Assembly: GCA_963662795.1 (NCBI GenBank)
Contig: OY759746.1
Location: forward strand, 1,984,001 to 2,048,000
Source: Spirochaetia bacterium
Lineage (GTDB): Bacteria; Spirochaetota; Spirochaetia; CADAEX01
Length of the DNA: 64,000 nt
Reading direction: 5' to 3'
Part shown: piece after piece, positions 1 to 64,000 of the stretch
Layout of the letters: each line of letters starts with the position of its first letter
Position numbering within the stretch: position 1 is the stretch's first letter
Translations under genes and position numbers: made by a program
The notes under the pieces: model-generated
What the model saw: the letters and a program-made list of their open reading frames with translations, nothing else
Databases searched by the model: none
Told to the model about the DNA's origin: nothing

Positions 1-37
1 TACAATAAAATATTTTTTAGATTTATAAAAAATCACA

Positions 38-143
38 ATATAACAATCAGTTGGAGCAGATTTGACTTTTATCACAGTTCTTGTAGAGTAAGAACACTCG
101 CCAACCTTTCAAGGTAAATAAACTGCTCAGCTGGGCGTTAAAA
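38..143 (+). repeat. Nested canonical attC site (inner cassette of partial unit C0)
   Basis: ATATAAC..CAGTTGGAGCAG...CTGCTCAGCTG..GTTAAAA inverted arms. Confidence 0.75.
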
Positions 144-167
144 AGACAAATTAAAAATGGGAACGAA

Positions 168-439
168 GTCCAGCCTTGGCTCCGCCGTGCGGCTTGGACA
201 AGAAGCGGCTGGTACTGGAGCATAACAGCGGTTAAAGCGCTGCGCTCGGATTACCTCGCTTGGCCTGCGGCAAACATCGTAGAGTTCAAAATACAACTGT
301 ATGTAACACCAGTTTTGAAAACAATAAATAAAAACTTTCTGTTATCTATTCTTAATCTACAATGCTTCGCTTAACCGCGGGACGTTATCCACAATGCCCC
401 CACAAGAGAAAATCGCCCGGACCTCCGGCCGACGGGCGA
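168..439 (+). repeat. Junction J0 (extended attC-like, core A)
   Basis: Hairpin-arm-TAAC(226)...GTT(384)-arm-hairpin. Confidence 0.9.
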
Positions 440-482
440 GGATAGTAAAAGTAGAATATTTTACAATAAAAGAGGTTTATTG

Positions 483-1820
483 ATGAAAATATCTGAGGTT
501 CTCAGTGAAACCAAATACATTATGTATTTTTTTGAATGCATTAAACTGACATATAAACCAAAAAAATTAATATCTTTTGCGGAAAAACAATCTACATCAA
601 ATATATTAAAAAATTCAATATTATTATTATTTATAGTTTCAGCATATTATTCATTAATTTTTATTATTTTTAATAATGATTATTCATTTGAGAAACAAAT
701 TAGGTTATCATTTAATTCATTGTTTTTATCATTAATATTTTTACCAAGTGTAATAGCTTCAATTTCGTTTAGAAAAAAAACTTTAAGATCAAGAGTAAAA
801 ACTGCATTTTATATATCAATAAATTTTATTGTCTTTTATTTATCAATACCCATTACTTTATATATAATATTTATTAAAACCGAAAAATATTTTTATTATT
901 ATTCATTTTGGATTGGATATTTTATAATTTGGATTTTTTGTATTGTAATTTTTCCAATACTAATAAATACCAGTTACAATAGAATATTTAGTACGTTACT
1001 TTCTATATTTCTTATAGTGATAATGAATATTACGATAAACCTGATTATTAGTAATGGTGATAATAATATTTTAGAAGAATTTGATCCGATAATTTATGAA
1101 AATAATAGTAAAAGAGTAATGGAAAATGCTCATATTGATTTTTTATCTGAAAATGGACAAATTATAGTGAGTAGTTTTAATAATTATCTTGATACTATGA
1201 AATATTATTATCTTGAAAATATAATGATAGAAGAAAAAACAATGGATTTGATAATTAGTAATTTACAAGATATAGAAAGTAAAATAACGTTTAAAACAAA
1301 TCAAGAAATAATAAAAACAAGTAAAGAAAAAGCCTTATTGCTAAAAAAAATTATTGTGCAAACAACTCGAATAAAAAAAATATCTGATGAATTACCTGAA
1401 GGATTAAAAAGAAGTATAGCTTTTAATGAAGAAGCAAATACGATACTTGTAAAAAATAAAGAACTTATTAAAGAAGAATTAAGAAAAATACAAGATATAG
1501 AAAATAGGATAAAAAATAATTCGAATGAAATAACAAATAAAGAAGCAATTAAAATAAAAGAAGAAATCAAACGAATGAGTATAAAATCAAAAGAATTAGA
1601 TGAAGAAATAGAAAAAATTACTGAACTACTAGAAAAATCACAGACTGAAATGGAAAACACAAAAGCCTATATTGATTATCTTCAAAAGGTTAATAGTGTT
1701 GGAAAAGAAGTAAATATAATAATAAATGATTATAATATTGTTACTCAGAATAGTATTAAAGCAGTTGAAAGAATAAATGCAATATATAAGATGAAAATAT
1801 TTTTTTGGATGTTTCCATAA
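483..1820 (+). CDS. Membrane protein, N-terminal multi-TM plus C-terminal coiled coil (C1; duplicate of C37)
   Basis: Hydrophobic N-half, E/K-rich heptads; GAGG RBS. Confidence 0.8.
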   Translation: MKISEVLSETKYIMYFFECIKLTYKPKKLISFAEKQSTSNILKNSILLLFIVSAYYSLIFIIFNNDYSFEKQIRLSFNSLFLSLIFLPSVIASISFRKKTLRSRVKTAFYISINFIVFYLSIPITLYIIFIKTEKYFYYYSFWIGYFIIWIFCIVIFPILINTSYNRIFSTLLSIFLIVIMNITINLIISNGDNNILEEFDPIIYENNSKRVMENAHIDFLSENGQIIVSSFNNYLDTMKYYYLENIMIEEKTMDLIISNLQDIESKITFKTNQEIIKTSKEKALLLKKIIVQTTRIKKISDELPEGLKRSIAFNEEANTILVKNKELIKEELRKIQDIENRIKNNSNEITNKEAIKIKEEIKRMSIKSKELDEEIEKITELLEKSQTEMENTKAYIDYLQKVNSVGKEVNIIINDYNIVTQNSIKAVERINAIYKMKIFFWMFP

Positions 1821-1888
1821 TACTTACTATGAAATATTGTATAAATAGGGCATGTAAAGGTAGAGTTATTGCTTGACATTTGAAAGAA

Positions 1889-2157
1889 GTCCGGCCTTGG
1901 CTCCGCCGTACGGCCTGGACAAGAAGTGGGGGCACTGGTGGATAACAGCGGTTAAAGCGCTGCGCTCGCAAGCTCGCTTGGGCTCCTGCCAGTTGTGCTG
2001 GCAGTTCGCCAAACATCGCAGCTTGAAATAAAAGTAAAAGAACTAAACAGCTTGTGGAATAATGTAATCATAAATTGCGATGCTTCGCTTAACCGCGGGA
2101 CGTTATCCACAATGCCCCCACAAGAGGAAATCGCCCGGACCTCCGGCCGACGGGCGA
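1889..2157 (+). repeat. Junction J1 (core A)
   Basis: TAAC(1946)...GTT(2102). Confidence 0.9.
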
Positions 2158-2233
2158 GGATGTAGTGCAATATGAAAAATGTACAGTATAATAATATATG
2201 TTAGGCGCAAATCATGTATCATGGAATACAATT

Positions 2234-3553
2234 TTAATGAAAAACAATACCATCTTTTTCTGACAGTTTGAGGAGAATCACAGTGATGATTAGCCCAATG
2301 ACTTCTGCAATTCCTACAGTAAACCAAATAATTGAATCTCCAAATAATACTGGTAATAGAGTGATTGAAATAGGGGTTAGAACTAGAGATCTAATACAAA
2401 CTGATATAACAGCATATTTTGTTCGTTTTGTGGAATAGAGATAAGTTGAAATCATCAAATTTAATGAAAGAACAATATAAGCCCAGCTAAATTTGGGTAG
2501 TGCTTCAATTGTAATTTGAAGAAGGAAGTTGTCAGAATTAAAAAGTGGGATAATTTTGCTTTTAAAAGTTACCAACAATAGAAAAACTATTGCTGCACTT
2601 AGAAAGTTGATCAACATACCAGAATGGAAATAAAATTTGAGATCTTTTTCATTTTTACGACCATAGCTTTGTCCGATTAATGGCTGCAACCCTTCAGATA
2701 TTCCAAAGAAGATACCTATTGAAAATGATGTCAAAAAGGAAATAATTGAAAAAGCTGAAACAGCATTATCACTAAGCGTTTTTATCAATATGTAATTCAT
2801 ACACAAAATTAACACTGGCATTCCAAATTGTGAGATCATTTCTGGCAACCCACGCATTAATACTTTTTTAAAGAGTAAAATTGATACAGAGAATCTTTTG
2901 ATTCTCAAATTTCCCCGATTTAGGGCAAAATGGCTTAACAGAATTACAAGAGTACCAATTTGTCCCACCCCTGATGCAATAGCCGCTCCTTTGACTCCCA
3001 TTTGCAAAGGAAATATGAATAGCCAATCTAGGGCAATATTCATTATGGTACCAATAATGACAGCAATGCTGACTAGTATCGGGGCGCCGTCATTCCGCAC
3101 GAATCCTTGAAGGATTATAGAAATAATTGCTGGAAGGAAGAAAGAGCTGACAAAGAAAATGTATTCGGATGTCATATCATGGAAAGTTTCGTTAGCGGCA
3201 CTTAACGTTGCGATTTGATTGGAAAAGACCATACCCAGAATCATGATGATAACTGATATCATAAATGATGCTGAAGTAGCGTGCATGAAAGCACTATTTG
3301 CCCCTTCAACATCGTTACGCCCAAGTCGTATTGCTGTAATGGTGATGCCGCCGATAGTCAACAGTATAGCAATGGCATTTGCCATAAGAGTGTACGGTAG
3401 TGCTAGGTTGACTGCACCTAAAGCAACGGCTCCAACACCGCGTCCAACAAAGATGCCGTCAACAATGATATAAAGGAAAACAGAGCATGAACCAGCGACT
3501 GTAGGGATAATGTAACGGAACATGTTTCGAGTTCTAACGTTAATTTTCTTCAT
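2234..3553 (-). CDS. MATE family efflux transporter
   Basis: ~12 TM; 'VDGIFVGRGVG..ALGAVNL', 'NIALDWLFIFPLQMGVKGAAIAS', 'QPLIGQSYG' motifs. Confidence 0.92.
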   Translation of the reverse strand: MKKINVRTRNMFRYIIPTVAGSCSVFLYIIVDGIFVGRGVGAVALGAVNLALPYTLMANAIAILLTIGGITITAIRLGRNDVEGANSAFMHATSASFMISVIIMILGMVFSNQIATLSAANETFHDMTSEYIFFVSSFFLPAIISIILQGFVRNDGAPILVSIAVIIGTIMNIALDWLFIFPLQMGVKGAAIASGVGQIGTLVILLSHFALNRGNLRIKRFSVSILLFKKVLMRGLPEMISQFGMPVLILCMNYILIKTLSDNAVSAFSIISFLTSFSIGIFFGISEGLQPLIGQSYGRKNEKDLKFYFHSGMLINFLSAAIVFLLLVTFKSKIIPLFNSDNFLLQITIEALPKFSWAYIVLSLNLMISTYLYSTKRTKYAVISVCIRSLVLTPISITLLPVLFGDSIIWFTVGIAEVIGLIITVILLKLSEKDGIVFH

Positions 3554-3555
3554 TT

Positions 3556-4011
3556 TTATTCTGCCTTACAAAGGATGGTTCTTGATTTTTCACGAAATAT
3601 TTTCAAAAAATTCCGAAGAGATTGCAGCATTGCAATTCGATCTGCATCGCTCATTTCCATTAAAGTAGATTCTTCCAGTTGAAATATGATATCAAATATT
3701 TTACTGGCAAAGATGCGACCGGATTCGGTCAATACGATTCTTTTACTCCGGTGGTCGCTTGTAGATATCTCCAAAAAAATAAGTCTTTTCTTTATGAGTT
3801 CTTGCAGTGCGCTATTTACAGTTTGCTTGCTCATGGACCATTGGTCACATATATTTTTCTGACTGCAATAATCATCAGATTCATAGAGTGCATATAACAC
3901 CCAATAACTACTGTCCGAGAGATTGCTTTGGCTTGCTAACTTTCTGTATATTGCGTCAGTCTCTTTCCAGAGAGAATTAAATTCATAAAGCTGGTCATGT
4001 AGTGTAGCCAT
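3556..4011 (-). CDS. MarR family transcriptional regulator
   Basis: 'SQKNICDQWSMSKQTVNS..L', 'DHRSKRIVLTESG' wHTH motifs; upstream of MATE. Confidence 0.92.
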   Translation of the reverse strand: MATLHDQLYEFNSLWKETDAIYRKLASQSNLSDSSYWVLYALYESDDYCSQKNICDQWSMSKQTVNSALQELIKKRLIFLEISTSDHRSKRIVLTESGRIFASKIFDIIFQLEESTLMEMSDADRIAMLQSLRNFLKIFREKSRTILCKAE

Positions 4012-4030
4012 ATATCCTCTTTTCCAATAA

Positions 4031-4076
4031 TAGTCCGAAATAAGACCAATATAAAGACTTTTATTTAACTAGTCAA
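4031..4076 (-). promoter_or_regulatory. Sigma70-like promoter and putative MarR operator
   Basis: TTGACT(4076-4071)-17-TATATT(4053-4048); imperfect palindrome TAGTCCGAAATAAGACCAA. Confidence 0.6.
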
Positions 4077-4106
4077 TAGGCAAATAAAAGAGAATAAAGA
4101 AAGTAA

Positions 4107-4379
4107 GTCCGGCCTTGGCTTCCCGCCGTGCGGCCTGGACAAGAAGTGGGGCACTGGTGGATAACAGAGGATAAGGCGCTTCGCTCGGAATACCTCGCTT
4201 GGCCTGCGGCAAACATCGTAGATTTTGAACTACAATTGCTATAATTAACAATTTTTTGAAGAAAAATATTGCAACTTTGGAATATTCATTCTTGGGCTAC
4301 GATGCGTCGCTTATCCTCGGGACGTTATCCACAATGCCCCCACAAGAGAAAATCGCCCGGACCTCCGGCCGACGGGCGA
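4107..4379 (+). repeat. Junction J2 (core B)
   Basis: TAAC(4166)...GTT(4324). Confidence 0.9.
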
Positions 4380-4463
4380 GAGAAAAAAATATAAGCTATT
4401 ATGTTAACTAATATATATTTATATAGTATAATAGTTTCTGAAGTAGTAAAGTGAGTGGGAATT

Positions 4464-4946
4464 ATGATAAGAGAAGCTGAATTAAAAGATGTAAATGCAA
4501 TAGCACAGATAATAGTCACATCTTGGAAAACTGCTTATTCAGGAATAATTAATCCTGAATATTTGAATAGCCTTAAGCAAGATAAATATATAAAAATATT
4601 TACTGATAATATTTTAAATAAAAAAGAAAAAATACTTGTTAATGATGACAATGGAGTAAATGGATTTGTATCAGGAATAATACATGAAAATAGTAAATAT
4701 GACTGTGAGATAATAGGATTGTATATTAATCCAGAATATCAGAGAAAAGGTATAGGAAAAAAACTTGTTGAGGAAATTATAAAATATTTTAAGAGTAAAA
4801 ATAAAAAGAATTTAATAATTTGGACATTAAACAATGCTAAGAATAATGGTTTTTATGAAAGGATAGGATGTAGTAAAAAAGAATATAAGAATATGGAGAT
4901 TGGAGAAAAAGAATATAAAGGAGTTGGATTCAATATCCTTTTATGA
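4464..4946 (+). CDS. GNAT family N-acetyltransferase
   Basis: 'LYINPEYQRKGIGKKL' acetyl-CoA motif, 'FYERIG'. Confidence 0.9.
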   Translation: MIREAELKDVNAIAQIIVTSWKTAYSGIINPEYLNSLKQDKYIKIFTDNILNKKEKILVNDDNGVNGFVSGIIHENSKYDCEIIGLYINPEYQRKGIGKKLVEEIIKYFKSKNKKNLIIWTLNNAKNNGFYERIGCSKKEYKNMEIGEKEYKGVGFNILL

Positions 4947-4982
4947 ATAATAAAAGATCTTGTTAAATTGGTGAAAAAGAAA

Positions 4983-5256
4983 GTCCGGCCTTGGCTTCCA
5001 GCCGTGCGGCCTGGACAAGAAGTGGGGGCACTGGTGGATAACAGAGGATAAAGCGCTTCGCTCGGAGTACCTCGCTTGGCCTACGGCACACATCGCAGGT
5101 TTTGAAGTATAACTTCTATAAACAACTAGTTTTAAAAAATAAATACTGCAATTTTAAAAATATTATACATTGACTACGATGCGTCGCTTATCCTCAGGAC
5201 GTTATAAGCAATGTTCCCGCAAGAGAAAATCGCCCGGACCTCCGGCCGACGGGCGA
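4983..5256 (+). repeat. Junction J3 (core B)
   Basis: TAAC(5042)...GTT(5201). Confidence 0.9.
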
Positions 5257-5336
5257 AGAAAACATGATCCACAATATAATTATAATATTCGCTATAGATA
5301 AAATATATAGTTTTCTTGTTGTTTAATATGTTATCT
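5256..5336 (+). other. Conserved leader with attI-like site (C4)
   Basis: ...AAAATATATAGTTTTCTTGTTGTTTAATAT-G|TTATCT; shared with C8, C14, C16, C25, C28, C34, C38. Confidence 0.65.
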
Positions 5337-5414
5337 TCCCTTCGAGGAAAATCCAAAATTACTATATAGAGAGTAAAAAAAATTAAAAACAAAATAAATA
5401 AAGGATTTAAAGTT

Positions 5415-6233
5415 ATGAATAGTATTATTCCATCTGATAATTCATTAAAAGGATATATTTCAAATATATTTGATAAAAAAGCAAATAACTATTCAGAAAA
5501 TATTACCTTAAGAGCTCTGGTTCAGCTTATACCAAATATTGGTGGAGCTTTAGATACTATTTTATATGAAAAAGGATCCAAATGGAGACAAGAGAGAATT
5601 GAATATTTTATAAAATATTTTGAAGAAAAAATAAATGAATTGATAAAAGAAAATAATTTATTAAGTGAAAAAATAAATAAAGTAATTAATAGTGAAGATT
5701 TTTATGATTTATTTTTAAAAGCTTTAAAAGATTCAACATCAACTAAATATAAAGAAAAAATTAATTATTATGCTAATATATTAATAAATTATGTAAATAA
5801 AATACAAACACCAGAAGATTCTGAAATTATGATTGAAATACTATCTCAACAATTAAACTCAGAAATATATATTTTAACAAAGATATATTCCAATAATTCT
5901 AAAATTACTTTGTATAATTATAATAATGCATTTATTTTTTGGAATGAATTAAAACAATATTTGGAGAAAAATATTATTAAACTAAAATCTAATGACGATA
6001 TTCCCAAAGAATATATTTTTAATGATAATAATCTGTATTTGTTAAATAAATTAGAATCAAATTTTCTTTTAACCCGACAAGAATATGTAAATGGAGAATT
6101 ATTATCTTATACTCATAAAAAAACAAGTCAAACAACTACTTATCAAGTTAATATGACCAAAAAAGAATATAAATTAACTGATTTTGGAAAAAAGTATTTA
6201 GAATGGATACTAATCAATCAGAAAAGAGAATAA
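5415..6233 (+). CDS. Hypothetical protein (weakly Abi-alpha/DUF4393-like)
   Basis: 'LIPNIGGALD...ERIE...KEKINYYANIL...LTDFG' pattern. Confidence 0.55.
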   Translation: MNSIIPSDNSLKGYISNIFDKKANNYSENITLRALVQLIPNIGGALDTILYEKGSKWRQERIEYFIKYFEEKINELIKENNLLSEKINKVINSEDFYDLFLKALKDSTSTKYKEKINYYANILINYVNKIQTPEDSEIMIEILSQQLNSEIYILTKIYSNNSKITLYNYNNAFIFWNELKQYLEKNIIKLKSNDDIPKEYIFNDNNLYLLNKLESNFLLTRQEYVNGELLSYTHKKTSQTTTYQVNMTKKEYKLTDFGKKYLEWILINQKRE

Positions 6234-6244
6234 AAAAATTTAAA

Positions 6245-6351
6245 ACATAATAAAAAGATGGAGCAGATTTGACTTTTGGCACGTGTTCTTGCATAGCAAG
6301 AACACGTGCCAATCCTTCAGAACAGTCAAACAGCTTAACTTGGCGCTATGT
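6245..6351 (+). repeat. Nested degenerate attC (first inner cassette of C4)
   Basis: ACATAAT...GGCACGTGTTCTTGC/GCAAGAACACGTGCC stem...GCTATGT; AAC and GTT both mutated. Confidence 0.65.
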
Positions 6352-6411
6352 CGACGACTTTAGCGCGGTAAATATATGTTATAATTGCATTACAAACTGA
6401 GGAGGAGTAAT

Positions 6412-7248
6412 ATGAATAAATTCTGGTTTTTTTCTTATTTTGTTATCATTTTTTCTTTGTCATCCTGTGGAGTTCCGAAGGTTGATTATAACAAGCTTCA
6501 ACATGAGAATGAAGAATTGAAATTAGAAATAGAGACTTTACGAAATGATCTGGATGAGTATATTAACGGAGCTGAACGTACTTTTATTTTAATCAAAAAG
6601 GCATTTGGAGAAAGTAATTTTGCAGAGGCAAAAGAAAAACTCTCTCTACTTGAGAAATATCATCCCGAAGAAATGGAGGGAATAGAAATAAAAAAAATAA
6701 TTCGTCAAATTGAAACAAAAGAGAAGGAAGAAAGACTCCGCAAGGAGGAAGAAGAAAAGGAAAGAATTCGTTTAGAAAATTTAAAAAACACAGGCATTTG
6801 GAAGGTTACTTATTATGTTGATAACTTTGGAGAACCTACGAAAGATGGATATATTCGAAACACAAATTTAATTAATGGTACATTTAGCAATACGGCGACA
6901 CAGAATTCGCCACTCAATGTTCAATTCTTAATTAACAACAGTTCTAATATAGACATTATGCTGTTTGAATATGCAGGAAATAATCCAGTAAAAGCATATT
7001 CTAAAGAAACATATACAGTACAAGTTCAGGATAAAGATGGTAATCGCAATTCTTTATCTGCAACAAATTATTCTGATAGATTATCTTTTGGTGAGAGTGC
7101 ATCACGAATTATCCATAAGGCATTAATGAAGGGTGGATCACTTAAATTTAGAATAGTTGAAGATGAAACGACAACGACACAATATCAATTTGATATTATC
7201 AATGCAGATTGGTACGAAAATGCCTATAGGCTACTGACAGGTCAATGA
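6412..7248 (+). CDS. Putative lipoprotein with coiled coil
   Basis: Signal peptide with lipobox-like LSSC; GGAGG RBS. Confidence 0.7.
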   Translation: MNKFWFFSYFVIIFSLSSCGVPKVDYNKLQHENEELKLEIETLRNDLDEYINGAERTFILIKKAFGESNFAEAKEKLSLLEKYHPEEMEGIEIKKIIRQIETKEKEERLRKEEEEKERIRLENLKNTGIWKVTYYVDNFGEPTKDGYIRNTNLINGTFSNTATQNSPLNVQFLINNSSNIDIMLFEYAGNNPVKAYSKETYTVQVQDKDGNRNSLSATNYSDRLSFGESASRIIHKALMKGGSLKFRIVEDETTTTQYQFDIINADWYENAYRLLTGQ

Positions 7249-7277
7249 AACGGAATATTTTGGTATTGAAGAAGGAG

Positions 7278-7403
7278 ATATAACAAAGAATTCAATCTGA
7301 CATTTCCTTTGTCACGGTTTGTGCGACTAGCATCGCTCATTTTCATGCACAAACCGTGACAAGTCCTCCGGACGCGGAAACGTAGGTTAACTCAATGTTA
7401 AAA
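7278..7403 (+). repeat. Nested canonical attC (second inner cassette of C4)
   Basis: ATATAAC..ATTCAATCTGAC..TTGTCACGGTTTGTGC/GCACAAACCGTGACAA..GTAGGTTAACTCAAT-GTTAAAA. Confidence 0.8.
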
Positions 7404-7445
7404 TTATAAGTTATAAAAATCAAAAATAATTTTAAATAAAATGAA

Positions 7446-7737
7446 GTCCGGCCTTGGCTCCGCCGTACGGCCTGGACAAGAAGCGGGAACACTGCTTATA
7501 ACAGCGATTATTTCGCTGCGCTCCCTGTGGTCGCTTGGGCTCCTGCCAGTTGAACTGGCAGATCGCCATATTTTGTTTTCTTAAAACCGGAACAACTTAT
7601 GTTTTTTGCTTTTTAAAGTTTGAAAAATACAAATAAAAGTATTTTAGAGTTTAGTCACAAAACATCGAATAATCGCGGGACGTTATAAGCAATGTTCCCG
7701 CAAGAGAGAATCGCCCGGACCTCCGGCCAACGGGCGA
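7446..7737 (+). repeat. Junction J4 (core C)
   Basis: TAAC(7502)...GTT(7682). Confidence 0.9.
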
Positions 7738-7803
7738 GGATATACAGCAAACTAAAACTTACTAAAAACAAATATAAAAGCAAAAAAGTATTATAGGTAA
7801 AAA

Positions 7804-8223
7804 ATGAAAAAAGAAAATATATCAAGCATGATAGAAAAGCTACCATTTTATCTTAAGGAACGTATTGACGGTTATGTTAAGTCTGTTGACATCGTTTTAA
7901 TTGATATATTTAAATCGGCTGGTGTAAAATACAGTGATGAAATTGCCCAAGATGTGATTTTTATAGCTTTTCTTAAAAAATTCTATGCAATAGTAAACTC
8001 TGCATATTGGACTTTAGATAATACTGGAGAAATATTAGAGAACAATGGGATAAGTAGTGTATGGATAGGTTCAACAAATTATTCAAGATATAGTGAATAT
8101 TATGGCAATCTTTTTAGAATGCAGGATAAATTTAAGACAATACTCGAGGATGGTAATGTATTCGAAATGGTATTTAATATGAATTATAAAGAAATAATAA
8201 AGCATCTTTCCAATGAATATTGA
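7804..8223 (+). CDS. Hypothetical protein
   Basis: 139 aa ORF overlapping the next gene. Confidence 0.65.
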   Translation: MKKENISSMIEKLPFYLKERIDGYVKSVDIVLIDIFKSAGVKYSDEIAQDVIFIAFLKKFYAIVNSAYWTLDNTGEILENNGISSVWIGSTNYSRYSEYYGNLFRMQDKFKTILEDGNVFEMVFNMNYKEIIKHLSNEY

Positions 8224-8917
8224 AGAAATAAGTTTACATATCTCTAATTTTATAGATGAATTCAAACAAGAACTATACATGCTTGCACAGAATGAATCAA
8301 AAGCATTAGAACTTGCTGGAACTATTGCTGTTGGAGAGCATTATAAATCGTTAGGATATACATTAGAAATTAAGAACCCCGAAAAAAGAAAGAATGCATT
8401 CGTCGTTAAAACATCGACTAGGGGGTATCCTTGGAATTTTTCTAAGATTTGCATTTCAAAAAATAGTAATTCATATGAAATACATACTAATTTATCGGTA
8501 AAAAGTTTTCATGATGTTGGAATATACTGTGTTGATATTGGTATTATTTGCGCTGATTCAATAATTAAGGATGAAAGCAAATGGAAATGTGTCGATAATG
8601 AAAAGCTTATTTCATTTGGGGAAGTGAAGAAGTTAGTTGTCTATCCAATGCTACTTGCTCAATTTATCGGTATTGTTCATGAGATTAAACCGTATTTTTT
8701 GATAGATGAAAGAATTCAAGATGACATATTGCCCCCAACCTTGATTAGTCTTGGTAATTTTAGCGGTAATTCACAATCAATTGTTGATAATTATAAGAAA
8801 AGAAATATAAATGTATATATAGCGCATAACTTTGATGTAAGGCTAGCTAATTACCGAGCAAGACGAATAACTACACCTTTTTATTCAATAGATCTTGAAT
8901 CGAGCATAGAATTTTAA
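8213..8917 (+). CDS. Hypothetical protein, possible PD-(D/E)XK nuclease fold
   Basis: 'VDIGII...FGEVKK' resembles the D...ExK motif. Confidence 0.55.
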   Translation: MNIEEISLHISNFIDEFKQELYMLAQNESKALELAGTIAVGEHYKSLGYTLEIKNPEKRKNAFVVKTSTRGYPWNFSKICISKNSNSYEIHTNLSVKSFHDVGIYCVDIGIICADSIIKDESKWKCVDNEKLISFGEVKKLVVYPMLLAQFIGIVHEIKPYFLIDERIQDDILPPTLISLGNFSGNSQSIVDNYKKRNINVYIAHNFDVRLANYRARRITTPFYSIDLESSIEF

Positions 8918-9023
8918 GAAATTGAAGATTGATGCGAATCTAAGAAGTATAATCTGTTTTTAAAAAAATAGAAGTTTTTATTGATATTGTATACTGGTGG
9001 TTTATTACCTGTCAGTTCAGGAA

Positions 9024-9276
9024 GTCCAGCCTTGGCTCCGCCGTGCGGCTTGGACAAGAAGCGGGAACACTGCTTATAACAGCGAATGACCGGTTTCGGC
9101 TGTTTCTAAGGAAGCAGCCTCCACCCAAATTGCCAAAATAATGCATGTTAAGAATAATGGAATAGAGTATAAACTTTCAGAGTGAAAAACACTATTGGCA
9201 ACTTCGGTCATTCGCGGGATGTTATAAGCAATGTTCCCGCAAGAGAAAATCGCCCGGACCTCCGGCCGACGGGCGA
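9024..9276 (+). repeat. Junction J5 (core D)
   Basis: TAAC(9080)...GTT(9221). Confidence 0.9.
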
Positions 9277-9386
9277 GAAATATGATTAGTAAAAATAAAC
9301 CTAATACCGAAATATGTTATATTCAATATTAGTAAAAAAGAATAATAATTATGTAATTAAATAAAAAATAAAGGTACACATTATAA

Positions 9387-10877
9387 ATGTTTACTATTGG
9401 TAAGGTAATATCAGTATCGGAGCTCGATAATAATAAATTTATTATTAAAAAAATAATCGAGGGAGGTATGGGTAAGGTCCTTTTATGTAAATCATTGAAT
9501 CCAATTATGCCAGATCTTGCTATCAAGTTAATAAAATCTGACATTAATCAAGAAACGATTATTCGTGAAAGTAAAATATGGACTAGTCTAGGAGTTCACC
9601 CTTATATTGCTGAAATAATATCAACAGGAAATTATGAAGGAAAATTCTTTCTAGCTACAATTGAATATCAGGGAACTCTAGATACTCTCATTGAGAAAAA
9701 ATATGATGACAAAGAATTATTTAATATCTTAATCAATATCTGTAATGCTTTAAAATATGCAAATGAAAAAATTGGACTATTACATCGAGACATTAAACCA
9801 TCTAATATATATTTAGATAAAGATAAGAATCCTAAAATAGCAGATTTTGGTTTATCTCAATATATTGAAGACAAAATTGAAATTGAAAATAAGAATAAAA
9901 TAAAACTATTAAAGAAATTAGATGAAACTTCAGTTGGTTGTACTTTACCATTTACTGCCCCAGAAGTTCTATTTCAGGGGAAATACTCAATGCAGTCTGA
10001 TATTTTTTCATTGGGAATAACTTTTTTTTACATTATTACTAATAGACAATTTCCATATATAAATGGAATAAATATTGATTTTCAATATACTGCTTCAATA
10101 CAGATTTTCATTAAAACATTTGCAAAAAAATATCCTTTGGTCGTTGGTTTTGTATTAAAAAGTATAAAAATGGATACTCAAGATAGATGGAAATCATATG
10201 ATGAGATATTTGATTATTATGGAATTAAAAAAAATAAGAATTATAAATATAATATTGAAGAGTATATTGTTAAAATACAATTACAAAGAAAACTCAAAAA
10301 ATATGATTTAGCAAGATATTATATTGAAGAAGGAATATCTATTTTTGGTAATCACCCATTACTTGTTAATCAATTAGGAATCAGTTATCTTTCGATTAAC
10401 AAAATGAAAAAAGCTATAGAAGTTTTTAGTGAATATCTGAAAAACAAAAATACATATCAAATCGCAGATATTGAAATACTATTTAATTTATTTAATATTT
10501 ACTTAAGAGATAGAAATCCGTTAATTTTTGAACTTTTTCAGATAATAGAAAAACTATTATTAAATTATAGTGAAATATTATTTACTTATTATGAAACAGG
10601 AATATATTATTTATTAAAGGGGAATGATTGCATATCCAAATCAATATTAGAATATTATAACAGTAATAAAAATCCAAATGAATATTCCTTATATGCACAT
10701 ATTTATGTATTGATAAAGAATGGTATAAAACGAGAAGAATTAGAAGAAATAAGACGATTTTCAACTAATCACGAAGTAACAAAAGTAATAGATATGTTAA
10801 TAAATAAACAAAATATACAACAAATATATTTTGAATTACAGCAGATGTTTGATTTTGGAGGTAAAAATGCTTTTTAA
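9387..10877 (+). CDS. Ser/Thr protein kinase with TPR-like C-terminus
   Basis: EGGMGKV, LAIK, HRDIKPSN, DFG, APE, SDIFSLG motifs. Confidence 0.92.
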   Translation: MFTIGKVISVSELDNNKFIIKKIIEGGMGKVLLCKSLNPIMPDLAIKLIKSDINQETIIRESKIWTSLGVHPYIAEIISTGNYEGKFFLATIEYQGTLDTLIEKKYDDKELFNILINICNALKYANEKIGLLHRDIKPSNIYLDKDKNPKIADFGLSQYIEDKIEIENKNKIKLLKKLDETSVGCTLPFTAPEVLFQGKYSMQSDIFSLGITFFYIITNRQFPYINGINIDFQYTASIQIFIKTFAKKYPLVVGFVLKSIKMDTQDRWKSYDEIFDYYGIKKNKNYKYNIEEYIVKIQLQRKLKKYDLARYYIEEGISIFGNHPLLVNQLGISYLSINKMKKAIEVFSEYLKNKNTYQIADIEILFNLFNIYLRDRNPLIFELFQIIEKLLLNYSEILFTYYETGIYYLLKGNDCISKSILEYYNSNKNPNEYSLYAHIYVLIKNGIKREELEEIRRFSTNHEVTKVIDMLINKQNIQQIYFELQQMFDFGGKNAF

Positions 10878-11502
10878 AAAAAGTGAAATTAGAAAAGAAT
10901 TTGATATGTTAAAACCAGAATTACAATTAAAATTTGCTGCAAAAATGGTATTTTCTGATTATCTGAAAGATGTTATTGAAAAGAAATTATTAGTCAAATA
11001 TAATTCATTGTTAAAAGAAAAAGAAGTTTGTGTTGATGAAGATTTTAAGGATACTGTCTATAAATATGTTTTGTGTTCATTAAAAAATCCATCTGGTGAA
11101 AGTATTAAAATACTTGGGTCTAGTGATATGCCCCTTGATGTGATCACTATATTTTCTTTATATAAGAACAATAAGCCCGGTCTTTCTAAAATGGATCAAA
11201 ATATTGTTATTGGACATGATGAAGTAGATGGAAATCTTAATACTGCCTTTATGCAACTTCATTATATTTTTTGTGATAAATATAATTTTGAAAATACAAA
11301 TAGTTTTAATGAAATAAAAAATGAGTTTACTAATATCTGCTTGCACTTATTAGGTGGTTTTATTATAGGGTTAAATCGACAAGGACCAGATTCTATTCTG
11401 AAGAATGTTTATAGAATCCTTGATAAATGTTCTCCAGCATATTCACAAACATTAAAAATATCATTTATGTTACATTCAATGATGAAATTAATTATATTAT
11501 AA
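10867..11502 (+). CDS. Hypothetical protein coupled to the kinase
   Basis: GGAGG RBS, overlaps kinase 3' end. Confidence 0.7.
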   Translation: MLFKKSEIRKEFDMLKPELQLKFAAKMVFSDYLKDVIEKKLLVKYNSLLKEKEVCVDEDFKDTVYKYVLCSLKNPSGESIKILGSSDMPLDVITIFSLYKNNKPGLSKMDQNIVIGHDEVDGNLNTAFMQLHYIFCDKYNFENTNSFNEIKNEFTNICLHLLGGFIIGLNRQGPDSILKNVYRILDKCSPAYSQTLKISFMLHSMMKLIIL

Positions 11503-11571
11503 AAAGATTAAAAGTAGAAAATCTATTATTATTTTATGTACAGGTAGGGTAATTACCTGACAGTAAATGGA

Positions 11572-11827
11572 GTCCGGCCTTGGCTTCCAGCCGTGCGGCC
11601 TGGACAAGAAGCGGGAACACTGCTTATAACAGCGAATGGCCGGTTCCGGCTGTTTCTAAGGAAACAGCCTCCACCCAAATTGCCGAAGTAATACATGTTA
11701 AGAATAATGGAATAGAGTATAAACTTTTGGAGTAAAAAACACCATCGGCAACTTCGGTCATTCGCGAGACGTTATGCTCAATACCAGCCGCAAGAGGCAA
11801 TCGCCCGGACCTCCGGCCAACGGGCGA
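11572..11827 (+). repeat. Junction J6 (core D)
   Basis: TAAC(11630)...GTT(11771). Confidence 0.9.
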
Positions 11828-11889
11828 GGATTTGCAAATTATTTGAATATTTACTACAGTGTTGCTTCAAAAAACAACTAGGAGAATAA

Positions 11890-12711
11890 ATGGAAAAATT
11901 ATTACTTTTTATTCCTCAGTGGCAAGATTCTGGATTAACCAGTGAGCTTTATCATGGTTCGTATGCTCTTAAAAATTATTCTGAAAAATATGGAAGATGT
12001 AAATTTAATGCAATAGAAGTTGATAGTAAAAAAGAACTTATCAAAGAAAATAATATAATAGGATATTCAATAATATTAGATCAACTAGAAAGAGTAAGAG
12101 AAACAATTAATGATAATAAACCTTTAAAAATATTTTCATTAGGTGGAGGTTGTGGAATTGAAGTTCCAATCGTTTCATATTTATATTCATTATATCCTGA
12201 TTTAACTCTATTCTGGTTTGATGCTCATGGAGATTTAAATACACCTGAAAGTTCTCCAAGTAAATATTTCCATGGAATGCCGTTGAGGTTTCTTATAGAA
12301 AAAATAAAGAATAAAATTAGTGAAAATGTAAATATAATACCCCCCGGACAAGTGCATTTGATAGGAACTAGAGATTTAGATGAGCCAGAGAAAATATTTA
12401 TCGAATCAGAGAATATAGATGTTATTGTGGTAGAAGAAGATTTTATTAGTAAGTTCATGAATTTGATAAGAAAGAATAGAAATAAAAAGGCTTATATTCA
12501 TATAGATTTAGATGTCATAGATCCAAAATATTATAAAAATGTGAAATGTCCTACAAAAAATGGTTTAAAAATATCAGAATTGATAGAAGCAATTAAATTG
12601 GCCTATAATGATATGAAAATAATAGGGTTTAGTATTGTAGAAAATACAGAAACTGATAAAGCAGAAATCAGGAAATTGGGAAAAATAATTAGACTTGGAT
12701 TAAATATTTAA
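11890..12711 (+). CDS. Arginase/ureohydrolase family protein
   Basis: 'LGGGC', 'WFDAHGDLN', 'SPSKYFHGM', 'HIDLDVIDP'. Confidence 0.9.
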   Translation: MEKLLLFIPQWQDSGLTSELYHGSYALKNYSEKYGRCKFNAIEVDSKKELIKENNIIGYSIILDQLERVRETINDNKPLKIFSLGGGCGIEVPIVSYLYSLYPDLTLFWFDAHGDLNTPESSPSKYFHGMPLRFLIEKIKNKISENVNIIPPGQVHLIGTRDLDEPEKIFIESENIDVIVVEEDFISKFMNLIRKNRNKKAYIHIDLDVIDPKYYKNVKCPTKNGLKISELIEAIKLAYNDMKIIGFSIVENTETDKAEIRKLGKIIRLGLNI

Positions 12712-12755
12712 TAGCTTTATTCAAATAGAAAATTAATTTTCTAAGAAAAAAGAGA

Positions 12756-13047
12756 GTCCGGCCTTGGCGTTGCCGTGCGGCCTGGACAAGAAGCGGCTGG
12801 TACTGGAGCATAACAGCGATTATTTCGCTGCGCTCCTTGTGGTCGCTTGGGCTCCTGCCAGTTGAACTGGCAGATCGCCATATTTTGTTTTAATAAAACC
12901 AGAATGACATGTGTTTTATGTTTTTTAAGTTTGAAAAAACAAATAAATGTATTTTAGAGTTTAGCCACAAAACATCGCATAATCGCGGGACGTTATCCAC
13001 AATATCATCGCAAGAGAAAATCGCCCGGACCTCCGGCCAACGGGCGA
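12756..13047 (+). repeat. Junction J7 (core C)
   Basis: TAAC(12814)...GTT(12992). Confidence 0.9.
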
Positions 13048-13121
13048 AGAAAATAGAATCTGCTGAATAATATACGTTATACATAAGATATATAGTTTTC
13101 TTGTTATATAATATGTTCTAC
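13047..13121 (+). other. Conserved leader with attI-like site (C8)
   Basis: ATATATAGTTTTCTTGTTATATAATAT-G|TTCTAC; exact complement GTAGAAC at 14522. Confidence 0.7.
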
Positions 13122-13138
13122 AGAATAAAGGGGATAAA

Positions 13139-14518
13139 ATGAGTTGTTATCACTGGGGCTTATCCCCAGAAAGCGATTGTAGGAAACTCACAAATGAGCT
13201 TGTTTACCGTGATAAAAATGGGCATCAGTACTGTTTAGTACATGCACCTAAATATTATGTTCAACCAAAAGGTTTCTTTTTAGGTTATATTGAAGAACAT
13301 AATGCCAATTCAATTCAATTCAAAAAAGACGATTTTGACAAACTACTAGATAAAACGATCTCAATTCAAAAAGAGCACTCTATGATTCGTTTTGATAAAG
13401 TGTATTTTCCCGATAATTTTCACTATACACTTCCTTTAGACTTAGCAAAAGGAAAGGACATCTGGTTAATAGAGTGTAGTTTTAATCTTACGATATGTAA
13501 TTCCCAAGTAAAAAGAATATCAATAACAAGATGTAAAATCGATGGTCTTACAATGCATAATCTGGAAATTGATGAGACTTTAATCCATTTCTCAAAAATT
13601 AGCAAATATTTAACTTTCAGAAATAATTCATACAATACATTTTCAATACAAGATTGTGAAGTAAATTGCAGGGTTGACTTTCGAGATAATAGTGTAAAAG
13701 ATAATTCACAGTTTAAGTGCTCAGTATACTTCAATCAATCAATATTTAATCGAACTGTTAAAATTGAGAATCTGCATTACGATAATGATTTATCAGAAGT
13801 CCGAATTTTAGATAACGAATTTAATAATAATTTATATTATCTTAATAATAAAATAGGAGACGAAATAAATTTTATTGATAATAAGTTCAATAATAGTTTT
13901 GCATATCTAGAAAATATCGACTTATCAAAGACAAAATTTGACTTACGAAATCTCGAATATTTAAGATTCAATAATTGCCGATTCCCCAAAAAATTAAAAT
14001 CAATTGAAGATGAATCTTTACAAAATGCTTACGAGATATACCAAGCACTAAAAAGAAACTCATTTGAACAAAATGATAATCAAGCTGCTTCGAAATGGCA
14101 TTATTTAGAAAAACATACCCTAAAAAAGATATATAGTAAGTCAAAGAAAATATTTAATCTAATAATTTTAACCATATATAATTTGCTTAGTGGTTATGGA
14201 GAAAAACCAGGTAAAGCTCTATTTGTTTTAGTGGTAGAAATTATTATGATTTTAGCTATTTACATTTATATAGGAAATAGAATTAGCGAAAATCTTAACT
14301 CGGATATAATTATTAGATGTATTTTTAGTCTCTCTGATGGTATTCCATTTATTAATTTTCCTATCGAATATACGCTTAAGCAACTTCTTGTGCGAAATAC
14401 AGATCTAATAGAAATCTCACATGTATATAATGTTGTAGCTGGAATAGGGAAAATATTGATTTCATTACAATTAGCGTTATTTTCTTTTGCGATAAGAAAT
14501 AAAATGAAGAGAAATTAA
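13139..14518 (+). CDS. Beta-solenoid/pentapeptide-like protein with C-terminal membrane region
   Basis: N/F-rich repeats, then 'LSGYGEKP' followed by TM helices. Confidence 0.6.
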   Translation: MSCYHWGLSPESDCRKLTNELVYRDKNGHQYCLVHAPKYYVQPKGFFLGYIEEHNANSIQFKKDDFDKLLDKTISIQKEHSMIRFDKVYFPDNFHYTLPLDLAKGKDIWLIECSFNLTICNSQVKRISITRCKIDGLTMHNLEIDETLIHFSKISKYLTFRNNSYNTFSIQDCEVNCRVDFRDNSVKDNSQFKCSVYFNQSIFNRTVKIENLHYDNDLSEVRILDNEFNNNLYYLNNKIGDEINFIDNKFNNSFAYLENIDLSKTKFDLRNLEYLRFNNCRFPKKLKSIEDESLQNAYEIYQALKRNSFEQNDNQAASKWHYLEKHTLKKIYSKSKKIFNLIILTIYNLLSGYGEKPGKALFVLVVEIIMILAIYIYIGNRISENLNSDIIIRCIFSLSDGIPFINFPIEYTLKQLLVRNTDLIEISHVYNVVAGIGKILISLQLALFSFAIRNKMKRN

Positions 14519-14521
14519 TCT

Positions 14522-14628
14522 GTAGAACGAGCAAATGTAGCAGTAAACTTTTTTGGCACACAAATATGCAGTCGCAAATTGTCCGCCAACTCTTCGGGAC
14601 AAAGTTCCAGCTGATTTGGACGTTATAA
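14522..14628 (+). repeat. Nested canonical attC (C8)
   Basis: GTAGAAC..CAAATGTAGC...GCTGATTTG..GTTATAA. Confidence 0.75.
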
Positions 14629-14653
14629 AAAACAAAAAATAGAAACGGGGGAA

Positions 14654-14926
14654 GTCCGGCCTTGGCGTTGCCGTGCGGCCTTGGACAAGAAGCGATGATA
14701 CTGGTGGATAACAGAGGATAATTCGCTGCGCTCGGAGTACCTCGCTTGGCCTACGGCATATTTTGCTATCATCAAACTTGAACAATAAAAGTTAAACCCT
14801 TTTTAAATTTAATAAAGTAGACATAAATGTTTTAAAGTTTGAACCGCAAAACATCGCTTATCCTCGGGACGTTATAAGCAATGTTCCCGCAAGAGAAAAT
14901 CGCCCGGACCTCCGGCCGACGGGCGA
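14654..14926 (+). repeat. Junction J8 (core B)
   Basis: TAAC(14712)...GTT(14871). Confidence 0.9.
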
Positions 14927-15042
14927 GGATATAGAACTCAAAATATGTCTTTGAGAAAGATTTTAAAGTTAAAGCATTAGCATAAGTGAGAATAAAATTA
15001 TTTATATAAACATAAAGTTTTTAAATAATAATTCAAAAAAGC

Positions 15043-15071
15043 TTGTAAAATACGATATATAATCGTATACT
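15043..15071 (+). promoter_or_regulatory. TA promoter with palindromic operator; probably leaderless transcript
   Basis: TTGTAA-17-TATACT, TACGATATATAATCGTA palindrome, ATG follows the -10 after 7 nt. Confidence 0.6.
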
Positions 15072-15078
15072 ATATCTT

Positions 15079-15288
15079 ATGAAAGTAACAGCAATAATCG
15101 CCGATGAACTAATTAATGAAGTTAAATACTATTCAAATAGTACCACAACAACAGAGGCTATAACTATAGCCTTGAGAGATTGGCTTGATATTCATCATAT
15201 CAAAGAATTAAATGCGCAAATATCAAAGACCCCAATAACTTTTAATTATTCTGCACAGAAGATGAGAGAAGTAAATAGAAAATCATGA
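15079..15288 (+). CDS. VapB-type antitoxin (RHH/DUF2191-like)
   Basis: 69 aa, ATGA overlap with PIN toxin. Confidence 0.75.
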   Translation: MKVTAIIADELINEVKYYSNSTTTTEAITIALRDWLDIHHIKELNAQISKTPITFNYSAQKMREVNRKS

Positions 15289-15659
15289 TAATTCTTGACA
15301 CTTCTGTTTGGATAGAGTTTTTAAAAGCAAATTCAGAATATTACACTCAAATTGCACAATTATTAGAAAAAAAGGAAGTACTTGCGGTAGAATGTGTATT
15401 TGGAGAATTATTTCAAGGTATAAAGAGTGAAAGAGAAAAATCTTTAATATCAGAATACTGGAAATACCTTCCTAAAATAGATAGTTCAGGATTATTTATA
15501 GAGGCAGGAATATATTCGAATAAAAACAAATTATTGGATAAAGGTGTGGGTCTTATTGATTCATTAATTTTAGTACATGCCTTGAAACTACAAATATCAA
15601 TATGGACTCTCGATAAAAAATTATTAAAAATAATACCAAAAGAACTTACTTATCAATAA
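15285..15659 (+). CDS. vapC: PIN-domain toxin
   Basis: 'ILDTSVWI..E..D..WTLD' PIN motifs. Confidence 0.9.
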   Translation: MIILDTSVWIEFLKANSEYYTQIAQLLEKKEVLAVECVFGELFQGIKSEREKSLISEYWKYLPKIDSSGLFIEAGIYSNKNKLLDKGVGLIDSLILVHALKLQISIWTLDKKLLKIIPKELTYQ

Positions 15660-15704
15660 TTAATTTAAAACAAATATAGTTATAAATCCAAGAAAAGAAT
15701 ATTA

Positions 15705-15994
15705 GTCCAGCCTTGGCTCCGCCGTGCGGCTTGGACAAGAAGCGGGAACACAGCTTATAACAGCGATTATTTCGCTGCGCTCCCTATGGTCGCTTGGGCT
15801 CCTGCCAGTTGAGCTGGCAGATCGCCATATTTTGTTTTCTTAAAACCGGAACAACATGTGTTTTTACTTTTCAAGATTGATAAAACCAAATAAAAATATT
15901 TTAGAGTTTCGCCACAAAACATCGAATAATCGCGGGACGTTATAAGCAATGTTCCCGCAAGATGCAATCGCCCGGACCTCCGGCCGACGGGCGA
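15705..15994 (+). repeat. Junction J9 (core C)
   Basis: TAAC(15761)...GTT(15939). Confidence 0.9.
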
Positions 15995-16045
15995 GGATAG
16001 TTTAAAGTTTAAAAATATGTCGTATAAATTGTATATTATAGAAGG

Positions 16046-16837
16046 ATGCCCTTGATTGAGAAAAGAGATATGAAAGAAGTAGTAAAACAGGTAATATATA
16101 ATTGTGTTGAAAATGAGAATGCACTTTTTAGTGGTTATAATATTTGGAAAAAGCCGTTAATATGCTTCTTAAAGACAGACAATATAGAAATCGCACAACT
16201 AAAGATTATTGTATCAAAAGACCATCTTTTACCGCAAGATATACTTGTTGATGCGAAAAGCATAATTTCTTTTTTTTTAGGCTTTAATAGTGAAATTGTA
16301 AAAAGTAATATAGGTGGTAGATTAGCATCAAAAGAATGGGCTTTTACCTATTTAAGAACAAATAACTTAATAACAAAAATTAATAATAAAATTGCAGAAG
16401 TAATGAATAAATATGGTTATAAGGCTGGGAAGATACCTGCAACAAATAATTTTAATGAAAATACATTACTCAGCAATTGGTCACATAGACACATAGCATA
16501 TATTTCCGGACTAGGAACATTCGGAATAAATAATATGTTAATAACAGAAGAGGGTTGTTGTGGTAGATTGGGAAGTGTAGTAACAAACTTTCAATTTGAG
16601 ATTTCACCAAAACAAATTAATGAAAAATGTTTGTATAAAATAAATAAGAGTTGTGGTCTTTGTATAAGTAAATGTGTTAATGATGTATATAGTACTTCTG
16701 GATTTAATAGATTTAAGTGTTACCAAATGTGTCTGGAAAATGCAGCATATTATAAAAATATAGGTAATGCAGATGTATGTGGAAAATGTTTAGTTGGGCT
16801 TCCGTGTTCAAGTAGAGACCCATCAAGAAAAAAATAA
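16046..16837 (+). CDS. Epoxyqueuosine reductase (QueG)-like Fe-S protein
   Basis: 'WSHRHIAYISGLGTFG', 'CCGRLGSVVT', CxxCxxxC clusters. Confidence 0.75.
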   Translation: MPLIEKRDMKEVVKQVIYNCVENENALFSGYNIWKKPLICFLKTDNIEIAQLKIIVSKDHLLPQDILVDAKSIISFFLGFNSEIVKSNIGGRLASKEWAFTYLRTNNLITKINNKIAEVMNKYGYKAGKIPATNNFNENTLLSNWSHRHIAYISGLGTFGINNMLITEEGCCGRLGSVVTNFQFEISPKQINEKCLYKINKSCGLCISKCVNDVYSTSGFNRFKCYQMCLENAAYYKNIGNADVCGKCLVGLPCSSRDPSRKK

Positions 16838-16954
16838 GCAAGGAAAATACACTTAGTAATTCGTTTTAGTGATAATTATTATGGCGAGATGCTTCTAGTC
16901 GGAAATGTAGTCCAAAAAAAGCTTAAACATATTATTAAATATTAAAAAGTAGAA

Positions 16955-17239
16955 GTCCAGCCTTGGCTCCGCCGTGCGGCCTGGACAAGAAGCGGGAACA
17001 CAGCTTATAACAGCGGATGACCGGTTTCGGCTGGTGGAGAGTAAAATATAAGGGAAAAACCAGCCTTCACCCAAATTGCCTATCTTGGAAACCTTTTTGA
17101 ATGTTATAAAATATTAGTGAAGAGTTTAATCAGCTGTTGTATAATCAATTGAATAATCCGGCAACTTCGGTCATCCGCGGGACGTTATAAGCAATGTTCC
17201 CGCAAGAGGAGATCGCCCGGACCTCCGGCCGACGGGCGA
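16955..17239 (+). repeat. Junction J10 (core D variant)
   Basis: TAAC(17011)...GTT(17184); compensatory GCGGATGACCG/CGGTCATCCGC. Confidence 0.9.
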
Positions 17240-17275
17240 GGATAACAAAACAATAAAATGTGTTATATTTAAAAT

Positions 17276-18853
17276 ATGAAACATAAAAATAGATTTGAAG
17301 AATTATCAAAATATTTATTATTTCCTCCTGGAACAAATGAAAGAAAAATACAAGAAGATTTTTTGAAAAAAACACGAACACAAGCAATAACAAAAAAAAT
17401 AAAAGAAAATTACGAAATACTGCAGGCGATGTTTTATTCTCAATTGCTTAATGGATCAGAACATATAATGAGTAAAAATCTTCGCGAGTTTCTCAATGAA
17501 GTTAACGAAAGAAATATACATCATGGTATATGGTCTATGCCTTCTTCTTTTAATATTTATGAAGCTTTTGTAGAATACATTCCTTTGATATCATATTTTC
17601 ATTTAAAGCCTGAAAAAGAATATATTCTTAACTTTGAAGACTATTTTGATTTTCTAACTGCAAATGCTGATGCTGATATGGAGGCCGTATTGCAAGAATT
17701 TAAAGAAAATGAAATATTTAGTTTGGCCAATAATACAGATTTAATTGATTTAATATTTGAAGGTGATTCTTCATATAAATATTACATTGAAGGTATTTCA
17801 ATTATAAGATATAAAAATGAATTTAATTTTTTTGCTTCTTTAGGTATTAAAGATGAACAATATAAATATGATTCTACTGAAGTAGATGAAATATTTAGTA
17901 AAAAAGATATTAAACCAGCTGAATATTTAAAATCTGAGAAAGTTTTATTAAAAAATGATTATCAAAAATCATTAGTCTTTTTTAGAATAGATTTAGAAAA
18001 TAAAACACAAGATGCTAAATATCTGATGAGAGATGAAGGAAACAAATATACAATAATAACCGATGATATATCAACTTTTAGAGAATATAACGGGAAGATT
18101 TCAAAAAAAAATTATGATTATTATAGAGAAACGAGAAAAGAAATACAAAGATTTGAAGATATATTTCAAACAATTAGATCTTTTATTTATATAAATGAAT
18201 ATTTAAACAATTTTAATGAAGACATAAAAATCAAACGTGTTGAAACAGAATTACGTAAATATTTTAAAAAGCCAATGTTTCAAAAATTATTAAAAAAAGC
18301 ACAATCTAAAGATCTAATATTTTTTAGAGAATTGTCAGTGTTGAATAATACGTATAGAAAATCAAACTCCAAATTAACAATTATTAATCCATATTTTAGA
18401 TTAGAGAGAAAAGGATATTGGAAAAGATTAGAAGCTGATAAATATGGTTTAGATAAAGACGGAAAAAGTATACAAGGGAGAACATGGGTTACAAATATTG
18501 AAACATGGACTGAAGAAATATTTAATGAAGCTCCAAAAAAAGAAGATATGAATAATCGTAAAGGGTTTATATATGTAATGAGAAATGCATCGCATGAAAA
18601 AAATATATTTAAAGTTGGTATGACTAGTCGTAATCCTTCAGTACGTTCTTGTGAGCTTTATACTACAGGATCACCAGATCAATTTTTAATAGCTCATGAT
18701 TGGTCGGTGAAGGATAGGTTTGAAGCTGAAAAATCTATTCATGATTATTTATATGATTATAGATTAAACGATAAAAGAGAATTTTTTAAGATTGAATATA
18801 AAGAGTTATTAACTGTAATCGATGGAATTATAGATAAAATCAATAGAGAATAA
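17276..18853 (+). CDS. Protein with C-terminal GIY-YIG (T5orf172-like) nuclease domain
   Basis: 'GFIYVM..FKVGMT.R..R..EL..EKSIH..REFF'. Confidence 0.8.
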   Translation: MKHKNRFEELSKYLLFPPGTNERKIQEDFLKKTRTQAITKKIKENYEILQAMFYSQLLNGSEHIMSKNLREFLNEVNERNIHHGIWSMPSSFNIYEAFVEYIPLISYFHLKPEKEYILNFEDYFDFLTANADADMEAVLQEFKENEIFSLANNTDLIDLIFEGDSSYKYYIEGISIIRYKNEFNFFASLGIKDEQYKYDSTEVDEIFSKKDIKPAEYLKSEKVLLKNDYQKSLVFFRIDLENKTQDAKYLMRDEGNKYTIITDDISTFREYNGKISKKNYDYYRETRKEIQRFEDIFQTIRSFIYINEYLNNFNEDIKIKRVETELRKYFKKPMFQKLLKKAQSKDLIFFRELSVLNNTYRKSNSKLTIINPYFRLERKGYWKRLEADKYGLDKDGKSIQGRTWVTNIETWTEEIFNEAPKKEDMNNRKGFIYVMRNASHEKNIFKVGMTSRNPSVRSCELYTTGSPDQFLIAHDWSVKDRFEAEKSIHDYLYDYRLNDKREFFKIEYKELLTVIDGIIDKINRE

Positions 18854-18889
18854 ACAATTTAGATAAAATATTCAACAGATACTTAAAAA

Positions 18890-19144
18890 GTCCAGCCTTG
18901 GCTTCCAGCCGTACGGCCTGGACAAGAAGCGGGAACACTGCTTATAACAGCGAATGGCCGGTTCCGGCTGTTTCTAAGGAAGCAGCCTCCACCCAAATTG
19001 CCGAAATAATAAATGTTAAGAATAATGGAATAGAGTATAAACTTTTAAAGTGAAAAACACCATCGGCAACTTCGGTCATTCGCGGGACGTTCTCCGAAAT
19101 ACCGCCCCAAGAGGAGACCGCCCGGACCTCCGGCCCACGGGCGA
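18890..19144 (+). repeat. Junction J11 (core D)
   Basis: TAAC(18948)...GTT(19089). Confidence 0.9.
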
Positions 19145-19362
19145 GGAAATATAGTCAAAGAAATAATATTTGAGATTTTCCCTATAACATATTCTGAGCA
19201 ACCAAAAGATTGTATGTCGAGAATAATTATTTAAATTTAAAAAAGTTAATAAAAAAAGATCGAATACTAAATATTCTAAGGTTTTTGTCGTGTGATATTA
19301 TTCCGAAAGGAATGTTTTATAAGTGTTTTTAAAATGTAATATTGCGTCTTATAAAAAATATC

Positions 19363-19405
19363 TTGCATATTACTTATTTAGAGTGTATACTGTGAAGTGT
19401 ATACT
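19363..19405 (+). promoter_or_regulatory. TA promoter with tandem AGTGTATACT operators
   Basis: TTGCAT-17-TATACT; AGTGTATACT at 19382 and 19396; also present upstream of 50780. Confidence 0.6.
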
Positions 19406-19420
19406 AAAAGAGGTTGAATT

Positions 19421-19666
19421 ATGGAAATAAGTACAAAAGAACTCAGGATAAAGCCTGGTAGAATTATAGAAAAAGTCTCAAATGGACAGGAAGTTGTAGT
19501 AACATTCAGAGGAAAAGCATTAGCTAGAATAGTTCCTATGTCTATTCATAATAAAAGTATTAACGAGAAAGAAAATGAAGAGCTTTTTGGATTATGGAAA
19601 GACCATGAAGATATTGAAAATGTCGAAAACTATGTAAGAAAGATGAGAAAAGGAAGAGAGTTTTGA
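19421..19666 (+). CDS. Phd/YefM family antitoxin
   Basis: 'ISTKELR..IIEKV..GQEVVVT.RGK..ARIVP'. Confidence 0.88.
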   Translation: MEISTKELRIKPGRIIEKVSNGQEVVVTFRGKALARIVPMSIHNKSINEKENEELFGLWKDHEDIENVENYVRKMRKGREF

Positions 19667-20040
19667 TAATCGATACAGATGTAATAATATGGTTTTTAAG
19701 AGGAAATGAAAAAGCCAAGGAAGTAGTATATAAAAATATCCCATTTAAAATATCAGTAATAACCTATATGGAAATTGTGCAGGGAATGAAAGATAAAAAA
19801 GAATTATTGGTTTTTCAGAAGCAGTTGAGAAAATGGGATGTGGAAATAATACAAATTGATACAGAAATATCGTCAAGGGCGATGTTTTTTGTAGAAGATT
19901 ATTTTTTAAGTCATTCAATGGAATTATCAGATGCATTAATTGCAGGGACAGGAATACAGACAAAAGATAAAGTATTAACAGCAAATGATAAGCATTATAA
20001 ATTTATTCCCAACATTCAGCTGGAAAAGTTTAAACCTTAG
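19663..20040 (+). CDS. vapC: PIN-domain toxin
   Basis: 'IIDTDVII..E..DALIA..LTANDKHY'. Confidence 0.9.
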   Translation: MIIDTDVIIWFLRGNEKAKEVVYKNIPFKISVITYMEIVQGMKDKKELLVFQKQLRKWDVEIIQIDTEISSRAMFFVEDYFLSHSMELSDALIAGTGIQTKDKVLTANDKHYKFIPNIQLEKFKP

Positions 20041-20046
20041 AAAAGC

Positions 20047-20311
20047 CCAAGCCTTGGCGGTGCCGTGCGGCTTGGAAGAAGGGGCGGTACTTCCGAGAAC
20101 AGAGGATAATGCGCTGCGCTCGGAATACCTCGCTTGGGCTTCGCCACACATCGCAGGTTTCGAACTACAACTTCCATTAACAACCAGGTTTTTGAAGAGA
20201 AATACTACAGCTTTAAAATAATAATAATATTCCAACGATGCGTCGCTTATCCTCGGGACGTTAGCAGCAATGCCCCCGCCAGGAGAGAGCTGCGTGCCGT
20301 CCTGGCACGCA
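20047..20311 (+). repeat. Junction J12 (core B)
   Basis: GAAC(20100)...GTT(20260); variant 5' hairpin TGCGTGCC-GTCCT-GGCACGCA. Confidence 0.88.
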
Positions 20312-20418
20312 AAGAAAAAGGTAAGTGTTTGATATTTCTTAAAAGTGTGAATATGTAAAAATCTTACTTTCTGAAAAAAGGTTTAAAATCAGTATTTCAT
20401 AAATCCAAAACAATTGTA

Positions 20419-20802
20419 GAAATTGAGGAAGAATGGGATAAAATAGTTATAAAGCAAAAGAACAAGACTAATTTAAAAAAGTTGTTTAAGAACATAGATA
20501 TTAATAATCTTCATGGCGAAATAAAAATTGAAGCCCCAGAGGGAAAAGACCTAAATTAGCAATATCAACAGATGAATATAATGGAAAAGAGAGACTTGTG
20601 GTATTCTTTTCTATAAATCAGTAAAGAAAAATGGTATCCATTCGAAGTGAAGATAGAAAGCAGTAAAATAGATGAAGTAATATTATTAGAATAATTTTAA
20701 AGTCTTGACTGGAAAAGTAGGAATTCAGAGTTTATAGTAAAAGTAAGTAAAGAAGAAATAAAAGAAGTGATAGATAAAAGCAGTGTATTGCTATTTGAAT
20801 AA
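20419..20802 (+). pseudogene. Decayed mazE-mazF toxin-antitoxin pair
   Basis: Manual translation: 'LKKLFKNIDINNLHGEIKIEAPEGK' (MazE C-terminus); 'EYNGKERLVV..WYPFEVKI..VILLE*F*SLDWKSRNSEFI' (MazF with stops). Confidence 0.75.
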
Positions 20803-20818
20803 AAATCCCGGAATAAGA

Positions 20819-21068
20819 AATCAATCTGCCGTCCATGGCAGATTGATTAAGGCGGGGGACACTGCAGCTAACAGCGAATGACCGGTTCCGGCTGTTTCTA
20901 AGGAAGCAGCCTCCACCCAAATTGCCGAAATAATACATGTTAAGAATAATGGAATAGAGTATAAACTTTTGGAGTGAAAAACATCATCGGCAACTTCGGT
21001 CATTCGCGGGACGTTATCCACAATGCCCCCACAAGAGAAAATCGCCCGGACCTCCGGCCGACGGGCGA
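20819..21068 (+). repeat. Junction J13 (core D)
   Basis: Variant 3' hairpin AATCAATCTGCC..GGCAGATTGATT; TAAC(20872)...GTT(21013). Confidence 0.88.
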
Positions 21069-21142
21069 AGAAAATACAACATGCAGTATAATTTATTCAA
21101 TAACCCAAATAAATAGTTTTCAAGAATATTGATATGTTTTAC
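21068..21142 (+). other. Degenerate attI-like leader (C14)
   Basis: GAAGAAAA..CAGTATAAT..AATAGTTTTC..GATAT-G|TTTTAC; no inner attC visible. Confidence 0.45.
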
Positions 21143-21204
21143 AGATAGTTGAAATGGATTATAATGTTGTTGACTAAAAAAAATATAAAAAATACAAATG
21201 AGAT

Positions 21205-23010
21205 ATGTCTATGGGTTTTTTTAAAAAAAATAAGGTAATTCAAATAAAAGATAATTCAGAAAATGAAAATCAAGATATTAAACTGATTGATAGGCCAAAA
21301 ATATGTTGTTTTGATATAGAAAGCAATGACTATATAATTCTTGAAAAGGAAGGGTTTAATCTCTATTCTGGTTCTCTAGGGAATAAAATTAAAGTTCCTA
21401 ATTCAAGGAGAAGTGATAATCATCAACTCTTACTTATAAATGATTTTCCAAGAAATATACATGAATATGATATTTTCATTCTTGATTTGGCTAATTTTAA
21501 AATTATGGATTATAATGTTGAAGAACATATTCGAAAGCATCATACAGGTAAATCAGCTTTATCATTATTAAGTAGTTATCCAGAAACTATTTTTGATCCC
21601 AGACCACTAAGCAGTCGAATATTAAGAGATGAATTAAAAAAAATTGGGGATCGAAAAAATATTATTATTGTTTTTGGATCTAGTTCTTATGAAATTGAAT
21701 ATGAGCCAATTAAAGTGACTGAAGGGTACATTGAAAAACAACCTATAGAAAAATACAATATATATTCATTTGTAGATTATGCTCCATTAAAAGAAGCTAA
21801 ATTTGGAAAAGAAATATCTGCTTGTGAAATAAGAAATGACTTTCGAAAATTGCTTGAAAATCATTGCAATCAAGCTGTTTATGAGCAAACATACTATCAT
21901 CCATCAAGATGGAAAGGTAATGAGCAAATTTGGGATAAAAATTATATACCTTTATTAAAGAATATGAGTGATGAAATTGTTTCGATTTCTGAGTTTAATA
22001 AGAATACATGGATATTATATCTACCGCAAATAGAAAAAAAAGGGGATTTTTTAAAATCATTTCTAATGGATATTGCTCCAAGTGTTTTTTCTGATATTTT
22101 CCCATTTGCAACAACTTTTTGTTGGAAAAATGAAGAAGAATATTATTTACCGAATCAAAAAAAGATTATTGAAGAAAAAGAATTGATTATTAAAGAATAT
22201 GAACAAAAGATATTGGAGAAAGATAAAGAAATTAAAGACAATGCTTTAAAATATTCCTTTCTGCATAAAATATTAACAGAGACAGGTGAAGAATTAGTAA
22301 ATGCATTAGTTATATATTTGAATTGGCTAGGTTTTGAAAAAATAAAAAAAATAGACGAAGAAAAAGATGACAATGATATTTTAGAAGAAGATATTCAAAT
22401 AGAATTTGATGAGGGATTATTAATAATCGAATGTAAAGGTATCGGCGGGACATCAACAGATTCAGATTGCAGTCAAATATCTAAAATAAAACATAGAAGG
22501 TGTAGAGAAAGGAATAAATTCGATGTTTATGCTTTATATATTGTGAATCATCAACGTTTTCAGCCTCCATCGAAAAGGAATAATCCTCCTTTTTCTAAAA
22601 ACCAAATAAGTGATTCGATAAATGATGAGAGAGGATTATTATCCACTTGGCAATTATTTACATTATATCAAGAAATTGAAAATGGGATTATTAATAAGGT
22701 TGATGCAAGGAAGGCATTACTTCAGTTCGGATTGATCAATTTTACTCCAGAGAATATTGTCTATATTGATGAACCAAAAGAAATATTTATGGATGGCTCT
22801 GTGTGTATTATTAATATTGAAGGAATAGAATTGAAAATTGGAGATGAAATAATAATTGAAAAAAATAAGTGTTATAAGAAAGCTATTATAATTGAATTGC
22901 AAGTTAATAATATTTCAGTTCAGAAGGTTAATGAAGGGGAAGTTGGTATTAAGCTAGATGTTGGAGTAAAGAAAAAATCAAAATTATGGAAAAAGCAGAG
23001 AAACAATTAA
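21205..23010 (+). CDS. Hypothetical protein with possible PD-(D/E)XK nuclease region
   Basis: 'EEDIQIE..LLIIECKG'; beta-rich C-terminus. Confidence 0.6.
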   Translation: MSMGFFKKNKVIQIKDNSENENQDIKLIDRPKICCFDIESNDYIILEKEGFNLYSGSLGNKIKVPNSRRSDNHQLLLINDFPRNIHEYDIFILDLANFKIMDYNVEEHIRKHHTGKSALSLLSSYPETIFDPRPLSSRILRDELKKIGDRKNIIIVFGSSSYEIEYEPIKVTEGYIEKQPIEKYNIYSFVDYAPLKEAKFGKEISACEIRNDFRKLLENHCNQAVYEQTYYHPSRWKGNEQIWDKNYIPLLKNMSDEIVSISEFNKNTWILYLPQIEKKGDFLKSFLMDIAPSVFSDIFPFATTFCWKNEEEYYLPNQKKIIEEKELIIKEYEQKILEKDKEIKDNALKYSFLHKILTETGEELVNALVIYLNWLGFEKIKKIDEEKDDNDILEEDIQIEFDEGLLIIECKGIGGTSTDSDCSQISKIKHRRCRERNKFDVYALYIVNHQRFQPPSKRNNPPFSKNQISDSINDERGLLSTWQLFTLYQEIENGIINKVDARKALLQFGLINFTPENIVYIDEPKEIFMDGSVCIINIEGIELKIGDEIIIEKNKCYKKAIIIELQVNNISVQKVNEGEVGIKLDVGVKKKSKLWKKQRNN

Positions 23011-23070
23011 TACTTAGCTTTGATATAAAAATATATATGCAGTTAGAGTAATTACCTTGCAATATAATAA

Positions 23071-23343
23071 GTCCGGCCTTGGCTTCCAGCCGTACGGCCT
23101 GGACAAGAAGTGGGGGCACTGGTGGATAACAGCGGTTCAAGCGCTTCGCTCGGATTACCTCGCTTGGCCTTCGGCATATTTTGTTGTCATTAAACACTTC
23201 AGTAAATCTTCTATTCTTTATAAGTATGAGAATAAGAACAAAATTATTATAGAGTTTGAGCCACAAAACATCGCTTAACCGCGGGACGTTATCCACAATG
23301 CCCCCACAAGATGCGATCGCCCGGACCTCCGGCCGACGGGCGA
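23071..23343 (+). repeat. Junction J14 (core A)
   Basis: TAAC(23130)...GTT(23288). Confidence 0.9.
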
Positions 23344-23398
23344 GGATATACAGTATAAATAATATATGTTAGCTTGATGTTTCGTGCAGGAGAAAAAA

Positions 23399-23704
23399 AT
23401 GAAGAATCGAAAGATATTTATCAGTATGTTAATCAGCATTTTAATATGCACCTTATTAGTTTTAAAGTATCTAATTCAAGTAACTTTATTTCTTTTCCCT
23501 TTATGCTCAGCAGTATTTGGTATCGGACAGGAAGCATGTTCTGTTGGAATTATTGGTGGTGCAGATGGGCCGACAACAGTGTTTTTATCATCACCATATA
23601 GATATATATTTCTTATGCCAGCCCTTGAGTTTCTTGGAATAATTTTCATTTTGATTACATTATTACAATGTCATAGTAAATTTAAAAAAAATGTCCCTGA
23701 ATAG
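23399..23704 (+). CDS. Small membrane protein with Na+-decarboxylase beta-subunit motif
   Basis: 'VGIIGGADGPT' flanked by TM helices. Confidence 0.65.
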   Translation: MKNRKIFISMLISILICTLLVLKYLIQVTLFLFPLCSAVFGIGQEACSVGIIGGADGPTTVFLSSPYRYIFLMPALEFLGIIFILITLLQCHSKFKKNVPE

Positions 23705-23800
23705 TTTTCAGTTCATCAGTAGAATATTGCTAGTATGGTATGAATAGAATATGGATAGCCATTGAAAGAAAGTCATTTTTATAAAAATGGGGATGATATA

Positions 23801-24211
23801 ATGAAAAAGGTATTATTTGCTATTGTATTTACTTTTTGTCTTTTTGCAGTGCATGGAGATAGTAAAATAATGGATATTGAGAATATTCCGATACAAGTTA
23901 ATGATATATTTTCAGGACAAGGATTTACATTGAAATTAGATAACAATAGATATTTCGTATTACGAGAATATTATGGTTCCGGAGTCGATGTTGCCTGTAG
24001 AATTTTGTACGATGTTAATCTTGTTTCAGATTATCAAATAGATTTTGATAAAATCAATCATATGTCAAGTAAGCAGAATGTTGAAGATGATAAATTTATT
24101 TTACGGATAGAAAATGATGAGGTGGAACTTTTCATTAATGGTTTACAGATTGAAATTGTAAATAAAATTGAATTAGTAAATACCCTAAAATGTATAAATA
24201 AATCTTACTAA
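23801..24211 (+). CDS. Secreted hypothetical protein
   Basis: MKKVLFAIV.. signal peptide. Confidence 0.6.
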   Translation: MKKVLFAIVFTFCLFAVHGDSKIMDIENIPIQVNDIFSGQGFTLKLDNNRYFVLREYYGSGVDVACRILYDVNLVSDYQIDFDKINHMSSKQNVEDDKFILRIENDEVELFINGLQIEIVNKIELVNTLKCINKSY

Positions 24212-24228
24212 TAAACACTGGTAAGGAA

Positions 24229-24498
24229 GTCCGGCCTTGGCTCCGCCGTACGGCTAGGACAAGAAGTGGGGACACTGGTGGATAACAGAGGATAATGCGC
24301 TTCGCTCCCTTTGGTCGCTTGGGCTTTGCCACACATCGTAGGTTTTAAACTATAACTTTTAGAAACAATAAATATTTGAAGAAATAAATTACAACTTTGA
24401 GCTTTTGTTTTTTATCTACGATGCGTCGCTTATCCTCGGGACGTTATCCACAATGCCCCCACAAGATGCAATCGCCCGGACCTCCGGCCGACGGGCGA
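24229..24498 (+). repeat. Junction J15 (core B)
   Basis: TAAC(24286)...GTT(24443). Confidence 0.9.
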
Positions 24499-24572
24499 AG
24501 AAAATATAATTTACAATATAATATAAACTATACACAGAATATATGGATTTCTTGTTATTCAATATGGTATAT
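24498..24572 (+). other. Degenerate attI-like leader (C16)
   Basis: ATATATGGATTTCTTGTTATTCAATAT-G|GTATAT; partner ATATAAC at 26011. Confidence 0.6.
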
Positions 24573-24591
24573 TATTCTTTGGAGGTAATGT

Positions 24592-25446
24592 TTGAATATT
24601 CCTAATTCGCAAATTGAAAGTTGGCAAAATCAGGGAGCGCAAAGCGCATCAATCAATTCACATACTTCGATAAGAACCGCAATAGAAAATATTACTCAAG
24701 AATTTAATTTTGAAATATTCCTTCAAGGTTCTTATAAAAATCATACAAATATACGTGGTGACAGCGATGTAGATGTTGTAATCAATATAAAGGAAATGTT
24801 TTATCATAATTTAAATGAATATGAAGCAAAACAGGTCGGAATTATACCTGCGGCTTTTACTTGGCATGACTATGAAAAAAGAATTAAATATTGTCTAAAT
24901 GAGTACTATACACAAAAACCTATTCGTGTGGGAGCTAAATCAATCAAAATTGATTTTCAAAATTCGTCTTATGTTCCTGCTGATGTTGTAATTACCACAG
25001 ATTATCGATTCTATACTTCCTTAACTCATTATATAGAAGGTATTTGTCTGTTTAACCGAACAAACAACAATTTAATTGTAAACTATCCAAAACAACATTT
25101 TGATAATGGAAATTCTAAATCAACAAGAACAGATGGGAATTTTCGGAAGTATGTTCGCTTGATTAAAAATGCACGAAATTGGATTTTAGAAAATTATATT
25201 CCTCCTAGTTTTAATGCTCCCTCATATTTTATCGAATCTCTACTTTATAATTGTAATGACTTATTACTTAAACAAACTCCTGAAGAATTTCTAAGATATG
25301 CCATTAATATGTGGGAATACAACAATGAGACAGATCAAAAATGCCAAAATGAGATTTCCCCTCTCTATGGAATTGATGATACTTCTTGGAATCATCATAA
25401 TAAAGTTCAATTTGCTGCAGCCTTACGTAATCTATTTGGAGTTTAA
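24592..25446 (+). CDS. CBASS cGAS/DncV-like nucleotidyltransferase (CD-NTase, CdnE-like)
   Basis: 'FLQGSYKNHTNIRGDSDVDVV', 'PADVV', 'NYPKQH..NG', 'PSYFIESLLYN'. Confidence 0.88.
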   Translation: MNIPNSQIESWQNQGAQSASINSHTSIRTAIENITQEFNFEIFLQGSYKNHTNIRGDSDVDVVINIKEMFYHNLNEYEAKQVGIIPAAFTWHDYEKRIKYCLNEYYTQKPIRVGAKSIKIDFQNSSYVPADVVITTDYRFYTSLTHYIEGICLFNRTNNNLIVNYPKQHFDNGNSKSTRTDGNFRKYVRLIKNARNWILENYIPPSFNAPSYFIESLLYNCNDLLLKQTPEEFLRYAINMWEYNNETDQKCQNEISPLYGIDDTSWNHHNKVQFAAALRNLFGV

Positions 25447-25449
25447 TTA

Positions 25450-26016
25450 ATGCATAAATATTACACCGACTCAACATCCGAACTATATGTCCAATTTTTC
25501 TTAGGAGCTATTTCATTACTATTTGGTTTCTTTATATCAATGTTACCTATTCATAATCCATTCTCTTGGGTTATTTCTGCTCCAAGTGCTTTATCGATAT
25601 TTAGCATCCTGAATTATTTGTTTTCAAAAATTGGTTGGAAAATGCTATCAAAAATGATATCGGCAATTCCAGATTTAAATGGAACATACTCAGCAAAAAT
25701 ATTTTCAGATTCAGAATCTGAAAAGTTTGATTCTGAAGTTACTTTAACTATTCGACAAACATGGAAGAAGATATCAATTATTCTTACAAGCAGATATTCT
25801 AGATCTGAAAGTATTTCTGCGGCTTTTTATTCAGGTGGTGAAAAGCTTATTTATAACTATAAAAATGAGCCTTTATATGATTCAGTTGATACAATGAATA
25901 TACACCGTGGTACTGCAGAATTCCTTATTGAAGATAAACAACTAAAGAGTGGAAATTATTATAATGATAGACATCGAAAGACATCAGGCGTCATAAGAGA
26001 AATAAAGAAAATATAA
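25450..26016 (+). CDS. cap15: CBASS 2TM beta-barrel effector (Cap15-like)
   Basis: 2 TM then 'PDLNGTY', 'IRQTW..ISI', 'YNYKNEP', 'HRGTA', 'YYNDRH'; directly after CD-NTase. Confidence 0.85.
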   Translation: MHKYYTDSTSELYVQFFLGAISLLFGFFISMLPIHNPFSWVISAPSALSIFSILNYLFSKIGWKMLSKMISAIPDLNGTYSAKIFSDSESEKFDSEVTLTIRQTWKKISIILTSRYSRSESISAAFYSGGEKLIYNYKNEPLYDSVDTMNIHRGTAEFLIEDKQLKSGNYYNDRHRKTSGVIREIKKI

Positions 26017-26128
26017 CAATTGAATCGAGAACAATTTTACTTTATCATTGTTTTGCTTCTGTCTAAAAAATATGTGCCAAATGCTTGTTTTGTGCAAGTT
26101 TGAAAAATATCTCAACACATTGTAAATT
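26011..26128 (+). repeat. Nested degenerate attC (C16)
   Basis: ATATAAC overlapping the cap15 stop; decayed arms and R' site. Confidence 0.5.
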
Positions 26129-26152
26129 ACTAAAATTACCAGCACAGAAAAA

Positions 26153-26428
26153 GTCCGGCCTTGGCTCCGCCGTACGGCCTGGACAAGAAGTGGGGGCACT
26201 GGTGGATAACAGAGGATAAAGCGCTTCGCACGGAGTACCTCGCTTGGCCTGACGGCATATTTTACTATCATATAAATCAAAATAATTGATAGTTATCCTT
26301 TTTATATTTTGTTAATAAAATAAAAGCAATTTCTATAGTTATAACCGTAAAACATCGCTTATCCTCGGGACGTTATGCTCAATACCAGCCGCAAGAGGAA
26401 ACCGCCCGGACCTCCGGCCCACGGGCGA
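26153..26428 (+). repeat. Junction J16 (core B)
   Basis: TAAC(26210)...GTT(26372). Confidence 0.9.
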
Positions 26429-26509
26429 AGAGAATTACCAAACAGATAAACAATCATCACAGCGCTTTGCGCTGTTTATTTTTATTATTTAAAGGAATAC
26501 TGTTAAATC

Positions 26510-27391
26510 ATGAGAGAATTTAAATATTATAAGGTAGATGCTTTTACATCAGGTAAGTCTTTAGGAAATTCTGCCGCTTTTATTGATACAGGGAACATAG
26601 AATTAACCAGTGAAGAAATGTTGAAAATTGGAAAAGAACATAAGGGTTTTGTTTCAGAAATAGTATTTTGTAATAAATCATATAAAGCAGATGTTAAACT
26701 TATTTATTATTCTTCAGAATGTGAAGTTAGTTTTTGTGGTCATGGAACAATAGCAACTATGTATGAATTAATAATAAATAAAAACGAATTAATGGAAAAA
26801 GAGGAAATAATTATAGAAACTAATAAAAAAGGATTATTAAAAGTTTATAATAAAATGCCAAATGAAAACGCAGTATTTATAACTGCCCCAAAACCTGTCT
26901 GGAATAAAGTATCAGTTTCAATTAAAGATATTGCATTAGCTTTGAAAATAAAAGAAAAAGAAATATCTCTTGAATTACCTTTAGATTTTATTGATGCAGG
27001 TCTTAGAACATTAATAGTGCCAATTGAGAAATATGAAAAAGAAATATCAATTTATTCAGAGCAGGAAGAATTAAGACTATTTTGTATAAAAAATGAAATA
27101 GACATAATTCTCATATTTACAAAAGAAGCAAGTAAAAAAGAATATATAGCCCATACACGAGTTTTTGCCCCTAAGTTCGGCTATTTGGAAGATCCTGCAA
27201 CAGGCTCTGGAAATAGTGCCTTTGGTTATTATATGCTGAAAAACAAAATGTGGAATGGAGGAATGGTAAGTATAGAGCAGGGTGGAGAAAATATAGTTTT
27301 TAATGAAATTAAGTTGACGACTAATAATGGTGAAGTGCTATTTGGCGGGAAAGCAACAAAGAGAATAGAAGGAATGTATTTTTTAGAATAA
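26510..27391 (+). CDS. PhzF family isomerase/epimerase
   Basis: 'VDAFT..GN', 'EVSFCGHGTIA', 'EDPATGS'. Confidence 0.92.
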   Translation: MREFKYYKVDAFTSGKSLGNSAAFIDTGNIELTSEEMLKIGKEHKGFVSEIVFCNKSYKADVKLIYYSSECEVSFCGHGTIATMYELIINKNELMEKEEIIIETNKKGLLKVYNKMPNENAVFITAPKPVWNKVSVSIKDIALALKIKEKEISLELPLDFIDAGLRTLIVPIEKYEKEISIYSEQEELRLFCIKNEIDIILIFTKEASKKEYIAHTRVFAPKFGYLEDPATGSGNSAFGYYMLKNKMWNGGMVSIEQGGENIVFNEIKLTTNNGEVLFGGKATKRIEGMYFLE

Positions 27392-27443
27392 ATTATTTAA
27401 AACATAATAAACTGTAAATGCAGTCTTAATGAAAAAAAAAGAA

Positions 27444-27714
27444 GTCCGGCCTTGGCGGTGCCGTGCGGCCTGGACAAGAAGCGGCTGGTACTGGAGCATA
27501 ACAGAGGATAAAGCGCTACGCTCGGAGTACCTCGCTTGGGCTTCGCCACACATCGTAGGTTTTGAACTACAACTTCAATAATCAACAAGTTTTGAAGAAA
27601 AATATTGTAACTTTGAATTATTCATTCTTAGTTTACGATGCGTCGCTTATCCTCAGGACGTTATACGTAATGGCCAGGCAAGAGAAATCGCCCGGACCTC
27701 CGGCCGACGGGCGA
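27444..27714 (+). repeat. Junction J17 (core B)
   Basis: TAAC(27502)...GTT(27660). Confidence 0.9.
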
Positions 27715-27756
27715 GGATATTAAATGTAGTACATTATAATAAATATTAGGTGAGGT

Positions 27757-30057
27757 ATGAAAATGGAAGATGTTGAAATAATTCGATTACTTGGAATGGA
27801 ACTTAAAAGAGATTTTATTAAAATTATCGGAAGCACAGAATATAATTATACTTATTCACAAAATGAAAAACAACAAGTATCAGCAATACACATAAATCAT
27901 TTTGGACTAAAAAAGATACCTGATTTAATATTTTCTTTAAAAAATTTAATTATATTAGATTTAAACTATAACTATCTTACAATGATACCAGAAAAAATAC
28001 TTGAACTTAATAAACTTGATGAATTATGGCTATGTAATAACGATATACAAGAAATACCTGAATTCGTATTAAAAAATAGTAAATTGAAAATATATGCCAG
28101 AGATAATCCTTTGATTAAACCCCCGCAGGTAATTGTTAATATTGGCATGATGGCAATTAAAAAATACTACAATGAATTAAAAATAAATCCAGAAATTAAA
28201 ATTATAAATGAGGCAAAATTAATAATTCTTGGAGAAGGTAGTGTTGGAAAGACATGTTTAAAAGATAGGCTTATTTATAATCGATTTAATGAACAAAATA
28301 GAACGCAAGGAATAAATATTGATTCATTAAAAATACGAAATCCACAAAATGATGATGATATTAAACTTAATTTATGGGATTTTGGAGGGCAAGAAATATA
28401 TCATTCAACACATCAATTTTTTTTAACAAAAAGATCAATGTATATTCTAGTTTGGAATGCTCGGAAATCTAAAGATTATGAACATATTTATAAATGGTTA
28501 AATATAATAGATGCATATTCCGAACAAAGCCCAATATTGATTGTAATGACAAAAAAAGATGAAATGGATGATGATTTAAATATGAATTATATAAAAAATA
28601 AATATCCACAAGTTAAAGAAATGTTAAAGGTCAACAATAAAACATGTGAAGGAATATCTGAATTAATTAAAGCACTTCAAGAGTATACGTGGGAAATACC
28701 AGTAATGCGCACTCCTTGGATTGAAAGTTGGTTTAGTGTTAGACGGGAAATAGAAAAAAAAATTGAAAACTGGATATTCTATGATGAGTTTAAGAAATTA
28801 TGTATTGCGAATGGAGTAATTGAAAATAACATTAGTTTAATAGACGAATATCTACATGATATTGGGGTTATTATACATTATAAAGATGATATTAATTTAA
28901 AAAGCATTGTAATTTTGAAACCACAATGGGCAACAAATGCAGTATATAAAATATTAGATTATAATCCTGTAAGAAATGCAAATGGAATATTAAAAGCCGA
29001 TTGGCTAACTGAAATATGGGATTCTGAATTATATCCATCAGCAACTCATAGTATTCTAATGAATATTATGAATAGATTTGAATTGTCTTATGAATTAAAA
29101 GGTAAAAATAGTTATTTAGTTGCTGAATTATTACCAAATAAGTATTTACAAATATTTTGGAATCCGGTTGAAGAAATTAAATTATCTTATAGATATGACT
29201 TTTTACCAACTGGAATATTGACTAGGTTTATAGTGTTAATTCACGATTATATAATAAAAGATAAAAATGATATGCCAATTTGTTCTCGAGAAGGTGTTTA
29301 TATTTCTTATAAAAAATCTAAAGCCTTGGTATTATTAAATATTGCTGATAAAAAAATTGATATTAGTGTAGATGGTGAAAATCAAAGAGATTTTTTAAGT
29401 ATTATTAGTTATCAATTTGATTTAATAAATTCAAAAATCAATTCTATAAGCTTTAAAAAAGAGGTTCCATGTTCTTGCTCCCAAGATTGCATCAAGAATT
29501 GGGATTATGAAAATTTATTAAAATTGGAAAGGAAAGGGATAAATGATATACGCTGTGATGAAAGTGGTCTAGTATTAAATATCAATAAGTTGCTTGATGG
29601 TTATGCGGCTTCTGAGAATAGACATGGATTAATTACAGACGGTGTAATTAAGAGTCGAGTACATTTAACAGTCCAGAATAATATATTTCAAAGTAATAAT
29701 CAAAATGTAAATTTGAATATCACTATAGATGTTTATACTGCTTTACCTCAATTACAAACCGAATTATATAGATTATCAGAATTGATTGCAAAAACCAAAC
29801 CTAATATTGATATTGAAAAAATGATTGAAATAATTGATAATTTAAGCCCGGGTATGAATGAAAATAAATTTATTTCTCCAATGAATAAACTACGAAGATT
29901 GTTAGATGATGCTTTTGATGAAACATCAAAAACTGGTAAGATTATAAAAAAATCGACAAAGATAATGAAAGTAGTACAGAATATTGCAAAATTGTATAAT
30001 CAATTTGCACAGTGGTTAATGTTACCACAAGTTCCTGTTGTTTTTTTAGGTAAGTAA
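27757..30057 (+). CDS. Roco protein (LRR-Roc GTPase-COR)
   Basis: LRRs, 'NPLIKPP', GEGSVGKT, WDFGGQ..HQFFLT, TKKD, COR 'YLHDIG..LKPQW'. Confidence 0.9.
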   Translation: MKMEDVEIIRLLGMELKRDFIKIIGSTEYNYTYSQNEKQQVSAIHINHFGLKKIPDLIFSLKNLIILDLNYNYLTMIPEKILELNKLDELWLCNNDIQEIPEFVLKNSKLKIYARDNPLIKPPQVIVNIGMMAIKKYYNELKINPEIKIINEAKLIILGEGSVGKTCLKDRLIYNRFNEQNRTQGINIDSLKIRNPQNDDDIKLNLWDFGGQEIYHSTHQFFLTKRSMYILVWNARKSKDYEHIYKWLNIIDAYSEQSPILIVMTKKDEMDDDLNMNYIKNKYPQVKEMLKVNNKTCEGISELIKALQEYTWEIPVMRTPWIESWFSVRREIEKKIENWIFYDEFKKLCIANGVIENNISLIDEYLHDIGVIIHYKDDINLKSIVILKPQWATNAVYKILDYNPVRNANGILKADWLTEIWDSELYPSATHSILMNIMNRFELSYELKGKNSYLVAELLPNKYLQIFWNPVEEIKLSYRYDFLPTGILTRFIVLIHDYIIKDKNDMPICSREGVYISYKKSKALVLLNIADKKIDISVDGENQRDFLSIISYQFDLINSKINSISFKKEVPCSCSQDCIKNWDYENLLKLERKGINDIRCDESGLVLNINKLLDGYAASENRHGLITDGVIKSRVHLTVQNNIFQSNNQNVNLNITIDVYTALPQLQTELYRLSELIAKTKPNIDIEKMIEIIDNLSPGMNENKFISPMNKLRRLLDDAFDETSKTGKIIKKSTKIMKVVQNIAKLYNQFAQWLMLPQVPVVFLGK

Positions 30058-30103
30058 TATTGCATATTTTTACAGGCAGAGTAATTACTTGACACTATAA
30101 TAA

Positions 30104-30393
30104 GTCCAGCCTTGGCTCCGCCGTGCGGCTTGGACAAGAAGCCTGGCCACTACGTATAACAGCGATTATTTCGCTGCGCTCCCTATGGTCGCTTGGGCTC
30201 CTGCCAGTTGAGCTGGCAGATCGCCATATTTTGTTTTCATAAAACCGGAACGGCATGTATTCTATGCTTTTTAAGTTTGAAAAAATTAAATAAAAGTATT
30301 TTAGAGTTTAGCCACAAAACATCGAATAATCGCGAGACGTTAGCAGCAATACGTCCCCAAGAGAAATCGCCCGGACCTCCGGCCGACGGGCGA
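30104..30393 (+). repeat. Junction J18 (core C)
   Basis: TAAC(30160)...GTT(30339). Confidence 0.9.
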
Positions 30394-30443
30394 ATAGGTT
30401 TTTATCTGATTAGGAACGTTTTATAAACAAAATAGAGATAACA

Positions 30444-31181
30444 GTGAATAGTCTTAAAAAAGCCATTAAATTAGAAAAAAAAGGAAACTATAAAGCAGCT
30501 TTAGTTTCATATAAAAAGATTGAGACAGATGATTTATCTGAAAAAGAACATTTATATGTAAATAGATCGATCGCTGCCTGTTTATTCTATCTAAGAGAAT
30601 ATGATAAAGCAATTCAGGAATATGAAAAAATACTCAAAGAATTCTTTTTGGATACATTTTTAAAAAATCAAATAAAAGAGAATATGCAATTATGCTTTTT
30701 ATATGGTTCTTCAGCACAGAAAGCAATAGAGTATTTTAAAAATAGAATATTGAATGAAAAAAGCAATATAGAAAAGAAATGCTGGTGGTATTGGTATACA
30801 GGACAAGGATTTCAAAGATTAAAAGAATTTAAAGCAGCTGAAATAGCTTATAAACATGCATATCAAACATCAAAAGAATTAAACAGTCCAAAGGAAGATT
30901 TTTATCTTCTTTATATAGCAGTAATAAAAATATTTCAAAAACAATTACAAAATGCTGATGAAATATTAGTTTTATATAAAGAAATATATAATCAAAAAGA
31001 TATAACTGGGTTGTTTCAAATAATTACGGGTTTAGTTGCTATGCAAAAAGATTTTACTAAAGGACAGAAGCTTTATCATAATGGAATCAAAAAAGCCAAA
31101 AAAGGAAAGTGGATAGAAAACATTGAACTTGCCGAAGAGTTATTAAAAGTCTGTAAAGAAGAAAGCTATGTCAAAAGATGA
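30444..31181 (+). CDS. TPR-repeat protein
   Basis: 'IAACLFYLREYDKAIQEY', 'GQGFQRLKEFKAAEIAY'. Confidence 0.7.
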   Translation: MNSLKKAIKLEKKGNYKAALVSYKKIETDDLSEKEHLYVNRSIAACLFYLREYDKAIQEYEKILKEFFLDTFLKNQIKENMQLCFLYGSSAQKAIEYFKNRILNEKSNIEKKCWWYWYTGQGFQRLKEFKAAEIAYKHAYQTSKELNSPKEDFYLLYIAVIKIFQKQLQNADEILVLYKEIYNQKDITGLFQIITGLVAMQKDFTKGQKLYHNGIKKAKKGKWIENIELAEELLKVCKEESYVKR

Positions 31182-31674
31182 TATAATTGTTAAAAAAATA
31201 TTTCCGCCGCTTGATGATTTATACATGCTTTTGAAAAAAATGCAAAAAGTATTGAATGTGGAAATCAATGAAGAAGATTTTGTTATAGGTAAAAAGCAAT
31301 TATTTTATATTTTTATGCATGAGACAATGCATGCCTTTATCTCTAAAAAAGCACATTGGATATATGATCTTGCTGAATATGAAACAGATTTTATTGATGA
31401 AGTAGTCGCAAGAATAATAATTGATGATTTGATAAAAGAATTAAATATCTACGAAAAGTTGGATTTATTTTATGAAAACCATATTAATCACAGAAAAGAT
31501 CTTCCAAAATATGGTTACAATTTAACCCCAGAACAGTATGACGGAATCGAAAGAGAATATTATAGAAATCATTCGAAAGAAAAAGATATTAATGGCTTCT
31601 GTCATTTTGTTCATGATGAGTATAAAAGACTTGGTATTAAACGGAGAGAAGATTTTTCATATAAACAGAATTAA
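31168..31674 (+). CDS. Hypothetical protein with HExxH motif
   Basis: 'MHETMHA..DE'. Confidence 0.6.
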   Translation: MSKDDIIVKKIFPPLDDLYMLLKKMQKVLNVEINEEDFVIGKKQLFYIFMHETMHAFISKKAHWIYDLAEYETDFIDEVVARIIIDDLIKELNIYEKLDLFYENHINHRKDLPKYGYNLTPEQYDGIEREYYRNHSKEKDINGFCHFVHDEYKRLGIKRREDFSYKQN

Positions 31675-31704
31675 GAAAATATTTAATAGCTAATATATAA
31701 AGAA

Positions 31705-31960
31705 GTCCGGCCTTGGCTTCCAGCCGTACGGCCTGGACAAGAAGGGGACGTACAGCTGCTAACAGCGAATGACCGGTTCCGGCTGTTTCTAAGGAAGCAG
31801 CCTCCACCCAAATTGCCGAAATAATACATGTTAAAAATAATGGAATAGAGTATAAACTTTTGGAGTGAAAAACACCATCGGCAACTTCGGTCATTCGCGG
31901 GACGTTATGCTCAATACCAGCCGCAAGATGCGATCGCCCGGACCTCCGGCCAACGGGCGA
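31705..31960 (+). repeat. Junction J19 (core D)
   Basis: TAAC(31763)...GTT(31904). Confidence 0.9.
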
Positions 31961-32000
31961 GGATCTAAATATAAATTAATGTAAAAATGGAGAGATTAAT

Positions 32001-32918
32001 ATGAAAAAAATAAGCAATGAAAAAGAATTGCAATTATTTATTTCGAAGAATCCTTGGTTAATAAACATTAATTATGAAAATGTTCCAGATTTAAAAAATA
32101 ATGGAATAGAATATCAAGCTGGTGATCAAAAAAGAATTGACTTAATATTAAAAGATAAAATATCAAGTAGACCAGTAATTGTTGAATTTAAAATATCAAC
32201 ATTTTATCGTGAAAATATTGGACAAATACTAGAATATAAAGCCCGGATTATTTCTCTTTTAAATAATGAAGAAAATGAATTAAGCAAATTGTTTAAATCT
32301 TATATTTCAGTACCAATATTAGTGCTAATAGTAAAAGAATGTGATGATTTTTCAAGAATAGCTTGCAACATGGCAGGTATTAAAATATATGAATATAAAA
32401 ATTTTTCAAAACAAATTAATACTCCAAAAAAGCTTAAAACTATAGAAAACTTGTCAGCATCTTATAGAAAATCAATAATTCCAATTACCTTTAATAGAGG
32501 TGATGAAATTGAAAACCTAATCTATCGTAAAATTAAAAAAATATTAGAAAAATATAATTTATTAAATAAATGGATGGAACCAAGAGGAAATCAGTCTTAT
32601 TATCTACCTCATTATTGCAATATATTTATTAATAGATGGATGTTTTCAGATGAAATAGTTTCAATAGGTCTATTTGAAGATATAGTTAATGATAATAAAG
32701 TTGTTATAAGTTATTTTTGCACAGATAAAAATAAAATGAAAGATTTCGTAGAAAAATATAATTTGTACAATCATAGTAAAATATCTTGGGAATGGAATGA
32801 ATCTAATGAAGGGATAATGGATATAAAGTATGATTTAAAATATTTTAAAGAAAATGTGACAACAATATTTGAAAAAGAATTAAAAACTTACTTAAAAATT
32901 ATTAGTGAAATCAAATAA
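32001..32918 (+). CDS. NucS-like PD-(D/E)XK endonuclease domain protein
   Basis: 'EKELQ..EY..RIDLILKD..VIVEFK..GQILEY'. Confidence 0.78.
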   Translation: MKKISNEKELQLFISKNPWLININYENVPDLKNNGIEYQAGDQKRIDLILKDKISSRPVIVEFKISTFYRENIGQILEYKARIISLLNNEENELSKLFKSYISVPILVLIVKECDDFSRIACNMAGIKIYEYKNFSKQINTPKKLKTIENLSASYRKSIIPITFNRGDEIENLIYRKIKKILEKYNLLNKWMEPRGNQSYYLPHYCNIFINRWMFSDEIVSIGLFEDIVNDNKVVISYFCTDKNKMKDFVEKYNLYNHSKISWEWNESNEGIMDIKYDLKYFKENVTTIFEKELKTYLKIISEIK

Positions 32919-32939
32919 TATTAACAATACTATTTTGGA

Positions 32940-33232
32940 GTCCGGCCTTGGCGTTGCCGTGCGGCCTGGACAAGAAGCGGCTGGTACTGGAGCATAACAG
33001 CGATTATTTCGCTGCGCTCCCGATGGTCGCTTGGGCTCCTGCCAGTTGAGCTGGCAGATCGCCATATTTTGTTTTCATAAAACTGGAAGAACATGTATTT
33101 TATGCTTTTTAAAGTTTAAAAAACTAAATAAAAGTATTTTAGAGTTTAGCCACAAAACATCGAATAATCGCGAGACGTTATCCACAATATCATCGCAAGA
33201 TGCGATCGCCCGGACCTCCGGCCCACGGGCGA
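32940..33232 (+). repeat. Junction J20 (core C)
   Basis: TAAC(32998)...GTT(33177). Confidence 0.9.
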
Positions 33233-33293
33233 AGAGATTATTATTGCAAACAAAACAATTATACTTTTATAATAAAGAATAAAGGAAATAGAA

Positions 33294-34367
33294 ATGAATT
33301 ACAGTCCAAAGATTAAACTGATTTCAGATAAGAATGATTTAAATATAGTATCATTTATTGTTCTCATCCTTTCAGATATTTTTATAAGCATTATTTTATT
33401 TTATGGATTAAGCCAGCAAATTGAGCAGTTTACTGATGAATACAAGTATTTCCCGTATGAATACAGAAACATATTGATTGATAAAAACTGGGTAGAAAAC
33501 AATATAATTGAAAAGACAGCAGAGCATATACTATCAAGAAAAAGAGCTACCTATGAAAAAATAAATATTGAATATAAATTACATCCAAAATGTCAGGAAA
33601 TTGAAGATGTATTTAAAGAAATTGAAAATGACAATAATTTAGTACTTTCTCTAGAAGAATATGAAAGGCTGTCAAATAACTATTATACACTTAATAAAGC
33701 AGAAAAAGAATCTGAAGCAGGAGAAAGACTACAGGAGGAAATAGTTACTGCTGAGAAGCGGTTAAAAGAAGAACAAAAAATTAATAATCTTATTGAAACA
33801 GTTTTTAGGCTTCAGAAGTATGACTTTACGAAAGATATAATCAGATTCAGAAAAGTATTTGCTTTAAAAAGAACAATATTTGATTTTATTTTTCTCTTAC
33901 CTGTATTGGTTGGTTTTATATATTGGAACAGAAGAGCATTTAAAGCAGAATCATATATACAGGTAATTGTCAGCTCGCATTATATAATAGTTGCATTCTT
34001 ACCAATATTTTTTGAAATAATCCGCCTTGTAATTGAGGTTATTCCAAAAATATTATTGAAAACAATTTACGATTTTCTGCTAAAACTAAATTTAATAACA
34101 TTATGGTATTATGTAGTGCTCTTGCTCTCAGTATTTTTCATTATTTTTATTATATGGTTTTTACAGACAAAGATATTTACAAAAGAGAAATATAGTATAA
34201 AACAATATGAAAAGAGTAAATGCATTATTTGCAATACTCGAGTTGATTACTCAAATAATAATTGTCCGGCATGTGGAGCATTATTAAAAGTTAAATGCAA
34301 AAATTGTGGAAAGGAAACTATAAATAATCTTCCATACTGTATTAATTGCGGTAGTAAAAATATTTGA
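33294..34367 (+). CDS. Membrane protein with C-terminal double zinc ribbon (copy 1)
   Basis: TM helices, four CxxC pairs. Confidence 0.8.
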   Translation: MNYSPKIKLISDKNDLNIVSFIVLILSDIFISIILFYGLSQQIEQFTDEYKYFPYEYRNILIDKNWVENNIIEKTAEHILSRKRATYEKINIEYKLHPKCQEIEDVFKEIENDNNLVLSLEEYERLSNNYYTLNKAEKESEAGERLQEEIVTAEKRLKEEQKINNLIETVFRLQKYDFTKDIIRFRKVFALKRTIFDFIFLLPVLVGFIYWNRRAFKAESYIQVIVSSHYIIVAFLPIFFEIIRLVIEVIPKILLKTIYDFLLKLNLITLWYYVVLLLSVFFIIFIIWFLQTKIFTKEKYSIKQYEKSKCIICNTRVDYSNNNCPACGALLKVKCKNCGKETINNLPYCINCGSKNI

Positions 34368-34393
34368 GAGAAACTGGGTGCCTTGAAAAAGAA

Positions 34394-34664
34394 GTCCGGC
34401 CTTGGCGGTGCCGTACGGCCTGGACAAGAAGCGATGATACTGGTGGATAACAGAGGATAATGCGCTTCGCTCCCTTTGGTCGCTTGGGCTTCGCCACACA
34501 TCGTAGGTTTTGAACTACAACATTTATAAACAACAAGTGTTGGGAGAAGAATATTGCAGCTTTGGTATATTCATTCTTGGGTTACGATGCGTCGCTTATC
34601 CTCGGGACGTTATCCACAATATCATCGCAAGATGAGATCGCCCGGACCTCCGGCCCACGGGCGA
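34394..34664 (+). repeat. Junction J21 (core B)
   Basis: TAAC(34451)...GTT(34609). Confidence 0.9.
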
Positions 34665-34725
34665 AGAGATTATTATTGCAAACAAAACAATTATACTTTT
34701 ATAATAAAGAATAAAGGAAATAGAA

Positions 34726-35799
34726 ATGAATTACAATCCAAAGATTAAACTGATTTCAGATAAGAATGATTTAAATATAGTATCATTTATTGTTCTCATC
34801 CTTTCAGACATTTTTATAAGCATTATTTTATTTTATGGATTAAGCCAGCAAATTGAGCAGTTTACTGATGAATACAAGTATTTCCCGTATGAATACAGAA
34901 ACATATTGATTGATAAAAACTGGGTAGAAAACAATATAATTGAAAAGACAGCAGAGCATATACTATCAAGAAAAAGAGCTACCTATGAAAAAATAAATAT
35001 TGAATATAAATTACATCCAAAATGTCAGGAAATTGAAGATGTACTTAAAGAAATTGAAAATGACAATAATTTAGTACTTTCTCTAGAAGAATATGAAAGG
35101 CTGTTAAATAACTATTATACACTTAATAAAGCAGAAAAAGAATCTGAAGCAGGAGAAAGACTACAGGAGGAAATAGTTACTGCTGAGAAGCGGTTAAAAG
35201 AAGAACAAAAAATTGATAACCTTATTGAAACAGTTTTTAGGCTTCAGAAGTATGACTTTACGAAAGATATAATCAGATTCAGAAAAGTATTTGCTTTAAA
35301 AAGAACAATATTTGATTTTGTTTTTCTCTTACCTGTATTGGTTGGTTTTATATATTGGAATAGAAGAGCATTTAAGACAGAATCATATATACAGGTAATT
35401 GTCAGCTCGCATTATATAATAGTTGCATTCTTACCAATATTTTTTGAAATAATCCGCCTTGTAATTGAGGTTATTCCAAAAATATTATTGAAAACAATTT
35501 ACGATTTTCTGCTAAAACTAAATTTAATAACATTATGGTATTATGTAGTGCTCTTGCTCTCAGTATTTTTCATTATTTTTATTATATGGTTTTTACAGAC
35601 AAAGATATTTACAAAAGAGAAATATAGTATAAAACAATATGAAAAGAGTAAATGCATTATTTGCAATACTCGAGTTGATTACTCAAATAATAATTGTCCG
35701 GCATGTGGAGCATTATTAAAAGTTAAATGCAAAAATTGTGGAAAGGAAACTATAAATAATCTTCCATACTGTATTAATTGCGGTAGTAAAAATATTTGA
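34726..35799 (+). CDS. Membrane protein with double zinc ribbon (tandem copy 2)
   Basis: Near-identical to 33294..34367. Confidence 0.8.
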   Translation: MNYNPKIKLISDKNDLNIVSFIVLILSDIFISIILFYGLSQQIEQFTDEYKYFPYEYRNILIDKNWVENNIIEKTAEHILSRKRATYEKINIEYKLHPKCQEIEDVLKEIENDNNLVLSLEEYERLLNNYYTLNKAEKESEAGERLQEEIVTAEKRLKEEQKIDNLIETVFRLQKYDFTKDIIRFRKVFALKRTIFDFVFLLPVLVGFIYWNRRAFKTESYIQVIVSSHYIIVAFLPIFFEIIRLVIEVIPKILLKTIYDFLLKLNLITLWYYVVLLLSVFFIIFIIWFLQTKIFTKEKYSIKQYEKSKCIICNTRVDYSNNNCPACGALLKVKCKNCGKETINNLPYCINCGSKNI

Positions 35800-35825
35800 G
35801 AGAAACTGGGTGCCTTGAAAAAGAA

Positions 35826-36096
35826 GTCCGGCCTTGGCGGTGCCGTACGGCCTGGACAAGAAGCGATGATACTGGTGGATAACAGAGGATAATGCGCTTC
35901 GCTCCCTTTGGTCGCTTGGGCTTCGCCACACATCGTAGGTTTTGAACTACATTGTTTAGAAACAACAGGCTTTAAAAGAGACAAATTACAACTTTGGAAT
36001 ATTCATTCTTGGGCTACGATGCGTCGCTTATCCTCGGGACGTTATAAGCAATGTTCCCGCAAGAGGAAATCGCCCGGACCTCCGGCCGACGGGCGA
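35826..36096 (+). repeat. Junction J22 (core B)
   Basis: TAAC(35883)...GTT(36041). Confidence 0.9.
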
Positions 36097-36197
36097 GAGA
36101 TTTAATACAATAAATGATTTTCTCTATTGCCAAAATATGATATAAATAAAAGTTCTGAAAGCTTAAATATTGTGCCATTAAATGCTAAAGGATTTCA

Positions 36198-36827
36198 ATG
36201 AATTATCAGCCTAATAATATTCAGTTTAATTATAATGGAACGGAAGAATTATTATTATCAGATTATAATGAGAATACAAAATATTCGGGCATAGATTTTG
36301 CCGAACAAAATAATTCAAATATTGCTTTTGAAAATTGTAATTTTAAATCTTGTAGATTTGATAGTTTAATGTTAGAAAATATAAAATATTCATCATGCCT
36401 ATTTGAAAAATGTGAAATTATTTTAACTAAATTCAAAAATAATACCCTAAACGGTGTTAAATTTCTGGATTGTAAAATAATAGGGATTAATTTTACGGAA
36501 TGTAATGATTTTGGATTATCGCTTGATTTTGAAGGATCAATTCTTGACAGTGTTGTAATATTTGGAAAAGCATTAAAAAAAACAAATATTATTAAATGCA
36601 AAATAAAGAATTCATATTTTACTGACACTGATTTTAGAGAATCAAATTTCTCTGAAACTTACTTTGAAAAAGTAATCTTTCATAACTGCAATTTAGAAAA
36701 AAGTGATTTTAGAACAGCTTCAGGTTATGAAATTGATCCAAAAGATAACAAAATAAAAAATAGTAAATATAGACTTCCGGAAGCTCAATCGTTCTTAGGA
36801 TTTTTAGGGATAAAAATAGACTTCTAG
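36198..36827 (+). CDS. Pentapeptide repeat protein
   Basis: 'FENCNFKSCRF', 'FTDTDFRESNF', 'CNLEKSDFR'. Confidence 0.88.
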   Translation: MNYQPNNIQFNYNGTEELLLSDYNENTKYSGIDFAEQNNSNIAFENCNFKSCRFDSLMLENIKYSSCLFEKCEIILTKFKNNTLNGVKFLDCKIIGINFTECNDFGLSLDFEGSILDSVVIFGKALKKTNIIKCKIKNSYFTDTDFRESNFSETYFEKVIFHNCNLEKSDFRTASGYEIDPKDNKIKNSKYRLPEAQSFLGFLGIKIDF

Positions 36828-36850
36828 TTGTGGATAAAAAAGGAGGTTGA

Positions 36851-37444
36851 ATGTTAATATGCAATTCATTTTGTCCTGATGTGGATCAAGTAAAACATTT
36901 TCAAAAAAATAAGATAGATAATGAAAATATCAAAATGATCATAATATCAGAATCAGTACCCAAAAATATAACGGATTATTTTGACGGGAAAGGAGTTCCT
37001 GCATTTATTAAGAATACAAATACTTTATTTAATCAAATCGGATATGATTATAAAACATATGATGACTATTTAAGTAATGGTATTTATTTAACAACGGCAA
37101 TAAAATGTATAAAAAAAGGATATTTAGTATCAATAAAAACAATAGAAGAATGTTCATATATTCTGGAAAAGGAAATAATGTCTTTTATTAATGTAAAAGT
37201 AATAATGCTGATGGGTGATTTTGCTATTAAATCTATAAATTACATATGGAAAAGAAAATATAAGCAAAAAGTATTACCAAACGGTGCGACTTATAAAATT
37301 AGAAATGAAAAATATATATATAATGGAGTAAGGTTTATACCTTCATATACACAAACAGGAGATAGTTTTGGTATTGAAAAAAGTAAAGTATTAATGATGA
37401 AAGAAGATCTAGAACAAGGAATGAAAATAATAAAAGAAAAATGA
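36851..37444 (+). CDS. Uracil-DNA glycosylase superfamily protein
   Basis: 'IIISESVP', 'YLTTAIKC', 'VIMLMGDFA'. Confidence 0.7.
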   Translation: MLICNSFCPDVDQVKHFQKNKIDNENIKMIIISESVPKNITDYFDGKGVPAFIKNTNTLFNQIGYDYKTYDDYLSNGIYLTTAIKCIKKGYLVSIKTIEECSYILEKEIMSFINVKVIMLMGDFAIKSINYIWKRKYKQKVLPNGATYKIRNEKYIYNGVRFIPSYTQTGDSFGIEKSKVLMMKEDLEQGMKIIKEK

Positions 37445-37491
37445 ACAGGAAATATATATAGGTATAGTGTAATTACCTAACAGTTTAAGAA

Positions 37492-37744
37492 GTCCAGCCT
37501 TGGCTCCGCCGAGCGGCTTGGACAAGAAGCGGGAACACTGCTTATAACAGCGAATGACCGGTTCCGGCTGTTTCTAAGGAAACAGCCTCCACTCAAATTG
37601 CCGAAATAATACATGTTAAGAATAATGGAATAGAGTATAAACTTTTGGAGTGAAAAACACCATCGGCAACTTCGGTCATTCGCGAGACGTTAGCAGCAAT
37701 ACGTCCCCAAGATGCAATCGCCCGGACCTCCGGCCCACGGGCGA
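37492..37744 (+). repeat. Junction J23 (core D)
   Basis: TAAC(37548)...GTT(37689). Confidence 0.9.
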
Positions 37745-37844
37745 AAGATTTAAATATTTTTTAAAAAATAGTGAGATATATAATTAATAAACTGAGTGAT
37801 TTGTGAATATAAAATATAATGCATTGGAATAGTTAAAGTTTAGC

Positions 37845-38630
37845 ATGAAAAAGACTAGGAATAACGCAGAAGAATTTGCAAAAGAAATTATTGAGAGAGT
37901 ATTGAATAAAGAAGTTTTTATAAATGATGACAATACTCAACCAGGTATGTACGATTTGCGAATTGGTGAAATTGATGCTCCTGAATATGCAATAGAATGT
38001 ATTAGCTCTGCTGATCCAGTGTTTACAGAAACATGGAATGTTGGTCCTGCTAAAGGATCCTTTTATTGTAAAGTTCAAGGAGATTGGACAATAGAAATAG
38101 AAACTAATGCAATAATAAAAAGTATTAATAAAAAAATTGAGAAATTACTTCAAGAAATGGAAAATGCGAAAATATTCCAAATATCTACTAAAAAGCTTCA
38201 AAACTACTATTATGATGAAATATTAAAACGATTAAAAATATCATTTGTAAATTGTTATAGAAAAAATGGTACAGGGAAAATAATTCTTACAATGTCTGGA
38301 GGTGGTGGGGGAGTTGATTATAGAGGGAATTCAATTTCTCCATGGATTGAAGAATTTATAACAAAAGAAAAAAACAAAGATGTTATTGATAAATTACAAA
38401 AATCTAATGCAAAATATAGGCATATTTTTGTTTTTGTTGCCCTAACACAAAAAAAAGAGGATTGGGGAATAATCTCATATTTAACAGATGATTTTAAATA
38501 TCTTCCATCTGAAGTTCCTAAACTACCAGATTCAATAAATGGAATATGGATAATACCCATTTTGGGTAGTAGTAGTAATCAAGGTATTTATTATAATGGT
38601 CATAATTGGAATATTTTTAATATAAACTAA
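37845..38630 (+). CDS. Hypothetical protein (possible nuclease fold)
   Basis: 'EEFAKEII..YDLRI..AIEC'. Confidence 0.55.
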   Translation: MKKTRNNAEEFAKEIIERVLNKEVFINDDNTQPGMYDLRIGEIDAPEYAIECISSADPVFTETWNVGPAKGSFYCKVQGDWTIEIETNAIIKSINKKIEKLLQEMENAKIFQISTKKLQNYYYDEILKRLKISFVNCYRKNGTGKIILTMSGGGGGVDYRGNSISPWIEEFITKEKNKDVIDKLQKSNAKYRHIFVFVALTQKKEDWGIISYLTDDFKYLPSEVPKLPDSINGIWIIPILGSSSNQGIYYNGHNWNIFNIN

Positions 38631-38689
38631 ATGTAATACTTTAAATATACAGATTATTAATAAAAATAAATTTACGAGTATTCCAAAAA

Positions 38690-38943
38690 GTCCGGCCTTG
38701 GCGGTGCCGTGCGGCCTGGACAAGAAGGGACGTACTGCTGCTAACAGCGAATGACCGGTTCCGGCTGTTTCTAAGGAAACAGCCTCCACCCAAATTGCCG
38801 AAATAATACATGTCAAGAATAATGGAATAGAGTATAAACTTTTGGAGTTAAAAAAACACCATCGGCAACTTCGGTCATTCGCGAGACGTTATATGCAATA
38901 CGACCCCAAGAGGACGCCGCCCGGACCTCCGGCCCACGGGCGA
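38690..38943 (+). repeat. Junction J24 (core D)
   Basis: TAAC(38745)...GTT(38888). Confidence 0.9.
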
Positions 38944-39017
38944 AGAAAATAGTATCTACTGTATAATATACTTTATACACAAGATATATAGTTTTCTAGT
39001 TATTTAATATGTTATGT
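38943..39017 (+). other. Conserved leader with TATAAT and attI-like site (C25)
   Basis: CTGTATAAT..ATATATAGTTTTCTAGTTATTTAATAT-G|TTATGT; exact complement ACATAAC at 42305. Confidence 0.75.
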
Positions 39018-39045
39018 CGACAAAAAATCAATAATGGAGTGTTAA

Positions 39046-40605
39046 ATGGTTAAAATCAATAAACTAATAATAGAAAATTTCAAAAAATTCCGTTATAGGC
39101 TTGATGTTGATTTTAACGATGAAATAAACATTTTTATCGGTGATAATGAATCTGGAAAAAGTACTATTTTAAAGGCTCTTGAATATGTTACAAGTGGAAA
39201 TAGATATAAAATAGAATCGGATGGTTTTGATAAGATAATAAATTTAGACTCTGTAAATGAATTTATGAAGTCCGAAAAAAAGTATAATGACTTACCAGTA
39301 GTATTTGTAGAAGTCTACCTAGATTCAAAAGATAATCCAGCCCTAAACGGCAAAAATAATCTTCTTAAAAAAGAATGTGATGGATTAAGACTAAAAATAT
39401 GTCCAGATGATGATTTGTCTAGTGCAATTAAATCTATTCTTGAAGAAAGTGATGGCATATTTCCATATGATTTTTATACTATCAAATTCAATACATTCCA
39501 AGGTGAAGGTTACACAGGTTACAAGAAGTATATTCAATCACTTTTAGTTGATAACAGTTTGATCGGTGATGAGACTGCAATAAAGCAGTATATAAAAGAT
39601 GTTTATTCTGGTTTTGTGTCTGAATCAGAGGATAATAGGAATGAAAGTAACTATAGAAAATTAAAGAAAAAATTCACAGATGACACATTAAGTGCTGTTA
39701 ATTCTAAAATTGAAGACTATTCTTTTGGTTTAAAACATGATCGAAAATCTAATTTGAAAACTGATTTATCAATATATGAAGATGAGATCAGCATAGATAA
39801 TAAAGGAAAAGGTCGCCAATGCTTCATAAAGACAGAATTTGCATTAATGAAAGATACTGGACATATAGATATTGTCCTTCTTGAAGAGCCAGAGAATCAT
39901 CTTAGTCACAATAATATGAATCTACTTATTGAAAAAATACTAATATCAAAATCAAGGCAATTATTTATTGCTACACATAGCAATGAAATCTGTTCTCGGC
40001 TGAACCTTCTGAATAGCCATCTAATAAATAGTAGTTCTGAAAAAACATTGAAGCTTAATAAAATAAATCCTGAAACTGCTGATTTTTTTATGAAAGCTCC
40101 AAATAATGATCTTCTAAGATATGTCACTTCAAATAAGGTAATTTTAGTTGAAGGAAACGCAGAATACATCCTTATGGATGAATTAGTGAAAATTGTTTCA
40201 GGAAAAACATCCAAAGAGAATGGATTCTCAATAATTTCTGTTGGAGGACTTAGTTTTAAAAGATATATGGAAATTGGAAATTATTTAAAAATAAAAACAG
40301 CAGTAATTAGAGATAATGATAGTGATTATAAAAAGCATTGTATAAATAATTATACCGATTCTGTTTCCAAAGAAACAAAAATTTTCTATACAACTGATAA
40401 TGATTTATATACTTTTGAAGTTTGTTTGTATAATGATAATAAAAAATTATGCAATGAGCTATTTAGTGCAGGCCGTAAATCATTATCAGTTAAAGAGTAT
40501 ATGTTACAAAACAAAGCTGAGTCAGCTTATCAATTACTCAAAAATGGTTCTATAATAAATGTCCCAGACTATATTTGCGCAGGAATAAAATGGATAATAG
40601 ACTGA
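39046..40605 (+). CDS. gajA: Gabija GajA-like OLD nuclease (ABC ATPase + TOPRIM)
   Basis: GDNESGKST, LLEEPENHL, ATHS, VEGNAE, RDND; followed by UvrD helicase. Confidence 0.82.
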   Translation: MVKINKLIIENFKKFRYRLDVDFNDEINIFIGDNESGKSTILKALEYVTSGNRYKIESDGFDKIINLDSVNEFMKSEKKYNDLPVVFVEVYLDSKDNPALNGKNNLLKKECDGLRLKICPDDDLSSAIKSILEESDGIFPYDFYTIKFNTFQGEGYTGYKKYIQSLLVDNSLIGDETAIKQYIKDVYSGFVSESEDNRNESNYRKLKKKFTDDTLSAVNSKIEDYSFGLKHDRKSNLKTDLSIYEDEISIDNKGKGRQCFIKTEFALMKDTGHIDIVLLEEPENHLSHNNMNLLIEKILISKSRQLFIATHSNEICSRLNLLNSHLINSSSEKTLKLNKINPETADFFMKAPNNDLLRYVTSNKVILVEGNAEYILMDELVKIVSGKTSKENGFSIISVGGLSFKRYMEIGNYLKIKTAVIRDNDSDYKKHCINNYTDSVSKETKIFYTTDNDLYTFEVCLYNDNKKLCNELFSAGRKSLSVKEYMLQNKAESAYQLLKNGSIINVPDYICAGIKWIID

Positions 40606-41615
40606 TTCTTGCTGTCGCTGGAGCTGGAAAAACAACTTACATAATTAGAAAATTAACCCTTGAAAAAAGAGCCTTAATTATCACTTATACAAATAATAAT
40701 TTCGAAAATTTAAGAACATCGGTAATCGATAAATTTGGCTATATTCCACCCAATATTACAATTATGACTTATTTTTCTTTTATTCATTCATTTTGTTATT
40801 TACCTTATTTAAAAGATGAATGTAAAACAAATGGAATTTTCTTTAAGCCAAACATAAATCAATATGCGAAAGGACGATCTCGATACATTACAAATGGAGA
40901 CCGACTTTATTCTAATCGAATTTCTAAATTTATAATGGAAAAGGGAATTTTAAAAAATGTGATAGAAAGAATAGAAAGATATTTTGATTTACTATTTATT
41001 GATGAAATACAAGATTTTGCTGGAAATGATTTTAACTTTTTACTCAGTCTAAATACTTTGAAAATTCCTCAATTATATGTTGGTGACTTTTATCAGCATA
41101 CTTTTGATACGAGCAGAGATGGTATCGTAAATGGAACTCTTCATGATGATTTACAAAAATATAAAGAGTGGTATACAAAAATAGGATTTGATATTGACGA
41201 AGAAACATTATCAAGAAGCTATCGTTGCGGTCCTGTGATATGTGACTATATTTCAAGAAATTTAGGAATTAGCATAAAATCTCATAAACAAGATAAATCT
41301 TACATTAAGTTTACAAAAGATGAAGCAGATGTCAAAGAATTATTCTTAAACAATACTATTATAAAATTATTTTATCAGAAACATTATGCTTATAAAAAAT
41401 ATACAAGAAATTGGGGTGACTCAAAAGGAGAAAACCAGTATTTAGATATTTGTGTTGCATTGAATGATGGTACATATAAAAAATATTGCAGTTCTGAATT
41501 ACATAATTTACCAGAACAAACAAAAAATAAGTTATATGTTGCACTAACACGTGCAAATAGAAACGTATATATGGTTCCTGAGAAGGTTGTTAAAAAAATT
41601 GTGCAATCCAATTAG
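40590..41615 (+). CDS. gajB: Gabija GajB-like UvrD helicase
   Basis: AVAGAGKT, DEIQD, VGD..Q, SYRC, YVALTRA. Confidence 0.82.
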   Translation: MDNRLILAVAGAGKTTYIIRKLTLEKRALIITYTNNNFENLRTSVIDKFGYIPPNITIMTYFSFIHSFCYLPYLKDECKTNGIFFKPNINQYAKGRSRYITNGDRLYSNRISKFIMEKGILKNVIERIERYFDLLFIDEIQDFAGNDFNFLLSLNTLKIPQLYVGDFYQHTFDTSRDGIVNGTLHDDLQKYKEWYTKIGFDIDEETLSRSYRCGPVICDYISRNLGISIKSHKQDKSYIKFTKDEADVKELFLNNTIIKLFYQKHYAYKKYTRNWGDSKGENQYLDICVALNDGTYKKYCSSELHNLPEQTKNKLYVALTRANRNVYMVPEKVVKKIVQSN

Positions 41616-41635
41616 TCTTTATCTTTTTTTGTAAG

Positions 41636-42310
41636 ATGGGGTATGTTCAATTGAGTGAATGGTTAAATAAAGCAAAAGAAAATCTCTTCAATTCCAGTGT
41701 AGAAAAAAATAACCTTCAAAAAGCAATAACTGAATGGAGCGTAACAGAAAATGTAATAGATTATCTTGAAGAGGTAGAATCATTTGAGGATTTTTATGCC
41801 AGTTGTGAACTATGTGAGCATCCAAATCTTAGATGGCATTTTGAAATACTGAATGAGTATACAAATAAATCTTTATGGGTAGGTTCAAAATGTATTTTGA
41901 AGTTTGGAATAAGGCTTCTTGATGAATATGGATCAGAGTACAATCATGAAGAGAAAGAAAAAAAGTTAAACTCCATAATTACTAGAAAAAGAAAGTCAAT
42001 TAAAGATGAAAAGTTACTGTCTATTTTAAGGAAATTATGGAATAGAGATACAGAATTCAGAAGCTATATTGAAAAATCGGTTAAATTTTTTAAAAAAAAT
42101 AACTCATTTACACCCAAACAAATTCTTACGATAGATTGGAGATTAAGTAAACATCACATTAAATTTGCTAAAGAAATATTCAAAGTTAGAATAAGAAATC
42201 AAAAAGAACGAGATGAAATATATAATTTAGAAGATTGGCAGAAGGAGAAATTGATTAAGTACTTAACTCATGATCAGATAGAAAAATATATGAAAGGAAT
42301 GCGGACATAA
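41636..42310 (+). CDS. Hypothetical protein with putative zinc site, third gene of the Gabija cassette
   Basis: 'CELCEH..F.I.N..VGSKCI'. Confidence 0.65.
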   Translation: MGYVQLSEWLNKAKENLFNSSVEKNNLQKAITEWSVTENVIDYLEEVESFEDFYASCELCEHPNLRWHFEILNEYTNKSLWVGSKCILKFGIRLLDEYGSEYNHEEKEKKLNSIITRKRKSIKDEKLLSILRKLWNRDTEFRSYIEKSVKFFKKNNSFTPKQILTIDWRLSKHHIKFAKEIFKVRIRNQKERDEIYNLEDWQKEKLIKYLTHDQIEKYMKGMRT

Positions 42311-42442
42311 CAAGAGATTTGGAGTAGTCAAAATTTATTGTCACGATTCTGGCTAAAGACGTTCGGCTGATAGCCTCACTCCAGAATCGTGACAATTCCG
42401 CGAAGACACGGAACAATTTTGCTACTCAAATCGTCGTTATAC
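42305..42442 (+). repeat. Nested canonical attC (C25)
   Basis: ACATAAC..GATTTGGAGTAG..TTGTCACGATTCTGG/CCAGAATCGTGACAA..CTACTCAAATC..GTTATAC. Confidence 0.82.
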
Positions 42443-42466
42443 TGGAATATTTAGAAAAGAGGAAAA

Positions 42467-42756
42467 GTCCGGCCTTGGCGGTGCCGTGCGGCCTGGACAA
42501 GAAGGGGTCGTACTGCATATAACAGCGATTATTTCGCTGCGCTCCCTGTGGTCGCTTGGGCTCCTGCCAGTTGAGCTGGCAGATCGCCATATTTTGTTTT
42601 CATAAAACCGGAACAACATGTGTTTTATACTCTTCAAGTTTGTAAAAACCAAATAAAAGTATTTTAGAGGTTAGTCACAAAACATCGAATAATCGCGAGA
42701 CGTTCTCCGAAATACCGCCCCAAGAAGAGATCGCCCGGACCTCCGGCCCACGGGCG
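42467..42756 (+). repeat. Junction J25 (core C)
   Basis: TAAC(42523)...GTT(42702). Confidence 0.9.
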
Positions 42757-42830
42757 GAAGATAGGAAAAGAAAATATAATAATCAGAAAGTGTTTAATAT
42801 TGCTAAAATGGATATTGATTATTTGACAAC

Positions 42831-42859
42831 TTGACAAATAAAATAATTCAAAATATATT
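42831..42859 (+). promoter_or_regulatory. TA promoter, probably leaderless
   Basis: TTGACA-17-TATATT, ATG follows after 6 nt, no SD. Confidence 0.6.
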
Positions 42860-42865
42860 AATTGT

Positions 42866-43105
42866 ATGAAAACAATGCAAATAGGGGATTTTAAAGCTCA
42901 ATTTTCAAAGGTTCTTGAAGAAGTGAAACAAGGGGAAGAAATAATAATTTCTTATGGCAAGAAGAAAAAAAATGTAGCTGTAATAATTCCATATGAAGAG
43001 TATAAAGAGAAAAATAAGATAAAACTGGGCTTATTAAAGAATAAAGTAAGCTATAAATTTAATACTGATTATGAAATGACAGAAGAGGAGTTAGTAAACC
43101 TTTGA
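42866..43105 (+). CDS. Phd/YefM family antitoxin
   Basis: 'IGDFKAQFSKVLEEVKQGEEIII'. Confidence 0.88.
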   Translation: MKTMQIGDFKAQFSKVLEEVKQGEEIIISYGKKKKNVAVIIPYEEYKEKNKIKLGLLKNKVSYKFNTDYEMTEEELVNL

Positions 43106-43500
43106 AATATCTTCTCGATACGCATTATTTAATCTGGAGTTTGATTGATCCGGAAAAAATAGATAAGAAGAAAAAAAAGATATTATTAGATGAAAATTCG
43201 GAAAAATATATAAGCCAAATAAGCTTTTGGGAAATATCAATCAAATATTCACTTGGTAAGTTAGAATTAAATGGAATTACCCCTGAAGAATTGCTTGAAG
43301 CAGCGATTGAATCAGGATTTCAAATATTGGAATTGGAAACAAAAGTACTAGCAACATCGTATAAACTACCGAAGAAAGACAAGCACAAAGATCCTTTTGA
43401 CCGATTAATGATTTGGGAATGTATTTGCAATGAATATATTTTCTTGACAGAAGATGAAAAGGTAAAGGAATATAAAGAAAACGGCTTAAAAATAGTTTAG
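43102..43500 (+). CDS. vapC: PIN-domain toxin
   Basis: 'YLLDTH..WEI.IK..HKDPFDRL'. Confidence 0.9.
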   Translation: MKYLLDTHYLIWSLIDPEKIDKKKKKILLDENSEKYISQISFWEISIKYSLGKLELNGITPEELLEAAIESGFQILELETKVLATSYKLPKKDKHKDPFDRLMIWECICNEYIFLTEDEKVKEYKENGLKIV

Positions 43501-43550
43501 AATAAAATCTATCAAATAAGTAGCAAACATAGACAGTAACAGAAAAACGC

Positions 43551-43833
43551 CCAAGCCTTGGCGGTGCCGTGCGGCTTGGAAGAGAGGGGCGGTACTTCGG
43601 AGAACAGCGATTATTTCGCTGCACTCCCGATGGTCGCTTGGGCTCCTGCCAGTTGAACTGGCAGATCGCCATATTTTGTTTTCATAAAACCAGAACTGCA
43701 TGTATTTTATGTTTTTTATGTTTAAAAAACCAAATAAATGTATTTTTAGAGGTTAGCCACAAAACATCGAATAATCGCGAGACGTTATTTGAAATGCCCC
43801 GTAGGAAAATATATCGCGCCTTCCTGGCGCGAT
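43551..43833 (+). repeat. Junction J26 (core C)
   Basis: GAAC(43605)...GTT(43784); variant 5' hairpin. Confidence 0.88.
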
Positions 43834-43878
43834 GGGAAATTCTAAAGACTAATGGAAATTAGTTAAAATGAAATGTAA

Positions 43879-44289
43879 TTATAAAGTATTGAGACCAGCT
43901 TTGATACAAGCTGCTGTTAATTCTTTATCTAAAGATCCTATTGAACCCTGTTTTCTAATTCCAAGTTCCAAATAAGCAGCATCATAAGCACTTAAGTTAT
44001 AGATCTGAGTAAGTTCCAGAAGTTTTTCAGTGTATTCACTACCATAATTTGAATCAGTTATAAAATTAAATGAAGAAAGAAGCTTATTTATATTTAGAAC
44101 ATCATTGTGTTTTAAGCGTTTTCTTTTTACAGCAGTTGTTAAAACATTACTCATTTCATACCACCATAGTAGAGGAATATAAACTTCATCATTTTCTTCA
44201 ATATTTAGAAAAGATTTTTTAATAATTTCTGATTTTTCATCAGGAAGAAATAGAGATGCACAAAAAGAGCAATCAAGAATATAAACCAT
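43879..44289 (-). CDS. vapC: PIN-domain toxin (inverted in cassette)
   Basis: 'ILDCS..WWYEMSN..LSAYDAAYLEL..LD'. Confidence 0.9.
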   Translation of the reverse strand: MVYILDCSFCASLFLPDEKSEIIKKSFLNIEENDEVYIPLLWWYEMSNVLTTAVKRKRLKHNDVLNINKLLSSFNFITDSNYGSEYTEKLLELTQIYNLSAYDAAYLELGIRKQGSIGSLDKELTAACIKAGLNTL

Positions 44290-44290
44290 T

Positions 44291-44521
44291 TTATTTCCTG
44301 CCAGATTTAATAGCTTCAAGTATGTTAAATTTCTCGTTTAAAGAGCTTTGATATTGAAATAATTGTGCAATTATCTCTTTACGAAGATATGTGTCTTCAG
44401 AAAAAGGAATAATTTTAGCAACAGGTTTTCCTCTTTTTGTTATGGTATAATTCTTGCCTTTTTGAACTTCTTCAATTATTTCTGAAAAATGTGTTTTAGC
44501 ATCAAAAGTACCAATATTCAT
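44291..44521 (-). CDS. Phd/YefM family antitoxin
   Basis: 'FDAKTHFSEIIEEV..ITKRGKPVA'; promoter TTGACT-17-TATACT at 44568-44540. Confidence 0.9.
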   Translation of the reverse strand: MNIGTFDAKTHFSEIIEEVQKGKNYTITKRGKPVAKIIPFSEDTYLRKEIIAQLFQYQSSLNEKFNILEAIKSGRK

Positions 44522-44637
44522 AAAGACCTCTTATAATCTAGTATAGTAAGCTAGTAGCATAAAGTCAAGAAATATAGTAAAGAATAATTACAAGAGTAAA
44601 AACTTTTAATTTTGTAAGATATAGCGCTAAAGCAAGA

Positions 44638-44902
44638 AAGCCTATAGACGTCCTGTCTATAGGCTTAATACGGGGCACTTCAAATAACAGAGGATAATGC
44701 GCTACACTCGGAGTACCTCGCTTGGCCTGCGGCACACATCGTAGATATTAAGAATACAGCTTCTATAAACAACAAGTTTTTGAAAAAATATATTACAACT
44801 TTTAGGTATTCACACTTATCCTACGATGCGTCGCTTATCCTCGGGACGTTATATGCAATACGACCCCAAGAGAAATCGCCCGGACCTCCGGCCCACGGGC
44901 GA
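44638..44902 (+). repeat. Junction J27 (core B)
   Basis: Variant 3' hairpin AAGCCTATAGAC..GTCTATAGGCTT; TAAC(44688)...GTT(44848). Confidence 0.88.
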
Positions 44903-44976
44903 AGAAAAGGTGATTTGCTGTATAATATCCTCTATATTTAAAATATATAGTTTTCTGGTTATTTAATATGTTAACT
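44902..44976 (+). other. Conserved leader with attI-like site (C28)
   Basis: ATATATAGTTTTCTGGTTATTTAATAT-G|TTAACT; exact complement AGTTAAC at 47063. Confidence 0.75.
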
Positions 44977-45039
44977 GTACAAATCGATTGAATAAATTTA
45001 TGTTATACTAATAAATGAATATTATTCTGGAGTAAAAAA

Positions 45040-47055
45040 ATGACTGAACTCCCGAAAGTTGGATATACACATACAAAAGAAAGAAAAAGCATTAAACAAC
45101 TTGCAAATATATTACCAGATGAATTATTTATCCTTAGATCAGAAGATGGTGGAGATTATGGTGTTGATCGCATTATTGAAGTAATTGAAAATTGGGAAGC
45201 AACAAATATTCGATGTCATATTCAAATAAAAAGTACAACAAAAAACTCTAAAAATGAAAAGCTGAATTATTCTGTTCCAATAAAGACAATTAATTATTTA
45301 TTGAATAGCTTGAATTCTATTTTTATTGTTTATTCTGAAAGCGAAAACAAATATTATTGGGAATGGGTCGGTCGTATATCTACAAAAAAGAATCAATCAA
45401 ATAGTAAAGGCAAAAAAACATTTTCCTATTATTTTTCTTCAATATTAGATATCGAGTCATTCAAGAAAATTCACACACGATTAATTAGTGATTCAGAATT
45501 TGTAAAGAAAATTAATTTATCTGCAAGTCCATATAAAAAGGTAATTTTAACTGAAAAAATACATGAAAGTTCATATAGAGAATATCTTATTATGTACGCT
45601 GAAGGAAAATATGAAAAAATCATTGCAATTTCTAAGGAAATAGAAAAGATCACACCCACATTAAATTCTCTAATTTCTCTCTGTTATTATAGTATTTATA
45701 ATTATGATGAAGCTTTAAATCATATATTAAAAGCCGAACAAGAAGAGAAAAATAGTGAATTTCAGAAAATAAAGGCTGCAATTTTATGTGAAAAAGGATT
45801 AGCAGAAAATAATACAGAGATTCTTGAGCAAGCAAAAAAAATATTTTTGGAAATTAAAAGTAATGATTGGGGGTGGATGGATTTATACAATTATGGAAAT
45901 ATTTTATCTGGTTTGGCAGAATTTGAACAAGCTGAAGATTGTTATAAAAATGCGATACAACTTGAAGAAAATGAGGCAATTGTTTGGAAAAATCTTAGTA
46001 GCATATACTATCATAAAAATGATTATGAAAAAGAAATGGATTGTTTAAATAAAGCTCTGGAAATTGATGAAAACTTAATTGAGGCATTAATTTGTAAGGG
46101 GATTTCTCTTGGAAATAACTATTCTGAATATTTAGAAGCTATTACTTGTTTAAGGAAAGCATTAGAGCTCTCAAGGAAGAATCTGTATAAAAATAACTCA
46201 GTTTATTATTGGTTAAGTTATTTCCTAAATCAAAGTAAGCAATATAAAGAATCTCTGATAATGATTGAAGAAGGTTTAAAATATCATCCAGGAGATAGAA
46301 ACTTAGATGGTTTAAGGGTAAAAACCTTAATAATAGCCTCAGAATCCTTAAAAGAATATGAAAATATTGTTATAACTGAACTTGATAGAATTATTGATAA
46401 ATACCCAGATAATATTTGGGCACTAAAAGAGAAAATAAAAATATTAGGTCGTCAAAAATCCTTACACGAAATATTCCCATTAATTAAAAAATGTTTTTTA
46501 CTCTATAATTATGATATTGACATTGAAATAATTATGGATTTAACACTAAATCAAATCATGTATATTCTGGACAATATAAATATCGTTTCTGAATATAGAA
46601 AAAATAACAATATCGGCAGTTATTTTTTTGAAAGCTATAATATTGGAATTTCAATTATGCAGAAAATAGAAATGAAAATGAATCTAAAATTTATTGCTTT
46701 CTTTTACCTATTGAATGATTTAGATGAAAATGCAGTCTTTCCTGTTATGGAAGATCATGCAAAGGCTATATTAGACTTAATCGAAAATATAACAGAGTTC
46801 TTAGTTTATGATCTTATTGATGGATCAATTGATGAAAAATCGGAAAGAATAACACATATAATAACCACACTTCCTGAAATTCTCCTAATTGAACTATCAA
46901 GACAGAATGGATGGAATCTTGTAAAGCATAATTTTAAGATCGAAATAGCAGATTATTTTATTGAAAATTCTTTAATAATACATAATTGGTTGAACAATTG
47001 TTTGGAACCTATTTTAAAAGGAGCAAATAACATTTTTAAATGGGATAAAAAATAG
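45040..47055 (+). CDS. DUF4365-like nuclease domain + TPR protein
   Basis: 'DYGVDRIIE..IQIKST' N-terminus; multiple TPRs. Confidence 0.78.
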   Translation: MTELPKVGYTHTKERKSIKQLANILPDELFILRSEDGGDYGVDRIIEVIENWEATNIRCHIQIKSTTKNSKNEKLNYSVPIKTINYLLNSLNSIFIVYSESENKYYWEWVGRISTKKNQSNSKGKKTFSYYFSSILDIESFKKIHTRLISDSEFVKKINLSASPYKKVILTEKIHESSYREYLIMYAEGKYEKIIAISKEIEKITPTLNSLISLCYYSIYNYDEALNHILKAEQEEKNSEFQKIKAAILCEKGLAENNTEILEQAKKIFLEIKSNDWGWMDLYNYGNILSGLAEFEQAEDCYKNAIQLEENEAIVWKNLSSIYYHKNDYEKEMDCLNKALEIDENLIEALICKGISLGNNYSEYLEAITCLRKALELSRKNLYKNNSVYYWLSYFLNQSKQYKESLIMIEEGLKYHPGDRNLDGLRVKTLIIASESLKEYENIVITELDRIIDKYPDNIWALKEKIKILGRQKSLHEIFPLIKKCFLLYNYDIDIEIIMDLTLNQIMYILDNINIVSEYRKNNNIGSYFFESYNIGISIMQKIEMKMNLKFIAFFYLLNDLDENAVFPVMEDHAKAILDLIENITEFLVYDLIDGSIDEKSERITHIITTLPEILLIELSRQNGWNLVKHNFKIEIADYFIENSLIIHNWLNNCLEPILKGANNIFKWDKK

Positions 47056-47062
47056 CATAGAC

Positions 47063-47168
47063 AGTTAACAAACGCATGCAACTGATAAAATCTTTGTCAC
47101 ACATTTTGCTTACGCAAAATATGCGCCAACCCTTCGGGACGATTTTGCAACTGATGCGGCCGTTAAAT
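47063..47168 (+). repeat. Nested canonical attC (C28)
   Basis: AGTTAAC..CGCATGCA...TGATGCG..GTTAAAT. Confidence 0.8.
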
Positions 47169-47196
47169 ATACTGGAATATTTAGAAAAGAGGAAAA

Positions 47197-47449
47197 GTCC
47201 GGCCTTGGCGGTGCCGTGCGGCCTGGACAAGAAGGGGTCGTACTGCATATAACAGCGAATGGCCGGTTCCGGCTGTTTCTAAGGAAGCAGCCTCCACCCA
47301 AATTGCCGAAATAATTCATGTTAAGAATAATGGAATAGAGTATAAACTTTTAAAGTGAAAAACACCATCGGCAACTTCGGTCATTCGCGGGACGTTATCC
47401 ACAATACCCCCACAAGAAGCGATCGCCCGGACCTCCGGCCGACGGGCGA
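47197..47449 (+). repeat. Junction J28 (core D)
   Basis: TAAC(47253)...GTT(47394). Confidence 0.9.
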
Positions 47450-47509
47450 GAGAATCCAGAATAATGAATATGTTTAAAGAAAGCTGATGATATATAATGT
47501 AAATAGTAA

Positions 47510-48163
47510 ATGGAGAATGATATGGGAATTGTTTATATTTTAACTAATGATGCAATGCCAGGAATAATCAAAATAGGAATAACTGATGGAACTGTTGAAG
47601 ATAGAATAAAAAATCTTGACAATACTTCTTTGCCATTACCATATAGGTTTTATTTTGCTATTAAAAGTAGTAGATACAAGGATATTGAAAAATTAGCGCA
47701 TAATGCTTTTTCTGAATATAGGGTAAGAGAAAATAGGGAATTTTTCCGAATTGATCCGGAACGTGCAGTCTCAGCATTAAGGATATCTGGAGAGAATGAA
47801 ATAAAATTAAAGAATGAAATGATAGATGAAAGTGGAAGTGTTGTAGAGAATAAAATCGAAGAAACAAAGTCATATAAAAAACGATTTTCTTTTGATAATG
47901 TAGGTATTCCTATCGGGGCAGAATTGGCATTTACTCGAGATGAGAGTAAAAAATGTATTGTAATATCAAATAGCGAAGTTGAATATAATAATCAATCTTA
48001 TTCATTATCAAAATTAGCAGATATATTTCTTACTGAAATGGGTTATAATTGGAAATCAGTACAAGGACCTGCATATTTTGAATATAATGGGAAAACACTT
48101 TATGAACTTAAAAAAGAAATGGAAGAAGAAGTCTTAGAGATAGAGGAAGAAGAATCCAAATAG
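47510..48163 (+). CDS. GIY-YIG (T5orf172-like) nuclease family protein
   Basis: 'GIVYILTN.AMPG..KIG.T..R..E..H..REFF'. Confidence 0.85.
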   Translation: MENDMGIVYILTNDAMPGIIKIGITDGTVEDRIKNLDNTSLPLPYRFYFAIKSSRYKDIEKLAHNAFSEYRVRENREFFRIDPERAVSALRISGENEIKLKNEMIDESGSVVENKIEETKSYKKRFSFDNVGIPIGAELAFTRDESKKCIVISNSEVEYNNQSYSLSKLADIFLTEMGYNWKSVQGPAYFEYNGKTLYELKKEMEEEVLEIEEEESK

Positions 48164-48205
48164 CAAATGTTCAATTTTTTAATCCATTAATTTTTGAAAA
48201 AGCTA

Positions 48206-48477
48206 GTCCGGCCTTGGCTCCGCCGTACGGCCTGGACAAGAAGTGGGGGCACTGTTGGATAACAGAGGATAATTCGCTGCGCTCGGAATACCTCGCTTGG
48301 CCTGCGGCATATTTTGCTATCAATAAAACAGTTCATATTATATTTTTACTCTCTTTAAATATATTTCCCAAGACTATTATGTTAAAAAAGGTTTTAGCAA
48401 AACATCGCTTATCCTCAGGACGTTATCCACAATGCCCCCACAAGATGCGATCGCCCGGACCTCCGGCCGACGGGCGA
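48206..48477 (+). repeat. Junction J29 (core B)
   Basis: TAAC(48263)...GTT(48422). Confidence 0.9.
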
Positions 48478-48543
48478 GGATATTCAATATTGAAAATGTA
48501 CAATACCAATCATAAAATGTGTTTGATTATAAAAGGGGAAAAT

Positions 48544-49158
48544 ATGACGTGTTATTACAAATATTGTAAAAAATGTCGTGAAAGAAATGATGAATATGAA
48601 CCAATTGAAAGTTTTCAAAAAAATGACGGGAATATTAAAATTATGTTTATTGGGCAAGATCCAACAATTAGAAAAAGGCAAGAAAGAGTAAGAATGGCAT
48701 TAATGCTTGATGATGAGAATAGTCAAATAAAAAGATGGATAAAAAATATTTTTGGAAATGAATTATTAATTAAAAGTAAAATATTAGGGACAAATCTTGT
48801 AAAGTGCGTATTAAAAGAAGTGCCAACAAATGATGGTGTTGGAGGAATAGATTATTTAATCGCTCCTTTTAATCATTGTAAAGAGCATTTAATAAAAGAA
48901 TTCAATACATTTAAACCCGACTATGTGTTTACATTAGGTGAACCTTGTCATCAATTGTTTTATTCGTTAATAAAAAATATCGATAATCCAAAAAAACAAA
49001 AAATGAGCGAATATTTTAATGGTGAATTGCATGAACTAAAATACAATGAAATAAATTTTAAATATAGTCCATTATTACATATTCAAACATATCGTGTTGC
49101 TCAAAAATATGGTGACATAGTTAAGAAATTTGAAAATGAAATAAAAAAAATAAGATAA
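48544..49158 (+). CDS. Uracil-DNA glycosylase superfamily protein
   Basis: CxxC, 'MFIGQDP', 'TNLVKC', 'TLG', 'PLLH'; real start after GGGGA RBS. Confidence 0.75.
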   Translation: MTCYYKYCKKCRERNDEYEPIESFQKNDGNIKIMFIGQDPTIRKRQERVRMALMLDDENSQIKRWIKNIFGNELLIKSKILGTNLVKCVLKEVPTNDGVGGIDYLIAPFNHCKEHLIKEFNTFKPDYVFTLGEPCHQLFYSLIKNIDNPKKQKMSEYFNGELHELKYNEINFKYSPLLHIQTYRVAQKYGDIVKKFENEIKKIR

Positions 49159-49203
49159 ACCGATAATTTGTACTAGTAGAATAATTACCTGACAATAGAA
49201 GAA

Positions 49204-49475
49204 GTCCAGCCTTGGCTCCGCCGTACGGCCTGGACAAGAAGTGGGGGCACTGGTGGATAACAGAGGATACTGCGCTACGCTCGGAGTACCTCGCTTGGCC
49301 TTCGGCACACATCACAGGTTTTAAATTACTGCTTTTAGAATTAACAAGTTTTCAAAAGAAAGATATATAATATTTGTCTTTTTATTCATTGGCTGTGATT
49401 CGTCGCGTATCCTCAAAACGTTATCCACAATGCCCCCACAAGAGAAAATCGCCCGGGCCTCCGGCCGACGGGCGA
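49204..49475 (+). repeat. Junction J30 (core B, partly degenerate)
   Basis: TAAC(49261)...GTT(49420). Confidence 0.88.
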
Positions 49476-49561
49476 GGATTTTATCCAAACAGAATCCATT
49501 GGGAAAAAGCGCAAAGACTATTTTCATAATAAACTATTATTGAAATAAAGGAGAAAACAAT

Positions 49562-49825
49562 ATGATTGAGTCAAGGTGTGGTTTATTGTGTAGTATTTGT
49601 AAATATCGTGAGCAATTTAACTGTGCTGGATGTTTAACAATCGAAAAACCTTTTTGGAGTGATAGTTGTCCTGTGAAAAATTGTTGTGAAAAAAGAAACT
49701 ATGAGCATTGTGGAAAATGTAATGATTTTCCATGTGAGTTATTAAATCAGTTTTCATATGATAAAGAACAGGGTGATAATGGGAAACGTATTGAACAGTG
49801 CAGATACTGGATAAAAGGAAAATAA
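49562..49825 (+). CDS. Cys-rich DUF3795-like protein
   Basis: 'CGLLCSIC..CAGC..C.V..CC..HCGKC.DFPC'. Confidence 0.8.
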   Translation: MIESRCGLLCSICKYREQFNCAGCLTIEKPFWSDSCPVKNCCEKRNYEHCGKCNDFPCELLNQFSYDKEQGDNGKRIEQCRYWIKGK

Positions 49826-50149
49826 ATGTCAACAACAGCTGATTTTGTGGAATATATATGTGAACAAGTAAACGGAGTAGGTAATATCCGTTATAAAAAA
49901 ATGTTCGGCGAATATATGGTTTATATAAATGAAAAACCAGTGTTACTGGTGTGTGACAATACTCCATACATAAAAATGCTAGATTGTATTTCTGAATTAA
50001 TGAAAAATGCTGAAACTGGATATCCATACAAAGGGTCAAAAGAACATTATATTTTAGATATTGACAATTCAGATTTCGCAAAAGAGATTGTCACGATTCT
50101 TGAAAAGAATTATGAAGTACCAAAGAAAAAAGCTAAAAAAGCAAAATAA
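49826..50149 (+). CDS. TfoX N-terminal domain protein
   Basis: 'YKKMFGEY.VY...LVCDN..YIK'. Confidence 0.8.
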   Translation: MSTTADFVEYICEQVNGVGNIRYKKMFGEYMVYINEKPVLLVCDNTPYIKMLDCISELMKNAETGYPYKGSKEHYILDIDNSDFAKEIVTILEKNYEVPKKKAKKAK

Positions 50150-50233
50150 TTCATCTTTGGATAAATTGTTGCAGTAATGAGCATTTTTAATAGATGTATG
50201 TACTGGTAGAATAATTACCTGACAATAGTATAA

Positions 50234-50506
50234 GTCCGGCCTTGGCTTCCAGCCGTGCGACCTGGACAAGAAGTGGGGGCCCTGGTGGATAACAGAGGAT
50301 AAAGCGCTTCGCTCGGAGTACCTCGCTTGACCTTCGGCACACATCGTAGGGTTTAAACTACCTCTTTAAGAAATACTTAGTTTTGGAAGAAAAATATTAC
50401 AACTTTGAAATAATAATTCTTGAGCTACGATGCGTCGCTTATCCTCGGGACGTTCTCCGAAATACCGCCCCAAGAGGAGACGCCCGGACCTCCGGCCCAC
50501 GGGCGA
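50234..50506 (+). repeat. Junction J31 (core B)
   Basis: TAAC(50293)...GTT(50452). Confidence 0.9.
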
Positions 50507-50779
50507 GGAAATATAGGCAAAGAAATAATATTTGATATTTTCCCTATAGCATATTCTGAACAACCAAAAGATTGTATTTTGAGAATATTTATTTGGATTT
50601 AAATAAAATTAATAAAAAAAGATCGAATTCTGGATATTTTAAGGATTTTGTCGTGTGATATTATTCCGAAAGAAATGTTTAATAAGTGTTTTAAAAAAGT
50701 AATATTACGAATTAAAAAACCTTGTAGATTTGGTATTTAAAGTGTATACTATGAAGTGTATACTAAAAGAGGTAGAATT

Positions 50780-51025
50780 ATGGAAATAAGTACAAAAGAA
50801 CTCAGGATAAAACCTGGTAGAATAATAGAAAAAGTCTCAAATGGACAGGAAGTTGTAGTAACTTTCAGAGGAAAAGCATTGGCTAGAATAGTGCCTATGC
50901 CTAATTTGGGAAAAAATATCGAAGAGAATGAAAAAGAAGAACTCTTTGGATTATGGAAAAATCATAAAAATATTGGTGATGTTGATAATTACGTAAGAAA
51001 AATAAGAAAAGGAAGAGAGTTTTGA
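50780..51025 (+). CDS. Phd/YefM antitoxin (paralog of 19421)
   Basis: Identical N-terminus to 19421..19666. Confidence 0.88.
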   Translation: MEISTKELRIKPGRIIEKVSNGQEVVVTFRGKALARIVPMPNLGKNIEENEKEELFGLWKNHKNIGDVDNYVRKIRKGREF

Positions 51026-51399
51026 TAATTGATACAGATGTAATAATATGGTTTTTAAGAGGAAATGAAAAAGCCAAGGAAGTAGTTTATAAAAATATCC
51101 CATTTAAAATATCTGTAATAACCTATATGGAAATTGTGCAGGGAATGAAAGATAAAAAAGAATTATTAGTTTTTCAAAAGCAGTTGAGAAAATGGAATGT
51201 AGAGATTTTACAAATAGATACAGAAATATCGTCAAGAGCGATGTTTTTTGTAGAAGATTATTTTTTAAGTCATTCAATGGAATTATCAGATGCTTTAATT
51301 GCAGCGACAGGAATACAAACAAAAGATATAGTATTAACAGCAAATGATAAACATTATAAATTTATTCCCAACATTCAGTTGGAAAAGTTTAAACCTTAG
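51022..51399 (+). CDS. vapC: PIN-domain toxin (paralog of 19663)
   Basis: Near-identical to 19663..20040. Confidence 0.9.
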   Translation: MIIDTDVIIWFLRGNEKAKEVVYKNIPFKISVITYMEIVQGMKDKKELLVFQKQLRKWNVEILQIDTEISSRAMFFVEDYFLSHSMELSDALIAATGIQTKDIVLTANDKHYKFIPNIQLEKFKP

Positions 51400-51405
51400 A
51401 AAGCC

Positions 51406-51666
51406 CCAAGCCTTGGCGGTGCCGTGCGGCTTGGAAGAAGGGGCGGTACTTCCGAGAACAGCGGTTAAAGCGCTACGCTCGCAGTAGCTCGCTTGGGCTC
51501 CTGCCTGTGCGCAGGCAGTTCACCAAAAAAACACGAGTTACTCCAAGCTATAAATTAAAGAAAGTAAACATACAATGCAAATAGATTAATGTGTTTTCTT
51601 CGCTTAACCGCGGGACGTTATTTGAAATGCCCCGTAGGAAAATATATCGCGCCGTCCTGGCGCGAT
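51406..51666 (+). repeat. Junction J32 (core A)
   Basis: GAAC(51459)...GTT(51617). Confidence 0.88.
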
Positions 51667-51711
51667 GGGAAATTCTAAAGACTAATGGAAATTAGTTAAA
51701 ATGAAATGTAA

Positions 51712-52122
51712 TTATAAAGTATTGAGACCAGCTTTGATACAAGCTGCTGTTAATTCTTTATCTAAAGATCCTATTGAACCCTGTTTTCTAATTCCAAGTT
51801 CCAAATAAGCAGCATCATAAGCACTTAAGTTATAGATCTGAGTAAGTTCCAGAAGTTTTTCAGTATATTCACTACCATAATTTGAATCAGTTATAAAATT
51901 AAATGAAGAAAGAAGCTTATTAATATTTAGAACATCATTGTGTTTTAAGCGTTTTCTTTTTACAGCAGTTGTTAAAACATTACTCATTTCATACCACCAT
52001 AGTAGAGGAATATAAACTTCATCATTTTCTTCAATATTTAGAAAAGATTTTTTAATAATTTCTGATTTTTCATCAGGAAGAAATAGAGATGCACAAAAAG
52101 AGCAATCAAGAATATAAACCAT
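51712..52122 (-). CDS. vapC: PIN-domain toxin (same protein as 43879)
   Basis: Identical translation. Confidence 0.9.
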   Translation of the reverse strand: MVYILDCSFCASLFLPDEKSEIIKKSFLNIEENDEVYIPLLWWYEMSNVLTTAVKRKRLKHNDVLNINKLLSSFNFITDSNYGSEYTEKLLELTQIYNLSAYDAAYLELGIRKQGSIGSLDKELTAACIKAGLNTL

Positions 52123-52123
52123 T

Positions 52124-52354
52124 TTATTTCCTGCCAGATTTAATAGCTTCAAGTATGTTAAATTTCTCGTTTAAAGAGCTTTGATATTGAAATAATTGTG
52201 CAATTATCTCTTTACGAAGATATGTGTCTTCAGAAAAAGGAATAATTTTAGCAACAGGTTTTCCTCTTTTTGTTATGGTATAATTCTTGCCTTTTTGAAC
52301 TTCTTCAATTATTTCTGAAAAATGTGTTTTAGCATCAAAAGTACCAATGTTCAT
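52124..52354 (-). CDS. Phd/YefM antitoxin (same protein as 44291)
   Basis: Identical translation. Confidence 0.9.
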   Translation of the reverse strand: MNIGTFDAKTHFSEIIEEVQKGKNYTITKRGKPVAKIIPFSEDTYLRKEIIAQLFQYQSSLNEKFNILEAIKSGRK

Positions 52355-52470
52355 ATCGTCCTCTTATAATCTAGTATAGTAAGCTAGTAGCATAAAGTCA
52401 AGAAATATAGTAAAGAATAATTACAAGAGTAAAAACTTTTAATTTTGTAAGATATAGCGCTAAAGCAAGA

Positions 52471-52733
52471 AAGCCTATAGACGTCCTGTCTATAGGCTTA
52501 ATACGGGGCACTTCAAATAACAGAGGATAAAGCGCTACGCTCCCTTTGGTCGCTTGGGCTTCGCCACACATCGTAGGGTTTTTACTACAACATCTAAAAA
52601 CAACAAGTTTTGGAAGAAAATATTGCAACTTTGAAAATATCATTCTTATCCTACGATGCGTCGCTTATCCTCGGGACGTTATATGCAATACGACCCCAAG
52701 AGAAAATCGCCCGGACCTCCGGCCCACGGGCGA
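52471..52733 (+). repeat. Junction J33 (core B)
   Basis: TAAC(52521)...GTT(52678). Confidence 0.88.
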
Positions 52734-52805
52734 GAAAAAATAATTCGCTGTATATACACTCTATATATGAAATATATGGTTTTCTAGTTATTTAATATGT
52801 TAAAT
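52733..52805 (+). other. Conserved leader with attI-like site (C34)
   Basis: ATATATGGTTTTCTAGTTATTTAATAT-G|TTAAAT; exact complement ATTTAAC at 54526. Confidence 0.75.
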
Positions 52806-52821
52806 ATACAAAGGGGATTAA

Positions 52822-54531
52822 ATGAAGAAAAATTCATTATTTTTAGGTGAAACAAATGATACAGACATTAATCTCATAATTTCAGAAAATGATTATAGAC
52901 CTGCTATCTTAAGCTTAAATAATAAACATTTTCCCAAAATAATTCCACAAGACGATCAAATAATGAAATTATTAAAAGAATCACAGAATAAATATAAGGA
53001 TTCAATACGATTCGTATATAATAATCGTAGATATTCAGCTTTAAATAATCAATTTGATTTTTCTGTAATATACGCAGAAACAATTATTGAAGCAGATATA
53101 AATAATATTGAAGATATACAAATTCAAAGTGTTCGATATTATTTATCTAATTTTAATCGTTATATTTTAGATGGCAATATTAGCAATAAATTTGAGAATA
53201 GTGAATTTACTCGTAAAATATCAATGCCTGAATTTAGTACAAAAATTAATTATAAGAACTTAGAAGTATCTATTTTCAACAAATACTTATTTGATACAGA
53301 AAAGAATGATAGAAAATTTAAGATTGATGAGTATCCAGTAATAGAATATAGAACCAATGATAAATTCGAATTTTATGACATTGTATCATTTTCACATGAT
53401 TTGAGCATGATTTTTACTTATTTGACAGGATATGAATGCTATCCTATGCATATTTGGGTTAGTGATGATAATTCGTATTATAGATCTTTATATAAACCTG
53501 TACCTACAATAAGAGACATTAACATTGTTACTTCTCATGAATTTATTTTCAAATTTAAAGATCTTTGTGAAAAAAATGATTTCTCAAAAATATTTACAAA
53601 TTACTATTCAAATGAGCGATTTATAAAGTTTAAAAAACTTTATTCAAGATTTTATTATTTATACTCTTCTCAAAACGAATGGGAATATGAATTGCTTGGC
53701 TATTTAAGTGTTTTTGAGAAGTCTATTAGTAATATACAAAAGTATAAATATATTGATATAGAAATTAAAAAAAATATAATTGATACGGTAAAAAATAGTT
53801 TATTGACCGAATTTAAAAAAAATAGAAATATTGATTATGAACCCATAGAAAAAAGCGTTTTGAATTATAAAGAAAAATTAACTTACCAAAAGAAGCATTT
53901 TTTAACTTTTAGAGAGAAATATTTAGTTTGGATTGAAAACTTAGATCAAACATTGAATTCTATATTCAGTTTTGATGAAAGAGAGTTTAAAATAATAAAA
54001 AAATTAAGAGATGATATTGCTCATTCAAATTCGATTGATTATTCAGATTATGATATATCTAAAATATTTGAAATAATTGAAAAAATGAAACTAATATTAT
54101 TATATCTAATATACACCGATTTGGGATTCGATCTTAAGAGAATAATTTCGAATTTACATTCAACAATGAATCCTATATTAAGAAAATCCAATATAGATAA
54201 AGTAGCATTAAAACGGGCTAGTGGACGAATTCCATTTATTAAAATAAACAACCATGATTTTAAGTATTTCGCAGAACATAATTTAATGTATCTTGTTGTG
54301 GAAAAGAAAACAGAAAATACAGATATCAATTATTTAATTAATAAATCGTTTACAGAAAACGTTAATAATTCATGGATAAATGATGACGGTAAACAATTTC
54401 ATAATATACGTGACTTTTTGAAGGATTTATATAAACCTAATAATATAGAAATCAACTTTTCTTCTGGTTATGTAGAAACAAAGGATGGTTTGTTAAAAGA
54501 TGTTCATGGATTATGTATTATTGATATTTAA
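52822..54531 (+). CDS. ApeA-like HEPN domain protein
   Basis: Beta-rich N-terminus, 'FTYLTG', HEPN RxxxxH 'LRDDIAH'. Confidence 0.68.
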   Translation: MKKNSLFLGETNDTDINLIISENDYRPAILSLNNKHFPKIIPQDDQIMKLLKESQNKYKDSIRFVYNNRRYSALNNQFDFSVIYAETIIEADINNIEDIQIQSVRYYLSNFNRYILDGNISNKFENSEFTRKISMPEFSTKINYKNLEVSIFNKYLFDTEKNDRKFKIDEYPVIEYRTNDKFEFYDIVSFSHDLSMIFTYLTGYECYPMHIWVSDDNSYYRSLYKPVPTIRDINIVTSHEFIFKFKDLCEKNDFSKIFTNYYSNERFIKFKKLYSRFYYLYSSQNEWEYELLGYLSVFEKSISNIQKYKYIDIEIKKNIIDTVKNSLLTEFKKNRNIDYEPIEKSVLNYKEKLTYQKKHFLTFREKYLVWIENLDQTLNSIFSFDEREFKIIKKLRDDIAHSNSIDYSDYDISKIFEIIEKMKLILLYLIYTDLGFDLKRIISNLHSTMNPILRKSNIDKVALKRASGRIPFIKINNHDFKYFAEHNLMYLVVEKKTENTDINYLINKSFTENVNNSWINDDGKQFHNIRDFLKDLYKPNNIEINFSSGYVETKDGLLKDVHGLCIIDI

Positions 54532-54658
54532 CAAAGCCATGAACAGTGATCGAGTCTTTGGCACAACATCTGCTCACCGCTTCACTCTGAGGTAAATGTA
54601 GCGCCAATTCTTTCGCTTTGCTACAGAAGCGAGTCGGCTCGTTATGGTGACGCTAATT
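54526..54658 (+). repeat. Nested attC, R' mutated (C34)
   Basis: ATTTAAC overlapping stop..CCATGAAC...GTTATGG..GCTAATT. Confidence 0.7.
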
Positions 54659-54686
54659 ATACTGGAATATTTAGAAAAGAGGAAAA

Positions 54687-54940
54687 GTCCGGCCTTGGCG
54701 GTGCCGTGCGGCCTGGACAAGAAGGGGTCGTACTGCATATAACAGCGAATGACCGGTTCCGGCTGTTTCTAAGGAAACAGCCGGAACCCAAATTGCCGAA
54801 ATAATACATGTTAAGAATAATGGAATAGAGTATAAACTTTTGGAGTGAAAAACACCATCGTCAACTTCGGTCATTCGCGAGACGTTATGTGCAATGAGCC
54901 CGACAAGAGGAAGACGCCCGGACCTCCGGCCGACGGGCGA
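54687..54940 (+). repeat. Junction J34 (core D)
   Basis: TAAC(54743)...GTT(54884). Confidence 0.9.
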
Positions 54941-55009
54941 AGAGATGATATTTTTACTATTATTTCAGTATTAAATGTTATAATCATATAAAAAGAGGTA
55001 ATAAATTAT

Positions 55010-56980
55010 ATGGAAACAATAAATATATCACATGCGAAACTTGCTTCAGGAGCAATAGAAGTTTTTAATTTAAATATCATTCTTAAAAAAGTTAACATCT
55101 TTGTAGGCCCTAATAATTCTGGGAAAAGTAGACTTATTAGAGCTTTGATAGACCCTTTAAAATGTAGTTATGAATATAAATATGATGTTCTTGTTGAAAA
55201 TATATATAGCATTGCAGAAGCTTTTAAATCAATTCCACTTTTAAATGATATAGTAAGTGATGATGCTACAAAAGTCTCTGTTAAAGTATTAACGGAATTG
55301 ATTGATATTTTGAAAAATAATCCAGGAATAATAATAAATCAGAATTTTATAGATGATATAAATAAAATAGGAAATACTTTCAATAATATTACTAGAAACT
55401 GTAAAAGAAATAACCTTAGTATTTATGCTGAAATTAAGAAAGTCAATGTTAAAATAGATAAAAGTAAAAATGAAATATTAGGATTTTGCGAAACAAGAAA
55501 AGATAAAGAAATTAAACGTACTATATATTATGTTCCAACTTTGAGAGGATTACGTACAATAGACTTCTTTGATGTTGCAAAAGACAAAATTGAAGAGTCA
55601 TTTATAAAAGCTCAATTAAATAGAGCCTTATCTTTTAACAAAGATTTTTACAAAGGCCGTACGTTAAAAGATTATTGGTCTAATGATAATAAAGAAATTG
55701 TCTCTTTTAAAGATAACTCTTATAATTACTCTGAATTCGAAAAAAGTATTAAAGTAAATATTTTTACAGGATTAAGTCTATATGATGAATTAATGGCTAT
55801 GATGTTAGGTGATTATTCTGAAAGAGAATCTATACAAGAGTGGTGTCAATTCTTAGGCGATAACTATTTTGAACAAAAGATAAATATAACTCCAAATCTT
55901 AAAGAACAAGTAGTAAAAATAAAGCTTGGAGATGAACCAGAAAGAAGTATTCATGATCTTGGTGATGGCTTACAATCTATTATAATAATAACTTTTCTTA
56001 TGTTTAAATGTAAAAATCAAAATACGCTAATAGCAATTGAAGAACCGGAGCTATATCTCCATCCCGGTATGCAAAGAATTCTAATAGAAAATATGTTAAA
56101 TGTTGAGTTCAATAAGATACAATATCTAATAACTACGCATTCCAATCATTTTTTAGATGTTTTTTATGAAAATAAAGATGTAGTCAATATTTACAATTGT
56201 TATAGAAAAAATAGTAAAATAGAATTAGATAATATTTTGAATACTAAAAAAGGAGAGATTCTAACTAATATAGGTGTAAAACCCTCATCAATATTCTTAA
56301 GTAATGCAATCATAATGGTGGAGGGGATTTCAGATATAATATATTTTCGAAAATTCTTGGATTTATATATGAGTAATGGTGGCCAAAAGAGATTTATAGA
56401 AGATAAACATTATACATTTGTAGAGAGTTCTGGCAACAATATTGTACATTGGGATTTCATTGGTGGAGAGATTAAAGCTGAAACAGTTTTTAAAAATATA
56501 TTTGTAATTGCTGATAGTGACGGTATAAATATAGATGAAATAAGTAAAAAAGATGATGAAACACTTACTCTTAAGGAAAAAAGGATTAAAAAGATAAAAG
56601 AGCTAGAACATAGTTATGTTTTATATTGCAGAGAAATAGAAAATTTATTACCGTGGTCTGCAATAAAAAATTATATTGTTGAAAAAGAATCCTTTTATGG
56701 TGGTATAAAACGTGAAATCAATAAAGACTTAATAGATGATATTGCTAATATGGAAAATGTTCCTCTTGGTGATGCGATACAAACTAGTTTAGAAAAACTA
56801 AAAAGCAATTTAGAAAATAAAAAAGTCTATATTTACAAAACTGATAACGGAACAATTGTAAATAAACTTGAATTTTCTAAAGGTATTATTATGCATTTAG
56901 ATAATTTTGAACAACTAACGGTTGAAGCCCAAAAAGTAACTAAGGAAATTTATAGATTTATAAGTGAAGTTAATAAATAA
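55010..56980 (+). CDS. OLD-family ATP-dependent nuclease (ABC ATPase + TOPRIM), stand-alone
   Basis: GPNNSGKS, LGDG, IEEPELYLHP, TTHS, VEGISD, DSDG. Confidence 0.8.
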   Translation: METINISHAKLASGAIEVFNLNIILKKVNIFVGPNNSGKSRLIRALIDPLKCSYEYKYDVLVENIYSIAEAFKSIPLLNDIVSDDATKVSVKVLTELIDILKNNPGIIINQNFIDDINKIGNTFNNITRNCKRNNLSIYAEIKKVNVKIDKSKNEILGFCETRKDKEIKRTIYYVPTLRGLRTIDFFDVAKDKIEESFIKAQLNRALSFNKDFYKGRTLKDYWSNDNKEIVSFKDNSYNYSEFEKSIKVNIFTGLSLYDELMAMMLGDYSERESIQEWCQFLGDNYFEQKINITPNLKEQVVKIKLGDEPERSIHDLGDGLQSIIIITFLMFKCKNQNTLIAIEEPELYLHPGMQRILIENMLNVEFNKIQYLITTHSNHFLDVFYENKDVVNIYNCYRKNSKIELDNILNTKKGEILTNIGVKPSSIFLSNAIIMVEGISDIIYFRKFLDLYMSNGGQKRFIEDKHYTFVESSGNNIVHWDFIGGEIKAETVFKNIFVIADSDGINIDEISKKDDETLTLKEKRIKKIKELEHSYVLYCREIENLLPWSAIKNYIVEKESFYGGIKREINKDLIDDIANMENVPLGDAIQTSLEKLKSNLENKKVYIYKTDNGTIVNKLEFSKGIIMHLDNFEQLTVEAQKVTKEIYRFISEVNK

Positions 56981-56994
56981 ATATAAATGAAGAA

Positions 56995-57237
56995 TCCAGA
57001 CCTAACTCCGTTGAACGGTCTGGATGTCGGGCTCACAGCACATAACAGCGAATGACCGGTTCCGGCTGTTTCTAAGGAAGCAGCCTCCACCCAAATTGCC
57101 GAAATAATACATGTTAAGAATAATGGAATAGAGTATAAACTTTTTAAAGTGAAAGACACCATCGGCAACTTCGGTCATTCGCGGGACGTTATACGAAAGA
57201 CCGCGCCAAGAGAAATGCTCGCCATCCATGGCGAGCA
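56995..57237 (+). repeat. Junction J35 (core D)
   Basis: Variant hairpins; TAAC(57046)...GTT(57188). Confidence 0.88.
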
Positions 57238-57251
57238 AGAAAGGAGGAGTT

Positions 57252-58259
57252 GTGAACAACCCAATACCAGATAAACTATTAAAAAATATTCAATATTGTA
57301 TTTCACTAAGACCGGTAATTGTATTAGGAAGTGGTTCGTCCTGTCAATATTGCATTCCTGGTATGAAGGAATTGACTGATTACCTTATAAGTGAAATAAA
57401 ACCTAAAAAAGATGATGAAAAAGTATGGCAATCATTTAAAGAATTGATAAGTATTAATAATGATTTAGAAAAAACATTACATAATATTTCATTACCAGAA
57501 GGTTTAGAAAAACAAATTGTTATAAAAACTCATCAATTATTATTAAAAGCAGATAATCAAGTTTTGAATAAAATTATTAATGAAGAAATAAAATTACCTT
57601 TATCAAGATTATTGAAATATTTAAATGCAACCGCAAACCCTGAAATAAAAATTATAACAACAAATTATGATAGAATAGCAGAATATGCAATCGATGCAGC
57701 GTATATAAATGGGTATTATGGCTTTGCTGGCTCATATTTAAAATACTTCAATGGTTTTGAGAATAAGAATTATATTAATTGTATTTTACTCTTAAAAGTT
57801 CACGGATCATTGGATTGGTTTGTAGATAAGAATAGCAATATTCTATCTATTCCAGATTCAATTGTCAAAAATAATGATTACATACCTTTAATTGTTACTC
57901 CAGGTATTAAAAAATATGAACATACACATAATGAACCTTTTAGAACAATTATAACAAAAGCTGATGAAGCATTTAAAAATGCAAATTCTATAATATGCAT
58001 TGGGTACGGATTTAATGATATTCATATACAACCAAAATTATTAGATAAAATTAAAAAAAGTAAAATACCAATATTAATAATAACAAAAGAATTAACAGAG
58101 AACACAATTAAATTTATTAAATCGTCTGAACATGAAAATATAATTGCTATAAGCAAGAGTAAAAATGGCTCAATAATTCATCAATCTAGTATCGAAAAAC
58201 ATATTGAAGTTAAAGAGGAAGTATGGCAATTAGCGGAATTGATAAAATACATAATATAG
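57252..58259 (+). CDS. SIR2-like NADase (Sir2-HerA system)
   Basis: 'LGSGSS', 'TTNYD', 'KVHGS', 'IGYGFND.HI'; GTG start after AGGAGG. Confidence 0.88.
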   Translation: MNNPIPDKLLKNIQYCISLRPVIVLGSGSSCQYCIPGMKELTDYLISEIKPKKDDEKVWQSFKELISINNDLEKTLHNISLPEGLEKQIVIKTHQLLLKADNQVLNKIINEEIKLPLSRLLKYLNATANPEIKIITTNYDRIAEYAIDAAYINGYYGFAGSYLKYFNGFENKNYINCILLLKVHGSLDWFVDKNSNILSIPDSIVKNNDYIPLIVTPGIKKYEHTHNEPFRTIITKADEAFKNANSIICIGYGFNDIHIQPKLLDKIKKSKIPILIITKELTENTIKFIKSSEHENIIAISKSKNGSIIHQSSIEKHIEVKEEVWQLAELIKYII

Positions 58260-58268
58260 GAGAAAAAA

Positions 58269-60014
58269 ATGTCATTATTTAATTACAAAGATGCTGACGC
58301 GCTAGGTAAAGTTATTGCTGTTGATACTGCAAGTGTTACTGTTTCTGTAGAAAATATTGAACTATTGCGGAAAATGCAGGTTAACAGATTAGTTGCATTA
58401 CGAAGTTGTAGAGCTGGACAACATTTAATAGGAATTGTGCAAAAAATTATTCGTAGTATGATTAATATTCCAGAAAATGAAAATGAAGAAGAAGTAAATC
58501 AAATCAATGAGAATAATATTGTTAGAATAACATTAATTGGCACTTTCTTCGATAAGCTTTTATCTAAAGAAAATATATTTCGTAGAACTTTAGAAACAGT
58601 GCCAGAAATCGATTCGCCATGTTTTTCAATAGAAGGAAAATTGTTAACTGAATTTATGAAAGCAATATCCTATCAAACAGGATCTCAAGATCAATCATTG
58701 AGTTTAGGTGTTTATACAATGGATGATGATGCCATAGCGTATCTTGATGCTAATAGATTTTTTCAACGACATGCTGTAATTGTTGGAAGTACTGGTTCTG
58801 GTAAATCCTGGACAACTGCACGATTATTGGAACAAGTCTCAGAATTATCTAATTCTAATGCAATACTATTTGATATCCATGGAGAGTATAAAACAATTAA
58901 AGGTGATGGTATAAAACATTTAGGTATAGCTGGCCCAAATGATGTTATCAAAGGGAAAGGATTAAAGGATGGTGTACTTTATTTTCCTTATTGGTTACTA
59001 GGTTATGAAGATATGACTTGTATGCTTGTAGATAGAAGTGATCAAAATGCTCCTAATCAATCTATGGTTTTATCAAGAACAGTTACACAGTCTAAAAAGA
59101 CTTTTCTAGAAAAAAATAATGAAACTGATATACTAACTAATTTTACAATCGACAGTCCGGTTCCATATCTTCTGGAGGATGTATTAGTAGAATTAAATCG
59201 ATTAGATAAAGAAATGGTTCCTGGAGCAAGAGCAGGAGTAGATAAACAGGGTGATTTTCATGGGAAATTAAGTAGATTTATTGCAAGACTTGAAAATAAA
59301 AAAAGTGATCGTAGATTATCATTTATGATGTCTCCACCTAAAGATGTAAATACAATGAATTGGTTAAATGACTTAGGTAATTCTTTATTAGCAGGAAGAG
59401 ATAATCAACCTGAAAAAAAAGGAGGTGTTAAAATAATAGATTTTTCTGAAGTTCCTTCTGATATATTACCATTGGTTGTTGGTAGAATAGCAAGTTTTAT
59501 TTTTTCAGTTCAGCAGTGGACACAGAAAATAAATAGACATCCAGTAGCACTTATTTGTGATGAAGCACATTTGTATATTCCTGAGAGAGTAGGAGTATCA
59601 GGTCTTGCTGATTCCTCTCTTCGATATTTTGAAAGAATTGCAAAGGAAGGAAGAAAATATGGTGTTGGACTGGTTGTTATAAGTCAGCGACCTTCCGAGG
59701 TTAACAAAACAGTATTAAGCCAATGTAATAATTTTGTTGCACTAAGACTTTCAAACGCTGAAGATCAAAATGTTATAAAAAGGTTACTACCCGATAACTT
59801 AGGAGGATTTGCCGATTTATTACCAATATTAGATACTGGAGAAGCTCTTGTTGTTGGTGATTCTAGTTTGTTACCAAGCAGGATAAGAATTTCTGAGCCA
59901 AAGAATAGGCCGGATAGTGGTACAATTGATTTTTGGGATGAATGGAAAAAAAATAATAAAAAGAATATAATATCAGAAGCAATAAAAGCTTGGAGAAAAC
60001 AAAGTATTTTGTAA
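58269..60014 (+). CDS. herA: HerA/FtsK-like ATPase
   Basis: 'RHAVIVGSTGSGKS', 'DIHGEY', 'DEAH', 'KEGRKYG..SQRP'. Confidence 0.9.
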   Translation: MSLFNYKDADALGKVIAVDTASVTVSVENIELLRKMQVNRLVALRSCRAGQHLIGIVQKIIRSMINIPENENEEEVNQINENNIVRITLIGTFFDKLLSKENIFRRTLETVPEIDSPCFSIEGKLLTEFMKAISYQTGSQDQSLSLGVYTMDDDAIAYLDANRFFQRHAVIVGSTGSGKSWTTARLLEQVSELSNSNAILFDIHGEYKTIKGDGIKHLGIAGPNDVIKGKGLKDGVLYFPYWLLGYEDMTCMLVDRSDQNAPNQSMVLSRTVTQSKKTFLEKNNETDILTNFTIDSPVPYLLEDVLVELNRLDKEMVPGARAGVDKQGDFHGKLSRFIARLENKKSDRRLSFMMSPPKDVNTMNWLNDLGNSLLAGRDNQPEKKGGVKIIDFSEVPSDILPLVVGRIASFIFSVQQWTQKINRHPVALICDEAHLYIPERVGVSGLADSSLRYFERIAKEGRKYGVGLVVISQRPSEVNKTVLSQCNNFVALRLSNAEDQNVIKRLLPDNLGGFADLLPILDTGEALVVGDSSLLPSRIRISEPKNRPDSGTIDFWDEWKKNNKKNIISEAIKAWRKQSIL

Positions 60015-60278
60015 TTAAGCTACGCCATCCATGGCGTAGCTTAAAGGCGCGGTCCTTCGTATAACAGAGGATAATTCGCTGCGCTCGGAGTACCTCGCTT
60101 GGCCTTCGGCATATTTTGCTATCATCAAACTTGAATAGTAAAAGTAAACCCCTTTTCAAAGTATATAAAGTAGACATAAATGTTTTAGAGTTTGAACCGC
60201 AAAACATCGCTTATCCTCGGGACGTTATCCACAATGCCCCCACAAGAGAAATCGCCCGGACCTCCGGCCGACGGGCGA
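60015..60278 (+). repeat. Junction J36 (core B)
   Basis: Variant 3' hairpin TTAAGCTACGCC..GGCGTAGCTTAA; TAAC(60065)...GTT(60224). Confidence 0.88.
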
Positions 60279-60321
60279 GGATAGTAAAAGTAGAATATTT
60301 TACAATAAAAGAGGTTTATTG

Positions 60322-61641
60322 ATGAAAATATCTGAGGTTCTCAGTGAAACCAAATACATTATGTATTTTTTTGAATGCATTAAACTGACATATAAACCAA
60401 AAAAGTTAATATCTTTTGCGGAAAAACAATCTACATCAAATTTATTATTATTTATAGTTTCAGCATATTATTCATTAATTTTTATTATTTTTAATAATGA
60501 TTATTCATTTGAGAAACAAATTAGGTTATCATTTAATTCATTGTTTTTATCATTAATATTTTTACCAAGTGTAATAGCTTCAATTTCGTTTAGAAAAAAA
60601 ACTTTAAGATCAAGAGTAAAAACTGCATTTTATATATCAATAAATTTTATTGTCTTTTATTTATCAATACCCATTACTTTATATATAATATTTATTAAAA
60701 CCGAAAAATATTTTTATTATTATTCATTTTGGATTGGATATTTTATAATTTGGATTTTTTGTATTGTAATTTTTCCAATACTAATAAATACCAGTTACAA
60801 TAGAATATTTAGTACGTTACTTTCTATATTTCTTATAGTGATAATGAATATTACGATAAACCTGATTATTAGTAATGGTGATAATAATATTTTAGAAGAA
60901 TTTGATCCGATAATTTATGAAAATAATAGTAAAAGAGTAATGGAAAATGCTCATATTGATTTTTTATCTGAAAATGGACAAATTATAGTGAGTAGTTTTA
61001 ATAATTATCTTGATACTATGAAATATTATTATCTTGAAAATATAATGATAGAAGAAAAAACAATGGATTTGATAATTAGTAATTTACAAGATATAGAAAG
61101 TAAAATAACGTTTAAAACAAATCAAGAAATAATAAAAACAAGTAAAGAAAAAGCCTTATTGCTAAAAAAAATTATTGTGCAAACAACTCGAATAAAAAAA
61201 ATATCTGATGAATTACCTGAAGGATTAAAAAGAAGTATAGCTTTTAATGAAGAAGCAAATACGATACTTGTAAAAAATAAAGAACTTATTAAAGAAGAAT
61301 TAAGAAAAATACAAGATATAGAAAATAGGATAAAAAATAATTCGAATGAAATAACAAATAAAGAAGCAATTAAAATAAAAGAAGAAATCAAACGAATGAG
61401 TATAAAATCAAAAGAATTAGATGAAGAAATAGAAAAAATTACTGAACTACTAGAAAAATCACAGACTGAAATGGAAAACACAAAAGCCTATATTGATTAT
61501 CTTCAAAAGGTTAATAGTGTTGGAAAAGAAGTAAATATAATAATAAATGATTATAATATTGTTACTCAGAATAGTATTAAAGCAGTTGAAAGAATTAATG
61601 CAATATATAAGATGAAAATATTTTTATGGATGTTTCCATAA
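60322..61641 (+). CDS. Membrane/coiled-coil protein (duplicate of C1 with 18-bp in-frame deletion)
   Basis: Near-identical to 483..1820. Confidence 0.8.
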   Translation: MKISEVLSETKYIMYFFECIKLTYKPKKLISFAEKQSTSNLLLFIVSAYYSLIFIIFNNDYSFEKQIRLSFNSLFLSLIFLPSVIASISFRKKTLRSRVKTAFYISINFIVFYLSIPITLYIIFIKTEKYFYYYSFWIGYFIIWIFCIVIFPILINTSYNRIFSTLLSIFLIVIMNITINLIISNGDNNILEEFDPIIYENNSKRVMENAHIDFLSENGQIIVSSFNNYLDTMKYYYLENIMIEEKTMDLIISNLQDIESKITFKTNQEIIKTSKEKALLLKKIIVQTTRIKKISDELPEGLKRSIAFNEEANTILVKNKELIKEELRKIQDIENRIKNNSNEITNKEAIKIKEEIKRMSIKSKELDEEIEKITELLEKSQTEMENTKAYIDYLQKVNSVGKEVNIIINDYNIVTQNSIKAVERINAIYKMKIFLWMFP

Positions 61642-61709
61642 TACTTACTATGAAATATTGTATAAATAGGGCATGTACAGGTAGAGTTATTGCTTGACAC
61701 TTGAAAGAA

Positions 61710-61979
61710 GTCCGGCCTTGGCTCCGCCGTACGGCCTGGACAAGAAGTGGGGGCACTGGTGGATAACAGCGGTTAAAGCGCTGCGCTCGCAAGCTCGCTT
61801 GGGCTCCTGCCAGTTGTGCTGGCAGTTCGCCAAACATCGCAGCTTGAAATAAAAGTAAAAGAACTAAACAGCTTGTGGAATAATGTAATCATAAATTGCG
61901 ATGCTTCGCTTAACCGCGGGACGTTATGCTCAATACCAGCCGCAAGAGGAAATCGCCCGGACCTCCGGCCGACGGGCGA
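61710..61979 (+). repeat. Junction J37 (core A)
   Basis: TAAC(61767)...GTT(61923); core matches J1. Confidence 0.9.
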
Positions 61980-62054
61980 AGAAAACAGGATCTGCTGTAT
62001 AATATACTTTATACATAAAAATATACAGTTTTCTAGTTATTAAATATGTTTGAT
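61979..62054 (+). other. Conserved leader with attI-like site (C38)
   Basis: CTGTATAAT..ATATACAGTTTTCTAGTTATTAAATAT-G|TTTGAT; partner ATCTAAT at 63812. Confidence 0.7.
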
Positions 62055-62081
62055 TGACCCTATGGGCCAAAAGGAGAAAAT

Positions 62082-63002
62082 ATGATAAATATCAAAGAGT
62101 TAAACCAACTAAGAAAAGATTTTACGACTATTTATGAAGCGTATAAATCTGATAACTCATTAAAACCAAGACTGAAAGAAATTGTCTTCAACTTAGAAGA
62201 AATGCAAAAACAATTTGACATTGAATCTGGCTTTGCAGAGGCTCAGCAAATTGTTCACGATCTTTTAGTTGCAATACCAACAGAAAATTTAGGTAAACTT
62301 GAAAATCGAAAAGCATTAAATATTGCTGAAAATGTTCAAGCCTTGGCTGATATTATACAACCTAATAATGAAGAAAGTATGGAAATTAGCTTGGCTGGTA
62401 TAAGTCCTGGAAGTGCAATCCTGATGTATGATTTTATACAAAAAGAGAAAAAAGGATTGGCTCCATTCGTCAATGTAGAAGAAACAAAAGAGCGAATTAC
62501 TAAGATTATAAAAACAGCCCCTATGTTAATGGAGAAAAATTTCAATAAAACTAAATTTGAAGAATTTAAAAAAGAAACTGGTATAAAAGATGAAAGTGCT
62601 TATGAAATAGCAAAGACTATATTAAAAATTGTACCAGCAACAAGTGATATAAATGATAATATTATATTTTCAATAAATAACGAAAAAGAAAAAATTGATT
62701 TAAATATTGAGAAGGCAGATAGGCTGAATATAGCAAAAGCAAAAACAAATATATATAATATAGTAAAACCTGAGGAGCGTAAAGAATTAGAAGGTAAATT
62801 GGGAATAATGGAAGAATGGGATGTGAATCATAAAATTGTAATTATTGATGTTGATAGGAATAATTATACTGTAAATTATGAGCCAACACAACAAAACCTA
62901 AAAAAAATTAAAGACAATATTGGCAAAGAAGTAAAAATAAGACGTGAAAAGGATCCTGATGATAATAGGCGTTGGATTTTAACTGAATGGGTAAAAAAAT
63001 AG
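62082..63002 (+). CDS. Hypothetical protein
   Basis: AGGAG RBS, 306 aa; possible OB-like C-terminus. Confidence 0.65.
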   Translation: MINIKELNQLRKDFTTIYEAYKSDNSLKPRLKEIVFNLEEMQKQFDIESGFAEAQQIVHDLLVAIPTENLGKLENRKALNIAENVQALADIIQPNNEESMEISLAGISPGSAILMYDFIQKEKKGLAPFVNVEETKERITKIIKTAPMLMEKNFNKTKFEEFKKETGIKDESAYEIAKTILKIVPATSDINDNIIFSINNEKEKIDLNIEKADRLNIAKAKTNIYNIVKPEERKELEGKLGIMEEWDVNHKIVIIDVDRNNYTVNYEPTQQNLKKIKDNIGKEVKIRREKDPDDNRRWILTEWVKK

Positions 63003-63011
63003 GAGGTAATT

Positions 63012-63812
63012 ATGAGAAGTCATAGAATTGTCCTATTATTATCAGTTTTCTTAATTAGCATCTTTGGAGTTTATTTTTATTTAAATACAAATAGACACCA
63101 ACCAATAAATCTGGTATTAACTCTTGAAACAAATATAAATGATAAATTAGTTATAAGTGAAAAATCATTATCCGAATTGAATCATATAATTAATGAAAAT
63201 CTTATTGTAAAAGATCAGAACAAATTAATTGAAATATTTCAGGAAGAAAAATCAAATTATATAAATTTAATTACTATAATTTCAATTCTGCTAACTGTTT
63301 TTAGTTTATATACAGTCTTAAGTGCTTTTGTTGAAAAAAATGAAATAAACAGATTAAGTCAAGATATGAAGGCTAAAATTGATGAGTATGAAGGTGAATT
63401 ACAAAATGTGTATTTTAATACACTTATATCACATATTCAAAAAGTGAAGGAATCATATATAAATGGTTCAACAAAATGTCTTGAAGACGGATTAAAAGTA
63501 TCTGATTCGCCATCATTTTTGAAGGCTATAAATCTTGATCTTGGTAGTTTGTTTGAGTTTATTCGCAGGAAAGAATTGACACAAAGAATCAATGATAAAA
63601 GCTTTTTTATTGAATATGCAAATCTAACATTTGCACTAATTAAATATGGATTTGATAAAAAATATCTTCCAAATAGTGATTACAATATGAATGAAAATGA
63701 AGTTTTTAGGTTTAGCATTTCAATGTTGCATAATAATATCGATAAAAAGATTTTCAAGGATTTTAAAGAAACTATTAGTCAATTTAAAACTATTGAATGG
63801 GGTCGTTATTAA
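63012..63812 (+). CDS. Hypothetical membrane protein (2 TM)
   Basis: AGGAGG RBS, two hydrophobic helices. Confidence 0.65.
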   Translation: MRSHRIVLLLSVFLISIFGVYFYLNTNRHQPINLVLTLETNINDKLVISEKSLSELNHIINENLIVKDQNKLIEIFQEEKSNYINLITIISILLTVFSLYTVLSAFVEKNEINRLSQDMKAKIDEYEGELQNVYFNTLISHIQKVKESYINGSTKCLEDGLKVSDSPSFLKAINLDLGSLFEFIRRKELTQRINDKSFFIEYANLTFALIKYGFDKKYLPNSDYNMNENEVFRFSISMLHNNIDKKIFKDFKETISQFKTIEWGRY

Positions 63813-63927
63813 TCTAATTACTGTTTCAATCTGATAATTCCTATTGTCACACTTTTTGCTGTCGTCATTATAGGCTAAAAGTCAACAATCTCTTCTGGCC
63901 AAATTACAAACTAGGCATATGTTCTAA
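63812..63927 (+). repeat. Nested degenerate attC (C38)
   Basis: ATCTAAT..TTCAATCTGA..TTGTCAC (as in the 7278 site)...GTTCTAA. Confidence 0.5.
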
Positions 63928-63946
63928 TAATTAAAAAAGAAAAGAA

Positions 63947-64000
63947 GTCCAGCCTTGGCTCCGCCGTGCGGCTTGGACAAGAAGCGGCTGGTACTGGAGC
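63947..64000 (+). repeat. Junction J38 (truncated)
   Basis: 3' hairpin plus arm GCGGCTGGTACTGGAGC. Confidence 0.85.

Follow-up and report, generated by a model that had tools for sequence, protein, structure and literature searches.

A 331-kb integron-like array in a Spirochaetia bacterium whose cassettes end in covarying inverted arms with a fixed mispair

Organisation of the array

The window, i.e., the whole 64,000-nt stretch of DNA that was analysed, is part of a 331-kb array in the 3.93-Mb genome of a Spirochaetia bacterium. It contains 38 complete attC-like sites and one further site cut at base 64000, which together delimit 37 complete and two cut cassettes. The array as a whole holds about 189 cassettes (186 sites were detected, plus four that had been missed), the window being its middle portion. 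The sites in the window were located by their conserved AAC+AG.. and ..GAC+GTT flanks, independently of arm sequence; the AAC ends of their R'' boxes span 226 to 61767 and the GTT starts of their R' boxes 384 to 61923. On the coding strand, such a site may be read, in order, as an R'' box with terminal AAC, L'', a variable loop, L' and an R' box that opens with GTT. The array has a GC content of 31%, against 39.7% for the genome, and carries a mixed cargo of toxin-antitoxin and defence-like genes. Its non-coding strand is part of the leading-strand template. Conserved GC-rich hairpins sit just inside both arms and lie, together with the arms, in the untranslated ends of the + strand genes. The features of the window are as follows, with the arms quoted as examples in the initial annotation marked 'example'.

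207–403, +: attC-like site 1; 3' arm 207–226 (first cassette, cut), core, 5' arm 384–403 (cassette 1)
1927–2121, +: site 2; 3' arm 1927–1946 (cassette 1), core, 5' arm 2102–2121 (cassette 2)
4146–4343, +: site 3; 3' arm 4146–4165, core, 5' arm 4324–4343
5023–5220, +: site 4; 3' arm 5023–5042, core, 5' arm 5201–5220
7483–7701, +: site 5; 3' arm 7483–7502, core, 5' arm 7682–7701
9061–9240, +: site 6; 3' arm 9061–9080, core, 5' arm 9221–9240
11611–11790, +: site 7; 3' arm 11611–11630, core, 5' arm 11771–11790
12795–13011, +: site 8; 3' arm 12795–12814, core, 5' arm 12992–13011
14693–14890, +: site 9; 3' arm 14693–14712, core, 5' arm 14871–14890
15742–15958, +: site 10; 3' arm 15742–15761, core, 5' arm 15939–15958
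16992–17203, +: site 11; 3' arm 16992–17011, core, 5' arm 17184–17203
18929–19108, +: site 12; 3' arm 18929–18948, core, 5' arm 19089–19108
20081–20279, +: site 13; 3' arm 20081–20100, core, 5' arm 20260–20279
20853–21032, +: site 14; 3' arm 20853–20872, core, 5' arm 21013–21032
23111–23307, +: site 15; 3' arm 23111–23130, core, 5' arm 23288–23307
24267–24462, +: site 16; 3' arm 24267–24286, core, 5' arm 24443–24462
26191–26391, +: site 17; 3' arm 26191–26210, core, 5' arm 26372–26391
27483–27679, +: site 18; 3' arm 27483–27502, core, 5' arm 27660–27679 (example)
27688–27714, +: example of a conserved GC-rich hairpin just inside a 5' arm, after an AAGAG linker; moves with the cassette
30104–30135, +: example of a conserved GC-rich hairpin just inside a 3' arm, before an AAGAAG linker
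30141–30358, +: site 19; 3' arm 30141–30160 (example), core, 5' arm 30339–30358
31744–31923, +: site 20; 3' arm 31744–31763, core, 5' arm 31904–31923
32979–33196, +: site 21; 3' arm 32979–32998, core, 5' arm 33177–33196
34432–34628, +: site 22; 3' arm 34432–34451, core, 5' arm 34609–34628
35864–36060, +: site 23; 3' arm 35864–35883, core, 5' arm 36041–36060
37529–37708, +: site 24; 3' arm 37529–37548, core, 5' arm 37689–37708
38726–38907, +: site 25; 3' arm 38726–38745, core, 5' arm 38888–38907
42504–42721, +: site 26; 3' arm 42504–42523, core, 5' arm 42702–42721
43586–43803, +: site 27; 3' arm 43586–43605, core, 5' arm 43784–43803 (example)
44669–44867, +: site 28; 3' arm 44669–44688 (example), core, 5' arm 44848–44867
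47234–47413, +: site 29; 3' arm 47234–47253, core, 5' arm 47394–47413
48244–48441, +: site 30; 3' arm 48244–48263, core, 5' arm 48422–48441
49242–49439, +: site 31; 3' arm 49242–49261, core, 5' arm 49420–49439
50274–50471, +: site 32; 3' arm 50274–50293, core, 5' arm 50452–50471
51440–51636, +: site 33; 3' arm 51440–51459, core, 5' arm 51617–51636
52502–52697, +: site 34; 3' arm 52502–52521, core, 5' arm 52678–52697
54724–54903, +: site 35; 3' arm 54724–54743, core, 5' arm 54884–54903
57027–57207, +: site 36; 3' arm 57027–57046, core, 5' arm 57188–57207 (example)
60046–60243, +: site 37; 3' arm 60046–60065 (example), core, 5' arm 60224–60243
61748–61942, +: site 38; 3' arm 61748–61767, core, 5' arm 61923–61942
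63985–64000, +: start of the last cassette's 3' arm, cut by the window end; the readable part matches the 5' arm at 61923

Pairing and covariation of the cassette arms

The initial annotation had claimed that all of '38 units', here resolved into 37 complete and two cut cassettes, are closed by mutually complementary arms of their own. When the 21 nt from the opening GTT were aligned, in reverse complement, to the last 21 nt of the cassette, up to and including the closing AAC, such pairing (GTT plus ~17 nt against ~17 nt plus AAC) was indeed found in all 37 complete cassettes of the window, with alignment scores of 12–17. The arms of the last cassette (61923 onward) match up to the window edge, and the three pairs originally quoted (27660/30141, 57188/60046 and 43784/44669) were recovered at those positions. 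Across the whole array, cognate arms are present, after correction, in 185 of 189 cassettes, and non-cognate arms in four. The pairing score was reached with the true partner in 177 of 185 cassettes, as opposed to a mean of 42 and a maximum of 59 of 185 with permuted partners (1000 permutations), and chance is excluded as the source of the pairing. In 133 of 186 array sites, the arm on one side does not pair with that on the other.

The window holds 13 distinct 20-nt 5' arms, or the 12 originally counted once a single-base variant is merged, while the whole array has 39 distinct 5' arms and 59 distinct arm combinations, the four commonest arm types being present in 32, 16, 15 and 13 copies. 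The arms covary: among the 59 combinations, positions 6–9 and 13–20 show three to four Watson-Crick pair types, as do positions 12–15 across 67 arm pairs from other genomes, a set that a looser seed raises to 95. The suggestion that the arms are selected for structure rather than for sequence thus agrees with covariation here and elsewhere, but positions 1–4 and 10–12 are conserved as sequence, and the arms are therefore not purely structural.

An A opposite C at position 11, as described for the window cassettes, is found there and, array-wide, in 173 of 177 scored cassettes (three A/T and one A/A), or 56 of the 59 combinations. This mispair, A.C on the coding strand, becomes a T.G wobble when the non-coding strand is read. 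Mispairing is also frequent at position 10 (A/A in 17/59 combinations), and the occasional 1-nt bulge noted earlier is present in the 3' arm of 17 of the 59 distinct combinations. A literature search found no description of a fixed arm mispair.

Duplicated cassettes and the mobile unit

Among 38 pairs of duplicated cassettes, the own 5' arm is identical in 37 and the own 3' arm in 35, while the next cassette's 5' arm is identical in four. The downstream core is at least 95% identical in 15 of these pairs and the upstream core in none (random core pairs: 10 of 300). The body of a cassette and both its arms hence move together, joined sometimes by the downstream core and never by the upstream core, a polarity that is expected for crossover at GTT. 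A single crossover point at GTT does not predict that the downstream core differs in 23 of the 38 pairs, for which extra core turnover, other-strand recombination or homologous recombination must be invoked; the position of the crossover is resolved no finer than the conserved GAC-GTTA.

The linked recombinase

The linked tyrosine recombinase, the search for which had been recommended as a check, was located directly upstream of the array, on the same strand as the cassettes and beside an attI-like junction, at which the array's first 5' arm, 152 bp past the recombinase stop codon, pairs with the first 3' arm. In profile comparisons the protein falls below the cut-offs of the IntI, XerA, XerC and XerD models. 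Its match to the integron-integrase model TIGR02249 (200.1 bits, cut-off 265) consists of two stretches, with model positions 173–229 skipped. The corresponding scores for XerA (214.5 bits, cut-off 220), XerC (175, cut-off 335) and XerD (173, cut-off 330) do not place it among the enzymes of Xer/dif chromosome-dimer resolution. Furthermore, it possesses 24 residues where VchIntIA (2a3v) has 66, and about 41 residues of the canonical IntI from relative G011 are missing in four recombinases linked to arrays; the additional domain specific to IntI (I2 helix region) is absent. Judged by its sequence, the protein is a Xer/IntI-like recombinase without the roughly 41-residue IntI-specific domain. 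A canonical IntI-type gene, which is broken, is also present in the host genome at 412 kb, and relatives carry intact canonical IntI genes; it is conceivable that IntI acts in trans in Spirochaetia. The array is most likely served by the tyrosine recombinase whose gene immediately precedes the attI-like junction.

The ~20-bp inverted repeats that bound every unit also invite comparison with small transposon-like elements moved by a transposase, with no site-specific recombination involved. It is extremely unlikely that the cassettes are of this kind: their repeats vary between units, with 39 distinct 5' arms that one transposase could not all recognise, and the units, oriented alike, adjoin attC-like hairpin sites and follow one tyrosine recombinase gene. 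The conserved terminal repeats and target-site duplications of transposons or MITEs are not seen, the latter having been looked for in the window junctions that were read.

Occurrence in relatives

In the regions that follow related recombinases of other Spirochaetia and of many Bacteroidota, arms with A/C at position 11 were found in 106 of 109 seeded cassettes, whereas upstream control regions returned eight seeds, none with A/C. Such cassettes were found at 27 of the 45 related loci for which 1.5 kb or more of sequence follows the recombinase, and relatives G011, G057, G020 and G007 also show arms and the A/C mispair. The other 18 of these 45 loci yielded no seeded cassette, though a fuzzy search recovered arms with a position-10 mismatch at some of them. 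In a control array beside a canonical IntI (504 bits) in a relative of the same class, contiguous arm pairing amounts to 3–8 bp in 10/10 cassettes. The earlier idea of a distinct recombinase or site class is strengthened by the missing IntI domain, by the same arms in two phyla and by this short pairing in the canonical array.

Complementarity could in principle arise without selection, by mismatch correction or templated repair in a transient hairpin or by recent common descent, in which case the arms would be functionless. While the few arm types common to many cassettes would suit such an origin, templated correction would erase the A/C mispair, which is kept in nearly all cassettes here and elsewhere; 95 further arm pairs in other phyla share the same geometry, and the canonical array of a relative lacks such pairing. 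We regard this origin as very improbable.

It is also unlikely that the arms act in RNA, with the ends of a cassette transcript pairing to form, for example, an RNase III stem at which the array transcript is cut into stable, hairpin-capped single-gene mRNAs. The position of arms and GC-rich hairpins in untranslated ends would be suitable, and rRNA precursors are processed via pairing of gene-flanking sequences. However, pairing starts exactly at the GTT/AAC recombination core, the sense-strand mispair is A.C and not G.U, and only three coding-strand G.T pairs occur outside position 11 (59 combinations x 20 positions), so that there is no wobble enrichment of the kind typical for RNA stems. 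In addition, the arms of Bacteroidota relatives are present without the outer hairpins, and in the relatives searched the arms are always 3' of the recombinase.

Predicted folding of the sites

In the predicted fold of the non-coding strand, the arms form a single uninterrupted stem, the internal loop is asymmetric, with a strongly one-sided spacer (5 nt vs 1 nt), and the L stem contains one extrahelical base. According to nearest-neighbour energies, the non-coding strand gives the more stable fold in 174 of 185 sites, and these energies, together with the wobble argument, suggest that it is the strand that folds. For the 141 sites with unlike neighbours, predicted single-stranded DNA folds average -42.3 kcal/mol with own arms and -29.1 kcal/mol in array context, a predicted stabilisation of about 13 kcal/mol; as residents of the array, 53 of these 141 sites have seven or fewer arm pairs.

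Such poor folding of resident sites means that an aid to synapsis would be useful, and arms might provide it by pairing within the array while the replication fork exposes single-stranded DNA, looping out the gene, joining the flanking sites and promoting excision. The same arm complementarity fits this possibility, but pairing over 0.5–5.9 kb would compete with local hairpins, and the fixed mispair is explained no better. Moreover, the non-coding strand falls on the template for leading-strand synthesis, which exposes little single-stranded DNA according to the accessible part of PMC5371416. We consider pairing of this type unlikely.

Proposed mechanism

The explanation that we favour, and hold as a whole to be probable, is that the window represents the central part of a sedentary integron-like array (~189 gene cassettes, 331 kb), and that the two arms of a cassette together make up an extended R-box stem, reunited only in the excised circle. 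That the arms extend the stem of the circle had been proposed in the initial annotation, and is supported by their start at the GTT/AAC core, by the polarity of the mobile unit and by the predicted energy gain. Crossover would take place at or beside GTT, so that sequence outward from GTT would belong to the next cassette, and the R-box stem halves of a cassette's own site would end up at the two ends of the inserted cassette, to meet again only after excision as a circle. The stem would comprise 15–20 bp, i.e., 10 bp, the fixed mispair at position 11, and then 4–9 bp. Selection on the folded single-stranded circle site would keep own arms complementary while their sequences drift, and would thereby generate covariation.

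Site anatomy, arm covariation, linkage with the recombinase, mobile-unit polarity and the lack of such arms in a canonical IntI array are read directly from the sequence, from which we infer the circles, single-strand folding, the choice of strand and a role for the mispair. An enzyme without the IntI domain, the reader of extrahelical bases, may need a long duplex-like arm, and the fixed wobble might mark the folded strand and tell the fold apart from ordinary double-stranded DNA.

Comparison with known systems

The array resembles sedentary chromosomal integrons, e.g., the Vibrio cholerae superintegron, in its one recombinase gene, attI-like junction and one-directional succession of promoter-less cassettes. 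The sites between the cassettes are imperfect palindromes that have AAC...GTT cores, an unpaired spacer that is asymmetric, and an L stem bearing an extrahelical base, and the likeness extends to the polarity that fits crossover at GTT and to the toxin-antitoxin and defence-like cargo. Unlike in integrons, the recombinase lacks the IntI-specific domain (200 bits vs cut-off 265) and has a gene that is co-directional with the cassettes, the spacer shows a strong one-sidedness, and R-box pairing covers 15–20 bp with a fixed A.C/T.G at position 11, compared to 3–8 bp in the canonical relative and about 7 bp in classical integron cassettes. The location of the non-coding strand on the leading-strand template matches that reported for 25 of 30 chromosomal integrons in the accessible part of PMC5371416.

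Going by its description in the accessible text, the closest published system is that of the rAID-1 gene clusters of Bacteroidales (Ross et al. 2019; 10.1101/471110), and many Bacteroidales loci, along with other Bacteroidota loci, are among the recombinase relatives found here (38–47% identity), carrying the same arms. The present array shares with rAID-1 a 5' XerD-like recombinase, at least two co-directional downstream genes, low GC and repetitive intergenic sequences; the definition in the available text also includes a recombinase >44% identical to the B. fragilis reference protein and a cargo of orphan immunity genes (Ross et al. 2019). The accessible portion of that account (10.1101/471110; likewise PMC12247911) gives motif enrichment only, with no hairpin, cassette boundary, cassette-specific arms or mispair. 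The present array differs from rAID-1 in its Spirochaetia host, its 20-bp arms and its length, which is ~20 times the 16 kb given in the part available.

A further likeness, to CTXphi and XerCD, lies in a Xer-type enzyme without an IntI-like extra domain. In CTXphi integration, as described in the accessible part of PMC3442271, XerCD exchange one strand pair between folded single-stranded DNA and a double-stranded site, and the CTXphi stem 'mimics a ds-DNA molecule' (PMC4792948, part available); by analogy, a 15–20 bp arm stem would do the same. CTXphi is, however, one phage genome that uses host enzymes and dif, whereas here a dedicated recombinase accompanies an array of hundreds of exchangeable cassettes, and the available sections of both accounts describe no fixed wobble at arm position 11.

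Given its pairing cassette ends, fixed mispair and recombinase without the IntI domain, the array looks like a little-described sister system of integrons. With arms that match only in the circle, a free cassette would be readily inserted and a resident site would be hard to excise, and this difference would favour the stability of a very large array.

Organization and extent of the array

The genes of the window are AT-rich and almost all carried on the + strand, with long GC-rich repeats in between. The recombination sites, i.e., the attC-like imperfect palindromes that separate neighbouring cassettes, were located in the window through the conserved motifs at their inner edges, namely AAC with AG.. 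behind it and GTT with ..GAC in front of it. The arms were left out of the detection, which returned 38 complete sites and one more that the window end truncates. On the + strand, each site opens with a conserved hairpin, an AAGAAG linker and a variable arm of ~20 nt ending in AAC, proceeds through an L'' box, a loop and an L' box (140-179 nt in total), and ends with GAC, a variable arm of ~20 nt whose first bases are GTT, and another conserved hairpin reached through an AAGAG linker. A scan of the window against Rfam at gathering thresholds returned no matches.

Detection by L'/L'' complementarity alone was extended to the genome, a single 3.93-Mb contig of 39.7% GC in which the window occupies positions 1,984,001-2,048,000. 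The array spans positions 1,847,953 to ~2,180,000 with 186 detected sites, the window being its middle part, and comprises ~189 cassettes in 331 kb, or 8.4% of the genome, at 31% GC versus the genomic 39.7%; it is presumably among the largest cassette arrays. Two sites missed by the detector (1,863,331-1,863,401 and 1,982,276-1,982,346) possess a core of only ~70 nt where 140-179 nt is usual.

Of note, both arms are bordered on their inner side by conserved GC-rich hairpins, to which the purine-rich linkers AAGAG.. and AAGAAG connect them, as in the following examples from the window:

27688-27714, + strand, conserved hairpin
30104-30135, + strand, conserved hairpin

The two hairpins occur in 161 and 135 copies, respectively, on the + strand of the genome, and both are followed by T-rich runs on the non-coding strand; by their sequence they could represent terminators of antisense transcription. 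A few cassettes (window positions 57188, 43784 and 20260) carry different hairpins at the equivalent places.

Pairing and covariation of cassette arms

The initial annotation had proposed that each cassette is closed by its own covarying inverted arms, which retain an A/C mismatch at position 11. Comparison of the opening 21 nt of each cassette with the reverse complement of its closing 21 nt indeed revealed pairing in all 37 complete cassettes of the window (scores 12-17), among which 13 distinct 5' arms were found, and the arm pairs that had been quoted as examples are present at 27660 and 30141, 57188 and 60046, and 43784 and 44669. Across the array, cognate arms enclose 177 of the 185 intervals between detected sites; 1000 permutations of the partners gave 42 of 185 on average and 59 at most, and the two arms that flank one common site do not pair in 133 of 186 sites. 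Four of the eight exceptional intervals contain a short site that had escaped detection; divided there, each yields two cassettes, for which the partner arms were found, so that after correction 185 of 189 cassettes are cognate and the following four are hybrids:

1,917,504-1,919,245, hybrid-arm cassette
2,059,803-2,061,157, hybrid-arm cassette
2,123,233-2,125,457, hybrid-arm cassette
2,159,450-2,161,314, hybrid-arm cassette

A partner arm was sought inside these four cassettes and none was found; they are possibly fusions left by deletions.

Covariation was counted by script rather than with a covariance model, as the two arms of one cassette are non-contiguous in the genome. Among 59 distinct arm combinations, no variation is seen at positions 1-3 and very little at positions 4-5, while positions 6-9 and 13-20 each exhibit three to four Watson-Crick pair types with few mispairs, in agreement with the proposed covariation. 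At position 10, 40 combinations have an A-T pair and 17 an A/A mispair. At position 11, an A in the 5' arm stands opposite a C in the 3' arm in 173 of 177 cassettes and 56 of 59 combinations, bearing out the mismatch that had been described as invariant, and the 1-nt bulge mentioned in the same description is located in the 3' arm of 17 of the 59 combinations. The position-11 mispair reads as a T.G wobble on the complementary, non-coding strand, and the arm code consists of 10 bp, a fixed wobble and a further 4-9 bp. An RNA stem, in which G.U pairs are usually common, is disfavoured by the rarity of wobble-type pairs outside position 11 on either strand (three G.T, and seven A.C or C.A).

The array-linked recombinase

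The initial annotation had also suggested that the arms may define a distinct recombinase or site class, and a tyrosine recombinase gene is located directly upstream of the array, on the same strand as the cassettes:

1,846,782-1,847,801, same strand as the cassettes, tyrosine recombinase of 339 aa

The first 5' arm begins 152 bp past the stop codon of this gene. Its partner is the 3' arm at the end of the first cassette, which carries a VapBC-like pair. The junction at this first arm differs from other sites just before GTT. The recombinase scores below the cut-off of every curated model.

Model scores of the 339-aa recombinase
XerA model: 214.5 bits, cut-off 220
IntI model TIGR02249: 200 bits, cut-off 265
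XerC model: 175 bits, cut-off 335
XerD model: 173 bits, cut-off 330

Alignment with VchIntIA (2a3v) yields two blocks, between which the recombinase has 24 residues where the integrase has 66. Furthermore, when the recombinase was aligned with three array-linked relatives and the canonical IntI of the related genome G011, an extra stretch of ~41 residues was present only in that IntI, and the catalytic R, K, HxxR, H and Y positions were invariant in all five proteins.

The genome also harbours a canonical IntI-type gene at 412,089-413,302, with a full-length match to the integron-integrase model in two segments (176 and 196 bits). A frame change and stop codons disrupt this gene, which adjoins IS-type genes; no array was found near it. 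Two Xer-like genes reside inside the array itself:

2,050,713-2,051,597, minus strand, Xer-like gene of 294 aa, ~2.7 kb past the window end
1,881,758-1,882,309, minus strand, Xer-like open frame of 233 aa

Arms in related loci and at canonical integrases

Relatives of the recombinase were identified in 80 loci, the nearest being those of Spirochaetia MAGs (79% and 54% identity), while the others belong mostly to Bacteroidota (Flavobacterium, Prolixibacteraceae, Bacteroidales and others) at 38-47% identity. The gene of the 54% relative is directly followed by five consecutive cassettes, each with its own arms of 15-19 nt and an A/C at position 11, although the arm sequences are unlike those of the genome studied here. 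For the family as a whole, arms were sought using exact 10-nt and 9-nt seeds, with positions 11-15 read only after 9-nt seeding; a filter requiring at least five of six pairs at positions 12-17 was too strict for Bacteroidota, because their arms end at about position 15. Downstream of the recombinases, 109 seeded pairs had positions 12-15 all paired, 106 of which (95 distinct arm pairs) carry the A/C at position 11. The upstream control regions, covering 672 kb versus 382 kb downstream, gave eight seeded pairs and no A/C, five of the eight having G/T, i.e., the mirror image expected for oppositely oriented arrays. Among the 45 loci with at least 1.5 kb of downstream sequence, mostly Bacteroidota according to their record titles, 27 contain at least one such cassette and 22 at least two; the strict seed detected none in the remaining 18. 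The Bacteroidota arms measure ~15 bp and have no outer hairpins, and the sites possess a one-sided spacer as in this genome.

Arms were also found in the relatives G011, G057, G020 and G007. G011 belongs to another genus and its recombinase is 46% identical, and three arm types of 20 nt in its array (positions 3,220,200-3,240,199 of its contig C1, locus L101) are identical to arm types in this genome, which suggests, at the level of shared sequence, a common cassette pool. The recombinase relatives in G028, G005 and G008 (36-39% identity) were considered as array recombinases and rejected, since no array follows them; they probably represent ordinary Xer-type genes.

An IntI above the model cut-off is encoded by 15 of 61 related genomes. 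Of four neighbourhoods examined, only that of the G052 IntI (504 bits) has a typical array adjoining it; across its 10 cassettes, contiguous pairing outward from GTT/AAC extends over 3-8 bp, and 5-14 of 20 positions pair, which agrees with the ~7 bp over which classical cassettes pair. No arm-bearing cassettes were found within 20 kb on each side of the intact canonical IntI genes of G011, G005 and G054 (loci L119-L122 and L125-L126), nor any attC-type repeat array in the 20 kb searched downstream. The array of G011 adjoins its domain-less recombinase and not its canonical IntI. The comparison shows that the presence of long arms follows the domain-less recombinase rather than the host lineage.

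Duplicated cassettes and the mobile unit

The array contains 22 families of cassette bodies duplicated at different places, for example, in the window:

43784-44688, duplicated cassette
51617-52521, duplicated cassette

Among 38 duplicate pairs, the two copies have the same 5' arm in 37 cases and the same 3' arm in 35, whereas the 5' arm of the next cassette is identical in only four. Downstream cores reach at least 95% identity in 15 of the 38 pairs and upstream cores in none, compared to 10 of 300 random core pairs. From these identities the body from arm to arm is therefore the constant unit, and the core that travels with a body, where one does, is the one downstream of it, in line with a crossover at GTT. 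In the other 23 pairs the downstream core has changed while both arms were kept, which a single crossover at GTT does not predict, and cores therefore reassort relative to bodies; homologous exchange (core turnover) and occasional use of the other strand are both possible sources of such changes. Contig ends fall at the conserved repeats in four outside sets of assembled contigs, and contigs that correspond to separate cassette bodies, with 0-18 differences, are present in two outside sequencing sets, X4 (a second organism label from another study) and X7 (a groundwater metagenome).

Predicted folds

A site flanked by two arms of the same type, and hence equal to a circle junction, was folded as single-stranded DNA. 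For the non-coding strand, a continuous arm stem with a single bulge was predicted, together with an internal loop of 5 nt versus 1 nt, an L stem with one extrahelical T, and two outer hairpins that fold separately; the predicted energy was -64.1 kcal/mol (z-score -5.8), versus -60.0 kcal/mol for the coding strand. The non-coding strand gave the more stable predicted fold in 174 of 185 sites. Furthermore, 141 sites with unlike neighbouring arms were rebuilt by script with the 5' arm of their own cassette, i.e., in the context of the inferred excised circle, upon which the mean predicted energy of the non-coding strand changed from -29.1 to -42.3 kcal/mol, and a predicted arm stem of at least 15 pairs was obtained for 133 of the 141 sites in the circle context versus 41 in the array context.

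Replication context and cargo

Cumulative GC skew places the origin at ~1.40 Mb and the terminus at ~3.44 Mb, so that the array runs in the direction of replication, with its non-coding strand as the template of the leading strand. An equivalent arrangement, tied to large stable arrays, is given for 25 of 30 sedentary chromosomal integrons in PMC5371416.

The cargo is rich in defence-like or signalling proteins. Pfam matches were obtained for nine of ten large proteins scanned, and include an OLD-type ATPase with TOPRIM, AAA_15/21 ATPases, an ApeA-type HEPN protein, a HerA-type helicase, an LRR-Roc-COR GTPase, a protein kinase and a MatE transporter. T5orf172 and DUF4365 with TPR repeats are also among the proteins encoded at the eight defence-like or signalling positions below; the MatE gene lies inside an otherwise ordinary cassette (2102-4165).

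Cargo genes in the window
9387-10877, defence-like or signalling
17276-18853, defence-like or signalling
27757-30057, defence-like or signalling
39046-40605, defence-like or signalling
45040-47055, defence-like or signalling
52822-54531, defence-like or signalling
55010-56980, defence-like or signalling
58269-60014, defence-like or signalling
2234-3553, minus strand, MatE transporter

Discussion

The system appears to work like an integron, but its recombinase lacks the IntI domain, the defining feature of integron membership. In the general view of integrons, a tyrosine recombinase can act on folded single-stranded sites by virtue of its IntI-specific domain and of extrahelical bases; classical integrons possess that domain, whereas the recombinase described here does not. 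Sequence comparison shows how the sites are built, that the arms covary cassette by cassette around a fixed mispair, and which polarity the mobile unit has; it also shows that the array is linked to a recombinase lacking the IntI domain and that the canonical array has no such arms. At this level, it supports the interpretation of the arms in the initial annotation.

A mechanism may be proposed in which cassettes are excised as circles, whereupon the two arms would close an R-box stem of 15-20 bp, and in which the site would be used as folded single-stranded DNA of the non-coding strand. A duplex-like arm may be needed because the enzyme has no domain with which to grip extrahelical bases. The Xer binding arm is 11 bp long, and the position-11 mispair would lie at the outer end of an arm of that size, where the T.G wobble may signal the correct strand and its folded state. 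Insertion would, moreover, be favoured over excision by arms whose match exists in the circle alone.

The nearest described precedent (PMC3442271 and PMC4792948) is CTXphi integration, in which an Xer-type enzyme acts on a folded strand; the latter source names it as the only reaction comparable to the use of folded single-stranded sites, and speculates on an Xer-like ancestor that gained an extra domain. The accessible parts of the report on rAID-1, i.e., Bacteroidales gene clusters headed by a XerD-like recombinase (Ross et al. 2019; preprint 10.1101/471110), and of a 2025 follow-up (PMC12247911) make no mention of hairpins, cassette boundaries, arms or a mispair. In openly searchable papers on long R-box or arm pairing, on integron-like arrays with Xer-type enzymes and on cassette arrays of Bacteroidota, which do not extend to the possibly relevant supplementary motif figure of Ross et al., no account of cassette-specific arms or of the position-11 mispair was found, and the arm-plus-wobble site code is, as far as searched, undescribed in print.

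A joint reading, which we consider quite possible if somewhat short of probable, is that these loci form a separate and ancient branch of integron-like capture systems in Spirochaetia and Bacteroidota, whose Xer-like enzyme never gained the extra domain of IntI and instead reads a duplex-like arm of ~11 bp ending in an obligatory G.T wobble. This wobble would be a mark that only the folded single-stranded DNA of one strand can display, and the reunion of the arms in the circle alone would act as a switch, by which free cassettes would be recombination-competent and resident ones locked. Such a system could represent a state ancestral to classical integrons, between CTXphi-type Xer reactions and IntI.

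Software that finds integrons through the IntI domain will miss this domain-less class: according to PMC9024848, IntegronFinder 2.0 finds a single complete integron in Bacteroidetes, as against the 27 of 45 mostly Bacteroidota loci with arm-bearing cassettes here. The structural code of the sites that this domain-less recombinase heads is simple, conserved and open to testing, which makes two questions directly testable, namely the origin of integrons from Xer-type systems and the recognition of strand and fold without the extra domain. If the joint reading is true, the switch between circle and resident cassette would permit arrays of hundreds of kilobases.

Follow-up and report, generated by a model that had tools for sequence, protein, structure and literature searches.

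Integrons are pictured as having one platform per array, composed of an integrase gene, one attI site and one promoter. Can such a landing site also occur apart from any integrase, in many copies, inside the mobile units of a different cassette system? This question is raised by a 64,000-nucleotide stretch of a Spirochaetia bacterium genome (the window), which lies inside a ~330-kb cassette array that makes up 8% of the genome and contains at least 151 long composite sites. The original prediction, made from the window alone, held that eight units of this outer array share a leader ending at a GTT behind which classical attC cassettes were captured, each such unit thus being a mobile mini-integron platform (promoter and attI, no integrase).

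A long-site array headed by a Xer-like recombinase

Units of the outer array are delimited by ~290-bp composite hairpin sites, 34 of which lie in the window together with eight short inner attC sites. The core of an outer site folds into an R stem, a spacer and an L stem, but carries 20-nt arms and two flanking hairpins. The array is headed by a gene, directed toward it, for a Xer-like tyrosine recombinase that lacks the IntI insert, the segment with which integron integrases read the extrahelical bases of attC. This protein scored 200.1 bits, in two stretches, against TIGR02249 (cut-off 265), and its best match was the XerA-type NF040815 (214.5 bits; cut-off 220). Its alignment has gaps where the classical IntI of a relative, G005, has ~45 extra residues, and two orthologues likewise lack that stretch. 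Falling below the TIGR02249 cut-off and lacking the IntI-specific stretch, the outer recombinase was rejected as an IntI. The name integron does not, in its strict meaning, apply to the outer system.

The search for the genome's own classical intI, which the prediction had taken as the natural comparison, located one at 412 kb, but as a frameshifted pseudogene matched in two frames (175.8 and 195.7 bits), with two TGA and one TAG stops inside and no array of its own.

Inner sites belong to a classical attC family

The short sites inside outer units were predicted to be canonical attC sites that differ from the outer ones, and on fold, covariation and model score this held. Bottom strands of nine out of 12 fold with z ≤ −3 (R stem of 5–8 bp, 1–2-nt spacer), compensatory changes occur in 24 of 34 consensus pairs, and the cores keep AAC in 26/31 and GTT in 25/31 sites, several being decayed in this genome (AAT, GCT, TTT, GTA). 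A covariance model (R1), for which the inner sites of this same genome were the source, recovers them as one family; none of the 34 outer sites of the window scored against it at E ≤ 1 with filters off, so that the composite sites were rejected as members of the lineage's classical attC family. An Rfam search gave the inner sites no match at gathering score.

Every R1 match in this genome falls within the outer array and none beside an integrase gene. In relatives, the same model reaches up to 104.7 bits beside the intact IntI genes found in G005, G008 and G011, and its 49 matches with E ≤ 0.1 over nine loci lie mostly on the array strand beside intact IntI. One inner site of the window (unit C25) shares 94.6% identity over 130 nt with an attC of the IntI-adjacent array of G008. 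Judged by model score, the inner sites are of one family with the attC sites that fill arrays next to IntI in the sister genus.

A conserved leader precedes the inner cassettes

As predicted, a leader is common to units C4, C8, C14, C16, C25, C28, C34 and C38, in seven recognizable copies and one diverged copy (C14). The arrangement also extends genome-wide: 26 outer array units carry the leader, roughly one unit in six is such a carrier, and 22 of the 26 leaders are followed by a short attC site, the remaining four having no inner site detected by the model. The features of the window are as follows.

38..143, plus strand: inner attC at the window edge, 79.1 bits, exact pair GTTATAT/ATATAAC; the leader of its carrier lies ~1.5 kb upstream of the window start
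5256..5329, plus strand: C4 leader; crossover G at 5330
5331..7403, plus strand: C4 mini-array of two inner cassettes, boundary cores decayed (GTTATCT versus ACATAAT, followed by the second inner cassette)
5415-6233 and 6385-7248, plus strand: C4 ORFs
6245-6351 and 7278-7403, plus strand: C4 inner attC sites
12993..14871, plus strand: whole C8 carrier, an outer cassette with complementary 5′ and 3′ arms, from the TT of the outer R′ (GTT 12992-12994) to the G of the next outer R′
13047..13114, plus strand: C8 leader, then GTTCTAC at 13115
13139..14518, plus strand: C8 cargo ORF, 459 aa, without Pfam match
14522..14628, plus strand: C8 inner attC, R″ GTAGAAC, R′ GTTATAA, 83.5 bits
14629-14653, plus strand: C8 tail, then the outer hairpin
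21068..21138, plus strand: C14 diverged leader copy ending GTTTTAC, GTT at 21136
24498..24565, plus strand: C16 leader, core with 4 mismatches, then GGTATAT
24592..26016, plus strand: C16 cargo, nucleotidyltransferase/SMODS-like ORF and ORF with Cap15 receptor domain (CBASS-like pair)
26012..26127, plus strand: C16 decayed inner attC, R″ ATATAAC, R′ GTAAATT, recognized by eye and missed by the model
38943..39010, plus strand: C25 leader, then GTTATGT at 39011
39046..42310, plus strand: C25 cargo of three ORFs, OLD-like TOPRIM ATPase and UvrD-like helicase (Gabija-like pair) and an unmatched ORF
42305..42442, plus strand: C25 inner attC, R″ ACATAAC, 91 bits
44902..44969, plus strand: C28 leader, then GTTAACT at 44970
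45040..47055, plus strand: C28 cargo ORF, DUF4365 and TPR repeats
47063..47168, plus strand: C28 inner attC, R″ AGTTAAC, 105.3 bits
52733..52798, plus strand: C34 leader, then GTTAAAT at 52799
52822..54531, plus strand: C34 cargo ORF, ApeA N-terminal domain and ApeA-like HEPN
54526..54647, plus strand: C34 inner attC, R″ ATTTAAC, R′ GTTATGG, 56.1 bits; ~15 extra nt separate it from the tail
61979..62047, plus strand: C38 leader, then GTTTGAT
63812..63927, plus strand: C38 decayed inner attC, R″ ATCTAAT, 22.3 bits, E 0.0046

The 3′ end of unit C14 yielded no inner attC. Outer arms are complementary in all seven window carriers (7/7), from which it follows that the outer system counts these carriers among its units.

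The leader is ~70 nt long and placed behind the second hairpin of an outer site. Across the 26 copies, mean pairwise identity is 0.91 at positions −27 to −1 and 0.90 at the GTT, and then drops to 0.50 over the next 4 nt and to 0.33 and 0.31 beyond, which bears out the predicted abrupt end of similarity at the GTT. The best-conserved part is the 27 nt adjoining the crossover, exceeding the −10 region. A search of the window with this 27-nt core gave six copies at ≤3 mismatches, against none in 100 shuffles, and seven at ≤4 mismatches (ends 5329, 13114, 24565, 39010, 44969, 52798 and 62047). Each block contains one to three additional GTT triplets, and all junctions are at the terminal one. It also contains three direct GTT-containing heptamers, 9–12 nt apart, which are suggestive, as a hint only, of integrase binding.

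An exact TATAAT is present in 17 of the 26 leaders and a one-off version in eight more, its distance to the GTT being 43–44 nt in 16 of the 17 exact copies. A promoter scan listed no −35/−10 pairs in the leaders and showed no enrichment overall (113 found, 105.4 expected). The leader is described here as a putative promoter on the basis of its conserved TATAAT, no −35 match having been found.

How far does the leader resemble an attI? Like an attI, it has a fixed G|TT junction and is followed by serial cassettes. It lacks a place beside an integrase gene at the head of an array, all 26 copies lying inside outer cassettes and none near either recombinase gene, and it lacks sequence kinship to the attI sites of the lineage. 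In the comparison that the prediction had proposed, similarity to the classical attI of G005, G008 and G011 and to the outer attI did not exceed that of shuffles in local and anchored tests (the local score was reached by 514–803 of 1000 shuffles); the three classical attI sites match one another at 19–24 of 30 positions. Because no likeness above chance links the leader to the attI sites beside recombinase genes, the term attI is applied to it as a functional analogy and not as homology. Of the predicted mini-integron platform, then, the anatomy of capture is supported, whereas the attI is one by analogy, the promoter amounts to a TATAAT, and the surrounding array falls outside the strict definition of an integron. 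No observation that the prediction had named as refuting it was made.

Junctions carry a probable footprint of cassette insertion

In a classical insertion the first bases of a cassette are complementary to its own R″ box, and the prediction pointed to four exact pairs in the window. All four were confirmed (13115/14522, 39011/42305, 44970/47063 and 52799/54526), the reverse complements opening the model matches, and the decayed pairs claimed for C4, C16 and C38 could be read at those loci. Genome-wide, 17 of the 22 pairs of leader and first inner site agree at every one of the four variable bases, the other five being imperfect; 20,000 permutations of the pairing gave a mean of 2.08 matches, with none reaching 17. 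The first six bases of the inner cassette are complementary to its own R″ and the G|TT footprint is kept. From this footprint, which corresponds to that of IntI-mediated attI × attC insertion, we infer recombination at the leader.

Some 22 unrelated cargoes adjoin the same leader GTT, and setting one common IS aside, only three of the 26 share at least 200 nt of cargo at >95% identity. Since the cargoes are mostly unrelated, a single ancestral insertion cannot account for the set. Furthermore, the inner cassettes lie downstream of the leader in one orientation, singly or in chains of two; two-cassette chains with exact boundaries occur in three carriers (1954132, 2072182 and 2145043), the boundaries of the latter two being exact after setting aside an IS inserted at R′. 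A search for empty carriers, in which the leader would join the tail directly, had been proposed as a check; none exists in this genome, and scans of genome and metagenome contigs for the leader-gap-hairpin pattern returned none.

Loaded carriers were also found in three sister-genus genomes and on one metagenome contig, with exact pairs in G008 (GTTCTAA/TTAGAAC) and on contig L084 (GTTAAAT/ATTTAAC), and another metagenome contig, L083, has the 27-nt block without the −10 part. The leader site is conserved in metagenomes as well as across two genera. A search of 61 genomes, a small sample with related members as far as co-occurrence is concerned, found the leader in only four, each of which also carries a classical intI, whether intact or broken; the leader was not found in G002, G007 and G010, which have an outer-type recombinase and no intI match.

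Origin of the loaded carriers

We consider it probable that the leader GTT repeatedly captured classical cassettes and that the loaded carriers are units of the outer system. A carrier would then be an adapter cassette of the outer array, whose leader, with TATAAT, 27-nt block and GTT, would offer classical integron cassettes a double-stranded partner for their folded attC sites. Such cassettes would come from the pool kept beside intact IntI genes in sister-genus genomes, the enzyme most likely being a classical IntI that is now a pseudogene here; transcription of the promoterless cargo would probably start from the leader, and the outer system would handle the loaded carrier as a single unit. 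We give about even chances to the broader reading that a dedicated adapter, conserved across genera, couples two gene-capture systems, its docking cassettes (promoter plus attI-type site) importing, expressing and spreading mostly anti-phage cassettes.

The leader could instead be a hotspot for off-target insertion, of the attG kind, whose true role is that of a promoter and 5′-UTR module in one family of outer cassettes; IntI insertions at a fortuitous GTT would have been kept by selection for expression, and there would be no dedicated docking site. IntI does insert at ~18-nt GWT sites outside att sites, with expression near promoters, according to a preprint (bioRxiv 10.1101/2022.09.11.507474), and the leader resembles no attI with which it was compared. 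Short TATAAT...ATATGTTAG heads also occur in other outer cassettes, two of them with an inner attC whose pair is exact and two or more with none. A fortuitous target is nevertheless hard to reconcile with the use of one GTT at all junctions despite others in the block, with 27 nt beside the crossover that are more conserved than the −10 region and that persist on L083 without it, with two-cassette chains, with a detectable attC in 22 of 26 copies, and with retention of the site across two genera and metagenomes. We regard this explanation as unlikely.

Alternatively, the outer Xer-like recombinase might act on the short attC sites and the leader as well, with no part for a classical IntI. Boundaries are exact in 17 of 22 pairs although the genome has no intact IntI; the GTT crossover, mostly GTTAT, is common to outer sites, outer attI, inner sites and leader; and the outer core, with its R stem, unpaired spacer and L stem, resembles a long attC. 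Against a single enzyme, the extra stretch of the G005 IntI is missing from the outer recombinase as well as from both of its orthologues, the outer sites are unlike the inner family, which is the one found beside classical IntI in the sister genus, and the decayed inner cores (AAT, GCT, TTT, GTA) are expected of disused sites. Taken together, this makes one enzyme for both systems quite improbable.

That nothing was inserted at the leader, a block of tail, outer site and leader having instead entered the attC GTT of an old classical array, or homologous exchange having spread leader and tail, is most improbable: on a circle both readings are equivalent, and attC-targeting elements exist here (an IS lies exactly at R′ in two carriers), but to the left of the outer site of a carrier there is, as a rule, an ordinary outer cassette devoid of attC (the window has eight inner and 34 outer sites), the arms that precede the leader and follow the tail are mutually complementary and therefore bound the carrier, and homologous exchange needs donors flanked beforehand by leader and tail.

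Relation to known systems

Repeated capture at the leader, the reading we prefer, sets a landing site and a likely promoter apart from any integrase, multiplied and packed into mobile units that belong to a second, non-classical system. Should the site prove functional, it would follow that attI-type function can take a modular and mobile form, that cassettes can cross between recombination systems with different enzymes, and that the expression of promoterless cassettes deep in very large arrays becomes testable. The carrier cargo is largely anti-phage defence; docking cassettes may accordingly be a stockpiling route for defence genes. Annotation software keyed to intI with neighbouring attC would list the loci as orphan attC sites, scattered along the genome, and overlook their architecture.

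We found no description of this docking-cassette arrangement in the literature. With the integron platform (intI, attI, Pc) the carriers share a promoter-like element upstream of a GTT crossover and serial attC cassettes in one orientation whose first bases are complementary to their own R″; they differ in having no adjoining integrase gene and in being themselves the content of another system's mobile unit, with 26 leader copies per genome, unlike the attI beside intI in relatives. A truncated attI known from inside a cassette array is likewise an attI-type cassette boundary usable by IntI, but it takes the place of attC at the 3′ terminus of a resistance cassette, all inside a single system, whereas the leader is a 5′ docking point that bridges two systems and is unrelated to the attI of three relatives.

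Closer in setting are the attG sites, SALINs and CALINs of Loot et al. (bioRxiv 10.1101/2022.09.11.507474), in which attC cassettes also lie outside an integron with no integrase nearby, insertion is at GTT and expression from a nearby promoter is potential; by its SALIN and CALIN definitions IntegronFinder would label the present loci SALIN or small CALIN. As described there, attG sites are scattered and diverse, whereas the leader is one conserved 27-nt site, inside a cassette, reused by unrelated cargoes and with chains. Finally, the chromosomal integrons of Treponema (BMC Evol Biol 2013, PMC3607928) resemble the outer system in their spirochaete host, their long chromosomal arrays and a recombinase gene transcribed toward the array; the part of that report considered here concerns classical IntI and attC and mentions no nested units, whereas the recombinase here has no IntI insert and acts at the head of an array with composite sites of ~290 bp.

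Mostly unrelated cassettes abut one leader at a fixed base

Carriers are outer cassettes with a ~70-nt leader, whose 27-nt core block ends at GTT, followed by one or more inner attC cassettes. The core occurs six times in the window at ≤3 mismatches (none in shuffles) and 26 times genome-wide at ≤4 mismatches, always on the + strand and always within the outer array; the triplet after it is GTT in 22 copies, ATT in three and GGT in one. Anchored at the leader end, mean pairwise identity rises from 0.47 through 0.70 to 0.91 approaching the junction, is 0.90 at the GTT, 0.50 over the next four bases, and then 0.33 and 0.31, in agreement with the abrupt end of similarity proposed from the window sequence. 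The other GTT triplets in the block (1–3 per copy) are never used as the junction. The eight units of the original prediction, with four exact and three decayed 7-mer pairs between leader junction and inner R″ box, were all recovered as described; unit C14 is a diverged leader copy without an inner site.

An inner site recognized by R1, our covariance model of inner attC, lies downstream in the same outer unit for 22/26 leaders, and in 17 of these 22 pairs the four bases after the GTT are the reverse complement of the R″ bases of the first site (permutation mean 2.08; 17 reached in 0/20,000). Most carrier cargoes are unrelated to one another, and those of the window are, by Pfam, largely anti-phage defence.

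Carrier cargo identified by Pfam in the window
24592-26016, +, CBASS-like pair: SMODS-like protein and Cap15 receptor
39046-41615, +, Gabija-like pair: OLD-TOPRIM ATPase and UvrD-like helicase
45040-47055, +, DUF4365-TPR protein
52822-54531, +, ApeA-type HEPN protein

The remaining window cargo includes several ORFs without a Pfam match, and every cargo ORF is on the + strand. Mostly unrelated cargoes, a single junction and the 17/22 matches together argue for many separate joinings at the same base; judged from sequence, different cassettes thus appear to have been joined repeatedly to one leader position. Two-cassette chains also occur. The carrier at 1954132 is exactly chained (GTTAGAA/TTCTAAC, then GTTAGAC/GTCTAAC), as are those at 2072182 and 2145043 after disregarding a 1.8-kb IS with terminal inverted repeats of 11 nt, inserted precisely at the R′ of their first inner site. 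The two IS copies are 99.9% identical, lie in different carriers and have GTT on both flanks; this looks like an attC-targeting IS.

IS copies of ~1.8 kb within carriers (G000:C1, the contig of this genome)
L020:15203-16970, about G000:C1 2074703-2076470
L024:9425-11190, about G000:C1 2146925-2148690

Inner sites fold and score as attC

Bottom-strand DNA folds of twelve inner sites from exact pairs gave z ≤ −3 for nine, with an R stem of 5–8 bp, an unpaired spacer of 1–2 nt, an L stem and often a three-way junction. Compensatory changes occur at 24 of the 34 consensus pairs in an alignment of 11 of the 12; this upholds the assignment of these sites to attC, and the alignment was used to build R1. 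Searching 353.5 kb covering the array yielded 31 distinct + strand sites (37 rows less five minus-strand echoes and one overlap duplicate), with core AAC conserved in 26 and GTT in 25. Genome-wide, where 150 of 1329 candidates were scored, 27 matches had E ≤ 0.01, all within the array. With filters off, eight + strand sites in the window reached E ≤ 0.0046 and no outer site reached E ≤ 1, so that the covariance model separates the two site types. An Rfam search of the window at gathering score returned no family. R1 derives from this genome, and its independent value lies in matches beside IntI genes elsewhere: sister-genus genomes G005, G008 and G011 have intact IntI genes (384–400 bits) divergent from adjoining arrays, whose attC reach 104.7 bits with R1.

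In many inner cassettes, and likewise in the cassette that opens the classical array of G005, a small G+C-rich hairpin directly follows the 7-mer.

G+C-rich hairpins after the 7-mer
Window 5330-5350
Window 62048-62075
G005 array, L065:1914-1940

The outer units are integron-like and non-classical

The genome is a single contig of 3.93 Mb with 39.7% G+C; the window lies below this value (26–37%) and is interrupted at 1–4 kb intervals by G+C-rich repeats of ~290 bp. A 16-nt motif of the second hairpin of the outer sites has 151 genome copies (34 in the window), all on the + strand between 1,850,163 and 2,180,019, so that the array measures ~330 kb and takes up 8% of the genome. Outer sites with same-class arms fold, in order, into a hairpin, a 20-bp arm stem including the GTT/AAC cores, a spacer, an L-like stem whose loop is A+T-rich, and a further hairpin. 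Within a unit, the 5′ and 3′ arms are complementary to each other in 104/150 cases versus 10.5% of random pairs, a count set by the chosen threshold and in which part of the misses are unit-parsing errors. The tyrosine recombinase of the array (339 aa) is transcribed toward it from a gene ending ~150 bp before the first cassette. Its best family is XerA-type NF040815 (214.5 bits, cut-off 220), and the integron-integrase model TIGR02249 matches in two stretches (200.1 bits, cut-off 265); aligned to the classical IntI of a relative, this enzyme and two orthologues (79% and 45% identity) are gapped at the extra IntI stretch. Given this gap, the composite fold and the arm complementarity, the outer units belong to an integron-like cassette system that differs from a classical integron.

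The small two-gene module of the first outer cassette looks, from ORF reading, like a predicted toxin-antitoxin pair. Two more tyrosine recombinase genes within the array are 37–43% identical to the array-heading enzyme.

Features of the outer array
L009:2951-3870, about G000:C1 1847951-1848870, first outer cassette, beginning directly at the outer attI
G000:C1:1881758-1882309, −, extra recombinase gene, within the array
G000:C1:2050779-2051573, −, extra recombinase gene, ~2.8 kb beyond the window end

Similar recombinase genes of ~270–290 aa are found near outer sites of G005 and G008. Several 20-nt arm classes are identical across this genome, another searched genome (G002) and G011 (L079, L080 and L082 compared with the window), indicating that these arm "barcodes" are conserved across genera.

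The leader as a proposed docking site

The original prediction described the leader as a promoter plus an attI-like site. Its similarity to the classical attI of G005, G008 and G011 and to the outer attI is no better than that of shuffles, blastn-short against the genome and the relatives' intI loci found only chance 12–16-mers outside carriers, and no leader copy lies near any recombinase gene in these sequences; "attI-like" therefore describes behaviour, not ancestry. Empty carriers, for which the original prediction proposed a search, are absent from this genome, and leader-gap-hairpin patterns gave none in genome or metagenome contigs, the patterns demanding exact short motifs that diverged empties would escape. 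As for the promoter, TATAAT lies at a fixed distance in the leaders (exact in 17/26, one mismatch in eight more), suggesting a putative promoter, and a promoter scan found no −35 match in the leaders and no enrichment.

Two other, less probable accounts of the joining are that the leader is an attG-type hotspot or that the outer recombinase acts there. The closest described cases are attG sites receiving cassettes and orphan attC (SALIN/CALIN; Loot et al., bioRxiv 10.1101/2022.09.11.507474), together with the delta-attI cassettes of class 1/2 integrons; none of these puts a reusable docking site inside another system's mobile cassette. A single ancestral insertion is rejected because later attC × attC additions could not replace the first cassette. 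Reading the leader as a decayed attC was ruled out, since by-eye reading found no AAC, and hence no R″, in the displayed leader copies. The carrier interpretation, for which we infer both mechanism and enzyme, is the best reading. Carriers behave in the same way as an integron platform, and a literature search, with most subscription journals and supplements outside its coverage, found no account of cassettes bearing an attI-type site for other cassettes; on our analysis, the arrangement would be a variant of integron-type gene capture undescribed in the literature searched.

Other outer cassettes have a shorter head after the second hairpin, comprising TATAAT and then ATATGTTAG within ~10 nt. 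As a second carrier type it gave a mixed outcome: two duplicate copies hold an inner attC and show the exact GTTAGAA/TTCTAAC pair, and in the window units at 2134 and 23320 inner attC is absent.

Short TATAAT...ATATGTTAG heads
Window 2150-2200
Window 23336-23370
G000:C1 1851332
G000:C1 1900489

Inner cassettes and carriers in relatives and metagenomes

The best integron-integrase match of this genome, at 412 kb, is spread over two frames with three stops; its neighbours are IS genes and an rRNA operon, and the locus lacks a cassette array.

Broken classical intI
L002:1219-2432, about G000:C1 412089-413302, frameshift and stops

At the attI of G005, G008 and G011, the first cassette boundary has the same footprint as the carriers. 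A site in the G008 array shares 94.6% identity over 130 nt with the window's inner site at 42305; within 120 kb around the relatives' intI no cargo genes are shared, and only attC parts match. Each of the three genomes also has outer-type sites and one leader-bearing carrier, loaded with an exact pair in G008 and decayed in G011. In G011, an outer array is headed by an outer recombinase orthologue (45–46% identical); the first unit there carries a variant of the leader, with no R1 match in the 17.5 kb examined.

The leader block was also found in two metagenome contigs, one with a loaded carrier (exact pair, usual tail) and one without the TATAAT segment, where the 27-nt block comes right after a short GAGGATATGCAAA head (L083:425-470), which makes the block a separable module. 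In the metagenome carrier L084, decayed copies of both outer hairpins (120-160 and 2590-2630) flank inner-cassette cargo, a hint of a past conversion of an outer-cassette body to a classical cassette.

Follow-up and report, generated by a model that had tools for sequence, protein, structure and literature searches.

Classical integron cassettes nested within units of an integron-like array in a Spirochaetia bacterium

Results and Discussion

Three units with similar ends and unrelated cargos

The window, the stretch of 64,000 nt analysed here, is part of an array of about 330 kb and 151 units that takes up about 8% of the 3.9 Mb genome of a Spirochaetia bacterium. It contains three units, all on the + strand, in which a wrapper encloses an inner cassette: C25 (38888-42523), C28 (44848-47253) and C34 (52678-54743). 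Unit C25, delimited by arm matches and the table of array units, opens with a left arm (38888-38907) that starts with GTT, forms the outer R' side and is the reverse complement of 42504-42523 save for one conserved central mismatch. There follow a GC-rich hairpin recognised from its genome-wide copies (hairpin 1, 38918-38942) and a leader of lineage A (38943-39011) ending ...AATATG, with the crossover placed by alignment between 39011 and 39012. The inner classical cassette (39012-42436) carries GajA (39046-40605), GajB (40575-41615), an unknown 224-aa ORF (41636-42310) and an attC (42303-42441; nhmmer E 1.6e-27). A tail with hairpin 2 (about 42467-42498) and the right arm closes the unit (42437-42523), and 3' of it lies an attC-like spacer of the AGCGATT...AATCGC family (42524-42701).

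The other two units are laid out likewise, with leaders of lineage B and with tails that, as in C25, were delimited by alignment of the shared tail and comprise hairpin 2 and the right arm. In C28 the arm (44848-44867), hairpin 1 (about 44877-44901) and a leader reaching the G at 44970 precede an inner cassette (44971-47162) that encodes a DUF4365-TPR protein (45040-47055) and has its attC at 47061-47168; the tail spans 47169-47253. In C34 the arm (52678-52697), hairpin 1 (about 52708-52732) and a leader reaching the G at 52799 precede an inner cassette (52800-54652) with a gene for an ApeA_NTD1 and HEPN_Apea protein (52822-54531) and a decayed attC (54523-54658); the tail spans 54659-54743.

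The cargos, all of phage-defence type, belong to different families by PADLOC and Pfam, as the first-pass annotation of this DNA had proposed. That of C25 is a Gabija system, in which GajA (PADLOC 1.3e-107; AAA_15 and OLD-like TOPRIM domains in Pfam) is adjacent to the UvrD-like helicase GajB (1.8e-50; UvrD domains). Pfam assigns DUF4365 (2.5e-14) plus TPR to the C28 protein, and ApeA_NTD1 and HEPN_Apea (2.9e-9 and 2.6e-7) to that of C34; neither of these two proteins was found in 40 related genomes.

The inner cassettes are integron cassettes

In each of the three units, the start of the inner cassette complements the R'' of its own attC: GTTATGTC and GACATAAC at 8 of 10 positions in C25, GTTAACTGT and ACAGTTAAC at 9 of 10 in C28, and again 9 of 10 in C34. 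The bottom strand of the C25 attC folds into a long imperfect hairpin with bulges and paired R boxes (-34 kcal/mol, z -8.6), and that of C28 likewise forms a long imperfect hairpin (z -3.5). The attC of C34 has decayed, with an R' reading GCT and no such fold (z -0.4). Agreement at 9 or more of the first 10 nt was found in 11 of the 28 leader-bearing units of the array, compared with 17 of 756 non-self pairs.

A profile built from seven inner attCs detected 20 sites, all on the + strand and all in the array, with none elsewhere in the 3.9 Mb; every one falls within a leader-bearing unit (17 of the 28). Two clean inner cassettes lie in tandem in one wrapper (from C1:1954101), each agreeing with its own R''. 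The cargos of the 28 leader-bearing units are unrelated and mostly of defence or toxin type. No inner cargo occurs in two wrappers of this genome, and movement has therefore not been caught in the act. The only piece common to two wrappers (1785 nt) was considered as such a cargo and rejected, since it is an insertion sequence that bears terminal inverted repeats.

The wrapper is a mosaic

The annotation had described three units that begin alike and end with a common tail. Both 20-mers and the 47-nt tail after the inner attC occur exactly three times each, at these units (0 expected in 100 shuffles). The three are real, but they are not the only ones, since the genome has seven units with the same 20-nt inverted arms. 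Cargos of the four further members are SoFic, RES, VRR-NUC with two unknown ORFs, and DUF4379-CapR, so that the cargos of all seven are unrelated. Each of the seven has a leader of about 70 nt that ends in ...AATATG|TTA, an inner cassette of the classical type that carries an attC of its own (all different, 111-156 nt) and an 83-nt right end, which is 100% identical in six of them, including C25, C28 and C34. Left ends are 81.6-97.6% alike across the family and 84.8-89.6% alike among the three.

When the three units are aligned, the left ends match up to ...TTTAATATGTTA and then diverge, with full identity on the right from TATACTGG to ATAAC. Sharing had been expected to stop exactly at the inner GTT. 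It does so on the left side and on the right of C25, where the tail follows directly at the inner G|TT, but not on the right of C28 and C34; in four of the seven units, these two included, four variable bases lie between the inner GTT or GCT and the shared tail. The view that one shuttle cassette underlies all three did not hold either: identical right ends are joined to two leader lineages, the C25 leader resembling leaders from other arm families at 91% and those of C28 and C34 at 79-81%. A single clonal wrapper is not supported.

Such mosaics, with right ends of 83 nt identical to the last base, left ends 82-98% alike and leaders crossing arm families, are what would be expected if homologous recombination or gene conversion had copied whole interiors between units, using hairpin 1 with the leader and the tail with hairpin 2 as homology; the shared wrapper would then reflect homogenised flanks and not site-specific loading. 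Repeats of 60-130 nt, abundant throughout the array, would favour such exchange. This process could not, however, create inner cassettes whose starts complement their own R'' and whose boundaries lie at G|TT, and its donors would need to possess such flanks beforehand. Where plain units occur as near-identical duplicates, moreover, identity takes in the unit-specific linker and ends at GAC|GTT and AAC|AG, so that almost no flanking homology is left. We regard gene conversion as an improbable source of the pattern.

The leader is conserved up to the cassette junction

The leader is found in 28 of the 151 units, which represent at least five arm families; the other 123 units are leaderless. When the 28 copies are anchored at the junction G, the fraction of the most frequent base is 0.86 for positions -40 to -1, 0.86, 0.96, 1.0 and 0.89 at G, T, T and A, and 0.48 for +4 to +23. 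Leader-bearing units are also longer than the others (median 2137 versus 1393 nt; Mann-Whitney p 3.6e-6).

Integron integrases can insert cassettes at secondary sites. One classical cassette may accordingly have entered a chance GTT in an ORF-less or promoter-bearing outer unit, which then multiplied and received later cargos by attC x attC exchange, the leader never having been under selection. The leader's lack of attI likeness (see below) would fit such an accident, and PMC10127599 reportedly deals with off-target integron activity. Against it, the leader is best conserved (0.88-0.99) over the last 30 nt or so before G|TT, across 28 units and at least five arm families, and this block is kept in another genus. 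Exchange between attC sites alone would also have preserved the first cassette, whereas each left junction has a different start that matches its own attC. We consider this scenario unlikely, more so than gene conversion.

A promoter in the leader was rejected as a candidate, a simple sigma-70 consensus scan having listed none there (96 sites in the region versus 87.8 expected); any role that the leader may have in expression is conjectural.

Boundaries of the outer units

Hairpin 1, present in every array unit, has 152 copies in the genome, all on the + strand and all within 1.85-2.18 Mb. Outer units meet in a composite boundary of about 300 nt made up of hairpin, 20-nt arm, spacer, arm and hairpin. 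The two arms of one unit agree in 130 of 137 units (18.3 of 20 positions, versus 12.1 across families). Two of the seven units with mismatched arms bear a leader; we rejected the idea that these are hybrid wrappers, as leader-bearing units are not enriched among them (Fisher p 0.63). The 104 attC-like spacers fall into four main families, and ..ATAAC and GAC-GTT delimit every one of them. Their two ends covary (AMI 0.89; for example, AGCGAAT with CATTCGC and AGAGGAT with TATCCTC) and are almost independent of the flanking arms. The outer array thus has R''/R' and L''/L' boxes of attC type that pair and covary.

Outer units do not, on the other hand, move with an attC core at their 3' end. Among 20 pairs of duplicated units, the downstream spacer is at least 80% alike in four and the upstream spacer in one; in four of eight near-identical pairs neither spacer is common to both.

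It is conceivable, though very unlikely, that only the inner cassettes are real and that the outer arms and hairpins are mere punctuation, such as transcript-processing, insulator, REP-like or IS200/IS605-type ends. Hairpins 1 and 2 are related in direct orientation rather than as inverted copies, and they lack covariation because they are nearly invariant; no Rfam family matched 37000-56000 at E up to 1. Yet the 123 units without a leader have boundaries of the same kind, though all 20 inner attCs lie in leader-bearing units. The matching of arms within units, the covariation of spacer ends in the manner of L''/L' boxes and the duplicated units that end exactly at GTT and AAC all speak for recombination sites, as does the tyrosine recombinase gene that adjoins the array in four genomes. 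The sole Y1 transposase match in the genome (PF01797, C1:3660696) is 1.5 Mb from the array, and the outer units thus lack the associated Y1 (HUH) transposase of IS200/IS605 elements.

Recombinases of the array and of its relatives

In the present genome the array is adjoined by a Xer-like tyrosine recombinase (P0001, C1:1846782-1847801), whose nearest named relatives are from Spirochaetia MAGs. It aligns to the integrase VchIntIA (2a3v) at residues 9-172 and 239-317, with 24 residues where IntI has 66, and scores below the cut-offs of TIGR02249 (200 bits; cut-off 265) and NF040815 (214.5 bits; cut-off 220). The integrase beside the outer array thus lacks the IntI-specific additional domain. 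Three contigs with close homologues of this recombinase (L022, L023 and L027) yielded no hairpins by the search patterns used.

The canonical intI of this genome, at 412 kb, is a pseudogene, disrupted by a frame shift as well as in-frame stops, so the inner attC family has no working canonical IntI here. In a genome of a sister genus (G008), a member of this family (nhmmer E 2.7e-12) adjoins an intact canonical IntI (384-400 bits), and in G011 an IntI-adjacent cassette begins, as read by eye, with the complement of its own R''. These arrangements suggest that canonical IntI uses the inner attC family in G008 and, on the by-eye reading, in G011.

The nested design is conserved in a second genus. 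It recurs with other cargo in G011, where it forms the first unit after the Xer-like gene and its start agrees with its own R'' at 10 of 10 positions, as well as in G005 and G008. All three metagenome contigs that hold the leader show it, and all are loaded. The empty form of the wrapper postulated by the annotation was not found in this genome, its relatives or metagenomes. In this genome the shortest true distance from leader to hairpin 2 exceeds 1100 nt; a strict leader-gap-hairpin-2 pattern gave no hit in 20 genomes of the family; the array stretches of G002, G005, G008 and G011 contained none, the hairpin patterns catching few of the diverged units there; and a metagenome scan with the tail returned no match. 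Logan contigs of four runs are broken at repeats, and their joints, with sides of 25-30 nt and unknown letters between them, were rejected as evidence of excision because they are repeat artefacts.

A model for cassettes within cassettes

We consider it probable (about 0.7) that C25, C28 and C34 are composite two-level cassettes, in which classical cassettes have been loaded or swapped at an internal acceptor leader. An outer unit of the integron-like array, delimited by the 20-nt inverted arms of its family and by the GC-rich hairpins that all units share, would present a conserved AT-rich leader just inside hairpin 1, ending ...AATATG|TTA. A classical cassette, consisting of genes and their own attC, would be inserted as a circle by a tyrosine-recombinase crossover between the leader G|TT and the G|TT of its attC. 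Insertion at this point would make the leader an internal acceptor, doing the job of attI without sequence kinship to any attI found. Different cassettes would be loaded into, or swapped among, copies of the acceptor units, and some units of the array seem to be reusable carriers that accept cassettes belonging to a second recombination system. Of the earlier proposal that an empty shuttle was loaded three times or exchanged its cargo, the composite organisation and the placement of cargo at the leader G|TT have survived, but neither the single shuttle nor its empty form has. We infer the direction of events, in which an empty unit was loaded, and the acting recombinase would be either canonical IntI, now broken in this genome, or the Xer-like enzyme of the array.

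More tentatively, the locus may represent a two-tier system, a possibility to which we give less than even odds. In its first tier, the giant array, units would be exchanged by crossovers at both ends, at G|TT and AA|C, through the Xer-like recombinase; since this enzyme lacks the strand-selecting IntI domain, units and attC-like spacers could reassort. In the second, a subset of these units would carry the leader as a dedicated portable acceptor for canonical integron cassettes. If so, leader units would be mobile mini-platforms by which defence cassettes pass between the two systems of recombination.

In the accepted picture, an integron consists of a single integrase, a single attI and cassettes in a flat row. 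The present locus suggests that cassettes may nest by means of a conserved acceptor that itself rides on mobile units, that two tyrosine-recombinase systems may have cargo in common, and that an integron-like array may function with a recombinase that has no IntI signature domain, its units moving without attC cores. This would bear on how cassettes are made, expressed and exchanged and on how defence genes are stockpiled, and the leader, inner attC and arms offer concrete sites for recombination testing.

Comparison with known systems

CALINs, as the IntegronFinder paper is said to define them, are attC clusters without an integrase. The inner-type attCs of this genome resemble them in having no working canonical IntI, but form no free cluster, each lying inside a leader-bearing unit of an array with its own recombinase. 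Like sedentary chromosomal integrons such as the Vibrio superintegron, the locus combines a tyrosine recombinase with a long adjoining array in which promoterless cassettes all point the same way; it also has GTT/AAC core boxes, sites conserved in structure and variable in sequence, and toxin-antitoxin and phage-defence cargo (defence genes carried on integron cassettes are reported in 10.1101/2024.07.02.601719). Its inner cassettes conform to the textbook type. The locus differs from these integrons in a recombinase without the IntI-specific domain, in composite boundaries of about 300 nt, in outer units that duplicate without the spacer and in the second-level acceptor with which some units hold classical cassettes. 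A literature search for nested cassettes or an internal attI found no such report. The chromosomal integrons of Treponema share the spirochaete lineage but, in the available passages of PMC3607928, have intI genes and ordinary attC sites, and composite boundaries or cassettes within cassettes are not described there. The DUF1874 motif, in the available passages of PMC5737381, is similarly a multistem structure recurring in consecutive intergenic regions and proposed to be an unusual complex attC; the Rfam scan described above, which covers this motif only if it is in the library, points to no such match.

Like attI or a secondary site, the leader appears to be a recipient of attC cassettes, which enter at G|TT in a single orientation, and it can hold cassettes in tandem. 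Unlike attI, it does not adjoin an integrase gene: its 28 copies lie inside mobile units. Nor does it resemble a cognate attI. In alignments, shuffle tests and a comparison with an anchored null, the leader showed no significant similarity to the primary attI of the array or to the canonical attI of G005, G008 and G011: local alignments gave p > 0.05 in 23 of 25 comparisons, and fractions of 0.23, 0.046 and 0.067 of null GTTAT sites scored equally well in the anchored test. The leader that the annotation called attI-like is present in all three units, but the likeness in sequence is not significant. A resemblance in the core between leader and attI (TTTAATATG|TTAT against TTGAATAT..ATG|TTAT), noticed post hoc, is only a weak lead.

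Unrelated cargos in shared outer flanks

The first-pass annotation had reported that three array units, C25 (38888-42523), C28 (44848-47253) and C34 (52678-54743), share arms, leader and tail around unrelated cargos, and as an observation this is confirmed as a whole. Each of the bounding sequences, two 20-mers and a 47-nt tail, is present exactly three times, at the places reported, while 100 shuffles gave 0 matches. Alignment shows the left ends to be common from GTTATATGC through a GC-rich hairpin (hairpin 1) and an AT-rich leader of about 70 nt to TTTAATATGTTA, directly after which the sequences diverge. The right ends are identical, consisting of TATACTGG followed by a second hairpin (hairpin 2) up to CATATAAC. 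Sharing was expected to stop exactly at the inner GTT sites, and on the left it does end at the leader GTT; on the right, however, 4 variable bases separate the inner GTT (GCT in C34) from the shared tail in C28, C34 and two further units.

The cargos proved unrelated: GajA and GajB (Gabija) plus a 224-aa ORF of no known family in C25, a DUF4365-TPR protein in C28 and an ApeA_NTD1-HEPN protein in C34. The 224-aa ORF (41636-42310) lies in the same inner cassette as GajA and GajB, has no Pfam, PADLOC or NCBIfam match, and may be a third gene of the C25 Gabija cassette. Defence genes within cassettes are already known (10.1101/2024.07.02.601719).

The arm GTTATATGCAATACGACCC bounds 7 units genome-wide, each with the leader, an inner attC and the same tail, and the cargos of these units are DUF4379-CapR, three ORFs including a VRR-NUC nuclease, a RES-domain protein, Gabija, DUF4365-TPR, ApeA-HEPN and SoFic. 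The wrapper, the outer unit around an inner cassette, is not a single clonal object: six of the seven share their last 83 nt on the right at 100% identity, yet the left ends are only 81.6-97.6% alike (C25-C28 86.4%, C25-C34 84.8%, C28-C34 89.6%). The C25 leader is 91% like leaders from other arm families versus 79-81% like those of C28 and C34.

Leaders as probable acceptors of classical cassettes

Of the 151 units, 28 have a leader directly behind hairpin 1; over arm families these are distributed as 11/58, 6/20, 3/16, 1/12 and 7/8, the eighth unit of the last class differing in its distal arm. When the 28 leaders are anchored at the G of the junction (AATATG|TTA), the top-base fraction is 0.86 over positions -40 to -1, 0.86, 0.96, 1.0 and 0.89 at G, T, T and A, and 0.48 over +4 to +23. 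A sigma-70 scan found no promoter in the leader.

In 11 of the 28 units, at least 9 of the 10 opening nucleotides of an inner cassette are complementary to that cassette's own R'', versus 17 of 756 non-self pairs (C25 8, C28 9 and C34 9 of 10). The inner attC bottom strands of C25 (z -8.6) and C28 (z -3.5) fold into long hairpins that contain bulges and in which the R boxes pair; that of C34 is decayed, with GCT at R' and a fold z of -0.4. A genome-wide search with a profile of the seven inner attCs gave 20 sites. They are exclusively on the + strand and confined to 17 leader-bearing units, and shorter attCs were seen by eye in at least six further such units. Two clean tandem inner cassettes occur in one wrapper.

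Of the earlier interpretation, in which one empty shuttle with an attI-like leader was loaded independently or exchanged its cargo, the acceptor unit and the independent cargos are retained, but the single wrapper, the attI-like sequence and the empty form are not. The leader has no detectable relationship to the primary attI of the array or to canonical attI sites, and no empty wrapper was found in this genome, in 20 family genomes screened with a strict pattern, in array stretches of four relatives or in three leader-bearing metagenome contigs, all three of them loaded. Public sequencing runs gave only contigs broken at repeats.

At the R' end of the inner attC, two different wrappers carry a 1785-nt insertion sequence that has 11-nt terminal inverted repeats and two transposase ORF pieces (C1:2074684-2076468 and C1:2146907-2148691 on the genome contig), and 100% identical copies of an element of about 1.28 kb are present in several other units. 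On the metagenome contig L104, the ORF of a leader-preceded inner cassette is flanked by degenerate, AT-rich sequences that resemble hairpins 1 and 2.

The outer array and movement of its units

The genome is a single contig of 3.93 Mb (39.7% GC), of which the window covers C1:1984001-2048000. Hairpin 1 has 152 copies, on the + strand and all within 1.85-2.18 Mb, and hairpin 2 has 147, three of them beyond that span; the array delimited by these copies thus extends over about 330 kb (C1:1850132-2180020), or about 8% of the genome, with 151 parsed units. All units follow the layout GTTAT-arm (20 nt), CAAGAG, hairpin 1, cargo, hairpin 2, CAAGAAG, arm', ATAAC, and the boundary is a composite of about 300 nt (hairpin 2, arm', spacer, arm, hairpin 1). 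Candidate attCs with a complex, multistem structure were put forward earlier (PMC5737381).

Arms fall into about a dozen recurring families; for some of these, identical arms are present in another genus and on metagenome contigs. The arm pair is reverse complementary in 130 of the 137 units having both ends and matches at 18.3 of 20 positions within a unit versus 12.1 across families. Each family has either a mismatch or a bulge of one base, conserved at the centre of its arm pair. The 104 parsed spacers (about 140-180 nt, four main families) have ends that covary as L''/L' boxes do (AMI 0.89). One spacer family has a conserved promoter-like site, TTGCCG-17-AATAAT, facing the next unit (38795-38823, 47303-47331).

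Plain units are frequently duplicated, with the same arms every time (for example 33177-34451 and 34609-35883, or 47394-48263 and C1:1931991-1932860). In eight near-identical pairs the identity takes in cargo, unit-specific linker, hairpins and arms; its left limit is GAC|GTT in seven pairs and its right limit AAC|AG in five. Since identity ends at the boundary boxes and the spacer is mostly not common to duplicated pairs (downstream 4/20, upstream 1/20), these sequences indicate that outer units move without the attC-like core, whereas a classical integron cassette never does so. Such movement would require crossovers at both boxes. Hypothetically, a recombinase without a strand-selecting domain would use both strands, or the units may undergo an RMCE-like exchange. 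The array contains no spacer-spacer junctions.

A second boundary type occurs twice (43606-44847 and 51460-52677), with arms GTTATTTGAAATGCCCCG and its complement and with hairpins whose stems differ around a common GTCCTG loop; both copies enclose the same reverse-strand ORF pair (146 and 76 aa). Off the main array, 38 kb from a broken intI, are two outer right ends (C1:450514-451600), both with hairpin 2 and one with arm and spacer start.

Recombinases and related genomes

Directly upstream of the array and pointing into it is a 339-aa Xer-like tyrosine recombinase, P0001 (C1:1846782-1847801; L009:3782-4801), which has the catalytic motifs and lacks the IntI-specific insertion (24 residues versus 66 in VchIntIA). 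It scores under the TIGR02249 and NF040815 cut-offs, and its nearest named relatives are from Spirochaetia MAGs. Homologues adjoin arrays in four related genomes (G002, G005, G008 and G011). Its gene runs in the direction of the cassettes in this genome, as does the homologue in G011, and the orientation is divergent in G005 and G008; a co-directional integrase is also reported for Treponema integrons (PMC3607928).

We conclude that this is an unusual and probably undescribed variant among integron-type cassette arrays. Literature searches on cassette nesting, on attI sites of an internal or secondary kind and on integron-like arrays of Xer type yielded no description of such a design.

Further Xer-like recombinase genes lie on the reverse strand within array units, at C1:1881755-1882309 and, just beyond the window, at C1:2050713-2051597 (L011:3713-4597).

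A canonical intI pseudogene (C1:412089-413302; L010:3089-4302) adjoins an rRNA operon, with no cassettes there; it has the IntI signature region, a frame shift and in-frame stops. Canonical IntI is intact in all three sister-genus genomes (384-400 bits), distant from the big array and accompanied by a few classical cassettes. The proteins of C28 and C34 were not found among 40 related genomes. The leader was found also in G005, G008 and the three metagenome contigs. An inner-type attC adjoins canonical IntI in G008 (E 2.7e-12), where the cassette start complements its own R'', and the same arrangement was seen by eye in G011. After its Xer-like gene, the G011 array opens with a nested unit that has a short leader, an arm identical to an arm family of the source genome, and a cassette start matching R'' at 10 of 10 positions.
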